Assembly (NCBI RefSeq): GCF_035084215.1
Contig: NW_027139939.1
Location: forward strand, 1-64,000
Direction: 5' to 3'
DNA: 64,000 bases
From: Heptranchias perlo
Taxonomy: Eukaryota
Of this stretch, positions 1 through 64,000 are shown piece after piece. The translations under genes and the position numbers were made by a program. The number at the start of each line of letters is the position of its first letter. The stretch's first letter is position 1. Below the pieces are notes generated by a model. The model saw nothing but the letters and a program-made list of their open reading frames with translations, did not search any database and was not told the origin of the DNA.

Positions 1-2150
1 TTGTCCAAAACAGCAGACAGACTGGGGGGAATCTCACCATCAGTCACCGCTCCCAGACTGACCAAAACACCAGACAGGCAGAGGGGAATCTCACCATCAG
101 TCACCGCTCCCAGACTGACCAAAACACCAGACAGACAGAGGGGAATCTCACCATCAATCACCGCTCCCAGACTGACCAAAACACCAGACAGACAGGGGGG
201 AATCTCACCATCAATCACCGCTCCCAGACTGACCAAAACACCAGACAGACAGGGGGGAATCTCACCATCAATCACCGCTCCCAGACTGACCAAAGCACCA
301 GACAGACAGGGGGGAATCTCACCATCAGTCACCGCTCCCAGACTGACCAAAACACCAGACAGACAGGGGGGAATCTCACCATCAGTCACCGCTCCCAGAC
401 TGACCAAAACACCAGACAGACAGGGGGGGAATCTCACCATCAGTCACCGCTCCCAGACTGACCAAAACACCAGACAGACAGGGGGGAATCTCACCATCAA
501 TCACCGCTCCCAGACTGACCAAAACACCAGACAGACAGGGGGGAATCTCACCATCAATCACCGCTCCCAGACTGACCAAAACACCAGACAGACAGAGGGG
601 AATCCCACCATCAATCACCGCTCCCAGACTGACCAAAACACCAGACAGACAGGGGGGAATCTCACCATCAATCACCGCTCCCAGACTGACCAAAACACCA
701 GACAGACAGGGGGGGAATCTCACCATCAATCACCGCTCCCAGACTGACCAAAACACCAGACAGACAGGGGGGAATCTCACCATCAGTCACCGCTCCCAGA
801 CTGACCAAAACACCAGACAGAGAGGGGGGAATCTCACCATCAGTCACCGCTCCCAGACTGACCAAAACACCAGACAGACAGGGGGGGAATCTCACCATCA
901 GTCACCGCTCCCAGACTGACCAAAACACCAGACAGACAGAGGGGAATCTCACCATCAGTCACCGCTCCCAGACTGACCAAAACACCAGACAGACAGAGGG
1001 GAATCTCACCATCAGTCACCGCTCCCAGACTGACCAAAACACCAGACAGACAGGGGGGAATCTCACCATCAGTCACCGCTCCCAGACTGACCAAAACACC
1101 AGACAGACAGGGGGGAATCTCACCATCAGTCACCGCTCCCAGACTGACCAAAACACCAGACAGACAGGGGGGAATCTCACCATCAGTCACCGCTCCCAGA
1201 CTGACCAAAACACCAGACAGACAGAGGGGAATCTCACCATCTGTCACCGCTCCCAGACTGACCAAAACACCAGACAGACAGAGGGAAATCTCACCATCTG
1301 TCACCGCTCCCAGACTGACAAAAACACCAGACAGACAGAGGGAAATCTCACCATCAGTCACCGCTCCCAGACTGACCAAAACACCAGACAGACAGGGGGG
1401 AATCTCACCATCAGTGACCGCTCCCAGACTGACCAAAACACCAGACAGACAGAGGGAAATCTCACCATCAGTCACCGCTCCCAGACTGACCAAAACACCA
1501 GACAGACAGAGGGGAATCTCACCATCAGTCACCGCTCCCAGACTGACCAAAACACCAGACAGACAGGGGGGAATCTCACCATCAATCACCGCTCCCAGAC
1601 TGACCAAAACAACAGACAGACAGAGGGGAATCTCACCATCAGTCACCACTCCCAGACTGACCAAAACACCAGACAGACAGGGGGGAATCTCACCATCAGT
1701 GACCGCTCCCAGACTGACCAAAACACCAGACAGACAGAGGGGAATCTCACCATCAGTCACCGCTCCCAGACTGACCAAAACACCAGACAGACAGAGGGGA
1801 ATCTCACCGTCAATCACCGCTCCCAGACTGACCAAAACACCAGACAGACAGGGGGGAATCTCACCATCAATCACCGCTCCCAGACTGACCAAAACACCAG
1901 ACAGACAGAGGGGAATCTCACCATCAGTCACCGCTCCCAGACTGACCAAAACACCAGACAGACAGGGGGGAATCTCACCATCAGTCACCACTCCCAGACT
2001 GACCAAAACACCAGACAGACAGAGGGGAATCTCACCATCAGTGACCGCTCCCAGACTGACCAAAACACCAGACAGACAGGGGGGAATCTCACCATCAATC
2101 ACCGCTCCCAGACTGACCAAAACACCAGACAGACAGGGGGGAATCCCACC
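1..2150. repeat. 57-bp minisatellite, about 37 copies, runs off the window start
   Basis: Unit AATCTCACCATCAGTCACCGCTCCCAGACTGACCAAAACACCAGACAGACAGGGGGG recurs with 57-nt period (e.g. at 30 and 87); explains the repetitive ORFs at 1-2267. Confidence 0.97.
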
Positions 2151-2702
2151 ATTGATCAGCCGGGATGCGCTGTGAAGCTGGATCGCTTTCATGCCTCGAT
2201 CTTCCGTGAATATCCAAGTGGAATTGGATGGAGAGAAAAGAGAATCCAGTTCCCGATCAAGAGACATTATTATCCGGGAAGTGTCCAGTTCCCCATCGAT
2301 TCCCCGTTACATTTGAGACTGATGGGCTTCCATGAGGAATTGTCACTTGGCCCAGGTTGTTCTTCAGCAGCTCGAATTCCATTCCACGCAGAGATTCTTT
2401 TTACAGAGAAAACTGTAAAATACTTTTAGTTTCAGGAAAATCAACAAGTTCCCACAAAGTAAATGCGCGACCCACAGGGCTGATTGGAGAGGAATCAGTG
2501 GGTGATTGAAACTCACAGCTCAGCAAGGAGTCTTTCCCCTTCTGAGTGTCAGAGAATTGTCCCCCAACAGCCCGTGACTTTCCATCTATTTAAATTAACG
2601 ATCATAAAATCATGGACTGGAATGTGTAATTTCCTAATGTGCCCCCTCTCCCCACACAACCTGCTTCCCCCCCAGTCCAGGGGCGCTGATCGCCGAGGGA
2701 CA

Positions 2703-4190
2703 CAGGACACAGGAACAGGAATCGGCCATTTCGCCTCTCAAGCCTGTTCTGCCATTCATTGAGATCCTGGCTGATCTGTGAGCTGACTCCAGACACCAGC
2801 CTTATCCCCACATCCCTTTATATCTTTGGTTACCACAAATCTATCAAACTCAGATTTAAAACCAATGGAGCGAGCATTAACTGCCGATTGCGGAAGAGAG
2901 TTCCAAACTTCTACCGCCCTTTGCGTCACTCCTGAAAGTCCTGGCTCTAATTTTTAGACTGTGTCCCCTCGTCCTGGACTCCCCAACCAGCGGAAATAGT
3001 TTCTCTCTGTCCACCCTATCAGTTCCCCTTAATATCTTGAAAACTTCGATCAAGTCACCCCTTAATCTTCTAAATTCCACAGAATACAACTCTAGTTTGT
3101 GTAATCACTCCTCGTAATTTAACCCTTGGAGCCCAGGTATCATTCTAGTAAATCTACGCTGCTCTCCCTTCCTATGGTGCGGTGCCCAGAACAGTACTCC
3201 AGGTGTGGTCTAACCAGGGCTTTGTATAGCTGTATAACTTCTACCCTCTTGTATTCTCGTCATCTAGATATAAAGGCCAGCATCCCATTAGCCTTTTTGA
3301 TTATTTTCTGTACCTGTCCATAACATTTTAATGATCTATGTACAGGGGCCCTTAAGTCTCTTTGGACCTTCACTGTTCCCAGCTTTTCACCATTTAGAAA
3401 GTACTCTGATCTCTCCTTTTTAGGTCCAAAGTGGATGACCTCACACTTGCCTACACTGAAATCCATTTGCCACAGTTTTGCCCATTCACATAATCTATTA
3501 ATATCTCTGTAATTTTATGCTTCCATCTACACTGCTTACAATGCTGTCTTTCTTTCTGTCATCATCAATACAGTGAATAGTTGAGGTCCCAACACAGATC
3601 CCTGTGGGACACCACTAGTCACATCCTGCCTATTTGAGTACCTGCCCATTATCCCTACTCCCTGTCTCCTGCCGCTCAGCCAATTTCCTAACCAGGTCAA
3701 TAATTTGCCCTCAATTGCATGAGCTTCAACTTTAGCTAACAGTCTCTTATGAGGGACTTTATCAATTGCCTTCTGGAAGTCGATATCAATAACATCCGTA
3801 GACATTCCCCCGTCCACTACATTAGTCACCTCTTCAAGGCATGACCCTTTACAAATCCATGCTGGCTCTCTCTGATCAGCTGAAAATTTTCAAGGTGTTC
3901 AGTCACTCGATCCTTAATTATAGACTCGAGTAATTTCCCAACAACAGATGTTAGGCTAACTAGTCTATAATTCCCTGGTTTCTCTCTCTCACCTTTCTGA
4001 AATAGCGGAGTGACGTGTGCAATTTTCCAATCTAAAGGAACGGTTCCTGAATCGAGAGAAGTTTGGAAGATTATAGTTAGGGCTTCTGGAATGTTCTCAC
4101 CCACTTCCTTTAAAACCCTGGGATGGAAACCATCTGGTCCTGGGGATTTGTCACTCTTTCGTGCCATTATTTTCTTCATTACTGTTAATT
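2703..4190 (-). mobile_element. CR1 LINE, 5'-truncated and degenerate (RT region to 3' UTR)
   Basis: Frameshifted ORFs with KSPGPDGFHPRVLKE, DFQKAIDKVPH, SGVPQGSVLGP, KCEVIHFG and RRLRGDLIEVFKI. Confidence 0.92.
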
Positions 4191-5231
4191 ACAGGAAGTC
4201 CCCGACCCTGATTCAGAATTAGTTTCCTACATAATTAGATGGAGAATACTGTTGGGAAAATAAAAATGGTCTCTTTCATCCATTAAAAAAAGCCCGGTGC
4301 CCGGACGCTGAGGTTCTGCACGAGACTGTAATGCAAGACTTCTGGCTTGGCACTTGAATTTAAAAGTTCCTTCCTAGGCCCATGATCTGCTTGCCACTCC
4401 CTCCCTCTTCAGGCCTCCGTTCTGCTGCTGCTCCCTACCTCTACCCCAGGGCCCCATTCTTTACTGGTCTCTCCGTCTCTCACACTGCTCCTCATTTGAT
4501 TTTTCCCGACTGCTCCCGCTTCTGTTTGCTCTCCTATGCTGTACGATCCTTGGCTGCCCCGCTGCCCCCATCTCTCTCCAGGCGGACACCCTCCCCAACC
4601 TCTCCCTCTCTCAAGTCCCTGCTTTCCTCACAAAATCTGGGCCCGAAATTCCTTTGGGGAGTGGGGTGGTGGCAGAGGCAATGTAATCCGGGGCTGGATT
4701 CTGGAACTGGACCCGGCTGCTCCAGGTCTCCATCCCTTTTTTCCCAAAGTTGGGAAATTTCACCGAGAGTGTGAGGGGTCACCTCTTGTGTCCTTTCCAC
4801 CCCCCCGTCCCCTCCACCCCCACTCCATGCGGACATCATTGGAAGAGATGGGACTGTAAACATGGCACCATCCATCAGAACTCCCTCAGTTCCGCTCCCC
4901 AGTGCCCCCCAACACTAAGTACTCCTGTAGGGAACGTATCAGGACTAGATCCCCGTGGAAGTGACCAAAAGCACTTTACTGTGAAGGATTTTGGACTTTT
5001 AAATACCAGTTTTAAGGATTAATTACCTGCGAAAGGAGCTGAGTTTGGTTAAAAGTATTAATTCAACATCGGAACTGTTGAACTGACTGTTCAAGGCGGC
5101 ATGCTGGACAGGTTGGCCATGTTCGAAAAGTGTTATTCGAACTGCCTGGAAGGCTGGAGATAAGGAGGCCTTGAAATATTGTGGGAGACCATCGTAAACA
5201 CCAGGTGATGTTTTTGTAGTCTCAGTCCCCT

Positions 5232-5921
5232 CAAATAATGAAGCAGTCCGTGCCCGCGTGCAGCTAGACCTGGACAACATCCAGGCTTGGGCTGATAAGT
5301 GGCAAGTAACATTCGCACCAGACAAGTGCCAGGCAATGACTATCTCCAACAAGAGAGAGTCTAACCACCTCCCCTTGACATTCAACGGCATTACCATCGC
5401 CGAATCCCCCACCATCAACATCCTGGGGCTCGCCATTGACCAGAAACTTAACTGGACCAGCCATATAAATACTGTGGCTACAAGAGCAGGTCAGAGGCTG
5501 GGTATTCTGCGGTGAGTGACTCACCTCCTGACTCCCCAAAGCCTTTCCACCATCTACAAGACACAAGTCAGGAGTGTGATGGAATACTCTCCACTTGCCT
5601 GCATGAGTGCAGCTCCAACAACACTTAAGAAGCTCAACACCATCCAGGACAAAGCAGCCCGCTTGATTGGCACCCCATCCACCACCCTAAACATTCACTC
5701 CCTTCACCACCGGCGCACTGTGGCTGCAGTGTGTCCCATCCACAGGATGCACTGCAGCAACTCGCCAAGGCTTCTTCGACAGCACCTCCCAAACCCGCGA
5801 CCTCTACCACCTAGAAGGACAAGAGCAGCAGGCACATGGGAATAACACCACCTGCACGTTCCCCTCCAAGTCAGACACCATCCCGACTTGGAAATATATC
5901 GCTGTTCTTTCATCGTCGCTG
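5232..5921 (+). mobile_element. Non-LTR retrotransposon RT C-terminal fragment (CR1/L2-group family, same family as 49565-51518)
   Basis: DLDNIQAWADKWQVTFAPDKCQ...QKLNWTSHI and IYKTQVRSVMEYS; closely matches the longer minus-strand copy. Confidence 0.88.
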
Positions 5922-5922
5922 T

Positions 5923-5957
<35 letters not shown>

Positions 5958-6385
5958 CCTGCATTTATTTCGCGCCTTTAACGTCCCAAGGCACTTCACA
6001 GGAGCAATTATCAAACAAGACTTGACACTGAGCCACGTAAGGAGATGTTAGGACAGGTGACCAAAAGCTTGGTCAAAGAGGTAGGTTTGAAAGAGCATCT
6101 TAAAGGAGGAGAGAGAGGTGGAGAGGCGGAGAGGTTTAGGGAGGGAATTCCTGAGCTGAGGGCCGAGGCAGCTGAAGGCACGGCCGCCAATGGTGGAGAG
6201 ATTAAAATTGGGGATGCGCAAGAGGCCAGAATTGGAGGAGTGCAGAGATCTCGGAGCGTTGTAGGGTTGGAGGAGGTCACAGGGATAGGGAAGTGCGAGG
6301 CCAGGGAGGGATTTGAACACATGGAGGAATTTTAAAATCGAGGTTTTCCCGGATCGGGAGCCAATGTAGGTCAGCGAGCACGGGG
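5923..6385 (-). mobile_element. L2-type LINE 3' end with (GTT)n tail
   Basis: Minus-strand PYPCDLLQPYNAPRSLHSS...GGRAFSCLGPQL.NSLP...FKMLFQTYLF followed by ATAAATGCAG and (GTT)n, seen as (AAC)n at 5923-5958. Confidence 0.85.
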
Positions 6386-7014
6386 TGGGTGGGGAACGGG
6401 TGACAGGGAGGGAAGGGAACACCACATTTTCTGGATGCTATTGGGTAGTTTCTGGGTCATACTTTGTAGTCGCCTGAGCAAGAGTAAGTGGGCTTGAGCA
6501 ATCGAATGATGCTCCAGTAACTGTGGCCAGTGGGGTGACTCGGCTGGTATCTCAGGATTGGAGGTAGACTGGACTGTAACCCAAAGAGACTGTGCACAGA
6601 GGGTCACCAGTCACTGTTTTAGACACTCTCTGTGCTGGGTGGTTAAAAGCCACTTTAAACTGACCCCAACTGGGGTGATGGTTGTAGGGCCGCGACATGT
6701 GGCCTCAGGGCCCCTGGGTTAGGGAGGGGACTGTTATCCCCACTCTAAATCAAACAGTGTTGGAACTGTGCGTGTCTGGACATCGGACGGGCCAGGATCT
6801 GGCCAGGCTGTGTTGAAAAGCCTATTCATGCTTAGTGTCAAGGTTCACAGGTGTTTAATGGTCACTGGGGCGATATACTGGAGAGTGACCCCTGTCTGTG
6901 GAACCCTATCCAGCAAGAGGTTAATGGATTCAAGAGAGGAGGAGGAGGAGAGAAGGGAGTTGGTGAGGGAAGGAGTGTCGAGAATTTGCTTTCGATTCAG
7001 TGCTTGAAATCCGT

Positions 7015-7310
7015 ATTCTAACTCGCACCAAGTCCCGTTCTCCCATCACCCCCTGCGTTCGCTGACCTACACTGGCCCCCGGTCCGGGAACGCCTCGATT
7101 TTAAAATTCTCATCCTTGTTTTAAATCCCTCCATGGCCTCGCCCTCCCTTTCCCTGTAACCTCCTCCAGCCCTACAACCCTCCGAGATCTCTGCGCTCCT
7201 CCAATTCTGGCCTCTAGCGCAGCCCCGATTTTAATCGCTCCACCATTGGCGGCCGTGCCTTCAGCTGCCTCGGCGTTAAGCTCTGGAATTCCGTCCCTAA
7301 ACCTCTCTGG
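7015..7310 (+). mobile_element. L2-type LINE 3' fragment
   Basis: Same sequence family as 5923-6385 and 51519-51896 (CTCCAGCCCTACAACCCTCCGAGATCTCTGCGCTCCTCCAATTCTGGCC...). Confidence 0.8.
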
Positions 7311-7311
7311 T

Positions 7312-9566
7312 TCTCCAGCAGTCTCCCTCAGGATTCCTGTCTTCTTCCTTCCTGTCTCCACACAGTTCCTGAATCCCCTTCTGTCCGTGATTCTGGCTCC
7401 CCTTAAATCCTCTCTTTGGTCTCCTTCCTCCTGCTCTGTGCTCTGAGGTGTCTCCCTGTACACTGTTTTATTGTAAGTTGCTGTACACAGTCAAAACATC
7501 ACATTGGAACATAGGAACAGGAGGAGGCCATTCAGCCCCTCGATCCTGTTCCGCCATTCAATTAGATCATGGCCAATCTGCATCTCAACTCCATCCTTGG
7601 TGCCATATCCCTTAATAACCTTGCCGAACAAAAATCGATCAATCTCAGTTGTGAAATTTTCAATTGACCCCCAGCCTCAACAGTTTTTTGGGGGAGAGAG
7701 TGACAGGTTTCCACTCCCCTTTGTGTGAAGAAACGCTTCCTGACATCACCCCTGAACGGCCTGGCTCTAATTTTAAGGTGACGCCCCCTTGTTCTGGATT
7801 CTCCCACCGGAGGAAATAGTTTCTCTCTATCTACAATATCAAATCCTTCAATGATCTTAATTACAGCACCCGTTAATCTTCTGCACTCAAGGGAATACAA
7901 GCCTAGTCTGTGCAACCTGTCCTCATAATTCAACCCTTTCAGCCCCCAGTATGAAAGTACTTCTCATAATGAATGGCGTTTCCCACATTACAACAGTGAT
8001 GACACTTTCACATTACTTCACTTTCTGTGAAGCGCTTTGGGACATCCTGAGGTTGTGAAAGGTGATGTATAAAAAGATCTTTTGTTCTTTCCGAACCTTC
8101 TTGTGCTGCTTCAGCAGGGTGACACTGAAATCGAAGCAGATTCGAAGCCTGGCCCCCCGTTCCCACCTTCACCTCACAGCAACACAATGGACTTTGGACT
8201 GTCCGATGTCCGATGTGTTGCTCAGGCCCACGACTGACTTTTATTTCTGAGCAAACACTGCCCGTTTATTATAGTCTCTGAGCGGGTCAAGGCCAAAGTG
8301 AACTCTGTGTGTCCGATTGTGGGGAGAATGAGCTGCTGACTCTTCAATAATCAACTGGTGCTCGAGGCAAAAATACTCACAGTGATGTTGATCTGGGTGA
8401 ATTAGAATAAATTGGCATCGAAACAAATTCACAGACAGATTTTTATGTTAATTTTCAATGCACCGTCTTCGAGTCGCGCTTAACATGAGGCTCCTCAGAA
8501 CAGCAATCCATGAGGATAACAGAACATTGAACAATGTCACCAAATCCAGTCAGTGGACGTCATGCTCAAACTGAGGGGGAGGGGGAAAGGGGAAGGGGGA
8601 GAGCATGGGGGAGGCAGAGGGATAGGATGTGGGAGAGCGGGAGGGAGAAGGAGAGGGGGAGGGAGACGGAGAGAGGGGGGGGGAGGAGATGGGAGTGGGA
8701 GATAGTGAGGGGTAGGGAGATGAGAGGGAAAGGGATGGGGAGGGAGAGGGGACGGGGAAGGGTCGGGAGAGGGATGAGGAGGGAGAGGGGACGGGGATGG
8801 AGAAGGAGAAAGAGAGGTGGAGGATTGGGTGGAATTGTGCAGGGAGAGGGGGAAGGAGGGGATATGAGGAGGGAGGGGGGAATTGGATGAAGAGAGGGAG
8901 AGGAAGGGAAAGGAGATGGGGAGTGGAAGAGGACAAGAAGGGAGATGAGGAGGGGAGGGAGAGGGAGATGGGAGAGAGAGGGTGGGACAGGGAGAGAGGG
9001 ATGGTGGGAGTTAGAGGAGGAGGAGGGGACGGGGAGGGAGAGCGAGTAGGGAGATTATCTGGCCATTAACTCGTTGCTGTTTGTGGCATCTTGCTGTGCG
9101 CAAATTGGCTGCCGTGTTTCCTACATTAAAACAGTGACTACACTTCACTAATACTTCACTGTCTGTAAAACTCTTTGGGAGGTCCTGAGGTGGTGAAATC
9201 ACAATAGGAATGTGAGTCTCTCTTTTCTTTGTGGTCCCATTGCCAGTGAGAGTCGGTGCATTGGGAAGAGAATGGGAGGGGTGAAAGTGGGAGTCTGGAA
9301 TAGACCATTGAAATACAGGGGGTGTAACCAGATGCGATGGTTCGGTGTTAATACTGGGCTGGGCCTCAGTGTGAACCCCTGCTGTAAGATGCAGGCTCAG
9401 ACTCCACTCCCTGGGACCCAGTGACCAGAACAAGTCCCTCCATTCTAACTGGATCTGGTTATCAGACCTGCTGCACACAAGCACCAATAAGTAGCTTCAG
9501 ACTCGAGTGGTGTTGAAAACGCAAGAGATTAAGTTACTGTTACAGCAGCTTCTCTCCTGGTTAATC
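7312..9566 (+). repeat. Local segmental duplication, copy A (upstream/promoter region of the class I gene)
   Basis: Colinear, near-identical to 10652-12871: CR1 3' piece, SINE tail, unique sequence, purine tract, SINE piece, proximal promoter. Duplicated ORFs 8062/11419, 8241/11598 and 9212/12516. Confidence 0.95.
9484..9488 (+). promoter_or_regulatory. Candidate CCAAT box about 100 nt upstream of the class I ATG
   Basis: CCAAT at 9484-9488; the intronic duplicate reads CCAAC (12788-12792). Short motif, supported only by position. Confidence 0.4.
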
Positions 9567-9589
9567 AGCACCTCGGGTGACTTTACAAC

Positions 9590-9641
9590 ATGCTGCTTGT
9601 TACTTTACTGAACGTTTACTGTGTGCCCAACGTCTCCTCTG
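9590..9641 (+). CDS. MHC class I heavy chain, exon 1 (signal peptide MLLVTLLNVYCVPNVSS)
   Basis: ACAACATG start context, hydrophobic 17-aa leader ending V-S-S, strong donor TG|GTAAGC in phase 1, joins in frame to the alpha1 exon (G|AT = Asp). Confidence 0.8.
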
Positions 9642-10651
9642 GTAAGCAAATCAAACAGCTTCTATCTGTGGACAGTATTTGAGGGGACACCGAGATTGAA
9701 CCCATCTTCCATCACAAGATGCTCTCGAGCGGCCCCTGGGTTTGGACTGTCTCATTGCCTTGGGTGTGTGAGCGATTCAGGTTAAGGATGATCCCTGTTC
9801 TGGGGAGGGGTCACTGGGGGAGGTTGTGTCACTGATCTGTTTGCAAAGTGTTTGTTCGAGGCACTTTTCTTCAATTATTGTCAAGGCTCACAGACAAATA
9901 ACAGCCATTTTGGGGGGTGAGGTATTAGAGCTGTACCTTGGAAGCAGTGGAAGGGAAGGGGATGGAGGGAATGGGAAGGGACAGGAAAGAAAAGGAAGGG
10001 GAAGGGAAGGGAAGGAATCGGAAAGGAAGGGAAAGGGAATGGAAGGGGAGGGAAGGAAAACCCTTTCCCTCGGATGGTGTTTGAAGGAGGATTCCATTAT
10101 CCCCTTTCACATAACGGGCTCGATTGTGGTTTTAGCTCCGAGACATTAGGCATCACCTGGGCTGAGTTCAGAACGGAAATCTGGCCGGGCGGGGGGGGGG
10201 ATTTCAATAGAAGGAAAATGCTCCAGGTTCTGTTCCTGCCGTGTGATCCTCCTCTCCAGATTTTGCTCTCTCTCTGCCCCGCCCAGTTGATGCTGAACAC
10301 CCAGGTGGTAAAGGTGAAAATCGACCTCAATATTACTGGACCACAGACACGTGTGAACCTTTCAGAGATTGTGTTCTGATCGATGTGTTCTGCCTCCTCC
10401 CTCTCACCCCCATTCCTTGTTCGTGCCAAAACCCCATCGGCTCCTCCAACTCCACAGAATTGACTCGAAGGTTCATTTCTTCACCTTTAAAGCCCTCTCT
10501 GTCCTCCTCCCTTCCCACCTCCGCAATCTCCCCCCAATCTCATGCCCCCACATGCCCCCTCCGCTCCTCCCACACCGGACTAACCTCTCCTTCTCCACCG
10601 CCTCTGTTCCACCACTGGGATCCGATCCTTCAGTCTCTCCTGTCCCTGCCC

Positions 10652-12871
10652 TCTCCAGCAATCTCCCTCAGGATTCCTGCCTTGTCCCTTCCCGGCCTCT
10701 CCACTGTTCCTGAATCAACTTCTGAGTGTGATTCTGGCTCCTCTTAAATCCTCTCTTTGGGCTCCTCCCTCCTGCTCTGTGCTCTGAGGCGTCTCCCTGT
10801 ACACGAGGGCTGCTGTAGTAATGTAAGCTGCTGCACACAGTCAAAGCATCTCATCGGAACATGGGAACAGGAGGAGGCCATTCAGCCCCTCAAGCCTGTT
10901 CCGCCATTCAATTAGATCATGGCTGATCTGTTTCTTAACACCACCCACCCGCCTTGGTGCCATATCCCATAATAACCTTGCCTGACAAAAATCGATCAAT
11001 CTCAGTTGTGAAATTTTCAATTGACCCCCAGCCTCAACAGCATTTTGGGGGAGAGAGTTCCAGATTTCCACTCCCCTTTGTGTGAAGAAACGCTTCCTGA
11101 CATCACCCCTGAACGGCCTGGCTCTAATTTTAAGGTGACGCCCCCTTGTTCTGGACTCTCCCACTGGAGGAAATAGTTTCTCTCTATCTTCAATATCAAA
11201 TCCTTCAATGATCTTAATTACAGCACCCGTTAATCTTCTGCACTCAAGGGAATACAAGCCTCGTCTGTGCAACCTGTCCTCATAATTTAACCCTTTCAGC
11301 CTCCAGTATGAAAGTACTTCTCATAATGAATGGCGTTTCCTACATTAGAACAGTGATGACACTTTCACATTACTTCACTTTCTGTGAAGCGCTTTGGGAC
11401 ATCCTGAGGTTGTGAAAGGTGATGTATAAAAAGATCTTTTGTTCTTTCCGAACCTTCTTGTGCTGCTTCAGCAGGGTGACACTGAAATCGAAGCAGATTC
11501 GAAGCCTGTCCCCCCGTTCCCACCTTCACCTCACAGCAACACAATGGACTTTGGACTGTCCGATGTCCGATGTGTTGCTCAGGCCCATGACTGACTTTTA
11601 TTTCTGAGCAAACACTGCCCGTTTATTATAGTCTCTGAGCGGGTCAAGGCCAAAGTGAACTCTGTGTGTCCGATTGTGGGGAGAATGAGCTGCTGACTCT
11701 TCAATAATCAACTGGTGCTCGAGGAAAAAATACTCACAGTGATGTTGATCTGGGTGAATTAGAATAAATTGGCATCGAAGCAAATTCACAGACAGATTTT
11801 TATGTTAATTTTCAATGCACCGTCTTCGAGTCGCGCTTAACATGAGGCTCCTCAGAACAGCAATCCATGAGGATAACAGAACATTGAACAATGTCACCAA
11901 ATCCAGTCAGTGGACGTCATGCTCAAACTGAGGGGGAGGGGGAAAGGGAGGGAGAGGGATAGTGGGAGGGAGATGGAGAGGGAGAATGGGAGGGGGAGTC
12001 GGAGGGAGAGTTGGAGGCAGAGGCTGAGGGGGAGGGGAGGGAGAGTGGAGGGGAGGGAGAGTGGAGGGGAGGGAGAGGCTGGGGGAGCTAGAGGGAGAGA
12101 GGGAGGGTGATGGGGAAGGGACAGAGAAGGGGAGCGAGAGGGAGAGGTGCAGGAGGGGGTGTGTGAGTGAAGAGAGAGGGTAAAGGTGGGGAGATGGGGA
12201 GGGAGAGGGGGAGTCAGACAAAGAGAGGGAGAGGAAAGGGAAGAGGATGAGGCAGATGGGGAGAGAGAGGGAGATGGGGAGGGAGAGGGTGGGAAAGGGA
12301 GAGAGGGATGGTGGGAGTGAGTGGGGGATGAGGAGGGGGAGGGGAGGGAGTGGGGAGATTATCTGGTCATTATCTCGTTGATGTTTGTGGGATCTTGCTT
12401 TGCGCAACTTGGCTGCCGTGTTTCCTACATTAAAACAGTGACTACACTTCACTAATACTTCACTGTCTGTAAAACTCTTTGGGAGGTCCTGAGGTGGTGA
12501 AATCACAATAGGAATGTGAGTCTCTCTTTTCTTTGTGGTCCCATTGCCAGTGAGAGTCGGTGCATTGGGAAGAGAATGGGAGGGGTGAAAGTGGGAGTCT
12601 GGAATAGACCATTGAAATACAGGGGGTGTAACCAGATGCGATGGTTCAGTGTTAATACTGGGCTGGGCCTCAGTGTGAACCCCTGCTGTAAGATGCAGGC
12701 TCAGACTCCACTCCCTGGGACCCAGTGACCAGAACAAGTCCCTCCATTCTAACTGGATCTGGTTATCAGACCTGCTGCACACAAGCACCAACAAGTAGCT
12801 TCAGACTCGAGTGGTGTTGAAAAGCGCAAGAGATTAAGTTACTGTTACAGCAGCTTCTCTCCTGGTTAATC
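10652..12871 (+). repeat. Local segmental duplication, copy B (inside intron 1)
   Basis: Matches 7312-9566; similarity stops at CTGGTTAATC, 23 nt before the leader ATG position of copy A. Confidence 0.95.
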
Positions 12872-13067
12872 CGTGTCCATGACTGACATTTATTTCTGGT
12901 CAAACACTGTCTGTTTATTGTAGTCTCTGAGCACGTCAAGGCCAAGGTGAACTCTAAGGGGTCGATTTTAACCCCATGAACGGGTGGGTTTGGGTGCAGG
13001 TGGGAAGGTAAAAATTGTAAAAATCTAAAACCCGCCTTCAAACCGACCACTTCCGGTTTTAACGGCA

Positions 13068-16000
13068 TAGAACCATACAAAGGATACAGCACAGAAGGGG
13101 GCTATTCGGCCCATCGTGTCCGTGCCGGCTCGAAAAACAACCAGGTCCCCATTCTAGTCCCACCTTCCAGCACCCGGTCCTTAGCCCTGCAGCTTACAGC
13201 ACTTTAGATGCAGGTCCAGGTACTTTTTAACAGAGTTGAGGGTCCCTGCCTCTACCACCAATTCAGGCAGCGAATTCCATACACCCACCACCCTCTGGGT
13301 AAAAGTGTTTTTCCTCATGTCCCCTCTAATCCTTCCGCCAATCAGCTCAAATCTATGTCCTCTAGTTCTTGAACTCTCCGCTAGGGGAAACAGGTACTTC
13401 CTGTCTACTCTATCTAGGCCCCTCATAATTTTGTACACCTCAATCAAGTCCCCCCTCAGCCTCCTCTGCTCCAAGGAAAACAACCCCAGCCTATCCAATC
13501 TCTCCTCGTAGCTGCAATTTTCAAGCCCTGGCAACATTCTTGTAAATCTTCTCTGCACTCTCTCCAGAACAATTACGTCCTTCCTGTAATGTGGTGACCA
13601 GAACTGCCCACAATACTCCAGCTGTGGCCTTACCAGCATTTTATACAGTTCCATCATTACATCCCTGATTTATTATTCTATGCCTCGGCTAATAACGGAG
13701 GGCATTCCGTATGCCTTTTCACAACCTTATCTACCTGTACTGCCACCTTCAGGGACCTGTGCTCATGCACTCCAAGGTCTCTCACTTCCTCTACCCCTCT
13801 CAATATATTCCCGTTTACTGCGTATTCCCTTTTACTGTTTGCCCTCCCGAAGTGCATTACCTCACACTTCTCCAGGTTGAACTCCATTTGCCACTTTTCC
13901 GCCCACTCCACCAACCCATTGATATCTTCTTGGAGTCTACAGCTATCCTCTTCACTGTCAACTACACGGACAATTTTTGTGTCGTCTGCAAATTTGCCAA
14001 TCATACCCCCTACATTCAAGTCCAAATCATTAATATATACCACAAACAGCAAGGGACCCAACACTGAGCCTTGTGGCACACCACTGGAAACGGATTTCCA
14101 TTCTCAAAGACATCCATCGACTTTTACCCTTTGTTTCCTGTTACTGAGCCAATTTTGGATCCAATTCACCACATTTCCCTGTATCCCATGGGCTTTTACC
14201 TTTCTGACCAGTCTGCCATGTGGGACCTTGTCAAATGCCTTACTAAAATCCATGTAGACATCACTCTCATCAATCCTCCTTGTCACTTCCTCAAAGAATT
14301 TAATCAGATTTGTAAGGCATGACCTTCCCTGAACAAATCCATGCTGACTATCCCTGATGAAACCATGCCTTTCCAAGTGACAGTTTATCCTATCTCTCAG
14401 TATTGATTCTAATAGTTTGCCCACCACCGAGGTAAGACTGACCGGCCTATAATTGTTCGGCCTTTACCTCTTACCCTTTTTAAACAACGGTACTATGTTT
14501 GCAGTCTTCCAGTCCTCCGGTACCTCCCCTGTATCTGGTGAGGATTGGAAAATGATCCTCAGAGCATCCGCTATTTCCTCCCTGGCTTCCTTCAATAGCC
14601 TAGGAAACAATCCATCCGACCCTGGTGACTTATCAACTTTCAGGGATTCCACTCCCTCTTGTACTTCCTCTCTCGTTATGTTTACCTTATCCAATATTTC
14701 ACACCTCTCCTCTTTAACTACTACGTCCGGATCATCCCTTTCCTTTGTGAATACAGAGACAAAATATTCATTTAAAACCCTACCCACGTCCTCTGCTTCT
14801 GCACACAAGTTACCCTTATCGTCCCTGATAGGTCCCACCTTTTCCTCAGCTATCCTCTTGTTCTTAATGTACTGATAAAACATCTTTGGGTTTTCTTTAA
14901 TCTTACTCGTTAATATTTTTTCATGCCCTCTCTTTGCTTTCCTTATTTCCTTTTTTACGTCATCCCTGTACTTTCTATACTCCTCTAGGCTTTCTGCAGT
15001 ATTTAGTTTTCTGTGACAGTCATAAGCTTTCTTTTCCTGCTTTACCTTGCCCCGTATACTTCTAGACAACCAGGGGGCTCTAAATTTGGCAGTGCCACCC
15101 TTTTTCTTTGAGGGGACGTGTCTGCATTGTACCCGTAGAATTTCACTTTTTAGTGCCTCCCACTGGCTTGCCACTGATTTCTCCTCAAGTCGTTGTGTCC
15201 AGTCCACTTCTGCCAAATCACCTCTAAGTTCTGTAAAATTTGCCTTCCCCCAATTTAAAACATTTACTCCTGATTTAACACTGTCCTTTTCCATAATAAT
15301 GCTAAAACTAACTGAATTGTGGTCACTATCCCCATTATGGTCACCCACTGTCACTTCACCCACTTGCCCATCTTCATTTCCCAGGACTAAATCTAGAATG
15401 GCATCCCCTCTTGTTGGGCTTGTCACGTACTGGCTAAAAAAGTTCTCCTGGACACTGATCAAGAATTTTACGCCCTCTGTGCCCCTCACACTGTTTGAAT
15501 CCCAGTTGATGTTAGGGTGGTTGAAATCCCCTACTATTATTGCCCTCTTATTTTTGCACTCAGAAATTTGCCAACATATTTGTTCTTCTATCTCCCTTTC
15601 GCTATTCGGGGGTCTAGAGTACACTCCTAGTAGTGTGACTGCCCCTTTTTTATTCCTTAGCTCAACCCATACGGCCTCGATTGATGATCCATTTAGCATA
15701 TCATCCCTTCTCACAACTCTAATTGATTCTTTAACCAATAATGCTACCCCCCTCCTTTTATATCACCCACTCTATCCTGCTTGAACACTCTATATCCAGG
15801 GATATTGAGCTGCCAGTTATCCCCCTCTTTAAGCCAGGTTTCCATTATAGCAATGATATCATGCTGCCACGTGTCTATCTGTGCCCTTAGCTCATCTGCT
15901 TTGTTTGTAATACTCCTTGCATTGAAGTATATACCCTTTAACCCCGTCAAATTCCTGTGCTGAACACTATTTAACCTTTGCTTTTTTGCATTTCTGAGTC

Positions 16001-16410
16001 GCAAACTACGTCACTAACTGCTTTTCTACTTTGCGTTTCCTGGTCTGAATTTGTCCTATCTGTACCTGCCCTTTGGTTCCCATCCCCCACCATACTAGTT
16101 TAAACCCTCCCCAACACAACTCGCAAATGTCCCCACGAGGATACTGGTCCTGGTTCTGCTTGGGTGCAATCCTTTCATCTTGTACAGGTCCCGCCTTTCC
16201 CAGAATCGGTCTCAATGCCTCAGGAATTTAAACCCCTCCCTCCGACACCATCTCTCAAGCCACGCATTCATCTGGTCTATTCTCCTATTTCTGCTCTCGC
16301 TGGCATGTGGCACTGGGAGTAATCCTGAGATTACTACCTCAGAGGTCCTGCTTTTTAATTTATTTCCTAACTCCCGATATTCTGCTTGCAGGACCTCATC
16401 CGTTTTTTTT
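13068..16410 (-). mobile_element. CR1 LINE: end of ORF1 esterase plus frameshifted ORF2 (APE endonuclease and RT)
   Basis: VVISGLLPVP (ORF1); YFNARSI, IIVGDFNHP, GDSDH, KSPGSDG, PQGSVLGP, KFADDTK (ORF2). Confidence 0.95.
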
Positions 16411-17944
16411 TTACAATACTTCACACTAAATTGTGGGAGTACGACTTAGGTTCAAACTAGTAAAAGGCGACTTGGGACAGACGTCAGGATGATATCTTCC
16501 TCATGCTAAAGCCTCGATTTTAACCGAACCTGTCCAGAGGGAATGGGATGGATTTGGTTCAACTTCAATGGAGCGTAAAATCGGGCAGGGTATAAATAGG
16601 GCGAACCATGTGACCTGTTACTAAACGGGGAACAGAGAGGAGACAATAGGAGGGAGTCCACAGTTAAAGTCAGAGGTCCTGTGGTGGGATAAAGTTGATG
16701 TAGATAGGGTGGAGTCAGCTTGGAGCATCAACCAACTGATGTCCAGGTTCGGTGACAGGGTGTGGAGGGTGAGTGAGTCCAGAAGCTATTTGAAGGGTAG
16801 ATTATCGGAGGACGCACTGCTGGGGGGGATTTCCGTGGGGATGAAGAGTCAGGAGGTTTGGAGAATCGATCGCAGAGCAGAAGAACAATGGTGAAGATGG
16901 AGGTCACTGTAAGATCTAGAAGCAGCGGAGGAATGGACTTCGGCCCAGGGGAGTGAATTTCTGGCCAGGAACCAGACTGTAGAAAAATAAAGCTGAAAAA
17001 CCAGTAGTACAGTCATAAACTCAGCAGGTAATAGCTGGGGGATGGGCTGTGGGCTGGACAAAGTTACCTTAACTCTTAAGCAGCTGAGTCTTCCAGTGGA
17101 GTAGCGTAGTGTTGAGAAGTCGAGGAATTTAGAAGCCAAATTTGAGCAAAGATCCAGTTTTCACTGATGTAAACAAAGAGCAGGCCCGGTCGGGGAATGG
17201 GCAGTGGGCCCAGGTAAGTTTAAACTTGCAGCTTGAACTTGTGGGTAGGGGTAAAATGCACCCACTATTAGAGCCAGGGAACTTAAACAGTGGAAGAGAG
17301 GAGATTGGGGGAGAAAGGGCAAAGGATGGCAATGGATGACCAAGGATAGGATTGTCCAGCAAAGGAGCTCCCGAGGGAGCAGCCAGCCCAGGAGCCATCT
17401 TGTTAACAGTAGGAATCGTAGGAACATAACATTGTACAGCACAGAAGAAGGCCATTTGGCCCATCATGCTATGCTGGCTCTCTGAAAGCGCTACCCACTT
17501 TCTTCTGACCTTTGCCCAGACTCTTTTAAAAAGAAAAATTTAAAAAAATATTTATCCACTTTCCTTTGAGCAGCTATTGTGGGACCTGCTCCCCCCTCTG
17601 GTCGGGCAGTCTGACCAATGCTTTCCTGCTCCAGAACTCCTGGGAGCTCCGAACGGAAGCTGCCACTGCACCAAGCTCTGAGCTTCTAGCTGGTAAAATG
17701 AATGGTGGGAGAATCACGGCTGAGGAATTTTCCAACGTGGGCTAGTGGAGCATTGAAGCAGGAAATCCCAGCCTCCGTCTCCGAACATCCCTCTGCATTA
17801 ACAAAATTCCCCCTAATCTCTCCCTTTGCTCTTGACCTTCAATTTATGCCCTCTAGTTTCCGACTTACTGACCAATGGAAAGTTTTTATTCTCTTTATTT
17901 TCCAAACCACTGATAGTTTGGACCCCTCTATCAGATCCCCTTGA

Positions 17945-18612
17945 CCATTAGCAATTAGGAAGGCAAATGGTATGTCGGCCTTTATTACAAGAGGATTTGA
18001 GCACAGGAGTAAAGATGTCTTACTGCAATTATATAGGGCCGTGGTGAGACCACACCTGGAGTATTGTGTGCAGTTTTGGTCTCCTTACCTAAGAAAGGAT
18101 ATACTTGCCGCAGAGGAAGTGCAACGAAAGTTCACCAGACTGATTCCTGGGATGGCGGGATTGTCGTATGAGGAGAGATTGAGTAGACACGGCCTGTATT
18201 CTCTCGAGTTCAGAAGAATGAGAGGTGATCTCATTGAAACATACAAAATTCTTACAGGGCTCGACAGGGCAGATGCAGGGAGGATGTTTCCCCTGGCTGG
18301 GGAGTCTGGAACCAGGGGTCACAGTCTCAGAATAAGGGGTAGGTCATTTAGGACTGAGATGAGGAGAAATTTCTTCACTCAGAGGGTGGTGAATCTTTGG
18401 AATTCTCTACCCCAGAGGGCTGTGGAGGCTCAGTCATTGAGTACATTCAAAACAGAGATCGATAGATTTCCAGATATTAAAGGCATCAAGGGATATGGGG
18501 ATAGTGCAGGAAAATGGCGTTGAGGTAGGAGATCAGCCATGATCTGATTGAATGGTGGAGCAGGCTCGAGGGGCCGGATGGCCTACTCCTGTTCCTGTTT
18601 CTTATGTTCTTA
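17945..18612 (+). mobile_element. CR1 3' fragment
   Basis: LYRAVVRPHLEYCVQFWSP...RNFFTQRVVNLWNSLP plus CR1 3' UTR. Confidence 0.93.
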
Positions 18613-18664
18613 TCTCTGTACCAGTGAAAAGAATCCCAGTCTGTTCTCATAACTCAAGCCTCTC

Positions 18665-19300
18665 ATCGGAACCTAGGTATAGGAGGAGGCCATTCAGCCC
18701 CTCGAGCCTATTCTGCCATTCAATTACATCATGGCTTGATGCATATCTTAACTCCATCTACCAGCCTTGGTTCCGTATCCCTTAATACCCTTACCTGACA
18801 AAAATCCATCAATCTCAGTTTTGAAATTTTCAATTGACCCCCAGCCTCAACAGCTTTTTGGGGGAGAGAGTTCCAGATTTCCACTCCCCTTTGTGTGTGG
18901 AAGAGTTTCCTGACATCACCCCTGAACGGCCCAGCTCTAATTTTAAGGTTACGCCCCCTTATTCTGGACTCCCCCCACCAGAGGAAATAGTTTCTCTCTA
19001 TCTCCCCTATCAAATCCTTTAATCATCTCCAACACCTCAATTGGATCACCCCTTAATCTTCTACACTCAAGGGAATACAAGCCTCGTCGATGCAACCTGT
19101 CCTCATAATTTAACCCTCCAAGCCCCGGTATCATTCTGCTAAATCTCCAAGGCCAATCTATCCTTCCTGAGGTGCGGTTCCCAGAACTGAACACAGTATC
19201 TCCAGATGTGGTCTGACCAGAGCTCTGAACAGCTGGAACATAACTTCCTCCCCTTTGTATTCCAGCCCCCGAGATAAAGGCCAACGTTCCATTAGCCATT
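18665..19300 (-). mobile_element. CR1 3' fragment (degenerate)
   Basis: LFRALVRPHLE, RRLRGDPIEV, WNSLPQKAVEA on the minus strand. Confidence 0.88.
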
Positions 19301-19419
19301 CCATTTTTGTAGCTGTCCACCAGATTCCCTGGGATCGCCCGAGCAAATCTCTTCCCGACCTTCTCCGTGAGCTTGACATCCTCTTCAACACATGGTATCC
19401 AAAATCGGACGCAACGTCC

Positions 19420-20255
19420 TCACTGTGGCCTAATATGGGAAAATGTGAAGTCATCCACTTTGGGAGGAAAAATAAAAAAGCAAAATATTATTTGAATGGA
19501 GAAATACTACAAAATGCTGCGGTACAGAGGGATCTGGGTGTCCTCCTACATGAAACACAAAAAGTCAACATACAGGTGCAGCAGGTAATCCGGAAGGCAA
19601 ACGGAGTATTGGCCTTTATTTCTCGGGGGATGGAGTATAAAAGCAGGGAAGTCATGCTCCAACTGTACAGGGTGCTGGTGAGACCACACCTGGAGCACTG
19701 CGTACAGTTCTGGTGACCTTATTTAAGGAAGGACATACTTGCATTGGAGGCAGTTCAGAGAAGGTTCACGAGGTTGATTCCGGGTATGGAAGGGTTGTCT
19801 TATGAGGAAAGATTGAACAGGTTGGGTCTATACTCATTGGAGTTTAGAAGAATGAGAGGAGATCTTAAGAAAAATACAAGATTCTGAGGGGACTCGATAG
19901 GGTAGATGCTGAGAGGACGTTACCCCTCATGGGGGAATCTAAAACTAGGGGGCATAGTCTCAGAATAAGGGGTTGCCCGTTTCAGACGGAAATGAGGAGG
20001 AATTTCTTCTCCCAGAGGGTTGTGAATGTTTGGAATTCTTTATCCCAAAAAGCTGTGAAGGCTGAGTCATTGAATACATTCAAGGCTGAGTTAGACAAAT
20101 TTTTGATCAGCAAGGGAGTCAAACGATATGGGGAAAGGGCGGGAAAGTGGAGTTGAGGTAAAAATCAGATCAGCCATGATCTCATTGAATGGCGGAGCAG
20201 GCTCGAGGGGCTGAATGGCCTATTCCTGCTGCTATCTCTTATGGTCTTATGGTCT
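19420..20255 (+). mobile_element. CR1 3' fragment
   Basis: KCEVIHFGRKN...LVRPHLEHCVQFW...RNFFSQRVVNVWNSL, ending in a short (CTTATGGT)-type tail. Confidence 0.92.
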
Positions 20256-20342
20256 AACCAGGCTCAGCATTAGCCGTTTCCACTTTGAGTTACTTATGAT
20301 TAACGTCATTTTTGAGACTGGTTTCTGTCTGTGATCCTGCAG

Positions 20343-20603
20343 ATTTCCACATCCTCGCATTTTACTACATACTGAGCCGTGGCGGGGCCGAGATGCCCGA
20401 GTACAGCTTGGTCGCGATGCTCGATGACTATGAGATAGTGTATTTCGACAGCACCCTGCAGCGGACTGTGCCCAGACAGCAGTGGATGGCCGACTCCTTC
20501 GACAACCATCACTGGGACGCCATCGCCATCACAATGGCGGGGTTCCATGGTCTGGTCAGAGGAAACGCCGAGATATTTTACCGACAGCAACACGGTGCCT
20601 CGA
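20343..20603 (+). CDS. MHC class I heavy chain, exon 2 (alpha1 domain)
   Basis: CCTGCAG acceptor, A|GTGAGT donor, 261 nt, phase 1/1. DFHILAFYYILS...PEYSLVAMLDDYEIVYFDS...VPRQQWM...HWD matches the alpha1 pattern. Confidence 0.93.
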
Positions 20604-20639
20604 GTGAGTATCCTCACAGAGCCGGTGCAGCTATCGACT

Positions 20640-23400
20640 GACAGGAGGAAAGGATTTGTATCCATAGAGAGCCTTATCCTGTCTCGGAGAAATGTCCCGA
20701 ACCACTTTACACCCATTAAATGACTTGGGATGACCTGGTCATTGGCACTATCTGGGAGTAACATGGCAGACATTTTCAGCACAGCAAATGGCAATGAGAT
20801 GATTGATTTGTTCATCTGTTTTTATTGGTGTGGATTGAGGGAGAAATGGGAGCAATTGGTTCTTTTTATGTTCATTTGAACAGGAAGACGGGGCCTCGAT
20901 TTAACGTCTCATCTGAAGGACGGCATCTCCGACAGTGCAGCACTCCCTCAGTACTGCCCCTCCGACAATGCATCACTCCCTCAGTACTGCCCCTCCGACA
21001 ATGCATCACTCCCTCAGTACTGCCCCTCCGACAATGCATCACTCCCTCAGTATTGCCTCTCCGACAATGCATCACTCCCTCAGCACTGACCCTCCGACAA
21101 TGCATCACTCCCTCAGTACTGCCTCTCCGACAATGCATCACTCCCTCAGTACTGCCCCTCCGACAATGCATCACTCCCTCAGTACTGCCTCTCCGACAAT
21201 GCATCACTCCCTCAGTACTGCCCCTCCGACAATGCATCACTCCCTCAGTATTGCCTCTCCGACAATGCATCACTCCCTCAGTACTGCTCCTCCGACAATG
21301 CATCACTCCCTCAGTATTGCCTCTCCGACAATGCATCACTCCCTCAGTATTGCCTCTCCGACAATGCATCACTCCCTCAGTACTGCCTCTCCGACAATGC
21401 ATCACTCCCTCAGTATTGCCTCTCCGACAATGCATCACTCCCTCAGTACTGCCTCTCCGACAATGCATCACTCCCTCAGTATTGCCTCTCCGTCAGTGCA
21501 GCACTCCCTCAGTACTGCCCCTCCGTCAGTGCAGCACTCCCTCAGTACTGCCCCTCCGTCAGTGCATCACTCCCTCATTACTGCCCCTCCGACAGTGCAT
21601 CACTCCCTCAGTACTGCCCCTCCGACAATGCATCACTCCCTCAGTATTGCCTCTCCGTCAGTGCAGCACTCCCTCAGTACTGCCCCTCCGTCAGTGCAGC
21701 ACTCCCTCAGTACTGCCCCTCCGACAGTGCATCACTCCCTCAGTACTGCCTCTCGGACAGTGCATCACTCCCTCAGTACTGCCCCTCCGACAGTGCATCA
21801 CTCCCTCAGTACTGCCTCTCTGACAATGCATCACTCCCTCAGTACTGCCCCTCCGACAGTGCATCACTCCCTCAGTACTGCCTCTCGGACAGTGCATCAC
21901 TCCCTCAGTACTGCCCCTCCGACAGTGCATCACTCCCTCAGTACTGCCTCTCTGACAGTGCATCACTCCCTCAGTACTGCCCCTCCGACAGTGCATCACT
22001 CCCTCAGTACTGCCTCTCTGACAGTGCATCACTCCCTCAGTACTGCCCCTCCGACAATACATCACTCCCTCAGTACTGCCCCCCGACAGTGCAGCACTCC
22101 CTCAGTACTGCCTCTCTGACAGTGCAGCGCTCCCTCAGTACTGCCCCTCCGACAGTGCAGCACTCCCTCAGTACTGCCCCTACGTCAGTGCAGCGCTCCC
22201 TCAGTACTGCCCCTCCGACAGTGCAGCACTCCCTCAGTACTGCCCCTCCGACAGTGCAGCTCTCCCTCAGTACTGACCCTCCGACAGTGCATCACTCCCT
22301 CAGGACTGCCCCAACGTCAGTGCAGCTCTCCCTCAGTACTGCCCCTCCGACAGTGCAGCACTCCCTCAGTACTGCCCCTACGTCAGTGCAGCTCTCCCTC
22401 AGTACTGACCCTCTGAAAGTGCATCACTCCCTCAGTACTGCCCCTCCAACAGTGCATCACTCCCTCAGTACTGCCTCTCTGACAGTGCATCACTCCCTCA
22501 GTACTGCCCCTCCGACAATACATCACTCCCTCAGTACTGCCCCCCGACAGTGCAGCACTCCCTCAGTACTGCCTCTCTGACAGTGCATCACTCCCTCAGT
22601 ACTGCCTCTCCGACAGTGCATCACTCCCTCAGTACTGCCCCTCCGACAGTGCAGCGCTCCCTCAGTACTGCCCCTCCGACAGTGCAGCGCTCCCTCAGTA
22701 CTGCCTCTCCGACAGTGCAGCGCTCCCTCAGTACTGCCCCTCCGACAGTGCAGCACTCCCTCAGTCCTGCCTCTCCGACAGTGCAGCGCTCCCTCAGTAC
22801 TGCCCCTCCGACAGTGCAGCACTCCCTCAGTCCTGCCTCTCCGACAGTGCAGCGCTCCCTCAGTACTGCCCCTCCGACAGTGCAGCACTCCCTCAGTACT
22901 GCCCCTCCGACAGTGCAGCACTCCCTCAGTACTGCCCCTCCGACAGTGCAGCGCTCCCTCAGTACTGCCCCTCCGTCAGTGCAGCACTCCCTCAGTACTG
23001 CCTCTCCGACAGTGCAGCACTCCCTCAGTACTGCCCCTCCGACAGTGCAGCACTCCCTCAGTACTGCCCCTCCGACAGTGCAGCGCTCCCTCAGTACTGC
23101 CCCTCCGTCAGTGCAGCACTCCCTCAGTACTGCCTCTCCGACAGTGCAGCACTCCCTCAGTACTGCCCCTCCGACAGTGCAGCACTCCCTCAGTACTGCC
23201 CCTCCGACAGTGCAGCACTCCCTCAGTACTGCCTCTCCGACAGTGCAGCACTCCCTCAGTACTGCCCCTCCGACAGTGCAGCACTCCCTCAGTACTGCCC
23301 CTCCGACAGTGCAGCACTCCCTCAGTACTGCCCTGGAGTGTCAGCCCAGATTATGCGCTCAAATCTCTGGAGTGGGGCCTGAAACCACGACCTTCTTACT
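20640..23400 (-). mobile_element. DeuSINE (SacSINE1-like) carrying an internal 33-bp minisatellite at 20928-23333 (about 73 copies)
   Basis: Deu-domain-like flank GGGCCTCGATTTAACGTCTCATCTGAAGGACGGCA on one side and a tRNA-like head at 23335-23400 on the other; unit TCCGACAGTGCAGCACTCCCTCAGTACTGCCCC. Confidence 0.85.
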
Positions 23401-24139
23401 CTCACCTCTAGTTCAGAAGGTTGTGGGTTCAAGACCCACTCCAGAGACTGGAGCACAAAATCTCGGCTGGCACTCCCAGTGCAGCACTGAGGGAGGGGCA
23501 GCACTGTGGGAGGGGCAGCACTGTGGGAGGGGCAACACTGAGGGAGGGGCAGCACTGTGGGAGGGGCAGCACTGAGGGAGGGGCAGCACTGTGGGAGGGG
23601 CAGCACTGAGGGAGGGGCAGCACTGAGAGAGGGGCAGCACTGAGGGAGGGGCAGCACTGTGGGAGGGGCAGCACTGAGGGAGGGGCAGCACTGTGGGAGG
23701 GGCAGCACTGAGGGAGGGGCAGCACTGTGGGAGGGGCAGCACTGAGGGAGGGGCAGCACTGAGGGAGGGGCAGCACTGAGGGAGGGGCAGCACTGAGGGA
23801 GGGGCAGCACTGTGGGAGGGGCAGCACTGAGGGAGGGGCAGCACTGAGGGAGGGGCAGCACTGAGGGAGGGGCAGCACTGAGGGAGGGGCAGCACTGTGG
23901 GAGGGGCAGCACTGAGGGAGGGGCAGCACTGTGGGAGGGGCAGCACTGTGGGAGGGGCAGCACTGAGGGAGGGGCAGCACTGAGGGAGGGGCAGCACTGA
24001 GGGAGGGGCAGCACTGAGGGAGGGGCAGCACTGAGGGAGGGGCAGCACTGTGGGAGGGGCAGCACTGAGGGAGGGGCAGCACTGAGGGAGGGGCAGCACT
24101 GAGGGAGGGGCAGCACTGAGGGAGGGGCAGCACTGAGGG
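23401..24139 (+). mobile_element. DeuSINE head followed by a 17-bp minisatellite (GCAGCACTGAGGGAGGG, about 39 copies)
   Basis: AGAAGGTTGTGGGTTCAAGACCCACTCCAGAGAC head with B-box-like GGTTCAAG, then a 17-nt period from 23479. Confidence 0.85.
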
Positions 24140-24589
24140 ATTTGATGTGAGCACCTTGAACGTTGGAATGAAATCATCGCTGCCACTTGTTTCTCCTCTT
24201 CTAAAGCTGCGTTGCCAGGGTTACTAACAAACAGATGAAATCAGGACAGGCGGGTCCATCAAGCCTGTCCTGTCTTGGCACGGTGAAACAACACACACAC
24301 ACACACCATCAGCACCCTCTCCCTCCCACAGTCACACAATCTCCTGGGAGAGGCCAAAGAAAGAGGATGAAACTGAGGCCAAGTTAGGAAAGCAAACACT
24401 CTGGGAGATTCCTCTGCGACCCCCCCCCCAGGGAATCGAGGAAGGTGCAGGAGACCACAGTGTCTGATATCACTGGTCCCCATTAACCCCACACACCTCC
24501 TATAACTCGAGATACTTTCTATTGGTCGCCAGTCCCCTTTCCAACACTTGCAGTCCACACACACACACTGTGCATGCAGGCAACTTGTT

Positions 24590-26735
24590 CATCGAATCAC
24601 AGAAAGGTTACAGCACGGAAGGAGGCCATTCGGCCCATTGAGTCCGTGCTGGTTCTATGCAAGTGCAATCCAGCTAGTCCCTCTCCCCTGCCCTATCCCC
24701 GTAGCCCTGCAAATTTTTTCCTTTCATTACTTATCCAAATCCCTTTTGAAGTCCACGATTGAATCTGCCTCCACCACCCCCTCGGGCCGTGCATTCCAGA
24801 TTCTAACCACTCGCTGTGTAAAAAAGTTTTTCCTCAAGTCACCTTTGCTTCTTTTGCCAATCACCTTAAATCTATGACCTCTGGTTTTTAACCCTTCTGT
24901 CAATGGGAATAGTTTCTTCATGATTTTAAACACCTCGATCAAATCTCCTCGCAACCGTCTCTGTTCCAAGGAGAACAACCCCAGCTTCTCCAGTCTATCC
25001 ACACAACTAAAGTCCCTCATCTCTGGAATCATTCTGGTAAATCTATTCTGCACCCTCTCTAAGGCCTTCACATCCTTCCTAAAGTGTGGTGCCCAGAACT
25101 GGACACCATACTCCAGTTGTGGCCGAACCAGTGTTTTATAAAGGTTCATCAAGACTTCCATACTTTTGTACTCTATGCCTCGATTTATAAAGCCCAAGAT
25201 CCCATATGCTTTTTTAACCACTTTCTCAACCTGCCCTGCTCCCTTGAATGATTTGTGCACATATACCCCCAGATCTCTCTGTTCCTGTACCCTTTTAGAG
25301 TTGTGCCCTCTAGTTTATATTACCTCTCCTCGTTCTTCCTACCAAAATGTATCACTTCGCATTTTTCTGCATTAAATTTCATCTGCCACGTGTCTGCCCA
25401 TTCCACCAGCCTGTCTATATCCTCTTGAAATCTATCACTCTCCTCCTCACTGTTTACTACACTTCCAAGTTTTGTGCCATCTGCAAATTTTGGAATTGTG
25501 CCCTGTGCACCCAAGTCCAAGTCATTAATATTTATCAAGAAAAGCAGTGGTCCCAGCACCGACCCCTGGGGAACACTACTGTGCACCTCCCTCCAGACCG
25601 AAAAACAACCGTTCACCACTACTCTCTGTTTCCTGTCCCTTAGCCAGTTCTGTATCCCTGTTCCTACTGCCCCCTTTATTCCATGGGCCGCAATCTTGAT
25701 GATAAGCCCACCATGCGGCACTTTATCAAACGCCTTTTGGAAGTCCATATACATCACATCAACTGCATTGCCCTCATCTACTCTCTCTGTTACCTCATCA
25801 AAAAACTGTATCAGGTTAGTTAAATACGTTTTGCCTTTAAATCCATGCTGGCTTTCCCCAATCAATTCACACTCGTCCAAGTGACTGTTAATTCTGTCCC
25901 GGATTATCGTTTCTAAAAGTTTCCCCACCACTGAGGTTAAACTGACTGACCTGTAGTTGCTGGGTTTGTCCTTACACCCTTTTTTTGAACAAGGATATAA
26001 CATTTGCAATTCTCCAGTCCTCTGGCACCACCCCTGTATCTACGGATGTTTGGAAGATTATGGCCAGTATCTCCGCAATTTCCACCCTTACTTCCCTCAG
26101 CAACCTAGGATGCATCCCATCCAGACATGGTGACTTATCTACTTGAAGTACAGCTAGCCTTTCCAGTACCTCTTCTATATCAATTTTTAGCCCATCCAGT
26201 ATCTCAACTATATCTTCCTTTACTGAGACTCTGGCAGCATCTTCTTCCTTGGTAAAAACAGATGCAAATTACTCATTTAGTACCTCGGCCATCTCCTCTG
26301 CCTCCATAAGTAGATCTCCTTTATGGTCCCTAATCGGCCCCACCCCTCCTCTTACTACCTGTTTACTGTTTAGATGCCTATAGAAGACTTTTGGATTCCC
26401 TTTTATGTTGGCCGCCAGTCTATTCTCAGACTCTCTCTTTGCCCCTCTTATTTCCTTTTTCACTTCCCCTCTGAACTTTCTATATTCTGCCTGGTTCTCA
26501 CTTTTATTATCAACCTGACATCTGTAATATGCCCCTTTTTTCTGTTTCATCTTACTCTCTATCTCTTTTGTCATCCAGGGAGCTCTGGCTTTAGTTGCCC
26601 GACCTTTCCCCCTCGTGGAGACTGTACCCGAACCATCTCCTCCTTAAAGGCCGCCCGCTGTTCAATTACAGTTTTGCCTGACAATCTTTGATTCCGATTT
26701 ACCCGGGACCAGATCTGTTCTCATCCCGTTGAAAT
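24590..26735 (-). mobile_element. CR1 LINE, 5'-truncated
   Basis: ORFs 24727-25260, 25320-26009 and 26269-26574 carry CR1 RT motifs (YMDFQKAFDKVPH, PQGSVLGP, KFADGTK). Confidence 0.93.
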
Positions 26736-26834
26736 TCCAGAGATCGATGACTCTCTGTGACAATCTAACCTATTGCTAAGGTTAAAGTCCAAGACAGCAG
26801 GACATAAATGGAACCTCAACGTAACACAGCTGCT

Positions 26835-27346
26835 TAGGAGCATCGAAAGAGGAAGAGGCCATTCAGCCCCTCGAGCCTGCTCCACCATTCATTTATATCA
26901 TGGCTAATCTGCACCGTAACTCCATTTTCCAGCCTTTGCTTCCTATCCATCGATACCCTTACCGAACAAAAATTTAACAATCTCAGTCTTGAAAGCTCCA
27001 ATGGGCCGCCAGCATCCCACAGCCTTTTGGGGGAGAGAGTTCCTGATTCCCACTCCCCTTTGTGTGATAAAGTGCTTCCTGATTTCACTCCTAAATGGCC
27101 TGGCTCTAAATCTAAGATCTTGATTCCCCCACCTGAGGAAATAATCCCTCTGGAATTCCCTCCCTAAACCTCTCCACCTCTCTCTGCTCCTTTAAGATGC
27201 TCCTTCAAACCTACCTCTTTGTCCAAGCTTTTGGTCACCTGTCCTAATATCTCCTTATGTGGCTCAGTGTCAAATTTTGTTTGTCAAGTGCCTTGTGATG
27301 TTTTACTCCGTGAAAGGCGCTATATAAATGCAAGTTGTTGTTGTTG
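26835..27346. mobile_element. CR1 3' fragment (-, 26835-27145) abutting an L2 3' end (+, 27148-27346) with (GTT)n tail
   Basis: CR1 3' UTR AGGCCATTCAGCCCCTCGAGCCTGCTCCACCATTCA; L2 end ...GGCGCTATATAAATGCAAGTTGTTGTTG. Confidence 0.8.
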
Positions 27347-27402
27347 TATGTACCCGATCGAACCCTTTTCACATTTTCAATTGACTTGAGTTGTTTCTCC
27401 AG

Positions 27403-27678
27403 GTGTTTTCTTTGTCCAGGGAATGTGTGGCTGCGAACTGAACAGCGACAACTCCACGGAGGGGTTTATAAAGTTTGGATATGACGGGGAGGACGCGTAT
27501 GTTTTTGACAAGGACAGATTGAGTTGGATTGCGGTGAATCCAGAGTTCCAGACTTTAGCAGACCGGTGGAATGCGAACACCTTCATGAACAAATACTTCA
27601 AGACCCTGTTGGAAAAGGACTGTGTGAAGTGGCTGCTGATATACCTTCGGGCTGGGCGAGAAGCACTACAGAGGAAAG
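27403..27678 (+). CDS. MHC class I heavy chain, exon 3 (alpha2 domain)
   Basis: TTTCTCCAG acceptor, AAG|GTACC donor, 276 nt. VQGMCGCEL...FGYDGED...SWIA...W...DCVKWLLIYLRAGREALQRK with the C101-C164 disulfide pair. Confidence 0.95.
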
Positions 27679-28330
27679 GTACCTCGAGCGAGCGGGAACT
27701 GGAGGTGCCGTACAGGCAAAGTTTATATTCCCAGTCTGTCCTGAGCCAGCTGTTCCCGGACAGGGTAGCAGTGAGGGGTGCTGCACCTGGCCTCAGTACC
27801 CCTTGGGGTGGGTGGGGTGGGGATGGGGGAGATAATCGGGCAGGTGACCTAAATCCGATGACCTACTCAGTCTCCCCGGCTGGAAAGCCCGTGCGTGTTG
27901 ACATCGGGTGAGGACGGGGTTCAACTAAATTGTAATACCCCCATGGTTGAATAGCTTCCTGGTCCTCACTGTGAAGGCTCACTCGTGAACACTGGGTGCT
28001 TGTGTGCGTTACCGGAACGTGACCCGTTACATGGAATTTACAACACAGAAACAGGCCATTCGGCCCAACAGGTCTATGCCAGTGTTATTGCTGCACCCTC
28101 CCTACTTCATCTCCCCCGATCAGCATATCCTTCTATTCCTTTCTCCCTCATGTGTTTATCCAGCTTCCCCTTAAAGGCATCTGTGCTATTCGCCTCAACT
28201 ACTCCTTGTGAGAGCGAGCTCCACATTCAAACCACTCTCTGCGTTTCTCCTGAATTCCCCATTGGATTTATTAGTGACTCTCTTATATTTATGGCCCCTC
28301 GTTCAGGCCTCTGCCACAAGTGGAAACATC

Positions 28331-29992
28331 GGGGGAAAAATTTGGATGTGGCCGTTTTTGGGCGGGGGCAGCGTGATGTGCTTTACCCCGTGTCCAATGG
28401 TCCCGGCGCAGGCAGGATGCAAGTTTCGACCCACCCGAGGACCGACCTGCGATCAGCGTTCCATCCCAGGCCTTGCACCTGGAATCAATGCAATTCACAC
28501 TTTCCACCACCAGAGGGAGGGCAATCTCTTAAAGGGAGGATGTTTGTCAGAAATCTCTTAAAGGGAGCTGGTACCTGTTATTTGCTGAAAATAACAGTCT
28601 GCACGGAGTCTGAACGGAGATCAGACATCGCACACGTAAAACACGATGCAGGTCCCATCCCTATGTTTACACACTGATGAGTTATGTTAAAACATTGAAT
28701 AAAGGTTGCACACTACTAAATCCCACATCCTCCAATCTGCACACCAGACCTCACCAATCTGCCGATCTGAGTTGGTACCAGGCCTGTGAGAGTGCATGCA
28801 CCAAGGTTCTCTGCTGATGCACTAGAGACCTTGGTGCAAGAGGTGGACAGAAGGAGGGACATCCTATATCCGCAGTGGGGGGAAGGGAGCGGGAGGGCAA
28901 GAGACCCTCCAGACATTTACTCAAAAGGCAGTGGGAGGCAGCGGGGGACGAAGTCAATGCCAGGAGCACAGCATCATGAACATGGATGCAGTGCAGGAAG
29001 AAGTTCAATGCTTTGACATGAGTGGTCAAGGTGAGTGAGGTCAACTGTCAAGTGGTGTCTCCAACCAACTGCTCCACACACGACACCCCCATCACCCACA
29101 TACCAACAAACTCTTTCCATCAGTACTCAACTCTTCCCATCAGATGCTTCCTCTCACCCTTACACATTACCACTGTTTCAAGCCGTCCACCCACAACTCA
29201 CAGGCCACACGCACTGGCAGCTATTCAACCATGACAGGAACATCACCCAGACACAGGAGAAGGTGGTGCATATCAAGAGGCAGCAAGTGACAGTGGCATT
29301 CAGCCCCTCGAGCCTGTTCCACCATTCAATGAGATCATGGTGGACCTGTGACCTAACTCCATATACCCACCTTAGCCCCATATCCCTTAATACCCTTGGT
29401 TCACAGAAATCTATCAATCTCAGATTTAACATTCACAAGTGAGCGAGCATCAACTGCCGTCTGCAGAAGAGCGTTCCAAACATCTCCCACCCTTTGTGTG
29501 AAGAAGCATTTCCTAACTTCACTCCTGCACGTCATGGATCTAAATGTTTGGCGATGTCCCCGTGTCCCAGTATTCAAATGTAGGAGACCTCCAAAAACAG
29601 TTATGAATGTCTTGGCAGCCAGAAGCAATAATCCAGCCACTAACCTGTAAATCCTGCATGGTCCCTTTAAATAGAGCCGGTGGGGGGTCCTCCAGGAACT
29701 GTAAGACACGTTCAGATGGTCGGGGTTAAGACTGTGCGTTGAGTTGAGCGTTAAGTCCCGAAATGGTGTCTATCACTTTAAATCAGCGTTGCACACTGAC
29801 TGAAGCCATTTTCTCCCTACTTTACATGATTCCAGCGTTCGTTATCTGCGCCTGCGCTAACTCCGATACCAAGATGGCGTCTGGCGCACGTCACGCAGGA
29901 AATGTGCGTGCGCATCCAAGACGCCATCTTGGATGTCGGAGAGGCCGTCTAGCGCCGAAACAACGGGCGCTACACGGCCCTATTTAGCGCCC
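28331..29992 (+). mobile_element. PIF/Harbinger-like non-autonomous DNA transposon inserted into a CR1 fragment
   Basis: ATC flanks both ends (28328-30 and 29993-95); GGG...CCC termini with imperfect TIRs; decayed Myb/SANT-like segment APRFSADALETLVQEVDRRRDILY...W...EVNARS...TWMQCRKKFN; the interrupted CR1 (28030-28330 and 29993-30062) rejoins cleanly. Confidence 0.75.
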
Positions 29993-30203
29993 ATCTTCCC
30001 TACGTCTATCCTATCAAACCCTTTCATAATCTTAAAGACCTCTATCAGGTGACCCCTCAGCTGAACTCCGGTGAACTCCAGCTGTCTCTCAGCATCAGTC
30101 ATCTGCCTTCAGGCCGAGAAAATTGATGGTGGTGGGCGGGGAAGAAATGAAGGCAAAAGAAGAGAACTTGTCACCGATTGTACTCTTTGTTTAAATCTCT
30201 CAG

Positions 30204-30476
30204 TCGCCCCTGAGGTGTTTATTGGGAAGAGGAGTGACGGGGACAGAGTGCTAAGGGTCTCCTGCCTTGTGTCGGGGTTCTACCCCTGGGCCATCGAGGT
30301 GACTTGGTTGGGGAATGGCGAGGAGATCGCTGACATTGAATCCAGTGACGTGCTGCCCAACCAGGATATGACCTATCGGGTACTGAAAACGATCGAGCTG
30401 AGTGGAGACGACAGGAAGAGCTACTCCTGTCATATCGAGCACGCCAGCCTCCTGCGGGGGATCAACGTACCCTGGG
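30204..30476 (+). CDS. MHC class I heavy chain, exon 4 (alpha3, C1-set Ig domain)
   Basis: CTCTCAG acceptor, G|GTGAGT donor, 273 nt. VAPEV...VSCLVSGFYPWAIEVTW...VLPNQDMTY...YSCHIEHASL...W. Confidence 0.96.
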
Positions 30477-30499
30477 GTGAGTGGCAAATCGGGGGGGGG

Positions 30500-33120
30500 T
30501 CCTCAGGGTCTTTCCCTGTGTCTCGGGGGGGCCGCAAGGTACTTCCTGGAACTCTGGGTCCTTCCCCGATTCTCGGGAGGGCCGCAGGGCTTTTCTCCGT
30601 GTCTTGGGGGCCCACAGGGTCCATCCCCATGCCTCTGGGTCATTCCCCGTGCCTCTGGGTCATTCCCCGTGCCTCTGGGTCATTCCCCGTGCCTCTGGGT
30701 CATTCCCCGTGCCTCTGGGTCCTTCCCCGTGCCTCTGGGTCCTTCCCCGTGCCTCTGGGTCCTTCCCCGTGCCTCTGGGTCCTTCCCCGTGCCTCTGGGT
30801 CCTTCCCTGTGCCTCTGGGTCATTCCCCGTGCCTCTGGGTCCTTCCCCGTGCCTCTGGGTCATTCCCCGTGCCTCTGCATCCTTCCCTGTGCCTCTGGAT
30901 CATTCCCTGTGCCTCTGGGTCATTCCCTGTGCCTCTGGGTCATTCCCTGTGCCTCTGGGTCATTCCCTGTGCCTCTGGGTCTTTCCCTGTGCCTCTGGGT
31001 CTTTCCCTGTGCCTCTGGGTCCTTCCCCGTGCCTCTGGGTCCTTCCCCGTGCCTCTGGGTCCTTCCCCGTGCCTCTGGGTCCTTCCCCATTCCTCTGGGT
31101 CCTTCCCCATTCCTCTGCATTCTTCCCCATGCCTCTGGGTCATTCCCTGTGCCTCTGGATCATTCCCCGTTCCTCTGCATCCTTCCCTGTGCCTCTGGGT
31201 CATTCCCTGTGCCTCTGGGTCCTTCCCCGTGCCTCTGGGTCCTTCCCCATTCCTCTGCATTCTTCCCCATGCCTCTGGGTCATTCCCTGTGCCTCTGGAT
31301 CATTCCCCGTTCCTCTGCATCCTTCCCTGTGCCTCTGGGTCCTTCCCCGTGCCTCTGGATCATTCCCCGTTCCTCTGCATCCTTCCCTGTGCCTCTGGAT
31401 CATTCCCTGTGCCTCTGGATCATTCCCTGTGCCTCTGGATCATTCCCTGTGCCTCTGGGTCATTCCCTGTGCCTCTGCGTCATTCCCTGTGCCTCTGGGT
31501 CATTCCCCGTGCCTCTGGGTCCTTCCCCGTGCCTCTGGGTCCTTCCCCGTGCCTCTGGGTCCTTCCCTGTGCCTCTGGTTCATTCCTCGTACCTCTGCAT
31601 CATTCCCTGTGCCTCTGGATCCTTCCCCGTGCCTCTGGGTCCTTCCCCGTGCCTCTGGGTCATTCCCTGTGCCTCTGGGTCTTTCCCTGTGCCTCTGGGT
31701 CCTTCCCCGTGCCTCTGGGTCCTTCCCCGTGCCTCTGGGTCCTTCCCCGTTCCTCTGCATCCTTCCCTGTGCCTCTGGATCCTTCCCCGTGCCTCTGGAT
31801 CCTTCCCCGTGCCTCTGGGTCCTTCCCCGTGCCTCTGGGTCCTTCCCCGTGCCTCTGGGTCCTTCCCCGTGCCTCTGGGTCATTCCCCGTGCCTCTGGGT
31901 CATTCCCCGTGCCTCTGGGTCATTCCCCGTGCCTCTGGGTCATTCCCCGTGCCTCTGGGTCATTCCCCGTGCCTCTGGGTCATTCCCCGTGCCTCTGGGT
32001 CATTCCCCGTGCCTCTGGGTCATTCCCCGTGCCTCTGTGTCTTTCCCTGTGCCTCTGGGTCCTTCCCCGTGCCTCTGGGTCCTTCCCCGTGCCTCTGGGT
32101 CCTTCCCCATGCCTCTGGGTCATTCCCTGTGCCTCTGGATCATTCCCCGTTCCTCTGCATCCTTCCCTGTGCCTCTGGGTCATTCCCTGTGCCTCTGGAT
32201 CATTCCCTGTGCCTCTGGGTCCTTCCCCGTGCCTCTGGGTCATTCCCCGTGCCTCTGGATCATTCCCTGTGCCTCTGGATCATTCCCTGTGCCTCTGGGT
32301 CCTTCCCCGTGCCTCTGGATCATTCCCCGTTCCTCTGCATCCTTCCCTGTGCCTCTGGATCATTCCCTGTGCCTCTGGGTCATTCCCTGTGCCTCTGGGT
32401 CATTCCCCGTGCCTCTGGATCATTCCCCGTGCCTCTGGGTCATTCCCCGTGCCTCTGGGTCATTCCCCGTGCCTCTGGGTCATTCCCCGTGCCTCTGGGT
32501 CATTCCCCGTGCCTCTGGGTCCTTCCCCGTGCCTCTGGGTCCTTCCCTGTGCCTCTGGTTCATTCCTCGTACCTCTGCATCCTTCCCTGTGCCTCTGGAT
32601 CCTTCCCCGTGCCTCTCGGTCATTCCCCGTGCCTCTGCATCATTCCCCGTGTCTCAGGGTCCTTCCCCGTGCCTCTGGATCATTCCCCGTTCCTCTGCAT
32701 CCTTCCCTGTGCCTCTGGGTCCTTCCTCGTGCCTCTGGATCATTCCTCGTACCTCTGCATCCTTCCCTGTGCCTCTGGGTCCTTCCTCGTGCCTCTGGGT
32801 CCTTCCCTGTGTCTCAGAGTCATTCCCTGTGCCTCTGGGTCCTTCCCCGTGCCTCTGGGTCATTGCCGTGCCTCAGGGTCCTTCCTTGTGTCTCTGCGTC
32901 CTTCCCCACTTCTCTGGATCCTCCCCTGTGACTCTAGATAATTCCCTGTGACTCGAGGTCATTGCTGTGCCTCAGGGTCCTTCCTTGTGTCTCTGCGTCC
33001 TTCCCCACTTCTCTGGATCCTCCCCTGTGACTCTAGATAATTCCCTGTGACTCGAGGTCATTCCCTGTGCCTCAAGGTCATTCCCTGTGCCGCAGGGTCC
33101 TTCCCCGTGTCTCTGCATCC
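30500..33120. repeat. 20-bp minisatellite (GCCTCTGGGTCATTCCCCGT), more than 110 copies
   Basis: Exact 20-nt period over 30631-32870 with degenerate edges; source of the 816-956 aa spurious ORFs. Confidence 0.97.
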
Positions 33121-33127
33121 TTCGGGG

Positions 33128-34200
33128 GAGCGCTGCACTGTCAAAGAGGCAGTACTGAGGGAGTGCGGCACTGTCGGAGGGTCAGTACTGAGGGAGAGCT
33201 GCACTGTCGGAGGGTCAGTACTGAGGGAGAGCGGCACTGTCGGAGGGTCAGTACTGAGGGAGAGCTGCACTGTCGGAGGGTCAGTACTGAGGGAGAGCGG
33301 CACTGTCGGAGGGTCAGTACTGAGGGAGAGCTGCACTGTCGGAGGGTCAGTACTGAGGGAGTGCGGCACTGTCGGAGGGTCAGTACTGAGGGAGAGCTGC
33401 ACTGTCGGAGGGTCAGTACTGAGGGAGAGCGGCACTGTCGGAGGGTCAGTACTGAGGGAGAGCGGCACTGTCGGAGGGTCAGTACTGAGGGAGAGCTGCA
33501 CTGTCGGAGGGTCAGTACTGAGGGAGAGCGGCACTGTCGGAGGGTCAGTACTGAGGGAGAGCTGCACTGTCGGAGGGTCAGTACTGAGGGAGAGCTGCAC
33601 TTTCGGAGGGTCAGTACTGAGGGAGTGCTGCACTGTCGGAGGGTCAGCACTGAGGGAGTGCTGCACTGTCGGAGGGTCAGTACTGAGGGAGTGCGGCACT
33701 GTCGGAGGGTCAGTACTGAGGGAGAGCTGCACTGTGGGAGGGTCAGTACTGAGGGAATGCTGCACTGTCGGAGGGTCAGTACTGAGGGTGAGCTGCACTG
33801 TCGGAGGGTCAGTACTGAGGGAGAGCTGCACTGTCGGAGGGTCAGTACTGAGGGAGTGCGGCACTGTGGGAGGTGCCAGCTTTCGGATGAGATGTTAAGT
33901 CAAGGCCCCAACTGCCATCTCAGGTGGAGGTAAAACATCCCATGACATTATTTCGAGGATGAGCAGGAGAGTTATCCCCGGTGTCCTGGCCAATATTTAT
34001 CCCTCAATAAACATGAATATAAAAAAAGTGATCTGATCATTATCACATTGCTGGTCGTGGGATCTTGCTGTGCGCAAATTGGCTGCCGGGTTTTCCACAT
34101 CACAACAGTGACTACACTTCAAAATAGTTTAATTGGCTGTAAAGTGCTTTGAGACATCCTGAGCTCATGAAAGGTGTTATATAAATACACCTCTTCCTTT
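33128..34200 (+). mobile_element. DeuSINE with internal 33-bp minisatellite (33128-33870)
   Basis: The array runs straight into GGAGGTGCCAGCTTTCGGATGAGATGTTAAG...CCCCGGTGTCCTGGCCAATATTTATCCCTCAA and an L2-like tail. Confidence 0.88.
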
Positions 34201-34379
34201 TCTCTTTCAATAGCACATGCCCACCTTTCACGGTGTTACACTGAGCAAAATCCCCTTCAATTTACCCAATAGCACAATTGGTAAATGACCTGCCCAATGT
34301 GGATCAAAGACGGACAGACCAGAGGGTCCCAGATTTAACCCCTGGCCTCTGCTGAGTGGGAGGATTTCAATTGGAGAGA

Positions 34380-35470
34380 CTGCCCTTTCCCCATAGCCCT
34401 GTCACAATCCAAACTAACCCCACTGCCCCACTCTCTCCCCATAGCCCTGTATCAATCCCAAACTAATCCCACTGCCCCACTCTCTCCCCATAGCCCTGTA
34501 TCAATCCCAAACTAATCCCACTGCCCCGCGCCCTCCCCATAGCCCTGTATCAATCCCAAACTAATCCCACTGCCCCGCGCCCTCCCCATAGCCCTGTATC
34601 AATCCCAAACTAATCCCACTGCCCCACTCTCTCCCCATAGCCCTGTATCAATCCCAAACTAATCCCACTGCCCCACTCTCTCCCCATAGCCCTTTATCAA
34701 TCCCAAACTAATCCCACTGTCCCGCTCTCTCCACATAGCCCAGTATCAATCCCAAACTAATCCCACTGCCCCACTCTCTCCCCATAGCCCAGTATCAATC
34801 CCAAACTAATCCCACTGTCCCGCTCTCTCCCCGTAGCCCTGTATCAATCCCAAACTAATCCCACTGTCCCACTCTCCCCCCATAGCCCTGTATCAATCCC
34901 AAACTAATCCCACTGCCCCACTCTCTCCACATAGCCCTGTATCAATCCCAAACTAATCCCACTGCCCTACTCTCTCCCCATAGCCCTGTATCAATCCCAA
35001 ACTAATCCCACTGCCCCACTCTCCCCATAGCTCTGTATCATTCCCAAACTAATCCCACTGCCCCACTCTCTCCCCATAGCCCAGTATCATTCCCAAACTA
35101 ATCCCACTGTCCCACTCTCTCACCATAGCCCTGTATCAATCCAAAACTAATCCCACTGTCCCACTCTCTCCCCATAGCCCTGTATCAATCCCAAACTAAT
35201 CCCACTGTCCCACTCTCTCCCCATAGCCCCGTATCAATCCCAAACTAATCCACTGTCCCACTCTCTCCCCATAGCCCTGTATCAATCACAAACTAATCCC
35301 ACTGCCCCGCTCTCTCCCCACAGCCCTGTATCAATCCCAAACTAACCTCACTGCCCTGTATCTCCCTGAGCTTCGAATGTTTAGCCACCCTTCCCTTAAA
35401 ACATACAATGGTCTCTGTCTCAACCACTCCCTGTGGCCAAACATTGCAATCTGTAACCATCATCTGTGTA
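34380..35470 (-). repeat. 49-bp minisatellite (about 20 copies) continuous with a CR1 ORF2 C-terminal remnant
   Basis: Unit ATCAATCCCAAACTAATCCCACTGCCCCACTCTCTCCCCATAGCCCTGT; adjoining minus-strand peptide HFFTQ...VWPQGVVETET...GCGERAGQWD*. Confidence 0.9.
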
Positions 35471-35828
35471 AAGAAATGGCCAATAGATTCCCCTCCTTGG
35501 CATTGCACTGTTATTTTACAGTGTGTAATTCTGCAGCCTCTATCCCTGATATCAGATGGTTCGTGTGTTGATTTAATCTGCAGAGTACAGGAATTGCAAT
35601 TTAAACTCTGTAACTAGTCAGGAACTGCCCTGTTTCTGAGATTAATGAATGGTAACTAGTTGTATTCTGCTTATTATTTGTAATGGAGCCAGTTAGGCAT
35701 GTCTCAATCCATTTTAAATTGTTCATTACCCTATCAGACATGTACTGTACCAGTGTGCAGCTTAATGAAGTACCTAATAAAATCATTTGGAAATAATTAT
35801 TGATCAACATCATTTTAAAATTCAATAG

Positions 35829-36019
35829 AGAGGGCGACAGAAGGAGGCACGAATGTCGGGATTGGGACTGGAGCAGCAGCCGTCTCACTCACTCTTCTTG
35901 GCATCATCGTCGGAATTGGCTTCTGGAGCAAGAGGCAAAACAGGAGAGACCAGCAGAGCCCATCAGAGACCAGCAAAACCCATCAGAGACCAGTAGAAAC
36001 TGGCAGAGTCCTGCCGTGA
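35829..36019 (+). CDS. MHC class I heavy chain, exon 5 (connecting peptide, TM and cytoplasmic tail to stop)
   Basis: CAATAG acceptor, phase 1. ERATEGGTN-VGIGTGAAAVSLTLLGIIVGIGFW-SKRQNRR...ETGRVLP* (hydrophobic span then basic stop-transfer). This frame is absent from the ORF track. The 3' end assumes no further splicing. Confidence 0.78.
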
Positions 36020-36348
36020 TGAGCAGAGACTGGCAGAGTCCTGCAGTGACCGGCAGAGACCAGTAAGACCGGCAGAGTTCTGCAGTGACCAGCAGAGAAC
36101 ATCAGAGACCAGAAGGGACTGGCAGAGACCAGCAGAAAGTGACAGAGTCCAGCAGAGACGGACAATGTCAGAGACGAGCAGAGAACAGCAGGTTCCTCAC
36201 CTGCTGACCAACAAGATCCATTTTCAGGAGTTAATTCCACGAACGATATATTTTCTTCCATTCTCCTCCCATATTCTCCTGAAGTTGCAAACTCTTAACT
36301 GGTGTACGTGCCAGGACCACCCAGAATATCACCCGTGCTCCATCTTCA

Positions 36349-36745
36349 GATGTTTGATGGGACAGTGCAGAGGGAGCTTTACCCTGTATCTAACCCATGC
36401 TGTACCTGCCCTGGGAGTGTTTGATGGGACAGTGTAGAGGAAGCTTTACTCTGTATCTAACCCGTGCTGTACCTGCCCTGGGAGTGTTTGATGGGACAGT
36501 GTAGAGGAAGCTTTACTCTGTATCTAACCCGTGCTGTACCTGCCCTGGGAGTGTTTGATGGGACAGTGTAGAGGGAGCTTTACTCTGTATCTAGCCCGTG
36601 CTGTACCTGCCCTGGGAGTGTTTGATGGGACAGTGTAGAGGGAGCTTTACTCTGTATCTAACCCATGCTGTACCTGCCCTGGGAGTGTTTAATGGGACAG
36701 TGTAGAGGGAGATTCACTCTATCTAGCCCATGTTGTACCTGGCCA
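36349..36745. repeat. 67-bp minisatellite (about 6 copies)
   Basis: GGGAGTGTTTGATGGGACAGTGTAGAGGGAGCTTTACTCTGTATCTAACCCGTGCTGTACCTGCCCT, period 67 (36413 and 36480). Confidence 0.95.
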
Positions 36746-36974
36746 TACCCATGTTTATACCAGCTGTGGTTTGTCCTGTGCAGCAAAAGTTCCCACAACC
36801 CAAACCCACACACCAGAGGCAAGTATTCCGCTAGATGTCAACCCAGAATTCAGGGTGAGTCTCCACTCGCCGGGACTGGGGCTCAAACCCTGCCCTTTCT
36901 GACTCAGGGGCAAGAATTCTACAGTTAAGCCAAAGGTTCGCTCCCACCGAGAGGGAACAATTGGATTGAAAAAA

Positions 36975-38018
36975 AGTACTTGCATTTATATGGCGCCTTT
37001 CACGACAATAGGTCGTCCCAAACCTTTACAGCCAATGAAGTACTTTTGAAGTGTAGTCACTGTTGTCATGTAGTAAACATGGCAGCCGATTTACACTCAG
37101 CAAGATCCCACAAACAGCAACGTGATAATGAGCAGATCATCTGTTTTTCAGTGATGTTGGTTGAGGGATAAATATTGGCCAGGACACCAGGGAGAACAGG
37201 ATACAGCACAAACCCTCGCCATGCTTCCCACCACCTCCAGGGGCTCGGCCATCAGGTCGCATCGTCCACCACGAATAGCAGGTGAATCCCCCTCGCACGA
37301 ACCCGTCTACCACCACCCAACGGTGTCAGCTATGGCTCAGTGGGTGGTCGAAATAGTGTTATGGGATCTTTTACGTCTGCCAGAGAGGTTAGACAGGGCC
37401 TCGGTTTAACATCTCATCCGAAAGATGGCACCCCGTCAGTGCAGCGCTCCCTCAGTACTGTCCCTCAGATAGTACAGCGCTCCCTCAGTGCTGACCCTCC
37501 GACAGTACAGCGCTCCCTCAGTGCTGACCCTCCGACAGTGCAGCGCTCCCTCAGTACTGTCCCTCCGACAGTGCAGCACTCTCTCAGTACTGCCCTCCAA
37601 CAGTGCAGCACTCCCTCAGTACTGACCCTCCGACAGCGCAGTGCTCCCTCAGTACTGCCCCTCCGACAGCTCAGTGCTCCCTCAGTACTGACCCTCCGAC
37701 TGTGCAGCACTCTTTCAGTACTGCCCCTCCGACAGCGCAGTGCTCTCTCAGTACTGCCCCTGCGACAGCGCAGTGCTCCCTCAGTACTGCCCCTCCGACA
37801 GCGCAGTGCTCCCTCAGTACTGCCCCTCCGACAGCGCAGTGCTCCCTCAGTACTGCCCCTCCGACTGTGCAGCACTCCCTCAGTACTGCCCCTCCGACAG
37901 TGCAGTGCTCCCTCACTACTGCACTCGGTGTGTCAGGCTAGATTTTGTGCTCAAGTCTCTGAAGTGGGACTTGATCCCATGACCTTGTGACTGAGAGAGG
38001 AGAGTGCTACCCACTGAG
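36975..38018 (-). mobile_element. Near full-length DeuSINE with internal 33-bp array (37435-37920)
   Basis: tRNA-like head at about 37925-38018, Deu domain, and tail CTTGCATTTATATGGCGCCTTTCACGAC. Confidence 0.85.
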
Positions 38019-39409
38019 ATATATTTTGTAAACTCACGTCACTCAAGTTTAGATTTAAACACTGGCGACAGCATCAATTTTTGGTTTGTGATTGGCCGTT
38101 GCCATGCTGTGAGTGTGACCCTTTACTCTACTCTCGCCATTGCAGCCGGGGTGGGTTTCCTGGTGAAGTTTCTAAAGTAGCCGATTAATGTAAGATTCAT
38201 TACTCGTGATGAGAGTTTACTCTGCGTATCTACTGCTCCGAGTGGGGACACGGGGAGCGTTCTGCTAAAGAGGTTCTGGAGTTCGGGCTGAAACACGCAG
38301 CGGTCCTGGCCAGTTTCATCTCCGGCCCACTCCACCACCACAGCAGGTAAATATTTGTGAGAAGTAATCGCAGGAGTTGTAGCGGCCATGGAGGGGTTCG
38401 GGATGGGGGGGTGACAGATGGCAGCATGGGGCTGCCTGGAAGGACATAATGACAGGTGATCGCCCTTTACAGATGTGCGAACAGCTGTTTGAACTGCCCG
38501 AAATGGTCGGCCTACTTAATACGGTTTAAGTGGGCAACATATAATTGATGCTTATGGTGATGGGAGATGGTTACAGAGGCCTAGTGTGAAAAGGCTTAAC
38601 GATAACCCCATACTGGATATCACCTTGTGTACAGTTAACTTTCTGGAAGTGCGAGCTGATAACGGGCACGGAGAGGGCAATGGGGAATCTGGGACCTCAG
38701 TGACCGTCGAGACCAAAAGTCCATCACCTTAACCATTGAGATTTAAGAACATAACATAAGAACATAAGAAATAGGAGCAGGAGTAGGCCAATCGGCCCCT
38801 CGAGCCTGCTCCGCCATTCAATAAGATCATGGCTGATCTGATCCTAACCTCAAATCTAAATTCATGTCCAATTTGGATTGAGAAAGAATCAGAGGAACGA
38901 CAGAGAAGGAGGGTGAATTAGTGTCAAATCAGGTACTGAAAGAGAAATAAAGTGGGAAGAAAAGATTGGATTAAAAAGAGACAGAAAGGAAAAGTAAGGT
39001 AAAAAAAGTAAAATTTTAAATTTTAAAAATCTCGAAGAAGAATTTACTACCTGCCGGGTGAGATTCACTTGTTTAAATCGTCCCCTTTCTGGGCAGGAGA
39101 GATTGATTGGCATTAACAATTATCACATTGTTAAGAGGGTATTTACGATGTTAAGTTCCAGCCCTGACTTTGAGGCGAGTTTAACGGGCGATTAATGTGC
39201 AAATCCAGCAAGTTCTTAAAAATAACGGAGGTTGAGGTCGTGAGAAGCAAATGGCGGAACGGCGTAAATCGACCAGCAAATTCCGGAGATTTGCATCTCA
39301 CGGTGTGTCTCTTAATCCCCTGACCTTGCTGGCCGATTTGTGCATTAATAACGACGTGTGTCGTGAGCCCCCCGTTACCTCTCCAGGAGAATTCGGCCCC
39401 GTTAACTCA

Positions 39410-39947
39410 TTACAGTTTCAAATGACGCCGTTTAAAAGAGGTTCCGTGTTTCTCCTACTTTTGTTCAACCAAGGATTAAAGAAAGGGAACAGTTTGTCTT
39501 TGAACGTGTGAGTGAAAAAGTGCAGAGATGGAACATGTCATCAGCATTGTAAAAGGACACCTGTCCTCCCTCATAGACCCTGACCTTCCTGGGCTTGGTT
39601 GTTAGTTTGAGGACAGTGGAGGGTGAGGTCAGAGCCCCTTCGATGTGCTCGTACCTCTGACAGATGGTCCACTACCCATCGAGGGTCAGCGTGATCTGCC
39701 CCTTCCTGTTGGCCGTCTCCTGGGCCAGTCCCAAGTCCCAGTCGGTCTTGTTGGCCGCCTCCATCTCCCAGTAGTGATTCCCTGAGGTGAATCCCTGGCT
39801 GCTCAGAACGCAGGTGCACTGCTCATACCCCTGGCAGACGTTGTTTAGGTTATTGGCTCAGATCATTGGCGTCCACCATGGTCAGGTCCTCAGGTACGAC
39901 AAGCCTGGACTGCCCGGTTCTGGGATCGAGAGTGATCAGAGCCAGCA
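39410..39947 (-). pseudogene. TRIM-type PRY-SPRY (B30.2) terminal exon, disrupted
   Basis: Acceptor TTCTCCCTGTCTATTATTAAAAG; ITLDPRTG.SRLVVPEDLT / CVLSSQGFTSGNHYWEMEAANKTDWDLGLAQETANRKG / [21 protein letters not shown] / [11 protein letters not shown]. In-frame TAG at 39672-74, at least two frameshifts and a deletion in the V.LDYE motif. Confidence 0.9.
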
Positions 39948-40740
39948 CTTTTAATAATAGACAGGGAGAACGTTATAAACATTCGACAATTATAACTGGA
40001 ACATGAAAATACTGAAATCCAAGGTGATATATCGAGAAGGTGTTATCGGCTTTGCATACAGTACACAATTCCTTCTGGGGACACGTTCCCCCCTCATATC
40101 TTGCCGATAACACCCCTCTTTACGAAACAGTATATCCTCTGACTCGCCCCCTCCACAATCCCGCAGGGGAATCGTTCACCTTTATCAACATTTCCCCTTC
40201 TCTTGATACAGGGGTATTGATACCTTGCTCTGATCTGATTCCAATGGAGCCCTAGTACCTTCAGAATCTTACCCACATGGCCGACCTTCATATATCAGCC
40301 TGCACGGGGACTGCTGGCAAGCTATTATTCGACTGTGGAAGGCATCACAGCTCAGCCTGACCCGGGCCCCACCGGATTCCCACACGGGCGAGGGATCAGG
40401 ACCAGGAACCGTAGCTCAGAGTCTGACTCACCCCCAGCCCAGGGAGAGCCGAGAATGATTGGTGCTCAGGTCAGCTAACTTGGCCCAGGCTAGAAATGCC
40501 ACAGGAGATAGAGGATCCATAAAGAAAATCACATCAATTGGGGAATATTTTCCTCTGTGCGTAAAGTTACAGAAAGATTCTTCTATTACTAAACTGGGGA
40601 GGTTTATAAGAAAATCTGTCTTTCACCTGAGTTCAAAGAAAACCCAGATGAAAGGTCGATAAAGGTTTCATGTGAGGAGAGTTTAGGGCCGTCTCAAGCA
40701 ATTCTTGTTATTTGTGGGTCCATAGGGGATAGGAATTAAT

Positions 40741-41612
40741 TGGGGAGTGGGCCTCAGTCGGGTCAGAGTGGGGAGTGGGATTCAGTCGGGTCAGAGTGGG
40801 GAGTGGGACTCAGTCGGGTCAGAGTGGGGAGTGGGCCTCAGTCGGGTTAGAGTGGGGAGTGGGACTCAGTCGGGTCAGAGTGGGGAGTGGGGCTCAGTCG
40901 GGTGTGAGTGGGGAGTGGGGTTCAGTCGGGTCAGAGTGGGGAGTGGGACTCAGTCGGGTCAGAGTGGGGAGTGGGGCTCGGTCGGGTCTGAGTGGGGAGT
41001 GGGATTCAGTCGGGTCAGAGTGGGGAGTGGGACTCAGTCGGGTCAGAGTGGGGAGTGGGACTCAGTCGGGTCAGAGTGGGGAGTGGGTCTCAGTCGGGTC
41101 AGAGTGGGGAGTGGGACTCAGTCGGGTCAGAGTGGGGAGTGGGGCTCAGTCGGGTCAGAGTGGGGAGTGGGTCTCAGTCGGGTCAGAGTGGGGAGTGGGA
41201 TTCAGTCGGGTCAGAGTGGGGAGTGGGGCTCAGTCGGGTGTGAGTGGGGAGTGGGGCTCAGTCGGGTCAGAGTGGGGAGTGGGACTCAGTCGGGTCAGAG
41301 TGGGGAGTGGGGCTCGGTCGGGTCTGAGTGGGGAGTGGGATTCAGTCGGGTCAGAGTGGGGAGTGGGGCTCAGTCGGGTCAGAGTGGGGAGTGGGATTCA
41401 GTCGGGTCAGAGTGGGGAGTGGGACTCAGTCGGGTCAGAGTGGGGAGTGGGACTCAGTCGGGTCAGAGTGGGGAGTGGGTCTCAGTCGGGTCAGAGTGGG
41501 GAGTGGGACTCAGTCGGGTCAGAGTGGGGAGTGGGGCTCAGTCAGGTCAGAGTGGGGAGTGGGTCTCAGTCGGGTCAGAGTGGGGAGTGGGATTCAGTCG
41601 GGTCAGAGTGGG
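40741..41612. repeat. 28-bp G-rich minisatellite (about 31 copies)
   Basis: GAGTGGGGAGTGGGACTCAGTCGGGTCA, period 28. Confidence 0.96.
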
Positions 41613-42376
41613 AGACTTGTTTTTATGTTCACTGTAATGACCTCACGTATTAGATACACATTGAATGAATGATTTCACTTCATCCTGAAAGGAGATCATG
41701 TCCGGCTTTATAATAAAAATACAAATGAGTCTCCGTGTGCAGAGTTTATCGAAGTTTGATCCTTGTGCATGTCTCTCCAGTTGGTTGCGGCATTGAAGGG
41801 GGGTGGGGGCGGTGGTATTTTCGGAGTCCCTGCTCCAGCGATGGGACCTCACCCCCAGAGGGCAGTTTATCAGTAAATAGTCGGCCCACTGCCCGTGATT
41901 TTCCATTCATTAATGGCAATGGACCAAGAATTGTGGGCACCTCCAATGATCCACACGCTGTGTGCAAGGCTCTGCCAGTGGCCCAGGGCCCCGATAATCT
42001 CAGCTCAACAGGTCTACGTTCCTTCAGAGCGTTGGGTAGCTCAGCTGGTCGAGAGCTGGACGAAGGGGTGAAGGGTCCCAGGTTTGAATCCCAACAACGT
42101 CCACTCAGCCTTTCAACTGTCTGAGGTTCATGAAGTGAATACCATATTGCAGGGCGTAGGGAGAAATCCAGAGACTGCTCGCAGTCCTTCCCATTGCGAA
42201 TGGGGCTGCCCCAGACGGCCCTGACTCCTCAGTAATAGGTATGGGGATGACCAGCTGATTAAAACAGACCAAGGATGGAACCTGCAATCTTCCTCTGGGG
42301 CTCAACCACCTATTTCATAAACTCACTGTGTCATCAGAACAGCTGCAGACAACAGAGATAACATCAAACCTCACAT

Positions 42377-45300
42377 GGTAAATCTATCGGTGTTTACCGA
42401 GAGAGGGGATTAGGGTAAATCTATCGGTGTTTACCGAGAGAGGGGATTCGGTTAAATCTATCGGTGTTCACCGAGAGAGGGGATTAGGGTAAATCTATCG
42501 GTGTTCACCAGGAGAGAGGGGATTAGGGTAAATCTATCGGTGTTTACCGAGAGAGGGGTTTGGGGTAAATCTATCGGTGTTTACCGAGAGAGGGGATTAG
42601 GGTAAATCTATTGGTGTTCACCGAGAGAGGGGATTAGGGTAAATCTATCGGTGTTCACCAGGAGAGAGGGGATTAGGGTAAATCTATCGGTGTTTACCGA
42701 GAGAGGGGTTTGGGGTAAATCTATCGGTGTTTACCGAGAGAGGGGATTGGGGTAAATCTATCGGTGTTTACCAGGAGAGAGGGGATTTGGGTCAATCTAT
42801 CGGTGTTTACCGAGAGAGGGGATTAGGGTAAATCTATCAATGTTTACCGAGAGAGGGGAATGGGGTAAATCTATCAGTGTTTACCGAGAGAGGGGATTGG
42901 GGTAAATCTACCGGTGTTCACCGAGAGAGGGGATTAGGGTAAATCTATCAGTGTTTACCGAGAGAGGGGATTAGGGTAAAACTATCAGTGTTTACCGAGA
43001 GAGGGGATTAGGGTAAATCTATCGGTGTTCACCGAGAGAGGGGATTGGGGTAAATCTATCGGTGTTCACCGAGAGAGGGGATTAGGTTAAATCTATCGGT
43101 GTTTACCGAGAGAGGGGATTAGGGTAAATCTATCGGTGTTCACCGAGAGAGGGGATTAGGGTAACTCTATCGGTGTTCACCGAGAGAGGGGATTAGGGTA
43201 AATCTATCGGTGTTCACCGAGAGAGGGGATTAGGGTAAATCTATCGGTGTTCACTGAGAGAGGGGATTAGGGTAAATCTATCGGTGTTCACCGAGAGAGG
43301 GGATTAGGATCAATCTATCGGTGTTCACTGAGAGAGGGGATTAGGGTAAATCTATCGGTGTTCACCGAGAGAGGGGATTAGGGTCAATCTATCGGTGTTC
43401 ACCGAGAGAGGGGATTAGGGTAAATCTATCGGTGTTTACTGAGAGAGGGGATTAGGGTAAATCTATCGGTGTTCAGCGAGAGAGGGGATTAGGGTAAATC
43501 TATTGGTGTTTACCGAGAGAGGGGATTAGGGTAAATCTAATGGTGTTCACCGAGAGAGTGGATTAGGGTAAATCTATCGGTGTTTACCAGGAGAGGGGAT
43601 TAGGGTAAATCTATCGGTGTTTACCGAGAGAGGGGATTAGGGTAAATCTATCGGTGTTTACCAGGAGAGAGGGGATTAGGGTAAATCTATCGGTGTTTAC
43701 CGAGAGAGGGGATTGGGGTAAATCTATCGGTGTTTACCAGGAGAGAGGGGATGAGGGTAAATCTATCGGTGTTTACCGAGAGAGGGGATTAGGGTAAATC
43801 TATCGGTGTTTACCGAGAGAGGGGATTAGGGTAAATCTATCAGTGTTCACCGAGAGAGGGGATTAGGGTAAATCTATCGGTGTTTACCGAGAGAGGGGAT
43901 TAGGGTAAATCTATCGGTGTTTACTGAGAGAGGGGATTAGGGTAAATCTATCGGTGTTCACCGAGAGAGGGGATTAGGGTAAATCTATCGGTGTTTACCG
44001 AGAGAGGGGATTGGGGTAAATCTATCGGTATTCACCAAGAGAGGGGATTAGGGTAAATCTATCGGTGTTTACCGAGAGAGGGGATTAGGGTCAATCTATC
44101 GGTGTTTACCAGGAGAGGGGATTAGGGTAAATCTATCGATGTTTACCGAGAGAGGGGATTAGGGTAAATCTATCGGTGTTTACCAGGAGAGGGGATTAGG
44201 GTAAATCTATCGATGTTTACCGAGAGAGGGGATTAGGGTAAATCTATCAGTGTTTACCGAGAGAGGGGATTAGGGTAAATCTATCGGTGTTTACCGAGAG
44301 AGGGGATTAGGGTAAATCTATCGGTGTTTGCCAGGAGAGGGGATTAGGGTAAATCTATCGATGTTTACCGAGAGAGGGGATTAGGGTAAATCTATCGGTG
44401 TTTACCAGGAGAGGGGATGAGGGTAAATCTATCGGTGTTTACCGAGAGAGGGGATTAGGGTAAATCTATCGGTGTTCACCGAGAGAGGGGATTAGGGTAA
44501 ATCTGTCGGTGTTTACCGAGAGAGGGGATTACGGTAAATCTATCGGTGTTTACCGAGAGAGGGGATTAGGGTCAATCTATCGGTGTTTACCGAGAGAGGG
44601 GATTAGGGTAAATCTATCAATGTTTACCGAGAGAGGGGATTGGGGTAAATCTATCGGTGTTTAACAGGAGAGAGGGGATTACGGTAAATCGATCGGTGTT
44701 TACCAGGAGAGAGGGGATTAGGGTAAATCTATCGGTGTTTACCGAGAGAGGGGATTGGGGTAAATCTATCGGTGTTTACCGATAGAGGGGATTAGGGTCA
44801 ATCTATCGGTGTTTAACAGGAGAGAGGGGATTAGGGTAAATCTATCGGTGTTTACCGAGAGAGGGGATTAGGGTCAATCTATCGGTGTTTACCGAGAGAG
44901 GGGATTAGGGTAAATCTATCAATGTTTACCGAGAGAGGGGATTGGGGTAAATCTATCGGTGTTTACCGAGAGAGGGGATTAGGGTAAATCTATCGGTGTT
45001 TACCGAGAGAGGGGATTCGGGTAAATCTATCGGTGTTCACCGAGAGAGGGGATTAGGGTAAATCTATCGGTGTTTACCGAGAGAGGGGATTAGGGTAAAT
45101 CTATCGGTGTTTACTGAGAGAGGGGATTAGGGTAAATCTATCGGTGTTCACCGAGAGAGGGGATTAGGGTAAATCTATCGGTGTTTACCGAGAGAGGGGA
45201 TTGGGGTAAATCTATCGGTATTCACCGAGAGAGGGGATTAGGGTAAATCTATCGGTGTTTACCGAGAGAGGGGATTAGGGTCAATCTATCGGTGTTTACC

Positions 45301-48300
45301 AGGAGAGGGGATTAGGGTAAATCTATCGATGTTTACCGAGAGAGGGGATTAGGGTAAATCTATCGGTGTTTACCAGGAGAGGGGATTAGGGTAAATCTAT
45401 CGATGTTTACCGAGAGAGGGGATTAGGGTAAATCTATCAGTGTTTACCGAGAGAGGGGATTAGGGTAAATCTATCGGTGTTTACCGAGAGAGGGGATTAG
45501 GGTAAATCTATCGGTGTTTGCCAGGAGAGGGGATTAGGGTAAATCTATCGATGTTTACCGAGCGAGGGGATTAGGGTAAATCTATCGGTGTTTACCAGGA
45601 GAGGGGATTAGGGTAAATCTATCGGTGTTTACCGAGAGAGGGGATTAGGGTAAATCTATCGGTGTTCACCGAGAGAGGGGATTAGGGTAAATCTGTCGGT
45701 GTTTACCGAGAGAGGGGATTACGGTAAATCTATCGGTGTTTACCGAGAGAGGGGATTAGGGTAAATCTATCGGTGTTCACCGAGAGAGGGGATTAGGGTA
45801 AATCTATCGGTGTTCACCAGGAGAGAGGGGATTAGGGTCAATCTATCGGTGTTTAACAGGAGAGAGGGGATTAGGGTAAATCTATCGGTGTTTACCGAGA
45901 GAGGGGATTAGGGTCAATCTATCGGTGTTTACCGAGAGAGGGGATTAGGGTAAATCTATCAATGTTTACCGAGAGAGGGGATTGGGGTAAATCTATCGGT
46001 GTTTACCGAGAGAGGGGATTAGGGTAAATCTATCGGTGTTTACCGAGAGTGGGGATTCGGGTAAATCTATCGGTGTTTACCGAGAGAGGGGATTAGGGTA
46101 AATCTATCGGTGTTTACCAGGAGAGAGGGGATTGGGGTAAATCTATCGGTGTTTACCAGGAGAGAGGGGATTTTGGTCAATCTATCGGTGTTTACCGAGA
46201 GAGGGGATTAGGGTAAATCTATCAATGTTTACCGAGAGAGGGGAATGGGGTAAATCTATCAGTGTTTACCGAGAGAGGGGATTGGGGTAAATCTACCGGT
46301 GTTCACCGAGAGAGGGGATTAGGGTAAATCTATCAGTGTTTACCGAGAGAGGGGATTAGGGTAAAACTATCAGTGTTTACCGAGAGAGGGGATTAGGGTA
46401 AATCTATCAGTGTTTACCGAGAGAGGGGATTAGGGTAAAACTATCAGTGTTTACCGAGAGAGGGGATTAGGGTAAATCTATCAGTGTTTACCGAGAGAGG
46501 GGATTGGGGTAAATCTATCGGTGTTTACCGAGAGAGGGGATTCTGGTAAATCTATCGGTGTTTACCGAGAGAGGGGATTAGGGTAAATCTATCGGTGTTT
46601 ACCAGGAGAGAAGGGATTAGGGTAAATCTATCGGTGTTTACCGAGAGAGGGGATTAGGGCAAATCTATCGGTGTTTACCGAGAGAGGGGATTAGGGCAAA
46701 TCTATCAGTGTTCACCAGTGGAGAGGTTTATGGTAAATCTACCAGTGTTCACCACGGGAGAGGTTTATGGTAAATCTACTGGTGTTTACCAGGGGAGATG
46801 TTTTTGGTAAATCTACCAGTGTTTACCAGGGGAGAGGTTTATGGTAAATCTACCAGTGTTTACCAGGGGAGAGGTTTATGGTATATCTATCGGTGCTAAC
46901 TAGTAGAGTGTATTGCGGTATATCTATTGGTGTTTACCGGGAGGGTGTATTGCGGTATATCTATTGGTGTTTACCGGGAGGGTGTATTGCGGCATATCTC
47001 TTGGTGCGTACCAGGAGAGTGTATTGCGGTATGTCTATTGGTGTTTACCGGGAGAGTGTATTGCGGTATATCTATCGGTGTTTACCGGGAGAGTGCATTG
47101 CGGTATATCTGTTGGTGTTTACCGGGAGAGTGTATTGCGGTATATCTATTGGTGTTTCCCGGGAGAGTGCATTGCGGTATATCTGTTGGTGTTTACCGGG
47201 AGAGTGTATTGCGGTATATCTATTGGTGTTTACCGGGAGAGTGTATTGCGATATATCTGTTGGTGTTTACCGGGAGAGTGTATTGCGGTATATCTATTGG
47301 TGTTTACCGGGAGAGTGCATTGCGGTATATCTGTTGGTGTTTACCGGGAGAGTGTATTGCGGTATATCTATTGGTGTTTACCGGGAGAGTGTATTGCGAT
47401 ATATCTATCAGTGTTTACCGGGAGAGTGTATTGCGATATATCTATCGGTGTTTACCGGGAGAGTGTATTGCGGTATATTTATCGGTGTTTACCGGGAGAG
47501 TGTATTGCGGTATATCTATTGGTGTTTACCGGGAGAGTGTATTGCGGTATATCTATTGGTGTTTACCAGGAGGGTGTATTGCGGTATATCTATCGGTGTT
47601 TACTGGGAGAGTGTATTGCGGTATATCTATCGGTGTTTACCGGGAGAGTGTATTGCGGTATATCTATCGGTGTTTACCGGGAGAGTGTATTGCGGTATAT
47701 CTATCGGTGTTTACCGGGAGAGTGTATTGCGGTATATCGATCGGTGTTTACCGGGAGAGTGTATTGCGGTATATCTATCGGTGTTTACCGGGAGAGTGTA
47801 TTGCGGTATATCTATCGGTGTTTACCGGGAGAATGTATTGCGGTATATCTATCTGTGTTTACCGGGAGAGTGTATTGCGGTATATCTATCGGTGTTTACC
47901 GGGAGAGTGTATTGCGGTATATCTATTGGTGTTTACCGGGAGAGTGTATTGCGGTATATCTATTGGTGTTTACCGGGAGAGTGTATTGCGGTATATCTGT
48001 TGGTGTTTACCGGGAGAGTGTATTGCGGTATATCTATCGGTGTTTACCGGGAGAGTGTATTGCGGTATATCTATCGGTGTTTACCGGGAGAGTGCATTGC
48101 GGTATATCTATCGGTGTTTACCGGGAGAGTGTATTGCGGTATATCTATCGGTGTTTACCGGGAGAGTGTATTGCGGGAGATCTATCGGTGTTTACCGGGA
48201 GAGTGTATTGCGGTATATCTATCGGTGTTTACCGGGAGAGTGTGTTGCGGTTTTTCTATCGGTGTTTACCGGGAGAGTGTTTTGCGGTATATCTATCGGT

Positions 48301-48830
48301 GTTTACCGGGAGAGTGTTTTGCGGTATATCTATCGGTGTTTACCGGGAGAGTGTATTGCGGTGTCTCTATCGGTGTTTACCGGGAGAGTGTATTGCGGTA
48401 TATCTATCGGTGTTTACCGGGAGAGTGTATTGCGGTATATCTATCGGTGTTTACCGGGAGAGTGTATTGCGGTATATCTATCGGTGTTTACTGGGAGAGT
48501 GTATTGCGGTATATCTATCGGTGTTTACCGGGAGAGTGTATTGCGGTATATCTATCGGTGTTTACCGGGAGAGTGTATTGCGGTATATCTATCGGTGTTT
48601 ACCGGGAGAGTGTATTGCGGTATATCTATCGGTGTTTACCGGGAGAGTGTATTGCGGTATATCTATCGGTGTTTACCGGGAGAGTGTATTGCGGTATATC
48701 TATCGGTGTTTACCGGGAGAGTGTATTGCGGTATATCTATCGGTGTTTACCAGGAGGGTGTATTGCGGTATATCTATCGGTGTTTACCGGGAGAGTGTAT
48801 TGCGGTATATCTATTGGTGTTTACCTGGAG
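42377..48830. repeat. 37-bp satellite, about 6.4 kb, in three successive variant blocks
   Basis: GGGTAAATCTATCGGTGTTTACCGAGAGAGGGGATTA to about 46710, a short transition, then GGTATATCTATCGGTGTTTACCGGGAGAGTGTATTGC at 46880-48830. Confidence 0.97.
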
Positions 48831-49564
48831 AGAGCATTTGTCGCATTTCTTTCTAGACTGTGTATTGCAGGGGTTCCCTGAACACTCCCAAGTCCAGATC
48901 ACTGCTCACCACACAGTCTGTCATTTACTCTCTTTTCCTGGAACCTGAGGAAATGGTTCATTAACAGGTTTGTTTGAAATATTTAGCCATGGGGGGTTGT
49001 AAAAATAAATAAACAGTGCGAGAATGTGGAAGACAAGGTTTAAAATTCACCCTCACCTCCGCTTCAGTCCTTTAACTCCTGCGTACAATTAGAAACACAA
49101 CACATCACGATTAGTAAACACGTTTACTGCACATAATCTGCCTTTTGCATTAAAGCGAAAATCGCACCTTCCCCGAAGGCCATGGATAAAGACATCGCCA
49201 TGCTGACCTGGTGGGCTCGGCTTTCTGCTCACTCAGCTCTTCACTCCCAAGGCAACAATCGGGCTCAGTGCCCTGGACTGTAGAGAAGCTGTTTACAGGA
49301 GGAGGATCAGCTGTGATATCTTCTACAGTCGACTAGCCGACTGATTCTCACATACAAAAACTGGCCACCTGTGGCAAAGTACTGGAGGGCTGCCCACAGC
49401 TGAACTGCAATGTCAGTTAGCACATTATCAAAGGGAGGGAGAAGATGAAGCTAATTATACAAACAGACATGTTTGTTTTATTGTAGAAACTCAGGGGTCA
49501 AAATTGGTCTGGGGCGGGATCGTAAATTGACAGGATCGTAAAGCGGGCAGGATTATTTAAAAAA

Positions 49565-51518
49565 TTCATTCATGGGATGTGGGCGTCGCTGGCGAGGCCG
49601 GCATTTATTGCCCATCCCTAATTGCCCTTGAGAAGGTGGTGGTGAGCCGCCTTCTTGAACCGCTGCAGTCCGTGTGGTGACGGTTCTCCCACAGTGCTGT
49701 TAGGAAAGGAAGTTCCAGGATTTTGACCCAGTGACGATGAAGGAACGGCGATATATTTCCAAGTCGGGATGGTGTGTGACTTGGAGGGGAACGTGCAGGT
49801 GGTGTTGTTCCCATGTGCCTGCTGCCCTTGTCCTTCCAGGTGGTAGAGGTTGCGGGTTTGGGAGGTGCTGTCGAAGAAGCCTTGGCGAGTTGCTGCAGTG
49901 CATCCTGTGGATGGTACACACTGCAGCCACTGTGCGCCGGTGGTGAAGGGAGTGAATGTTTAGGGTGGTGGATGGGGTGCCAATCAAGCGGGCTGCTTTG
50001 TCCTGGATGGTGTTGAGCTTCTTGAGTGTTGTTGGAGCTGCACTCATCCAGGCAAGTGGAGAGTATTCCATCACACTCCTGACTTGTGCCTTGTAGATGG
50101 TGGAAAGGCTTTGGGGAGTCAGAAGGTGAGTCACTCAACGCAGAATACCCAGCCTCTGACCTGCTCTTGCAGCCACAGTATTTATATGGCTGGTCCAGTT
50201 AAGTTTCTGGTCAATGGTGATCCCCCAGGATGTTGATGGTGGGGGATTCGGCGATGGTAATGCCGTTGAATGTCAAGTGGAGGTGGTTAGATTCTCTCTT
50301 GTTGGAGATGGTCATTGCCTGGCACTTGTCTGGCACAAATGTTAGTTGCCACTTATCAGCCCAAGCCTGGATGTTGTCCAGGTCTTGCTGCATGCGGGCT
50401 CGGACTGCTTCATTATCTGACGGGTTGCGAATGGAACTGAACACTGTGCAATCATCAGTGAACGTCCCCATTTCTGACCTTATGATGGAGGGAAGGTCAT
50501 TGATGAAGCAGCTGAAGATGGTTGGGCCTAGGACACTGCCCTGAGGGACTCCTGCAGCAATGTCCTGGGGCTGAGATGATTGGCCTCCAACAACCACTAC
50601 CATTTTTCTTTGTGCTAGGTATGATTCCAGCCACTGGAGAGTTTTCCCCCTGATTCCCATTGACTTCAATTTTACTAGGGCTCCTTGGTGCCACACTCGG
50701 TCAAATGCTGCCTTGATGTCAAGGGCAGTCACTCTCACCTCACCTCACCTCTGGAATTCAGCTCTTTTGTCCATGTTTGGACCAAGGCTGTAATGAGGTC
50801 TGGAGCCGAGTGGTCCTGGCGGAACCCAAACTGATCATCGGTGAGCAGGTTATTGATGAATACGTGCTGCTTGATAGCACTGTCGACGACACCTTCCATC
50901 ACTTTGCTGATGATTGAGAGTAGACTGATGGGGCGGTAATTGGCCGGATTGGATTTATTCTGCTTTTTGTGGACAGGACATACCTGGGCAATTTTCCGCA
51001 TTGTCGGGTAGATGCCAGTGTTGTAGCTGTACTGGAACAGTTTGGCGAGAGGCGCGGCTAGTTCTGGAGCACAAGTCTTCAGCACTACAGCCAGGATGTT
51101 GTCGGGGCCAATAGCCTTTGCTGTATCCAGTGCACTCAGCCGTTTCTTGATATCACGTGGAGTGAATCGAATTGGCTGAAGCCTGGCTTCTGTGATGGTG
51201 GGGATATCGGGAGGCGGCCGAGATGGATCATCCACTCAGCACTTCTGGCTGAAATGCTTCAGCCTTGCCTTTTGCACTCACGTGCTGGACTCTGCCATCA
51301 TTGAGGATGGGGATGTTTACAGAGCCTCCGCCTCCCGTTAGTTGTTTAATTGCCCACCACCATTCATGACTGGATGTGGCAGGACTGCAGAATTTTGATC
51401 TGATCCGTTGGTTGTGGAATCGCTTAGCTCTGTCTATAGCATGTTGCTTCTGCTGTTTAACATGCATGTAGTCCTGAGTTGTCGCTTCACCAGGTCGGCA
51501 CCTCATTTTTCGGTACGC
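49565..51518 (-). mobile_element. Non-LTR retrotransposon (CR1/L2 group), RT region to 3' UTR
   Basis: KAIGPDNI, NYRPISLLS, LDIKAAFDRVWH, GVPQGSVLGP, FTDD; frameshifted. Confidence 0.92.
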
Positions 51519-51896
51519 CTGACTCGCACCAAGTACCGTTCTCCCATCACCCCCTGTGCTCACTGACCTACATTGGCTCCAGTCCACCAACGCCTTGATT
51601 TTAAAATTCTCATCCTTGTTTTCAAATCCCTCCATGACCTCGCCCCTCCCTATCTCTGTAACCTCCTCCAGCCCTACAACCCTCTGAAATCTCTGCACTC
51701 CTCTGATTTTGGCCTTTTGTCCATCCCTGATTTCCTTTGCTCCACCATTGCTGGCCGTGCCTTCAGCTACCTCGGCCCTAAGCTCTGGAATTCCCTTCCT
51801 AAAGCCCTTCGCCTCTCCACCTTTCTCTCCTCCTTTAAGACACTCGTTAAAACCGACCTCTGACCAAGCTTTTGGTCACCTATCCTAATATCTCTT
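51519..51896 (+). mobile_element. L2 3' fragment
   Basis: QRLDFKILILVFKSLHDLAPPYLCNLL...GRAFSYLGPKLWNSLP...FKTLVKT. Confidence 0.88.
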
Positions 51897-51983
51897 TAGA
51901 GTCATAGAGTCATAGAGTTATACAGTACGGATGGAGGCCCTTCGGCCCATCGTGTCCGCGCCGGCCATCAAGCCCAGTCTAAT

Positions 51984-54854
51984 CTAATCCCATATTCCAG
52001 CATTTGGTCCGTAGCCTTGTATGCTATGGCATTTCAAGTGCTCATCCAAATGCTTCTTGAATGTTGTGAGGGTTCCTGCCTCCACAACCCTTTCAGGCAG
52101 TGAGTTCCAGACTCCAACCACCCTCTGGGTGAAAAAGTTCTTTCTCAAATCCCCTCTAAACCTCCCGCCTTTTACCTTGAATCTATGTCCCCTTGTTATA
52201 GAACCCTCAACGAAGGGAAAAAGCTCCTTAGTATCCATCCTATCTATGCCCCTCATAATTTTGTACACCTCAATCATGTCCCCCCTCAGCCTCCTCTGCT
52301 CCAAGGAAAACAAACCCAATCTTCCCAGTCTCTCTTCATAGCTGAAGCGCTCCAGCCCTGGTAACATCCTGGTGAATCTCCTCTGCACCCTCTCCAAAGC
52401 GATCACATCCTTCCTGTAGTGCGGCGACCAGAACTGCACACAGTACTCCAGCTGTGGCCTAACCAGTGTTTTATACAGCTCCATCATAACCTCCTTGCTC
52501 TTATATTCTATGCCTCGGCTAATAAAGGCAAGTATCCCATATGCCTTCTTTACTACCTTATCTACCTGTTCCGCCGCCTTCAGGGATCTGTGAACTTGCA
52601 CACCGAGATCCCTCTGACCCTCTGTCTTGCCTAGGGTCCTCCCATTCATTGTGTATTCCCTTGCCTTGTTAGTCCCTCCAAAGTGCATCACCTCGCACTT
52701 TTCCGGGTTAAATTCCATTTGCCACTGTTCCGCCCATCTGACCAACCCATCTATATCGTCCTGCAGACTGAGGCTATCCTCCTCGCTATTTACCACCCTA
52801 CCAATTTTTGTATCATCAGCGAACTTACTGATCATACCTTTTACATTCATATCCAAGTCGTTAATGTAGACCACAAACAGCAAGGGACCCAGCACCGATC
52901 CCTGTGGTACCCCACTGGCCACAGGCTTCCAGTCACAAAAACAACCTTCGACCATCACCCTCTGCCTTCTGCCACTAAGCCAGTTTTGTATCCAAAGTGC
53001 CAAGGCACCCTGGACTCCATGGGCTCGTACCTTCTTGACCAGTCTCCTGTGCGGGACTTTATCGAAGGCCTTACTGAAATCCATGTATACCACATCCACT
53101 GCGTTACCCTCATCCACACGCCTCGTCACCCCCTCAAAAAATTCAATCAAATTAGTCAGACATGATCTTCCCTTGACAAAGCCATGTTGACTATCCCTGA
53201 TTAATCCTTGCTTCTCCAAGTGGAGACTAATTTTGTCCTTCAGAATTTTTTCCAATCATTTTCCTACCACTGATGTTAGGCTCACTGGCCTGTAGTTCCC
53301 CGGTTTTTCCCTACTCCCCTTCTTGAATAATGGTACTACATTAGCGGTTCTCCAGTCCTCTGGCACATCCCCTGTGGCCAGAGAGGTTCTGAATATATGT
53401 GTTAGAGCCCCCGCAATCTCCTCCTTTGCCTCACACAGTAGCCTGGGATACATTTCGTCCGGGCCTGGGGATTTATCCATTTTTAGGCCTGCTAAAACCG
53501 CCAATACATCCTCCCGCTCGATGTGAATATGTTCGAGTATATCACAGTCCCCCTGTCGTATTTCTCTGTCTACGTCATCCTTCTCCAAAGTGAAAACAGA
53601 TGCAAAAAATTCATTTAGAACCCCTCCTACATCTTCCGGCTCCACACACAGATTGCCATTTTTGTCCCTAATGGGCCCTATTTTTTCCCTAGTTATCCTC
53701 TTACCCTTAATATACTTATAAAACATCTTAGGATTTTCCTTTATTTTGCTCGCCAGAGTTTTTTCATGGCCCCTCCTTGATCTCCTAATTTCCTTTTTAA
53801 GTATCCCCCTGCACTTTTTGTACTCCTCTCGGGCTTCCTCCGTCCTTAGCCTTTTGTATCTGCCAAAAGCCCTCCTTTTTTTCCTAATCCATTCTCGTAT
53901 ATCCCCTGACATCCAAGGTTCCCTGGAGTTCTTGGAACCACCCTTGACCTTTACGGGAACATGTTGCCATTGTATGGTCTCAATCTCCCTTCTGAAAGAC
54001 TCCCATTGCTCCGATGCGGATTTTCCTACAAGCAGCTGATCCCAGTCCATTTTGGCCAGATCCTGCCTTATCCTATTAAAATCGGCCTTCCCCCAATTTA
54101 GAACCTTTATTTCCGGCCCCTCCCTGTCTTTTTCCATGACCACCTTAAATCTCACTGAATTATGGTCACTGTCACCAAAGTGCTCACCTACTAGCACTTC
54201 TTCCACTTGGCCGGACTCATCCCCTAGAATTAGGTCCAGTACCGCCCCCTCTCTTGTAGGACTTTCTACATGCTGGCTCAAAAAGCTCTCCTGGATGCAC
54301 GTTAAGAATTTTGTACCCTCTAAGCCTTTTACACTCTGAGTATCCCAGTTAATATTGGGGAAGTTGAAATCCCCCACTATTATTACCCTATTATTTGCAC
54401 AATTTTCTGAGATTTGCCTACATATCTGTTCCTCTATCTCCCCCTGACTGTTTGGGGGTCTATAGTACACTCCCATCAAAGTGCTTGCCCCCTTTTTGTT
54501 TTTAAGCTCCACCCATATGGCCTCATTTGAGGAACCTGCTAATATATCATCCCTCCTCATGGCAGTAATTGATTCTTTAATTAATATTGCGACCCCCCCT
54601 CCTCTTATACCTCCCCCTCTGTCTCGCCTGAAAATTCTGTACCCCGGAATATTGAGCTGCCAGTCTTGCCCCTCCCTCAACCATGTCTCTGTGACAGCAA
54701 CAATGTCATACTCCCATGTGTTTATCAACACCTTCAGTTCATCCACCTTATTTGCAAGACTCCTTGCATTAAAATAGATGCCATCCAGCCTTGCTCTTAC
54801 ATATTTGCCCTGTCTTCCAAGCTGACTTGTTTTTTTCTCAATATTTGGCTGCAC
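51984..54854 (-). pseudogene. CR1 ORF2 (APE endonuclease plus reverse transcriptase) with a single nonsense codon
   Basis: ORFs 53256-54854 and 51984-53255 are in the same frame, separated by TGA at 53256-58 (VVGK*LEKIL, versus VVGKLLE in other copies). ETW, GDFN, SDH, PQG and FADD motifs are intact. Confidence 0.93.
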
Positions 54855-54901
54855 ATCACCCCCTATTGTAGCTCCATTCTGTATCCCATCCCCCTGCCAA
54901 G

Positions 54902-55843
54902 TTAGTTTAAACCCCCCCCAACAGTGCTAGCAAACCTCCCCGCAAGGATATTTGTCCCGCTCTGGTTCAGATGCAACCCGTCCGACTTGTACAAGTCCCA
55001 CCTTCCCCAGAAGCAGGCCCAGTGATCCAGGAAACTGAAACCCTCCCTCCTGCACCAACTCTTTAGCCACGCATTCATCTGTTCTATCCTCCTATTTCTA
55101 TACTCACTCGCCCGTGGCACTGGGAGTAATCCAGAGATTACAACCTTTGAGGTCCTGCTCTTTAATCTGCTACCTAGCTCCCTAAATTCTTGATGCAGGA
55201 CCTCATCTCCCTTCCTACCTATGTCGTTGGTCCCAATGTGGACCACGACCTCTGCCTGCTCACCCTCCCCCTTGAGAATGCCCTGAAGCCGCTCAGTGAC
55301 ATCCATGACCCTGGCACCAGGGAGGCAACAAACCATCCTGGAGTCACGTTTACGGCCACAGAAACGCCTGTCTGTTCCCCTTACGATAGAATCCCCTACC
55401 ATTATAGCTCTTCCACTCTTTTTCCTCCCAGCCTGTGCAGCAGAGCTACCCCTGGTGCCAGGAAGTTGGCTGCTGCTGCCTTCCCCTGATAAGTCATCCC
55501 CCTCAACAATATCTAAAGCGGTATATTTGTTTGAGAGGGGGACGGCCACGACCCCTGCCTGCCTGCTCCTCTTACTCTGCCTGGAGGTCACCCACTTACT
55601 TCCTGCCTGTACAACCTTTACCTGCGGTGTGACCATCTCACTAAACGTGCTGTCCACGACGTTTTCAGCATCGCGAATGCTCCATAATGAATCCATCCGC
55701 AGCTCCAGTGCCGCAATGCGGTTTGTCAGTAGCTGCAGCTGGATACATTTCCCGCACACATGGTCGTCAGGGACACCGGAAGGGTCCCTGATTTCCCATA
55801 TAGAGCAGGAAGAGCATAACAAGAGGCTGGGCTGTCCTGACAT
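54902..55843 (-). CDS. CR1 ORF1p (Cys-rich zinc-binding/leucine-zipper N-terminus plus SGNH esterase)
   Basis: CSSC...CGKC, then VGDSIVRG, HIGTND and DGLHLN blocks; 313 aa, uninterrupted. Confidence 0.92.
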   Translation of the reverse strand: MSGQPSLLLCSSCSIWEIRDPSGVPDDHVCGKCIQLQLLTNRIAALELRMDSLWSIRDAENVVDSTFSEMVTPQVKVVQAGSKWVTSRQSKRSRQAGVVAVPLSNKYTALDIVEGDDLSGEGSSSQLPGTRGSSAAQAGRKKSGRAIMVGDSIVRGTDRRFCGRKRDSRMVCCLPGARVMDVTERLQGILKGEGEQAEVVVHIGTNDIGRKGDEVLHQEFRELGSRLKSRTSKVVISGLLPVPRASEYRNRRIEQMNAWLKSWCRREGFSFLDHWACFWGRWDLYKSDGLHLNQSGTNILAGRFASTVGGGLN

Positions 55844-56502
55844 GACTTACCCTTTAACTAATTAATTCAAATTAAATGAATCCCACCAATTTCACTTCAA
55901 TTAAAAGGTATACTCAAGGGCCCTTGCTGAACAGCAGTCCCCCACTACACAACAGAGACCCGAGAATCCACAAACTCTAACCTCAGACAAATTCAGCAGG
56001 AAAATACTCATCAACCAATCACTTACCTCTTCCTTGGTGACGTCCCACTTTGGATTACTTTTTGCTTCTTATTTATCTTCGGTCCAGGAGTTAAGTCCGT
56101 AGGTCTCTCCGAGGTCCGCTCCCGCCTGTAGCTCCGCTCCGATTGCGGGTATGCCCTCGAGCCTGGGCCTTTAGTAGTCTCCGAGTCCCGCGCTCTCTCC
56201 TAGGTCCGCTCCCGCCTGTAGCTCCGCTCCGAGTGCGGGTAGGCCCTCGAGCCTGGGCCTTGAGTAGTCTCCGAGTCCCGCGCTCTCTCCTAGGTCCGCT
56301 CCCGCCTGTAGCTCCGCTCCGAGTGCGGGTAGGCCCTCGAGCCTGGGCCTTTAGTAGTCTCCGAGTCCCGCGCTCTCTCCGAGGTCCGCTCCCGCCTGTA
56401 GCTCCGCTCCGAGTGCGGGTAGGCCCTCGAGCCTGGGCCTTTAGTAGTCTCCGAGTCCCGCGCTCTCTCCTAGGTCCGCTCCCGCCTGTAGCTCCGCTCC
56501 GA

Positions 56503-57225
56503 GATGGGGACCGAAGACAATGGCAGCGGACTTCCCAATATTTAATTGAAGGAAATTTCTGCTCATCCAATACTGGATGTTGGACAAGCAGTGTGACAAA
56601 TCGGAAACAGTGGAGGGGTCGAGAGAGGTGGTGGTGAGGTAGAGCTGAGTGTCGTCAGTGTACTTGTGGAACCTCACGTTTATTGGATGATGTTGTCGAG
56701 GGGCAGCGTGTAGATAGGAGGGGACCAAGGATAGATCCTTGGGGAACTCCAGAGATAACGATGCAGGAGCAGGAAGTGAACCCACTGCAGGTGATTCTCT
56801 GGCTACAACTGGATAGACAAGAATGGAACCAGGCGAGGGCAGTCCCACCCAGCTGGACGATGGAGGAGAGGCATTGGAGGAGGACAGTGTGGTCAACCGT
56901 GTCAGAGGCTGCAGACAGGTGGAGAAGGATGAGGAGGGATAGTTTACCACGGTCACAGTCACAGAGGATGTCATTTGTGACTTTGATAAGGGCCGTTTCA
57001 GTGCTGTGGCAGGGACGGAAACCTGATTGGAGGGATTCAAACATGGAGTTGCTGGAAAGATGGGCACGGATTTGGGAGACGACAACACGTTCAAGGACTT
57101 TGGAGAGGAAAGGGAGGTTGGAGACGGGGCGGGAGTTTGCAAGGACAGAGGGGTCAAAGGTGGGTTTTTTGAGGAGGGGGTGATGACGGCAGATTTGAAG
57201 GGGAGGGGGACAGTACCTGAGAAAA
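56503..57225 (-). mobile_element. L2 RT fragment
   Basis: SGFRPCHSTETALIKVTND, GVPQGSILGP, YTDDTQLY, NFLQLNIGK. Confidence 0.9.
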
Positions 57226-57869
57226 GAGAACAAGATAAAAAGACATTGAGGATGGTTAAAACCAAGATCAGGAAGAAAATTAGTCGTAAACAAGTGGGTT
57301 ATAAAAGTTGGAAGAGAGTTGACATTTCTGTCTCGGACAAGAGGAGCAGCAGACCAGGACGGTCAGGGTAGAAGAGGCAACAGACCTTTCAGATGATGTG
57401 ACCCAGGTTCTCTCGGAGGAAAGTGAGAAGGCGGCTGGATATAATGTGTTAAGTTGAGTCATTATGTTTACATTTAGAAATAAAAGAAGTTCGAGTCTTT
57501 GTCCTCCTCGCTTCCTGAGTCACATTGAGAATAAAAATAGAAGCTGAGACAAGTTGTACAACTGGTTGTGTGAATCAGACTGTGCAGAGAGTCTGTCAAG
57601 GCAGGTTTGGTCAATTAATGTGGGAAAAAATAGTCAACAAATTTAACAATTGGCATTCCAGGTGGGAGAAAAGGTACAGAGGGTTCTTGGGTCATGTAAG
57701 AAGAACACGGTATGATCAAATGTAGAAACAATACATCAATTCAGAAAAGGAATTAATTCAAATATATCTGCTTCCTGAGTCAATCATAATTAGAAACACT
57801 GAGACAAGCTGACAGATAAATCTGCAACCTGGGATATCGAAACACAAAAGTCGAGATGGAAACATAGCA

Positions 57870-58770
57870 AACTAATCCTTCCCGCACTCTCCCTGACTGT
57901 CTCCCCACAGCCCTCTGTCAATCACAAACTAATCCCACTGTCCCACCCTGTTTCAATCCCAAAATAACGACAATGCCCTGCGCTCTCCCCATAGTCCTGT
58001 ATCAATCCAAAACTAATCCCACTGCCCCACTCTCTCCCCATGGTCCTGTATCAATCCAAAACTAATCCCACTGCCCCACTCTCTCCCCACAGTCCTGTAT
58101 CAATCCAAAACTAATCCCACTGTCCCACTCTCTCCCCATAGCCCTGTATCAATCCCAAACTAATCCCACTGTCCCACTCTCCCCCCATAGCCCTGTATCA
58201 ATCCAAAACTAATCCCACTGTCCCACTCTTTCCCATAGCCCTGTATCAATCCCAAACTAATCCCACTGTCCCACTCTCCCCCCATAGCCCTGTATCAATC
58301 CCAAACTAATCCCACTGTCCCACTCTTTCCCATAGCCCTGTATCAATCCCAAACTAATCCCACTGTCCCACTCTCCCTCCATAGCCCTGTATCAATCCCA
58401 AACTAATCCCACTGCCCCACTCTTTCCCATAGCCCTGTATCAATCCAAAACTAATCCCACTGTCCCACTCTTTCCCATAGCCCTGTATCAATCCCAAACT
58501 AATCCCACTGTCCCACTCTCCCTCCATAGCCCTGTATCAATCCCAAACTAATCCCACTGCCCCACTCTCTCCCCATAGCCCTGTATCAATCCAAAACTAA
58601 TCCCACTGTCCCACTCTTTCCCATAGCCCTGTATCAATCCCAAACTAATCCCACTGTCCCACTCTCTCCCCATCGCCCCGTGTCAATCCCAAACTAATCT
58701 CACTGCCCCGCCCTCTCCCCATAGCCCCGTGTCAATCCTAAACCAATCCCTTGGCCCTGCTCTCTCCCCA
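57870..58770. repeat. Second array of the 49-bp CR1-derived minisatellite (about 18 copies)
   Basis: Same unit as 34380-35360. Confidence 0.93.
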
Positions 58771-58974
58771 GGACCCTGTAGCTGGTACTTGGGGTGGGGA
58801 TCCCCTGTCAGTACATGGCCGGTGGGGTGGTCCGCACCCCTGGGGTCTCCCTGTCTTTTGTCCGCCACATTCCCGGGGCCATGTCAACCCTCTCCACTTT
58901 GACCGATTTTCACTGCTCCCTTCCCCCTCTGTTATTCTACTGTCACCATTTCCACCTCCTCCGCCCGCATTTGT

Positions 58975-59712
58975 CCAATTATCACCTCCTTTTGCCATTT
59001 AACCACTCCTGCTCCCCGCCCTACCACAGACCTTCCCTTTTGTTCTTTCCCTTTTGCCTGATTGCACTTGTTTAAAAGCTGTTCACCTCTCCTCTCGACA
59101 GTCTCTGTCCACAGTCTGAGTCACAGAACCAGTTGCACAACTCAGTTCTGATGAAAGGTCATCGACCTGAAACGTTAACTCTGTTTCTTTCTCCACAGAT
59201 GCTGCCTGACCTGCTGAGTATTTCATAGTCGTATCATAGTATAGTTCAGCACAGAAGGAAGTCATTCAGCCCATCATGCCTGTGCTAGCTCTTTGAAAGA
59301 GCGATCCAATTAGTCCCACTCCCCTGTGTTTTCCCTACAGCCCTGTAAATCTTTCCCCTTCAAGTATTTATCCAATTCCCATTTGAAAGTTACTATTGAA
59401 TCTGCTTCCACCGCCCTTTCAGGCAGTGCATTCCAGATCAGAACAATTCGCTGCGTAAAAAAATGTTTCCTCATCTCCCCTCTGATTCTTTTGCCATTAA
59501 CCTTAAAACTGTGTCCTCTGGTTACTGACCCCTCTACCACTGCAAACAGTTTCTGCTTATTTACTCTGTCAAAACAATTCATGATTTTGAACACCTCGAT
59601 CAAATCTCTCCATAACCACCTTTGCTCAAAGGAGAACAACCCCAGTTTCTCCAGTCGCTCGAGCATTATCTGTTTTTATGTCTGATTTCCCCCAACCGCA
59701 GTATTTTGCTTT
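58975..59712 (+). mobile_element. Penelope-like element terminal fragment interrupted by a CR1 3' fragment (-, 59224-59657)
   Basis: ...CTGATGAAAGGTCATCGACCTGAAACGTTAACTCTG...GATGCTGCCTGACCTGCTGAGTATTT, then the CR1 piece, then AGCATTATCTGTTTTTATG. Family assigned from recalled similarity to vertebrate PLE termini, not from a search. Confidence 0.65.
59144..59180 (+). ncRNA. Minimal type I hammerhead ribozyme-like motif
   Basis: AGTT-CTGATGA-A-AGGTC-ATC-GACCT-GAAA-C-GTT-AACT: stem I AGTT/AACT, stem II AGGTC/GACCT, conserved core boxes, palindromic ACGT stem III. Confidence 0.6.
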
Positions 59713-60584
59713 CGAGCTGGCCACAGAACTCGGCGGGGAAAGTACGGAGAGACGCAGAAATGGTTTCTTTTCTGAATGACTTGGAAACAGAGGCCGGAGA
59801 GGGTGTGAACGAAGATGGGCCTGAGCTGGTAATTCCCAAAGTTAGAGAGCAACTGTGCGTTCTGCCTCGATACATCGAGGCAATAGGTCGTGAAAGGTTT
59901 GTTGAATTCTACGCGCAGGGAGGGAGAGGGCGAAGGTTTAATGATTTCCAATCCCCGCCAAACTAGAACTGACATCGCAACATTAAAAAAACTCCCGAGA
60001 CGGGAGCATTTTCCATCACTTTTTAAGATGCTCTCCTGCCTTCAGCCTTCAGCAAGATGTTGTAAGAAATCCAGACAAATAAAAATAGTTGTGCACCAGA
60101 CCAGCCTTCATTTTTGTTGCTTCCCGCTTGATAAAAATTTCCGTTTCATCGCAATTTGCGAGGTTGTCCCAAACGATTGCAACTAAGCAGGTTCCACTGT
60201 ATCATTCTGGGGAATCTGCACTGCACCCCCTCCAAGGCCAATATATCCTTCCTGAGCTGCAGTGTCCACAACACAAGATAGTACTCCAGATGGGGACAAA
60301 CCAGAGCTCTGGACAACAATATTGCACATTAGCCTGAGAGGGGGAGGTGTGCGAGGGGTTAAATCATCCAAAACACTCATTTTACAGATATTTGATACAT
60401 ATTTATTATGCTGATAAGCAATGGTTAATTCAAGTAACCCGCTCTAATCCACCGGACTTTGAAACTGTTTGTAGGCAGTATTGAGCATCCCATAATTAAA
60501 CAGCTTGAAGTAAGGTTACAGTTAGTGAGCTCGAGGCCAAACACAGTCTTAATGAGACCTTCCACTCTCCGGGATTCTTACCCC

Positions 60585-61490
60585 ATTCCCCTCACCCCGA
60601 GCCCCTCACCCAGAACCCAAACCCTGAGCCCCTCACCCAGAACCCCTCACCCCTCACCTTCCCTTCACCCCTCACCTTCCCCTCACCCAGAACCCCTCAC
60701 CCTGAACCCCTCACCCTGAACCCCTCACCCTGAGCCCGTCACCCTGAGCCCCTCACCCCTCACCTTCCCTTCACCCCTCACCTTCCCTTCACCCCTCACC
60801 TTCCCCTCACCCCTCACCTTCCCCTCACCCCTCACCTTCCCCTCACCCCTCACCTTCCCCTCACCCCTCACCTTCCCCTCACCCCTCACCTTCCCCTCAC
60901 CCCTCACCCCTCACCTTCCCTTCACCCCTCACCTTCCCCTCACCCCTCACCTTCCCCTCACCCCTCACCTTCCCTTCACCCCTCACCTTCCCTTCACCCC
61001 TCACCTTCCCCTCACCCCTCACCTTCCCCTCACCCCGAGCCCGGCACCCTCCCCTCACCCTGAACCCCACACCCTGGGCCTGGCACCTTCCCTTCACCCC
61101 TCACCTTCCCTTCACCCCTCACCCCTCACCTTCCCTTCACCCCTCACCCCTCACCTTCCCTTCACCCCTCACCCCTCACCTTCCCCTCACCCCTCACCTT
61201 CCCTTCACCCCTCACCTTCCCCTCACCCCTCACCTTCCCCTCACCCTGAACCCCTCACCCTGAGCCCCTCACCATGAACCCCACACCTTCCCGTCACCCC
61301 TCACCTTCCCCTCACCCCTCACCTTCCCCTCACCCCTCACCTTCCCTTCACCTCTCACCTGCCCCTCACCCCTCACCTTCCCCTCACCCCTCACCTTCCC
61401 CTCACCCCTCACCTTCCCTTCACCCCTCACCTGCCCCTCACCCCTCACCTTCCCCTCACCCCTCACCTTCCCCTCACCCTGAACCCCGCA
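60585..61490. repeat. C-rich 18-bp/7-bp composite tandem repeat (CCCCTCACCTTCCCCTCA)
   Basis: Visible period; gives VRGEGK repeats in the ORF track. Confidence 0.93.
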
Positions 61491-61802
61491 CCTGTGCACA
61501 AATTGGCTGCTGCATTTGCCGACAGCAGTGACGACACGTTAAAAAGTATTTCATTTTCTGTGAGGCGCTTTGGAACATCCTGAGGTCATGAAAGGTGCTT
61601 TAAATAAATGCAAGTTCTTTTTCTGTCCTTCTTTCGAACATGTTCTCTTGTTGCTTGTGTCAGAAGCTTCCTGGCTGCAATGTCTCCTGTGAAGGTTGTA
61701 CCTCTTGGCAGCAGTCAACGAGTTGGGAGAGTTGAAGCTGAGAAACTATGGTTTATATATTGTGGGGCAGAAATCCATCTCGAGCGGAAGCGTGAAACGG
61801 GG

Positions 61803-62478
61803 GGTATGGCCAACGGAACCCAATATCAGGCCGGGCACATAACGGGCGGTATGGCCAACGGAACCCAATATCGGGCCGGGCGTATAACGGGCGGTATGGC
61901 CAACGGAACCCAATATCGGGCCAGGTGTATGACGGGCAGTATAGCCAATGGCACCCAATATCGGGCCGGGCGTATAATGGGCGGTATAGCCAACGGAACC
62001 CAATATCGGGCCAGGTGTATGACGGGCAGTATAGCCAATGGAACCCAATATCGGGCCGGGCGTATAACAGGCGGCATAGCCAATGGAACCCAATATCGGG
62101 CCGGGCATATAACGGGCGGTATAGCCAACGGAACCCAATATCGGGCCGGGCGTATAACGGGCAGTATAGCCAATGGAACCCAATATCGGGCCGGGTGTAT
62201 AACAGGCGGCATAGCCAACGAAACCCAATATCGGGCCGGGCGTATAACGGGCGGTATAGCCGATGGAACCCAATATCGGGCCGGGCGTATAACGGGCGGT
62301 ATAGCCAATGGAACCCAATATCGGGCCGGGCGTATAACGGGCGGTATAGCCAATGGAACCCAATATCGGGCCGGGCGTATAACGGGCGGTATAGCCAATG
62401 GAACCCAATATCGGGCCAGGTGTATAACGGGCGGTATAGCCAATGGAACCCAATATCGGGCCGGGCGTATAACGGGTG
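61803..62478. repeat. 45-bp CpG-rich minisatellite (about 15 copies)
   Basis: GGTATAGCCAACGGAACCCAATATCGGGCCGGGCGTATAACGGGC, period 45. Confidence 0.96.
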
Positions 62479-62507
62479 GCTGATGCGCTGCCGCCCAAGT
62501 TGGATTT

Positions 62508-63632
62508 CTACTCCTGCGTCTGGTGACGTTTCAGGAGACGAGGTGAAGTCCTTCTCACACGCCCAGCATTTGGAGAGCTCCTCCCCTCAGAGGGCGCGCC
62601 GATCCCGCGAGAGGTCGGAGGGGTAACCGAGTGACCGGAGGCGGGTGGGGGAGGGGTCGAACCGGACCTCGCCGCACGGCGCCGGAACAGCTGCGACCGC
62701 CGGCTGAAGGCCCGCCGAGGCCACTCTGAGTGGATGCGCTCGTGGACCAGGAGGGCCGTCGAGCGGAGGAAGGCCTTCCCGCACATCGAGCACTTGTAGG
62801 CCTTGTCCCCGCTGTGCAGGCGCTGGTGGTTCAGGAAGCTGTAGGCGCGGGCGAAGGCCTGGTCGCACAGCGTGCACTTGTAGGGCCGCTCGCCGGTGTG
62901 GACGCGCCGGTGGACGGTGAGGCTGTACGGCCGGGAGAAGCTCTTCCCGCACACCGAGCACAGGTGCTGCTTCGGTGGGCGGGGGGAGGAAGAGGAGGAA
63001 GGTGAAGGGTCCCCGTTGGGACCAGGGGTCTTCGCCTGGGCCGGAGATCTGTCGGAGCTTTCCCCGGAGTGGCAGCACCTGTGCGTGGAGAAGGGTGACA
63101 GGTGGCTGTACATCTTGGCGCAAATGGGGCACTTGTAGATCTTCATGCCGGTGTGGACCCGCTGGTGCATCAGTAGCGAGGAGGAGCGGACGAAGCTCAT
63201 GGGGCAGGCCAAGCAGCGGTAGGGCTTCTCCCTCATGTGGATGCGCTGGTGGACCAGCTGGTCGGAGGAGCGGGCAAAGGCCTTGTGGCACACCGGGCAG
63301 GCGAAGGGCTTCTCGCCAGTGTGGAGACGCTGGTGCTGGTGCATGGCGTAGAGCCAGGCGAAGGCCTTGTGGCACACGGGGCAGGTGAAGGGCTTGTCAC
63401 CGGAGTGTACCCGCTGGTGCTGGCGCAGGCCGGAGGGCTGGGCAAAGGCCTTGCCGCAGGTCGGGCACTGGAACTGCTTCTGCCCCAGGTGGATGTAGCG
63501 GTGGATCTTGAGGTTGGAGGGGCGGCTGAACATCTTCCCGCAGTCGGGACACTGCACCCTCTTGTCCCCCCGGGGGGCGCGCTCGCCCCCTGGCAGGTCG
63601 GAGGGCGGGGAAACAGCGGTTTGCGGATCCAT
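62508..63632 (-). CDS. C2H2 (Kruppel-type) zinc-finger protein, 6+3 fingers
   Basis: Nine C-x2-C-x12-H-x3-H fingers with TGEKP-like linkers; first ATG at 63632 (MDPQTAV), preceded by an acceptor-like TTCCTCGTCGCAAG, so upstream exons may lie outside the window. Confidence 0.92.
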   Translation of the reverse strand: MDPQTAVSPPSDLPGGERAPRGDKRVQCPDCGKMFSRPSNLKIHRYIHLGQKQFQCPTCGKAFAQPSGLRQHQRVHSGDKPFTCPVCHKAFAWLYAMHQHQRLHTGEKPFACPVCHKAFARSSDQLVHQRIHMREKPYRCLACPMSFVRSSSLLMHQRVHTGMKIYKCPICAKMYSHLSPFSTHRCCHSGESSDRSPAQAKTPGPNGDPSPSSSSSPRPPKQHLCSVCGKSFSRPYSLTVHRRVHTGERPYKCTLCDQAFARAYSFLNHQRLHSGDKAYKCSMCGKAFLRSTALLVHERIHSEWPRRAFSRRSQLFRRRAARSGSTPPPPASGHSVTPPTSRGIGAPSEGRSSPNAGRVRRTSPRLLKRHQTQE

Positions 63633-64000
63633 TCTCCCTCCTGCCCTTGCGACGAGGAACAAGACTCCGCACTTTGCGGGGAGGCGAGGGTGGAAAATGA
63701 GCAACAGGAGACTCCGCACAAAGGACGAGGCAGCGAGGGCAGTGGATCTCAGGCAAAGCACGCTGCCCAAATCCTAGGCACGAAAGAGCCCCTCCTCCGG
63801 ATGCATTTCCCTTGCTGAAGATCAGAGGAGGACGTGTTCAACAGGACAACTCAATTGCCAGGCAATGCCAATGCTCCACCCCCCACACTGGGTCCGGGCT
63901 AGTTGGACAAGGCAGGAGAACGTCTCTTCGTTGTCAACAGCTGTCCCTCTCCAAATCCAACCAATACCGACACCTTGCACGGACTGTCTCGGAGAACGGG

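What the first reader, a model, noticed from the sequence alone, without database searches (positions are those of the whole stretch)
9590..36019. Intact non-classical MHC class I gene with a hydrophobic groove: candidate lipid- or small-molecule-presenting lineage
Seen: five exons with phase-1 GT-AG junctions join into an open 350-aa class I heavy chain spread over 26 kb of repeats. Hand alignment to HLA-A2 numbering gives, for the peptide-terminus anchors, Y7>F, Y59>H, Y/R84>Q, Y123>A, T143>L, K146>R and Y159>L; only W147 and Y171 are kept. Groove-facing positions are mostly apolar (I63, M67, F70, L73, V74, I80, F81, V95, I114, F116, L143, L159). Class I/beta2-microglobulin interface residues Q96, D119, G120, D122 and P235 and both disulfides are kept. 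Established: those anchors are near-invariant in classical class I from sharks to mammals, and an apolar groove without them typifies lipid-binding class I-like proteins (CD1, EPCR, chicken YF1). Cartilaginous fish have several named non-classical lineages (e.g. UBA, UCA, UDA, UEA). Inference: a beta2m-associated, non-peptide (lipid-like) presenting molecule. I cannot tell from sequence alone whether it belongs to a described lineage or a new one.
Basis: partly seen in the sequence, partly recalled or inferred. Interest (0 to 1): 0.85.

Follow-up and report, generated by a model that had tools for sequence, protein, structure and literature searches.

The report
Shark non-classical MHC class I gene
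This is a real, transcribed MHC class I-like gene of the sharpnose sevengill shark with a greasy groove that lacks the peptide anchors; it is the sister of the shark molecule UGA, reported to bind lipids, and is already in RefSeq under an automatic 'MR1-like' name.

Summary
Five GT-AG, phase-1 exons (9590-9641, 20343-20603, 27403-27678, 30204-30476, 35829-36019) encode a 350-aa class I heavy chain. The exon 3-4 junction is present in spliced contigs of three runs from one sample. RefSeq XP_067837839.1 (Heptranchias perlo, 'MR1-like') contains the same five exon translations, so the gene call is not new.

These residues are conserved in orthologues from 13 sharks and rays.

The gene belongs to a mostly single-copy, MHC-linked lineage that I call 'A'. 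Lineage A is the well-supported sister of UGA (PDB 9CH4, released 2026) and is distinct from UFA (8GM8), UAA and the probable UDA. Its predicted groove is the most hydrophobic of all lineages compared. It lacks MR1's Schiff-base lysine and shows no CD1 sequence kinship or tail motif. It also carries an invariant unpaired cysteine at the groove floor (HLA position 99).

A hydrophobic non-peptide ligand is the best reading, but no ligand was tested. In H. perlo the gene is amplified into at least 11 near-identical proteins.

I rate it a new member of a known kind, of moderate interest.

The parts
9590..9641 (+). Exon 1: start codon and leader (MLLVTLLNVYCVPNVSS plus the first base of the Asp codon), donor CTG|GTAAGC
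   Evidence: The X1 contig has 350 nt upstream of exon 3, which equals 261 nt of exon 2 plus 89 nt, fitting 52 nt of coding sequence plus about 37 nt of 5'UTR. It is identical to residues 1-17 of RefSeq P0230.
20343..20603 (+). Exon 2: alpha1 domain (86 whole codons at 20345-20602), phase 1 in and out
   Evidence: The best PDB match is UGA 9ch4 at 1.2e-22. Against 1.8 billion representatives only 16 proteins score below 1e-10, the best being a skate orthologue at 70% identity.
27403..27678 (+). Exon 3: alpha2 domain (91 whole codons at 27405-27677), with Cys98 and Cys161 (mature numbering) forming the alpha2 disulfide
   Evidence: Pfam MHC_I 1.8e-18. The RNA contig piece starts exactly at 27403 and the joint lies at 27678|30204.
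27426..27428 (+). Codon TGT for the extra, unpaired cysteine (precursor C113, mature C96, HLA-A2 position 99, MR1 Ile96) on the groove floor
   Evidence: The mature ectodomain has five Cys. C113 is invariant in 13 orthologues. UGA has Phe and classical UAA has Tyr/Thr at this column. It aligns with MR1 Ile96.
30204..30476 (+). Exon 4: alpha3 Ig C1-set domain (90 whole codons at 30206-30475)
   Evidence: Pfam C1-set 1.3e-16. RNA contig pieces end exactly at 30476. The A>G variant at 30326 in run X3 corresponds to the Ile/Val difference between paralogous copies.
35829..36019 (+). Exon 5: connecting peptide, transmembrane helix and cytoplasmic tail, with stop TGA at 36017-36019. The last 25 or so codons lie in a degenerate short repeat.
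   Evidence: self-matches of the tail at 35965-36182. The AF2 helix spans 302-327. It has the same C-terminus as RefSeq P0230. Copy P0227 reads the repeat in another frame. The 3' end of the mRNA was not resolved, and there is no AATAAA within 2 kb.
20927..24140 (.). Intron 2 minisatellites (33-bp unit x73 and 17-bp unit x39)
30624..35356 (.). Intron 4 minisatellites (20-bp x125, 33-bp x23, 49-bp x20)
13181..15738 (-). LINE fragment (endonuclease and reverse-transcriptase ORFs) inside intron 1; a second fragment lies at 24727-26009 in intron 2
   Evidence: ORFs; Exo_endo_phos_2 for 14467-15738

Best explanation
The window comes from Heptranchias perlo. It carries one copy of a conserved elasmobranch non-classical class I gene, which I call lineage A and which RefSeq labels 'MR1-like'. 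Lineage A is the sister paralogue of UGA and arose before sharks and rays split.

Shown here: the gene is intact and spliced into mRNA, and it encodes a type I membrane heavy chain (leader, alpha1, alpha2, alpha3 C1-set, TM, short tail) that a predicted structure places in the class I fold.

Inferred: it pairs with beta2-microglobulin, because the contact residues are kept. Its groove has lost the residues that clamp peptide termini and is lined almost wholly by apolar side chains that barely vary over roughly 300 million years (my estimate of the shark-ray split). It therefore most likely holds one conserved class of hydrophobic non-peptide ligand (lipid, lipopeptide or similar) and shows it to an innate-like T-cell or NK-type receptor, as is reported for its sister UGA. 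It does this without the MR1 lysine chemistry and without a CD1-type endosomal tail motif.
For: Gene and transcript.

Species and existing annotation.

Lineage: one-to-one orthologues exist in 13 sharks and rays, with E values of 1e-104 or lower for lineage A against about 1e-52 for the next full-length classical-type hits. An alpha1alpha2-only search finds only this lineage at E<=1e-18. In the careful tree, lineage A has support 100/100, UGA 100/100 and A+UGA 98/96. Both lineages occur in Pristiophorus and Leucoraja.

Naming of relatives: 9ch4 is titled 'shark nonclassical MHC class I, UGA' and is the top structural match (Z 27.5, rmsd 2.9, 41% identity). It is also the top sequence match (240 bits single sequence, 277 bits profile).

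MHC linkage: the Pristis orthologue LOC127585976 lies in the MHC-Ib cluster between BRD2/B2M and COL11A2/RXRB/HSD17B8.

Groove: seven of nine anchors are replaced and these replacements are conserved. Over 43 groove positions the mean Kyte-Doolittle value is 1.05-1.44 with mostly 2 charged residues (3 in one orthologue). UGA gives 0.34-0.78, UAA -0.01 to 0.58 and the 51-gene shark clade -0.37 to 0.61.

Conservation: alpha1alpha2 (0.74-0.81 pairwise identity) is more conserved than alpha3 (0.65). The H. perlo copies are identical in alpha1alpha2 apart from two single substitutions.

Fold: the model has pLDDT above 90 over the platform with the usual helices.

Lipid binding by UFA and UGA is stated in PMC12562908, and UFA is called CD1-like in PMC10751288.
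Against: There are no ligand data for this lineage. Lipid binding of UGA is known to me only from a review citing a personal communication. The excess conservation of groove over non-groove positions is not significant (181 of 2000 permutations reach it). The tail lacks a YXXphi endosomal motif, which a skate UGA (YQNI) and, from my own knowledge, CD1 possess. RNA evidence comes from one sample and one study, as assembled contigs, and covers only the exon 3-4 junction directly. Beta2m pairing rests on conserved residues only.
Confidence: 0.55

Rival explanations
1. It presents a narrow, conserved set of hydrophobic peptides or N-acylated peptides (HLA-E/Qa-1-like or chicken YF1-like use of a class I groove), not free lipids.
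For: The overall platform is of ordinary class I size and fold. By VIA-align it ties with classical avian class I and with chicken YF1*7.1, including YF1 entries presenting N-myristoylated or N-palmitoylated ligands (Z about 25-26). W147 and Y171 are kept. The groove is monomorphic and conserved.
Against: Seven of the nine residues that hold peptide termini are replaced by residues that cannot make the same hydrogen bonds (F7, H59, Q84, A123, L143, L159) or are altered (R146). Only 2 of the 43 groove positions are charged in most orthologues.
Confidence: 0.15
2. It is a small-metabolite presenter in the manner of MR1, as its RefSeq name suggests.
For: Alpha2 is most similar to MR1 among solved structures (79 bits, 40 of 86 identical). 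MR1 ranks just after UGA for the whole protein (181-190 bits). Aromatic and apolar residues line the A' side. MR1 H58, Y152 and W164 are matched.
Against: MR1 Lys43 aligns with Thr42 (Thr, Ala, Cys or Ile in the orthologues). MR1 R9, S24, Y62, R94, Q153 and W156 align with Y, L, I, G, F and L. The roles of these MR1 residues are from my own knowledge. MR1 scores only marginally above classical fish class I (190 against 188 and 181 bits). In the tree the lineage groups with UGA, although no MR1 sequence could be included.
Confidence: 0.1
3. It binds no ligand in the groove and works as a cell-surface ligand or receptor in its own right (MIC/HFE/FcRn/ZAG-like), for instance as a stress or NK-receptor ligand.
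For: Many class I-like proteins that lost the anchors have closed or empty grooves (my own knowledge). The recent amplification into near-identical copies in H. perlo is a pattern also seen for NK-ligand families (my own knowledge).
Against: Groove-facing residues stay apolar and nearly unchanged across sharks and rays, which suggests that a cavity is under constraint. The helices are predicted without extra kinks or prolines. The sister UGA is reported to be ligand-loaded.
Confidence: 0.15
4. The copy in this window is a redundant haplotig or an assembly duplicate, or a silent copy, and the transcripts come from other copies.
For: There are eleven distinct proteins at 90% identity or more, under 13 RefSeq accessions, on 7 or more unplaced scaffolds of 76-530 kb. 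The RNA contigs cannot be assigned to one copy with certainty.
Against: The X1 contig matches this window's exons 3 and 4 with 0 mismatches, including Ile at 30326 where other copies have Val. Three gene models each lie on two single scaffolds, so at least part of the amplification is real. The reading frame is intact.
Confidence: 0.05

Closest known systems
UGA, shark non-classical MHC class I (PDB 9CH4, released 2026-03-18)
   Same: It is the sister clade (98/96 support) and the best sequence and structure match (41% identity, Z 27.5). The two share the alpha2-helix motif MNxYFKxLLExDCV, A123, G97, Y155/F156/L159/L160 and a mostly apolar groove. UGA is also found in both sharks and rays.
   Different: It is a separate orthologous group: both genes are present in Pristiophorus and Leucoraja. 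UGA keeps Y7 and Y59 and has more charged groove residues (4-7 against mostly 2). UGA has Phe, not Cys, at position 99, carries the N86 glycan site, and a skate UGA tail has YQNI. Lineage A has none of these.
UFA, shark 'CD1-like' non-classical class I (PDB 8GM8, released 2024-11-27)
   Same: It is an elasmobranch MHC-Ib gene in the same MHC-Ib cluster according to PMC10751288. It shares the alpha1 stretch MLDDxQI.Y.DS.L...PRQQWMA.
   Different: It is only a distant relative (162 bits against 277 for UGA). It forms a separate long-branched clade (P0029/P0050/P0249). Its alpha2 is very divergent and its C-terminus is short and hydrophobic.
MR1 (mammals)
   Same: It is the best mammalian match and the source of the RefSeq name. 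Alpha2 is 46% identical over 86 residues and of the same length. Like MR1, lineage A has alpha1alpha2 conserved more than alpha3.
   Different: There is no Lys43 equivalent and no ribityl-binding arginines or glutamine, and the aromatic cradle is only partly matched. Orthology was not tested because no MR1 sequence could be brought into a tree.
CD1 (tetrapods)
   Same: The working principle proposed is the same: a non-polymorphic, beta2m-type class I-like molecule with an apolar groove lacking the peptide anchors.
   Different: There is no special sequence kinship: CD1 is absent from the best 60 PDB matches. The tail has no YXXphi motif. The platform resembles classical class I, YF1 and MR1 rather than CD1 in the structural ranking.
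Chicken YF1*7.1
   Same: It is a class I-like molecule of ordinary platform size with a hydrophobic groove that takes lipids or N-acylated ligands. It ties with classical class I among structural matches (Z 25.8).
   Different: It is only 27% identical, comes from an unrelated lineage and is a different gene family.
UEA/UCA (shark non-classical lineages with hydrophobic grooves)
   Same: They have lost the anchors, are MHC-linked and are described as hydrophobic (my recollection of Almeida et al. 2021; the paper is not held).
   Different: From memory, UEA is a large multigene family seen in sharks only. Lineage A is single-copy in most species and is present in rays. The 51-gene shark-only clade, which lacks the alpha2 disulfide, is the better UEA/UBA candidate.

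Membership tests
MHC class I heavy chain (superfamily) | alpha1-alpha2 platform plus C1-set alpha3, TM and tail, one domain per exon, phase-1 introns | tested here: met
   The AF2 model gives a class I fold with pLDDT 84, and every top PDB match is class I.
MHC class I heavy chain (superfamily) | Conserved disulfides C101-C164 and C203-C259, and beta2m-contact residues Q96, D119, G120, D122, P235 | tested here: met
   The cysteines are at mature 98/161 and 200/255. Q93, D115, G116, D118 and the LPNQD proline are present and conserved in the lineage. Pairing itself is inferred.
Classical class I (UAA) | Nine near-invariant residues that bind the peptide termini (Y7, Y59, R/Y84, Y123, T143, K146, W147, Y159, Y171) | tested here: not met
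   Only W147 and Y171 are kept; the others are F, H, Q, A, L, R and L. The UAA rows (Triakis P0134 and others) carry nearly the full set in the same alignment; position 123 varies among them.
Classical class I (UAA) | High polymorphism concentrated in alpha1/alpha2 | tested here: not met
   Eleven H. perlo proteins differ in alpha1alpha2 by two single substitutions only. Alpha1alpha2 is more conserved than alpha3 between species.
UGA lineage | Orthology with the protein of PDB 9CH4 | tested here: not met
   It is a sister clade, not the same clade. Both lineages have 100/100 support and co-occur in Pristiophorus and Leucoraja. Identity is 41%. Whether the authors' definition of UGA includes this paralogue cannot be checked, because the primary paper is not in the library.
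UFA lineage | Orthology with the protein of PDB 8GM8 | tested here: not met
   8GM8 is titled UFA and matches P0029 at 48% identity. The UFA clade is separate and scores 162 bits against 277 for UGA.
UDA lineage | Eight of nine peptide-terminus anchors kept (from memory of Almeida et al. 2020) | tested here: not met
   Two of nine are kept. P0018 of H. perlo is a better UDA candidate and forms its own clade. The defining feature itself is recalled, not read.
MR1 | Lys43 that forms a Schiff base with the ligand | tested here: not met
   MR1 K43 aligns with Thr42. The orthologues have T, A, C or I there.
MR1 | Ribityl/ligand pocket residues R9, S24, Y62, W69, R94, Y152, Q153, W156 | tested here: not met
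   The aligned residues are Y, L, I, F, G, Y, F and L, so only Y152 is kept. The residue roles are from my own knowledge.
MR1 | Orthology by phylogeny | not testable with these tools
   No MR1 sequence could be fetched as a stored protein. By my reading of the alignments MR1 shares no exact 5-residue word with the query, which I take to be why the word-based search does not reach it.
CD1 | Sequence kinship with CD1 | tested here: not met
   CD1 chains are absent from the best 60 of the whole-protein PDB searches. They appear only through the Ig domain or beta2m fusions.
CD1 | Deep, large hydrophobic A'/F' pockets | not testable with these tools
CD1 | Cytoplasmic YXXphi endosomal sorting motif (CD1b/c/d) | tested here: not met
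   The tail WSKRQNRRDQQSPSETSKTHQRPVETGRVLP has no Tyr. No lineage A tail in the alignment carries the motif.

The most novel reading that the evidence does not exclude
Lineage A is a third, so far unnamed, ancient 'hydrophobic-ligand' class I lineage of elasmobranchs. Its invariant unpaired cysteine on the groove floor (mature C96, HLA position 99, the site of MR1 Ile96) tethers or senses its ligand covalently through thiol chemistry. That would be a capture principle analogous to MR1's Lys43 Schiff base but chemically different.
Probability: 0.1. Interest if true: 0.8.

Novelty: new member of a known kind. Interest (0 to 1): 0.4.

Why it matters
Sharks and rays are the oldest living vertebrates with an MHC. 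The recent UFA and UGA structures suggest that lipid-type presentation is as old as peptide presentation. This gene shows that UGA has a conserved sister paralogue, present in both sharks and rays, with an even more apolar and nearly invariant groove. That points to at least three old 'greasy-groove' lineages rather than two.

The automatic 'MR1-like' label in 13 genomes is misleading, because the MR1 ligand-capture residues are absent. The near-identical amplification in the sevengill shark and the invariant free cysteine in the groove both give concrete, testable handles.

Tried and rejected
Joined step left out. Exons were searched one by one (25/33). Whole-protein work used the public RefSeq protein P0230 that the tools returned, and I checked exon by exon that it contains the window's translations.

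Literature. The primary papers on UDA and UEA (PMC7002201, PMC8454915 and one DOI) are not held. No paper cites 9CH4 or 8GM8, and no primary UFA/UGA paper was found. Statements about UDA, UEA and UCA features are therefore from memory.

Phylogeny. Trees including MR1, CD1 or HLA could not be built, because PDB chains cannot be stored and the word-based search does not reach MR1.

Structure.

Rejected readings. I rejected classical UAA (anchors lost), UFA, UDA and an MR1 functional equivalent (no K43), and CD1 membership (no kinship, no tail motif). Greater conservation of groove than non-groove positions was tested and is not significant.

Other checks. There are no N stretches in the window.

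Full report
1. Observation

Exon 1 is 9590-9641 (leader). Exon 2 is 20343-20603 (alpha1). Exon 3 is 27403-27678 (alpha2; the acceptor is the CAG at 27400-27402, not the nearer AG at 27418-27419, which would break the frame). Exon 4 is 30204-30476 (alpha3). Exon 5 is 35829-36019 (connecting peptide, TM and tail, with TGA at 36017-36019).

All introns are GT-AG and phase 1, with lengths of 10701, 6799, 2525 and 5352 nt. The split codons read D, S, V and E, and the total is 350 aa. Pfam gives MHC_I for alpha2 (1.8e-18), MHC_I for alpha1 (3.9e-06) and C1-set for alpha3 (1.3e-16). The window has no N and no second class I gene.

The introns are filled with LINE fragments and minisatellites.

Exons were searched one at a time, and the joined step was left out.

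2. Transcription

Three runs of one sample and one study hold exon 3. Laid on 27300-30600, all three show the joint 27678|30204 (GT..AG).

A 1438-nt contig of X1 carries 27403-27676 and 30202-30476 without a mismatch. The pieces begin and end exactly at the predicted acceptor of exon 3 and donor of exon 4.

The contig has 350 nt further upstream, which equals exon 2 (261 nt) plus 89 nt and fits exon 1 plus a short 5'UTR. It has 539 nt further downstream.

Unique intron bins have about zero depth, so the runs behave as RNA. This is contig evidence from one sample, and only one junction is seen directly. X3 carries G at 30326, the Ile/Val difference that separates paralogous copies.

3. Whose gene it is

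An HMMER scan of 1.8 billion representatives with alpha1 found only 16 proteins below 1e-10. The best was a skate protein at 70% identity.

Searching with that protein gave a sharply separated group. Lineage A scores E<=1e-104, and the next full-length hits, 'F10 alpha chain-like' proteins, score about 1e-52. The group comes from Leucoraja, Pristis, Mobula, Hypanus, Pristiophorus, Heptranchias, Scyliorhinus (two species), Mustelus, Cetorhinus, Stegostoma, Hemiscyllium and Chiloscyllium. [quoted passage not shown]

One of them, XP_067837839.1 of Heptranchias perlo (P0230, 350 aa, on a 76,278-nt scaffold), contains the window's five exon translations contiguously. The window is therefore H. perlo, and the same gene model is already public.

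In H. perlo the 90% cluster holds 11 distinct proteins (13 accessions) on at least 7 unplaced scaffolds. Three models each lie on scaffolds of 463,596 and 449,286 nt. The copies differ by a handful of residues. This is either a recent tandem amplification or partly haplotigs. Other species show one gene.

4. Lineage

The PDB sequence search put 9ch4 first for alpha1 (1.2e-22) and for the whole protein (240 bits). MR1 followed at about 181 bits, grass carp UAA at 174, HLA-A2 constructs at about 170 and nurse shark UAA at 148.

A profile of 13 orthologues gave UGA 277 bits, MR1 about 190, classical class I 165-188 and 8gm8 162, with no CD1 in the top 60.

I folded the RefSeq protein with a 103-sequence alignment (pLDDT 84, above 90 over the platform) and searched PDB. 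This gave the entry titles: 9CH4 is 'Crystal structure of shark nonclassical MHC class I, UGA' (released 2026-03-18), and it is the best match (TM 0.87, Z 27.5, rmsd 2.9 A, 41% identity). Below it, classical avian class I, chicken YF1*7.1 and MR1 all tie at Z about 25.

Folding a Cetorhinus relative of 8gm8 showed that 8GM8 is 'shark nonclassical MHC class I, UFA'.

In a careful ML tree (43 sequences, LG+C20), lineage A has support 100/100, UGA 100/100 and A+UGA 98/96. Rays and sharks are present in both, and Pristiophorus and Leucoraja each have one gene of each kind (the quick tree of 103 sequences agrees). Lineage A is therefore the sister paralogue of UGA, older than the shark-ray split.

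It is not UFA, not UAA (the Triakis clade) and not the probable UDA (P0018 of H. perlo, which keeps eight of nine anchors).

The 51-gene, shark-only clade that lacks the alpha2 disulfide is the likelier UEA/UBA.

The Pristis orthologue, LOC127585976, is listed as 'MHC-Ib' in the supplement of PMC10751288. It lies between BRD2/B2M and COL11A2/RXRB/HSD17B8, the cluster said to hold UDA, UEA and UFA.

No submitter-given lineage name is attached to any lineage A protein. The primary UFA/UGA paper is not in the library, so I cannot say whether its authors count this paralogue under UGA or under another name.

5. Groove

I used classical shark UAA in the same alignment as the yardstick, with HLA-A2 numbering from my own knowledge. 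They are the same in all orthologues, except W147L in orectolobiforms.

Over 43 groove positions, lineage A has a mean Kyte-Doolittle value of 1.05-1.44, 26-28 apolar residues and mostly two charged ones (R146, D163; one orthologue has three). The corresponding values are 0.34-0.78 for UGA, -0.01 to 0.58 for UAA and -0.37 to 0.61 for the 51-gene clade. Small residues sit at floor positions 97 (Gly) and 123 (Ala).

The mature ectodomain has five cysteines, and the odd one is C96 (codon 27426-27428, HLA position 99, MR1 Ile96), a floor residue that by established structures points into the groove. It is invariant in all 13 orthologues, whereas UGA has Phe there.

Alpha1alpha2 is more conserved between species (0.74-0.81) than alpha3 (0.65), the reverse of classical class I. 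The extra conservation of groove positions over the rest of the platform is not significant.

6. MR1 and CD1

The RefSeq name comes from similarity. Alpha2 is 46% identical to MR1 over 86 residues without gaps. However, MR1 Lys43 aligns with Thr42, and R9, S24, Y62, R94, Q153 and W156 align with Y, L, I, G, F and L. The MR1 capture chemistry is therefore absent.

CD1 shows no special sequence kinship, and the tail has no YXXphi motif. A skate UGA tail does have YQNI.

The gene is thus filed under neither family. It may still work like a lipid presenter.

7. Mechanism and odds

The gene, its transcript, its fold, its lineage and its groove make-up are shown. Beta2m pairing, an open groove and a hydrophobic non-peptide ligand are inferred. 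The ligand inference rests on the groove composition and on the statement in PMC12562908 that UFA and UGA bind lipids by crystal structure and mass spectrometry (a personal communication).

My odds are:
- hydrophobic non-peptide ligand: 0.55
- conserved hydrophobic or acylated peptides: 0.15
- no groove ligand: 0.15
- MR1-like small metabolite: 0.10
- silent or duplicate copy: 0.05

8. Verdict

The gene is a new member of a known kind: a UGA-related, hydrophobic-groove MHC-Ib. Interest is moderate.

The points worth keeping are the sister relation to UGA, the misleading 'MR1-like' label, the invariant free cysteine in the groove, and the amplification in the sevengill shark.

Noticed in passing
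window 62508-63770 (-): An intact 420-aa ORF encodes a C2H2 zinc-finger protein (zf-H2C2_2 6e-56, zf-C2H2 2e-43). A ZFP2-like gene also lies next to B2M in the Pristis MHC-Ib region.
   Followed up: partly
window 51984-55843 (-): A nearly complete LINE has three consecutive ORFs: ORF1 with a GDSL-esterase domain (54902-55843), an endonuclease (53256-54854) and a reverse transcriptase (51984-53255). Related fragments lie in introns 1 and 2 of the class I gene.
   Followed up: partly
window 20927-24140, 30624-35356, 37433-37922: There are large minisatellites (33-bp x73, 17-bp x39, 20-bp x125, 33-bp x23, 49-bp x20). The 33-bp family recurs in introns 2 and 4 and downstream of the gene, in both orientations. 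They create long spurious ORFs.
   Followed up: partly
window 35950-36180: The cytoplasmic tail coding sequence runs into a degenerate short repeat (CAGAGACCAGCA-like). Paralogue P0227 reads the same repeat in another frame and gains a different, longer tail. The Pristiophorus orthologue has many such units.
   Followed up: partly
window 36020-38000: There is no AATAAA or ATTAAA within 2 kb downstream of the stop codon, although the RNA contig extends 539 nt past exon 4. The 3' end of the mRNA is unresolved.
   Followed up: partly
window 9011-9487 and 11907-12794 (-); 9212-9424 and 12516-12728 (+): Near-identical ORF texts occur on both sides of exon 1, which suggests a repeated block of about 0.5-0.9 kb flanking the leader exon.
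   Followed up: no
H. perlo proteins P0148, P0221-P0230 (other scaffolds): The lineage is single-copy in 12 other species but has 11 distinct near-identical proteins (13 accessions) in H. perlo. These lie on at least 7 unplaced scaffolds, with three models each on two scaffolds.
   Followed up: partly
P0018 (XP_067834383.1, H. perlo, scaffold of 453,415 nt): A different class I-like gene keeps eight of nine peptide anchors (a probable UDA). It lies on the same scaffold as a lineage A copy (XP_067834387.1) and is also labelled 'MR1-like' by RefSeq.
   Followed up: partly
P0239 (Amblyraja UGA), P0029/P0050 (UFA): The skate UGA tail carries YQNI, a YXXphi-type motif. UFA proteins end in a short hydrophobic stretch without a charged tail, which may be a GPI signal or a truncated model.
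   Followed up: no
P0161, P0207 and the 51-gene shark clade: This large shark-only class I clade has lost both alpha2 disulfide cysteines (C101 to V/other, C164 to L/V/other).
   Followed up: partly
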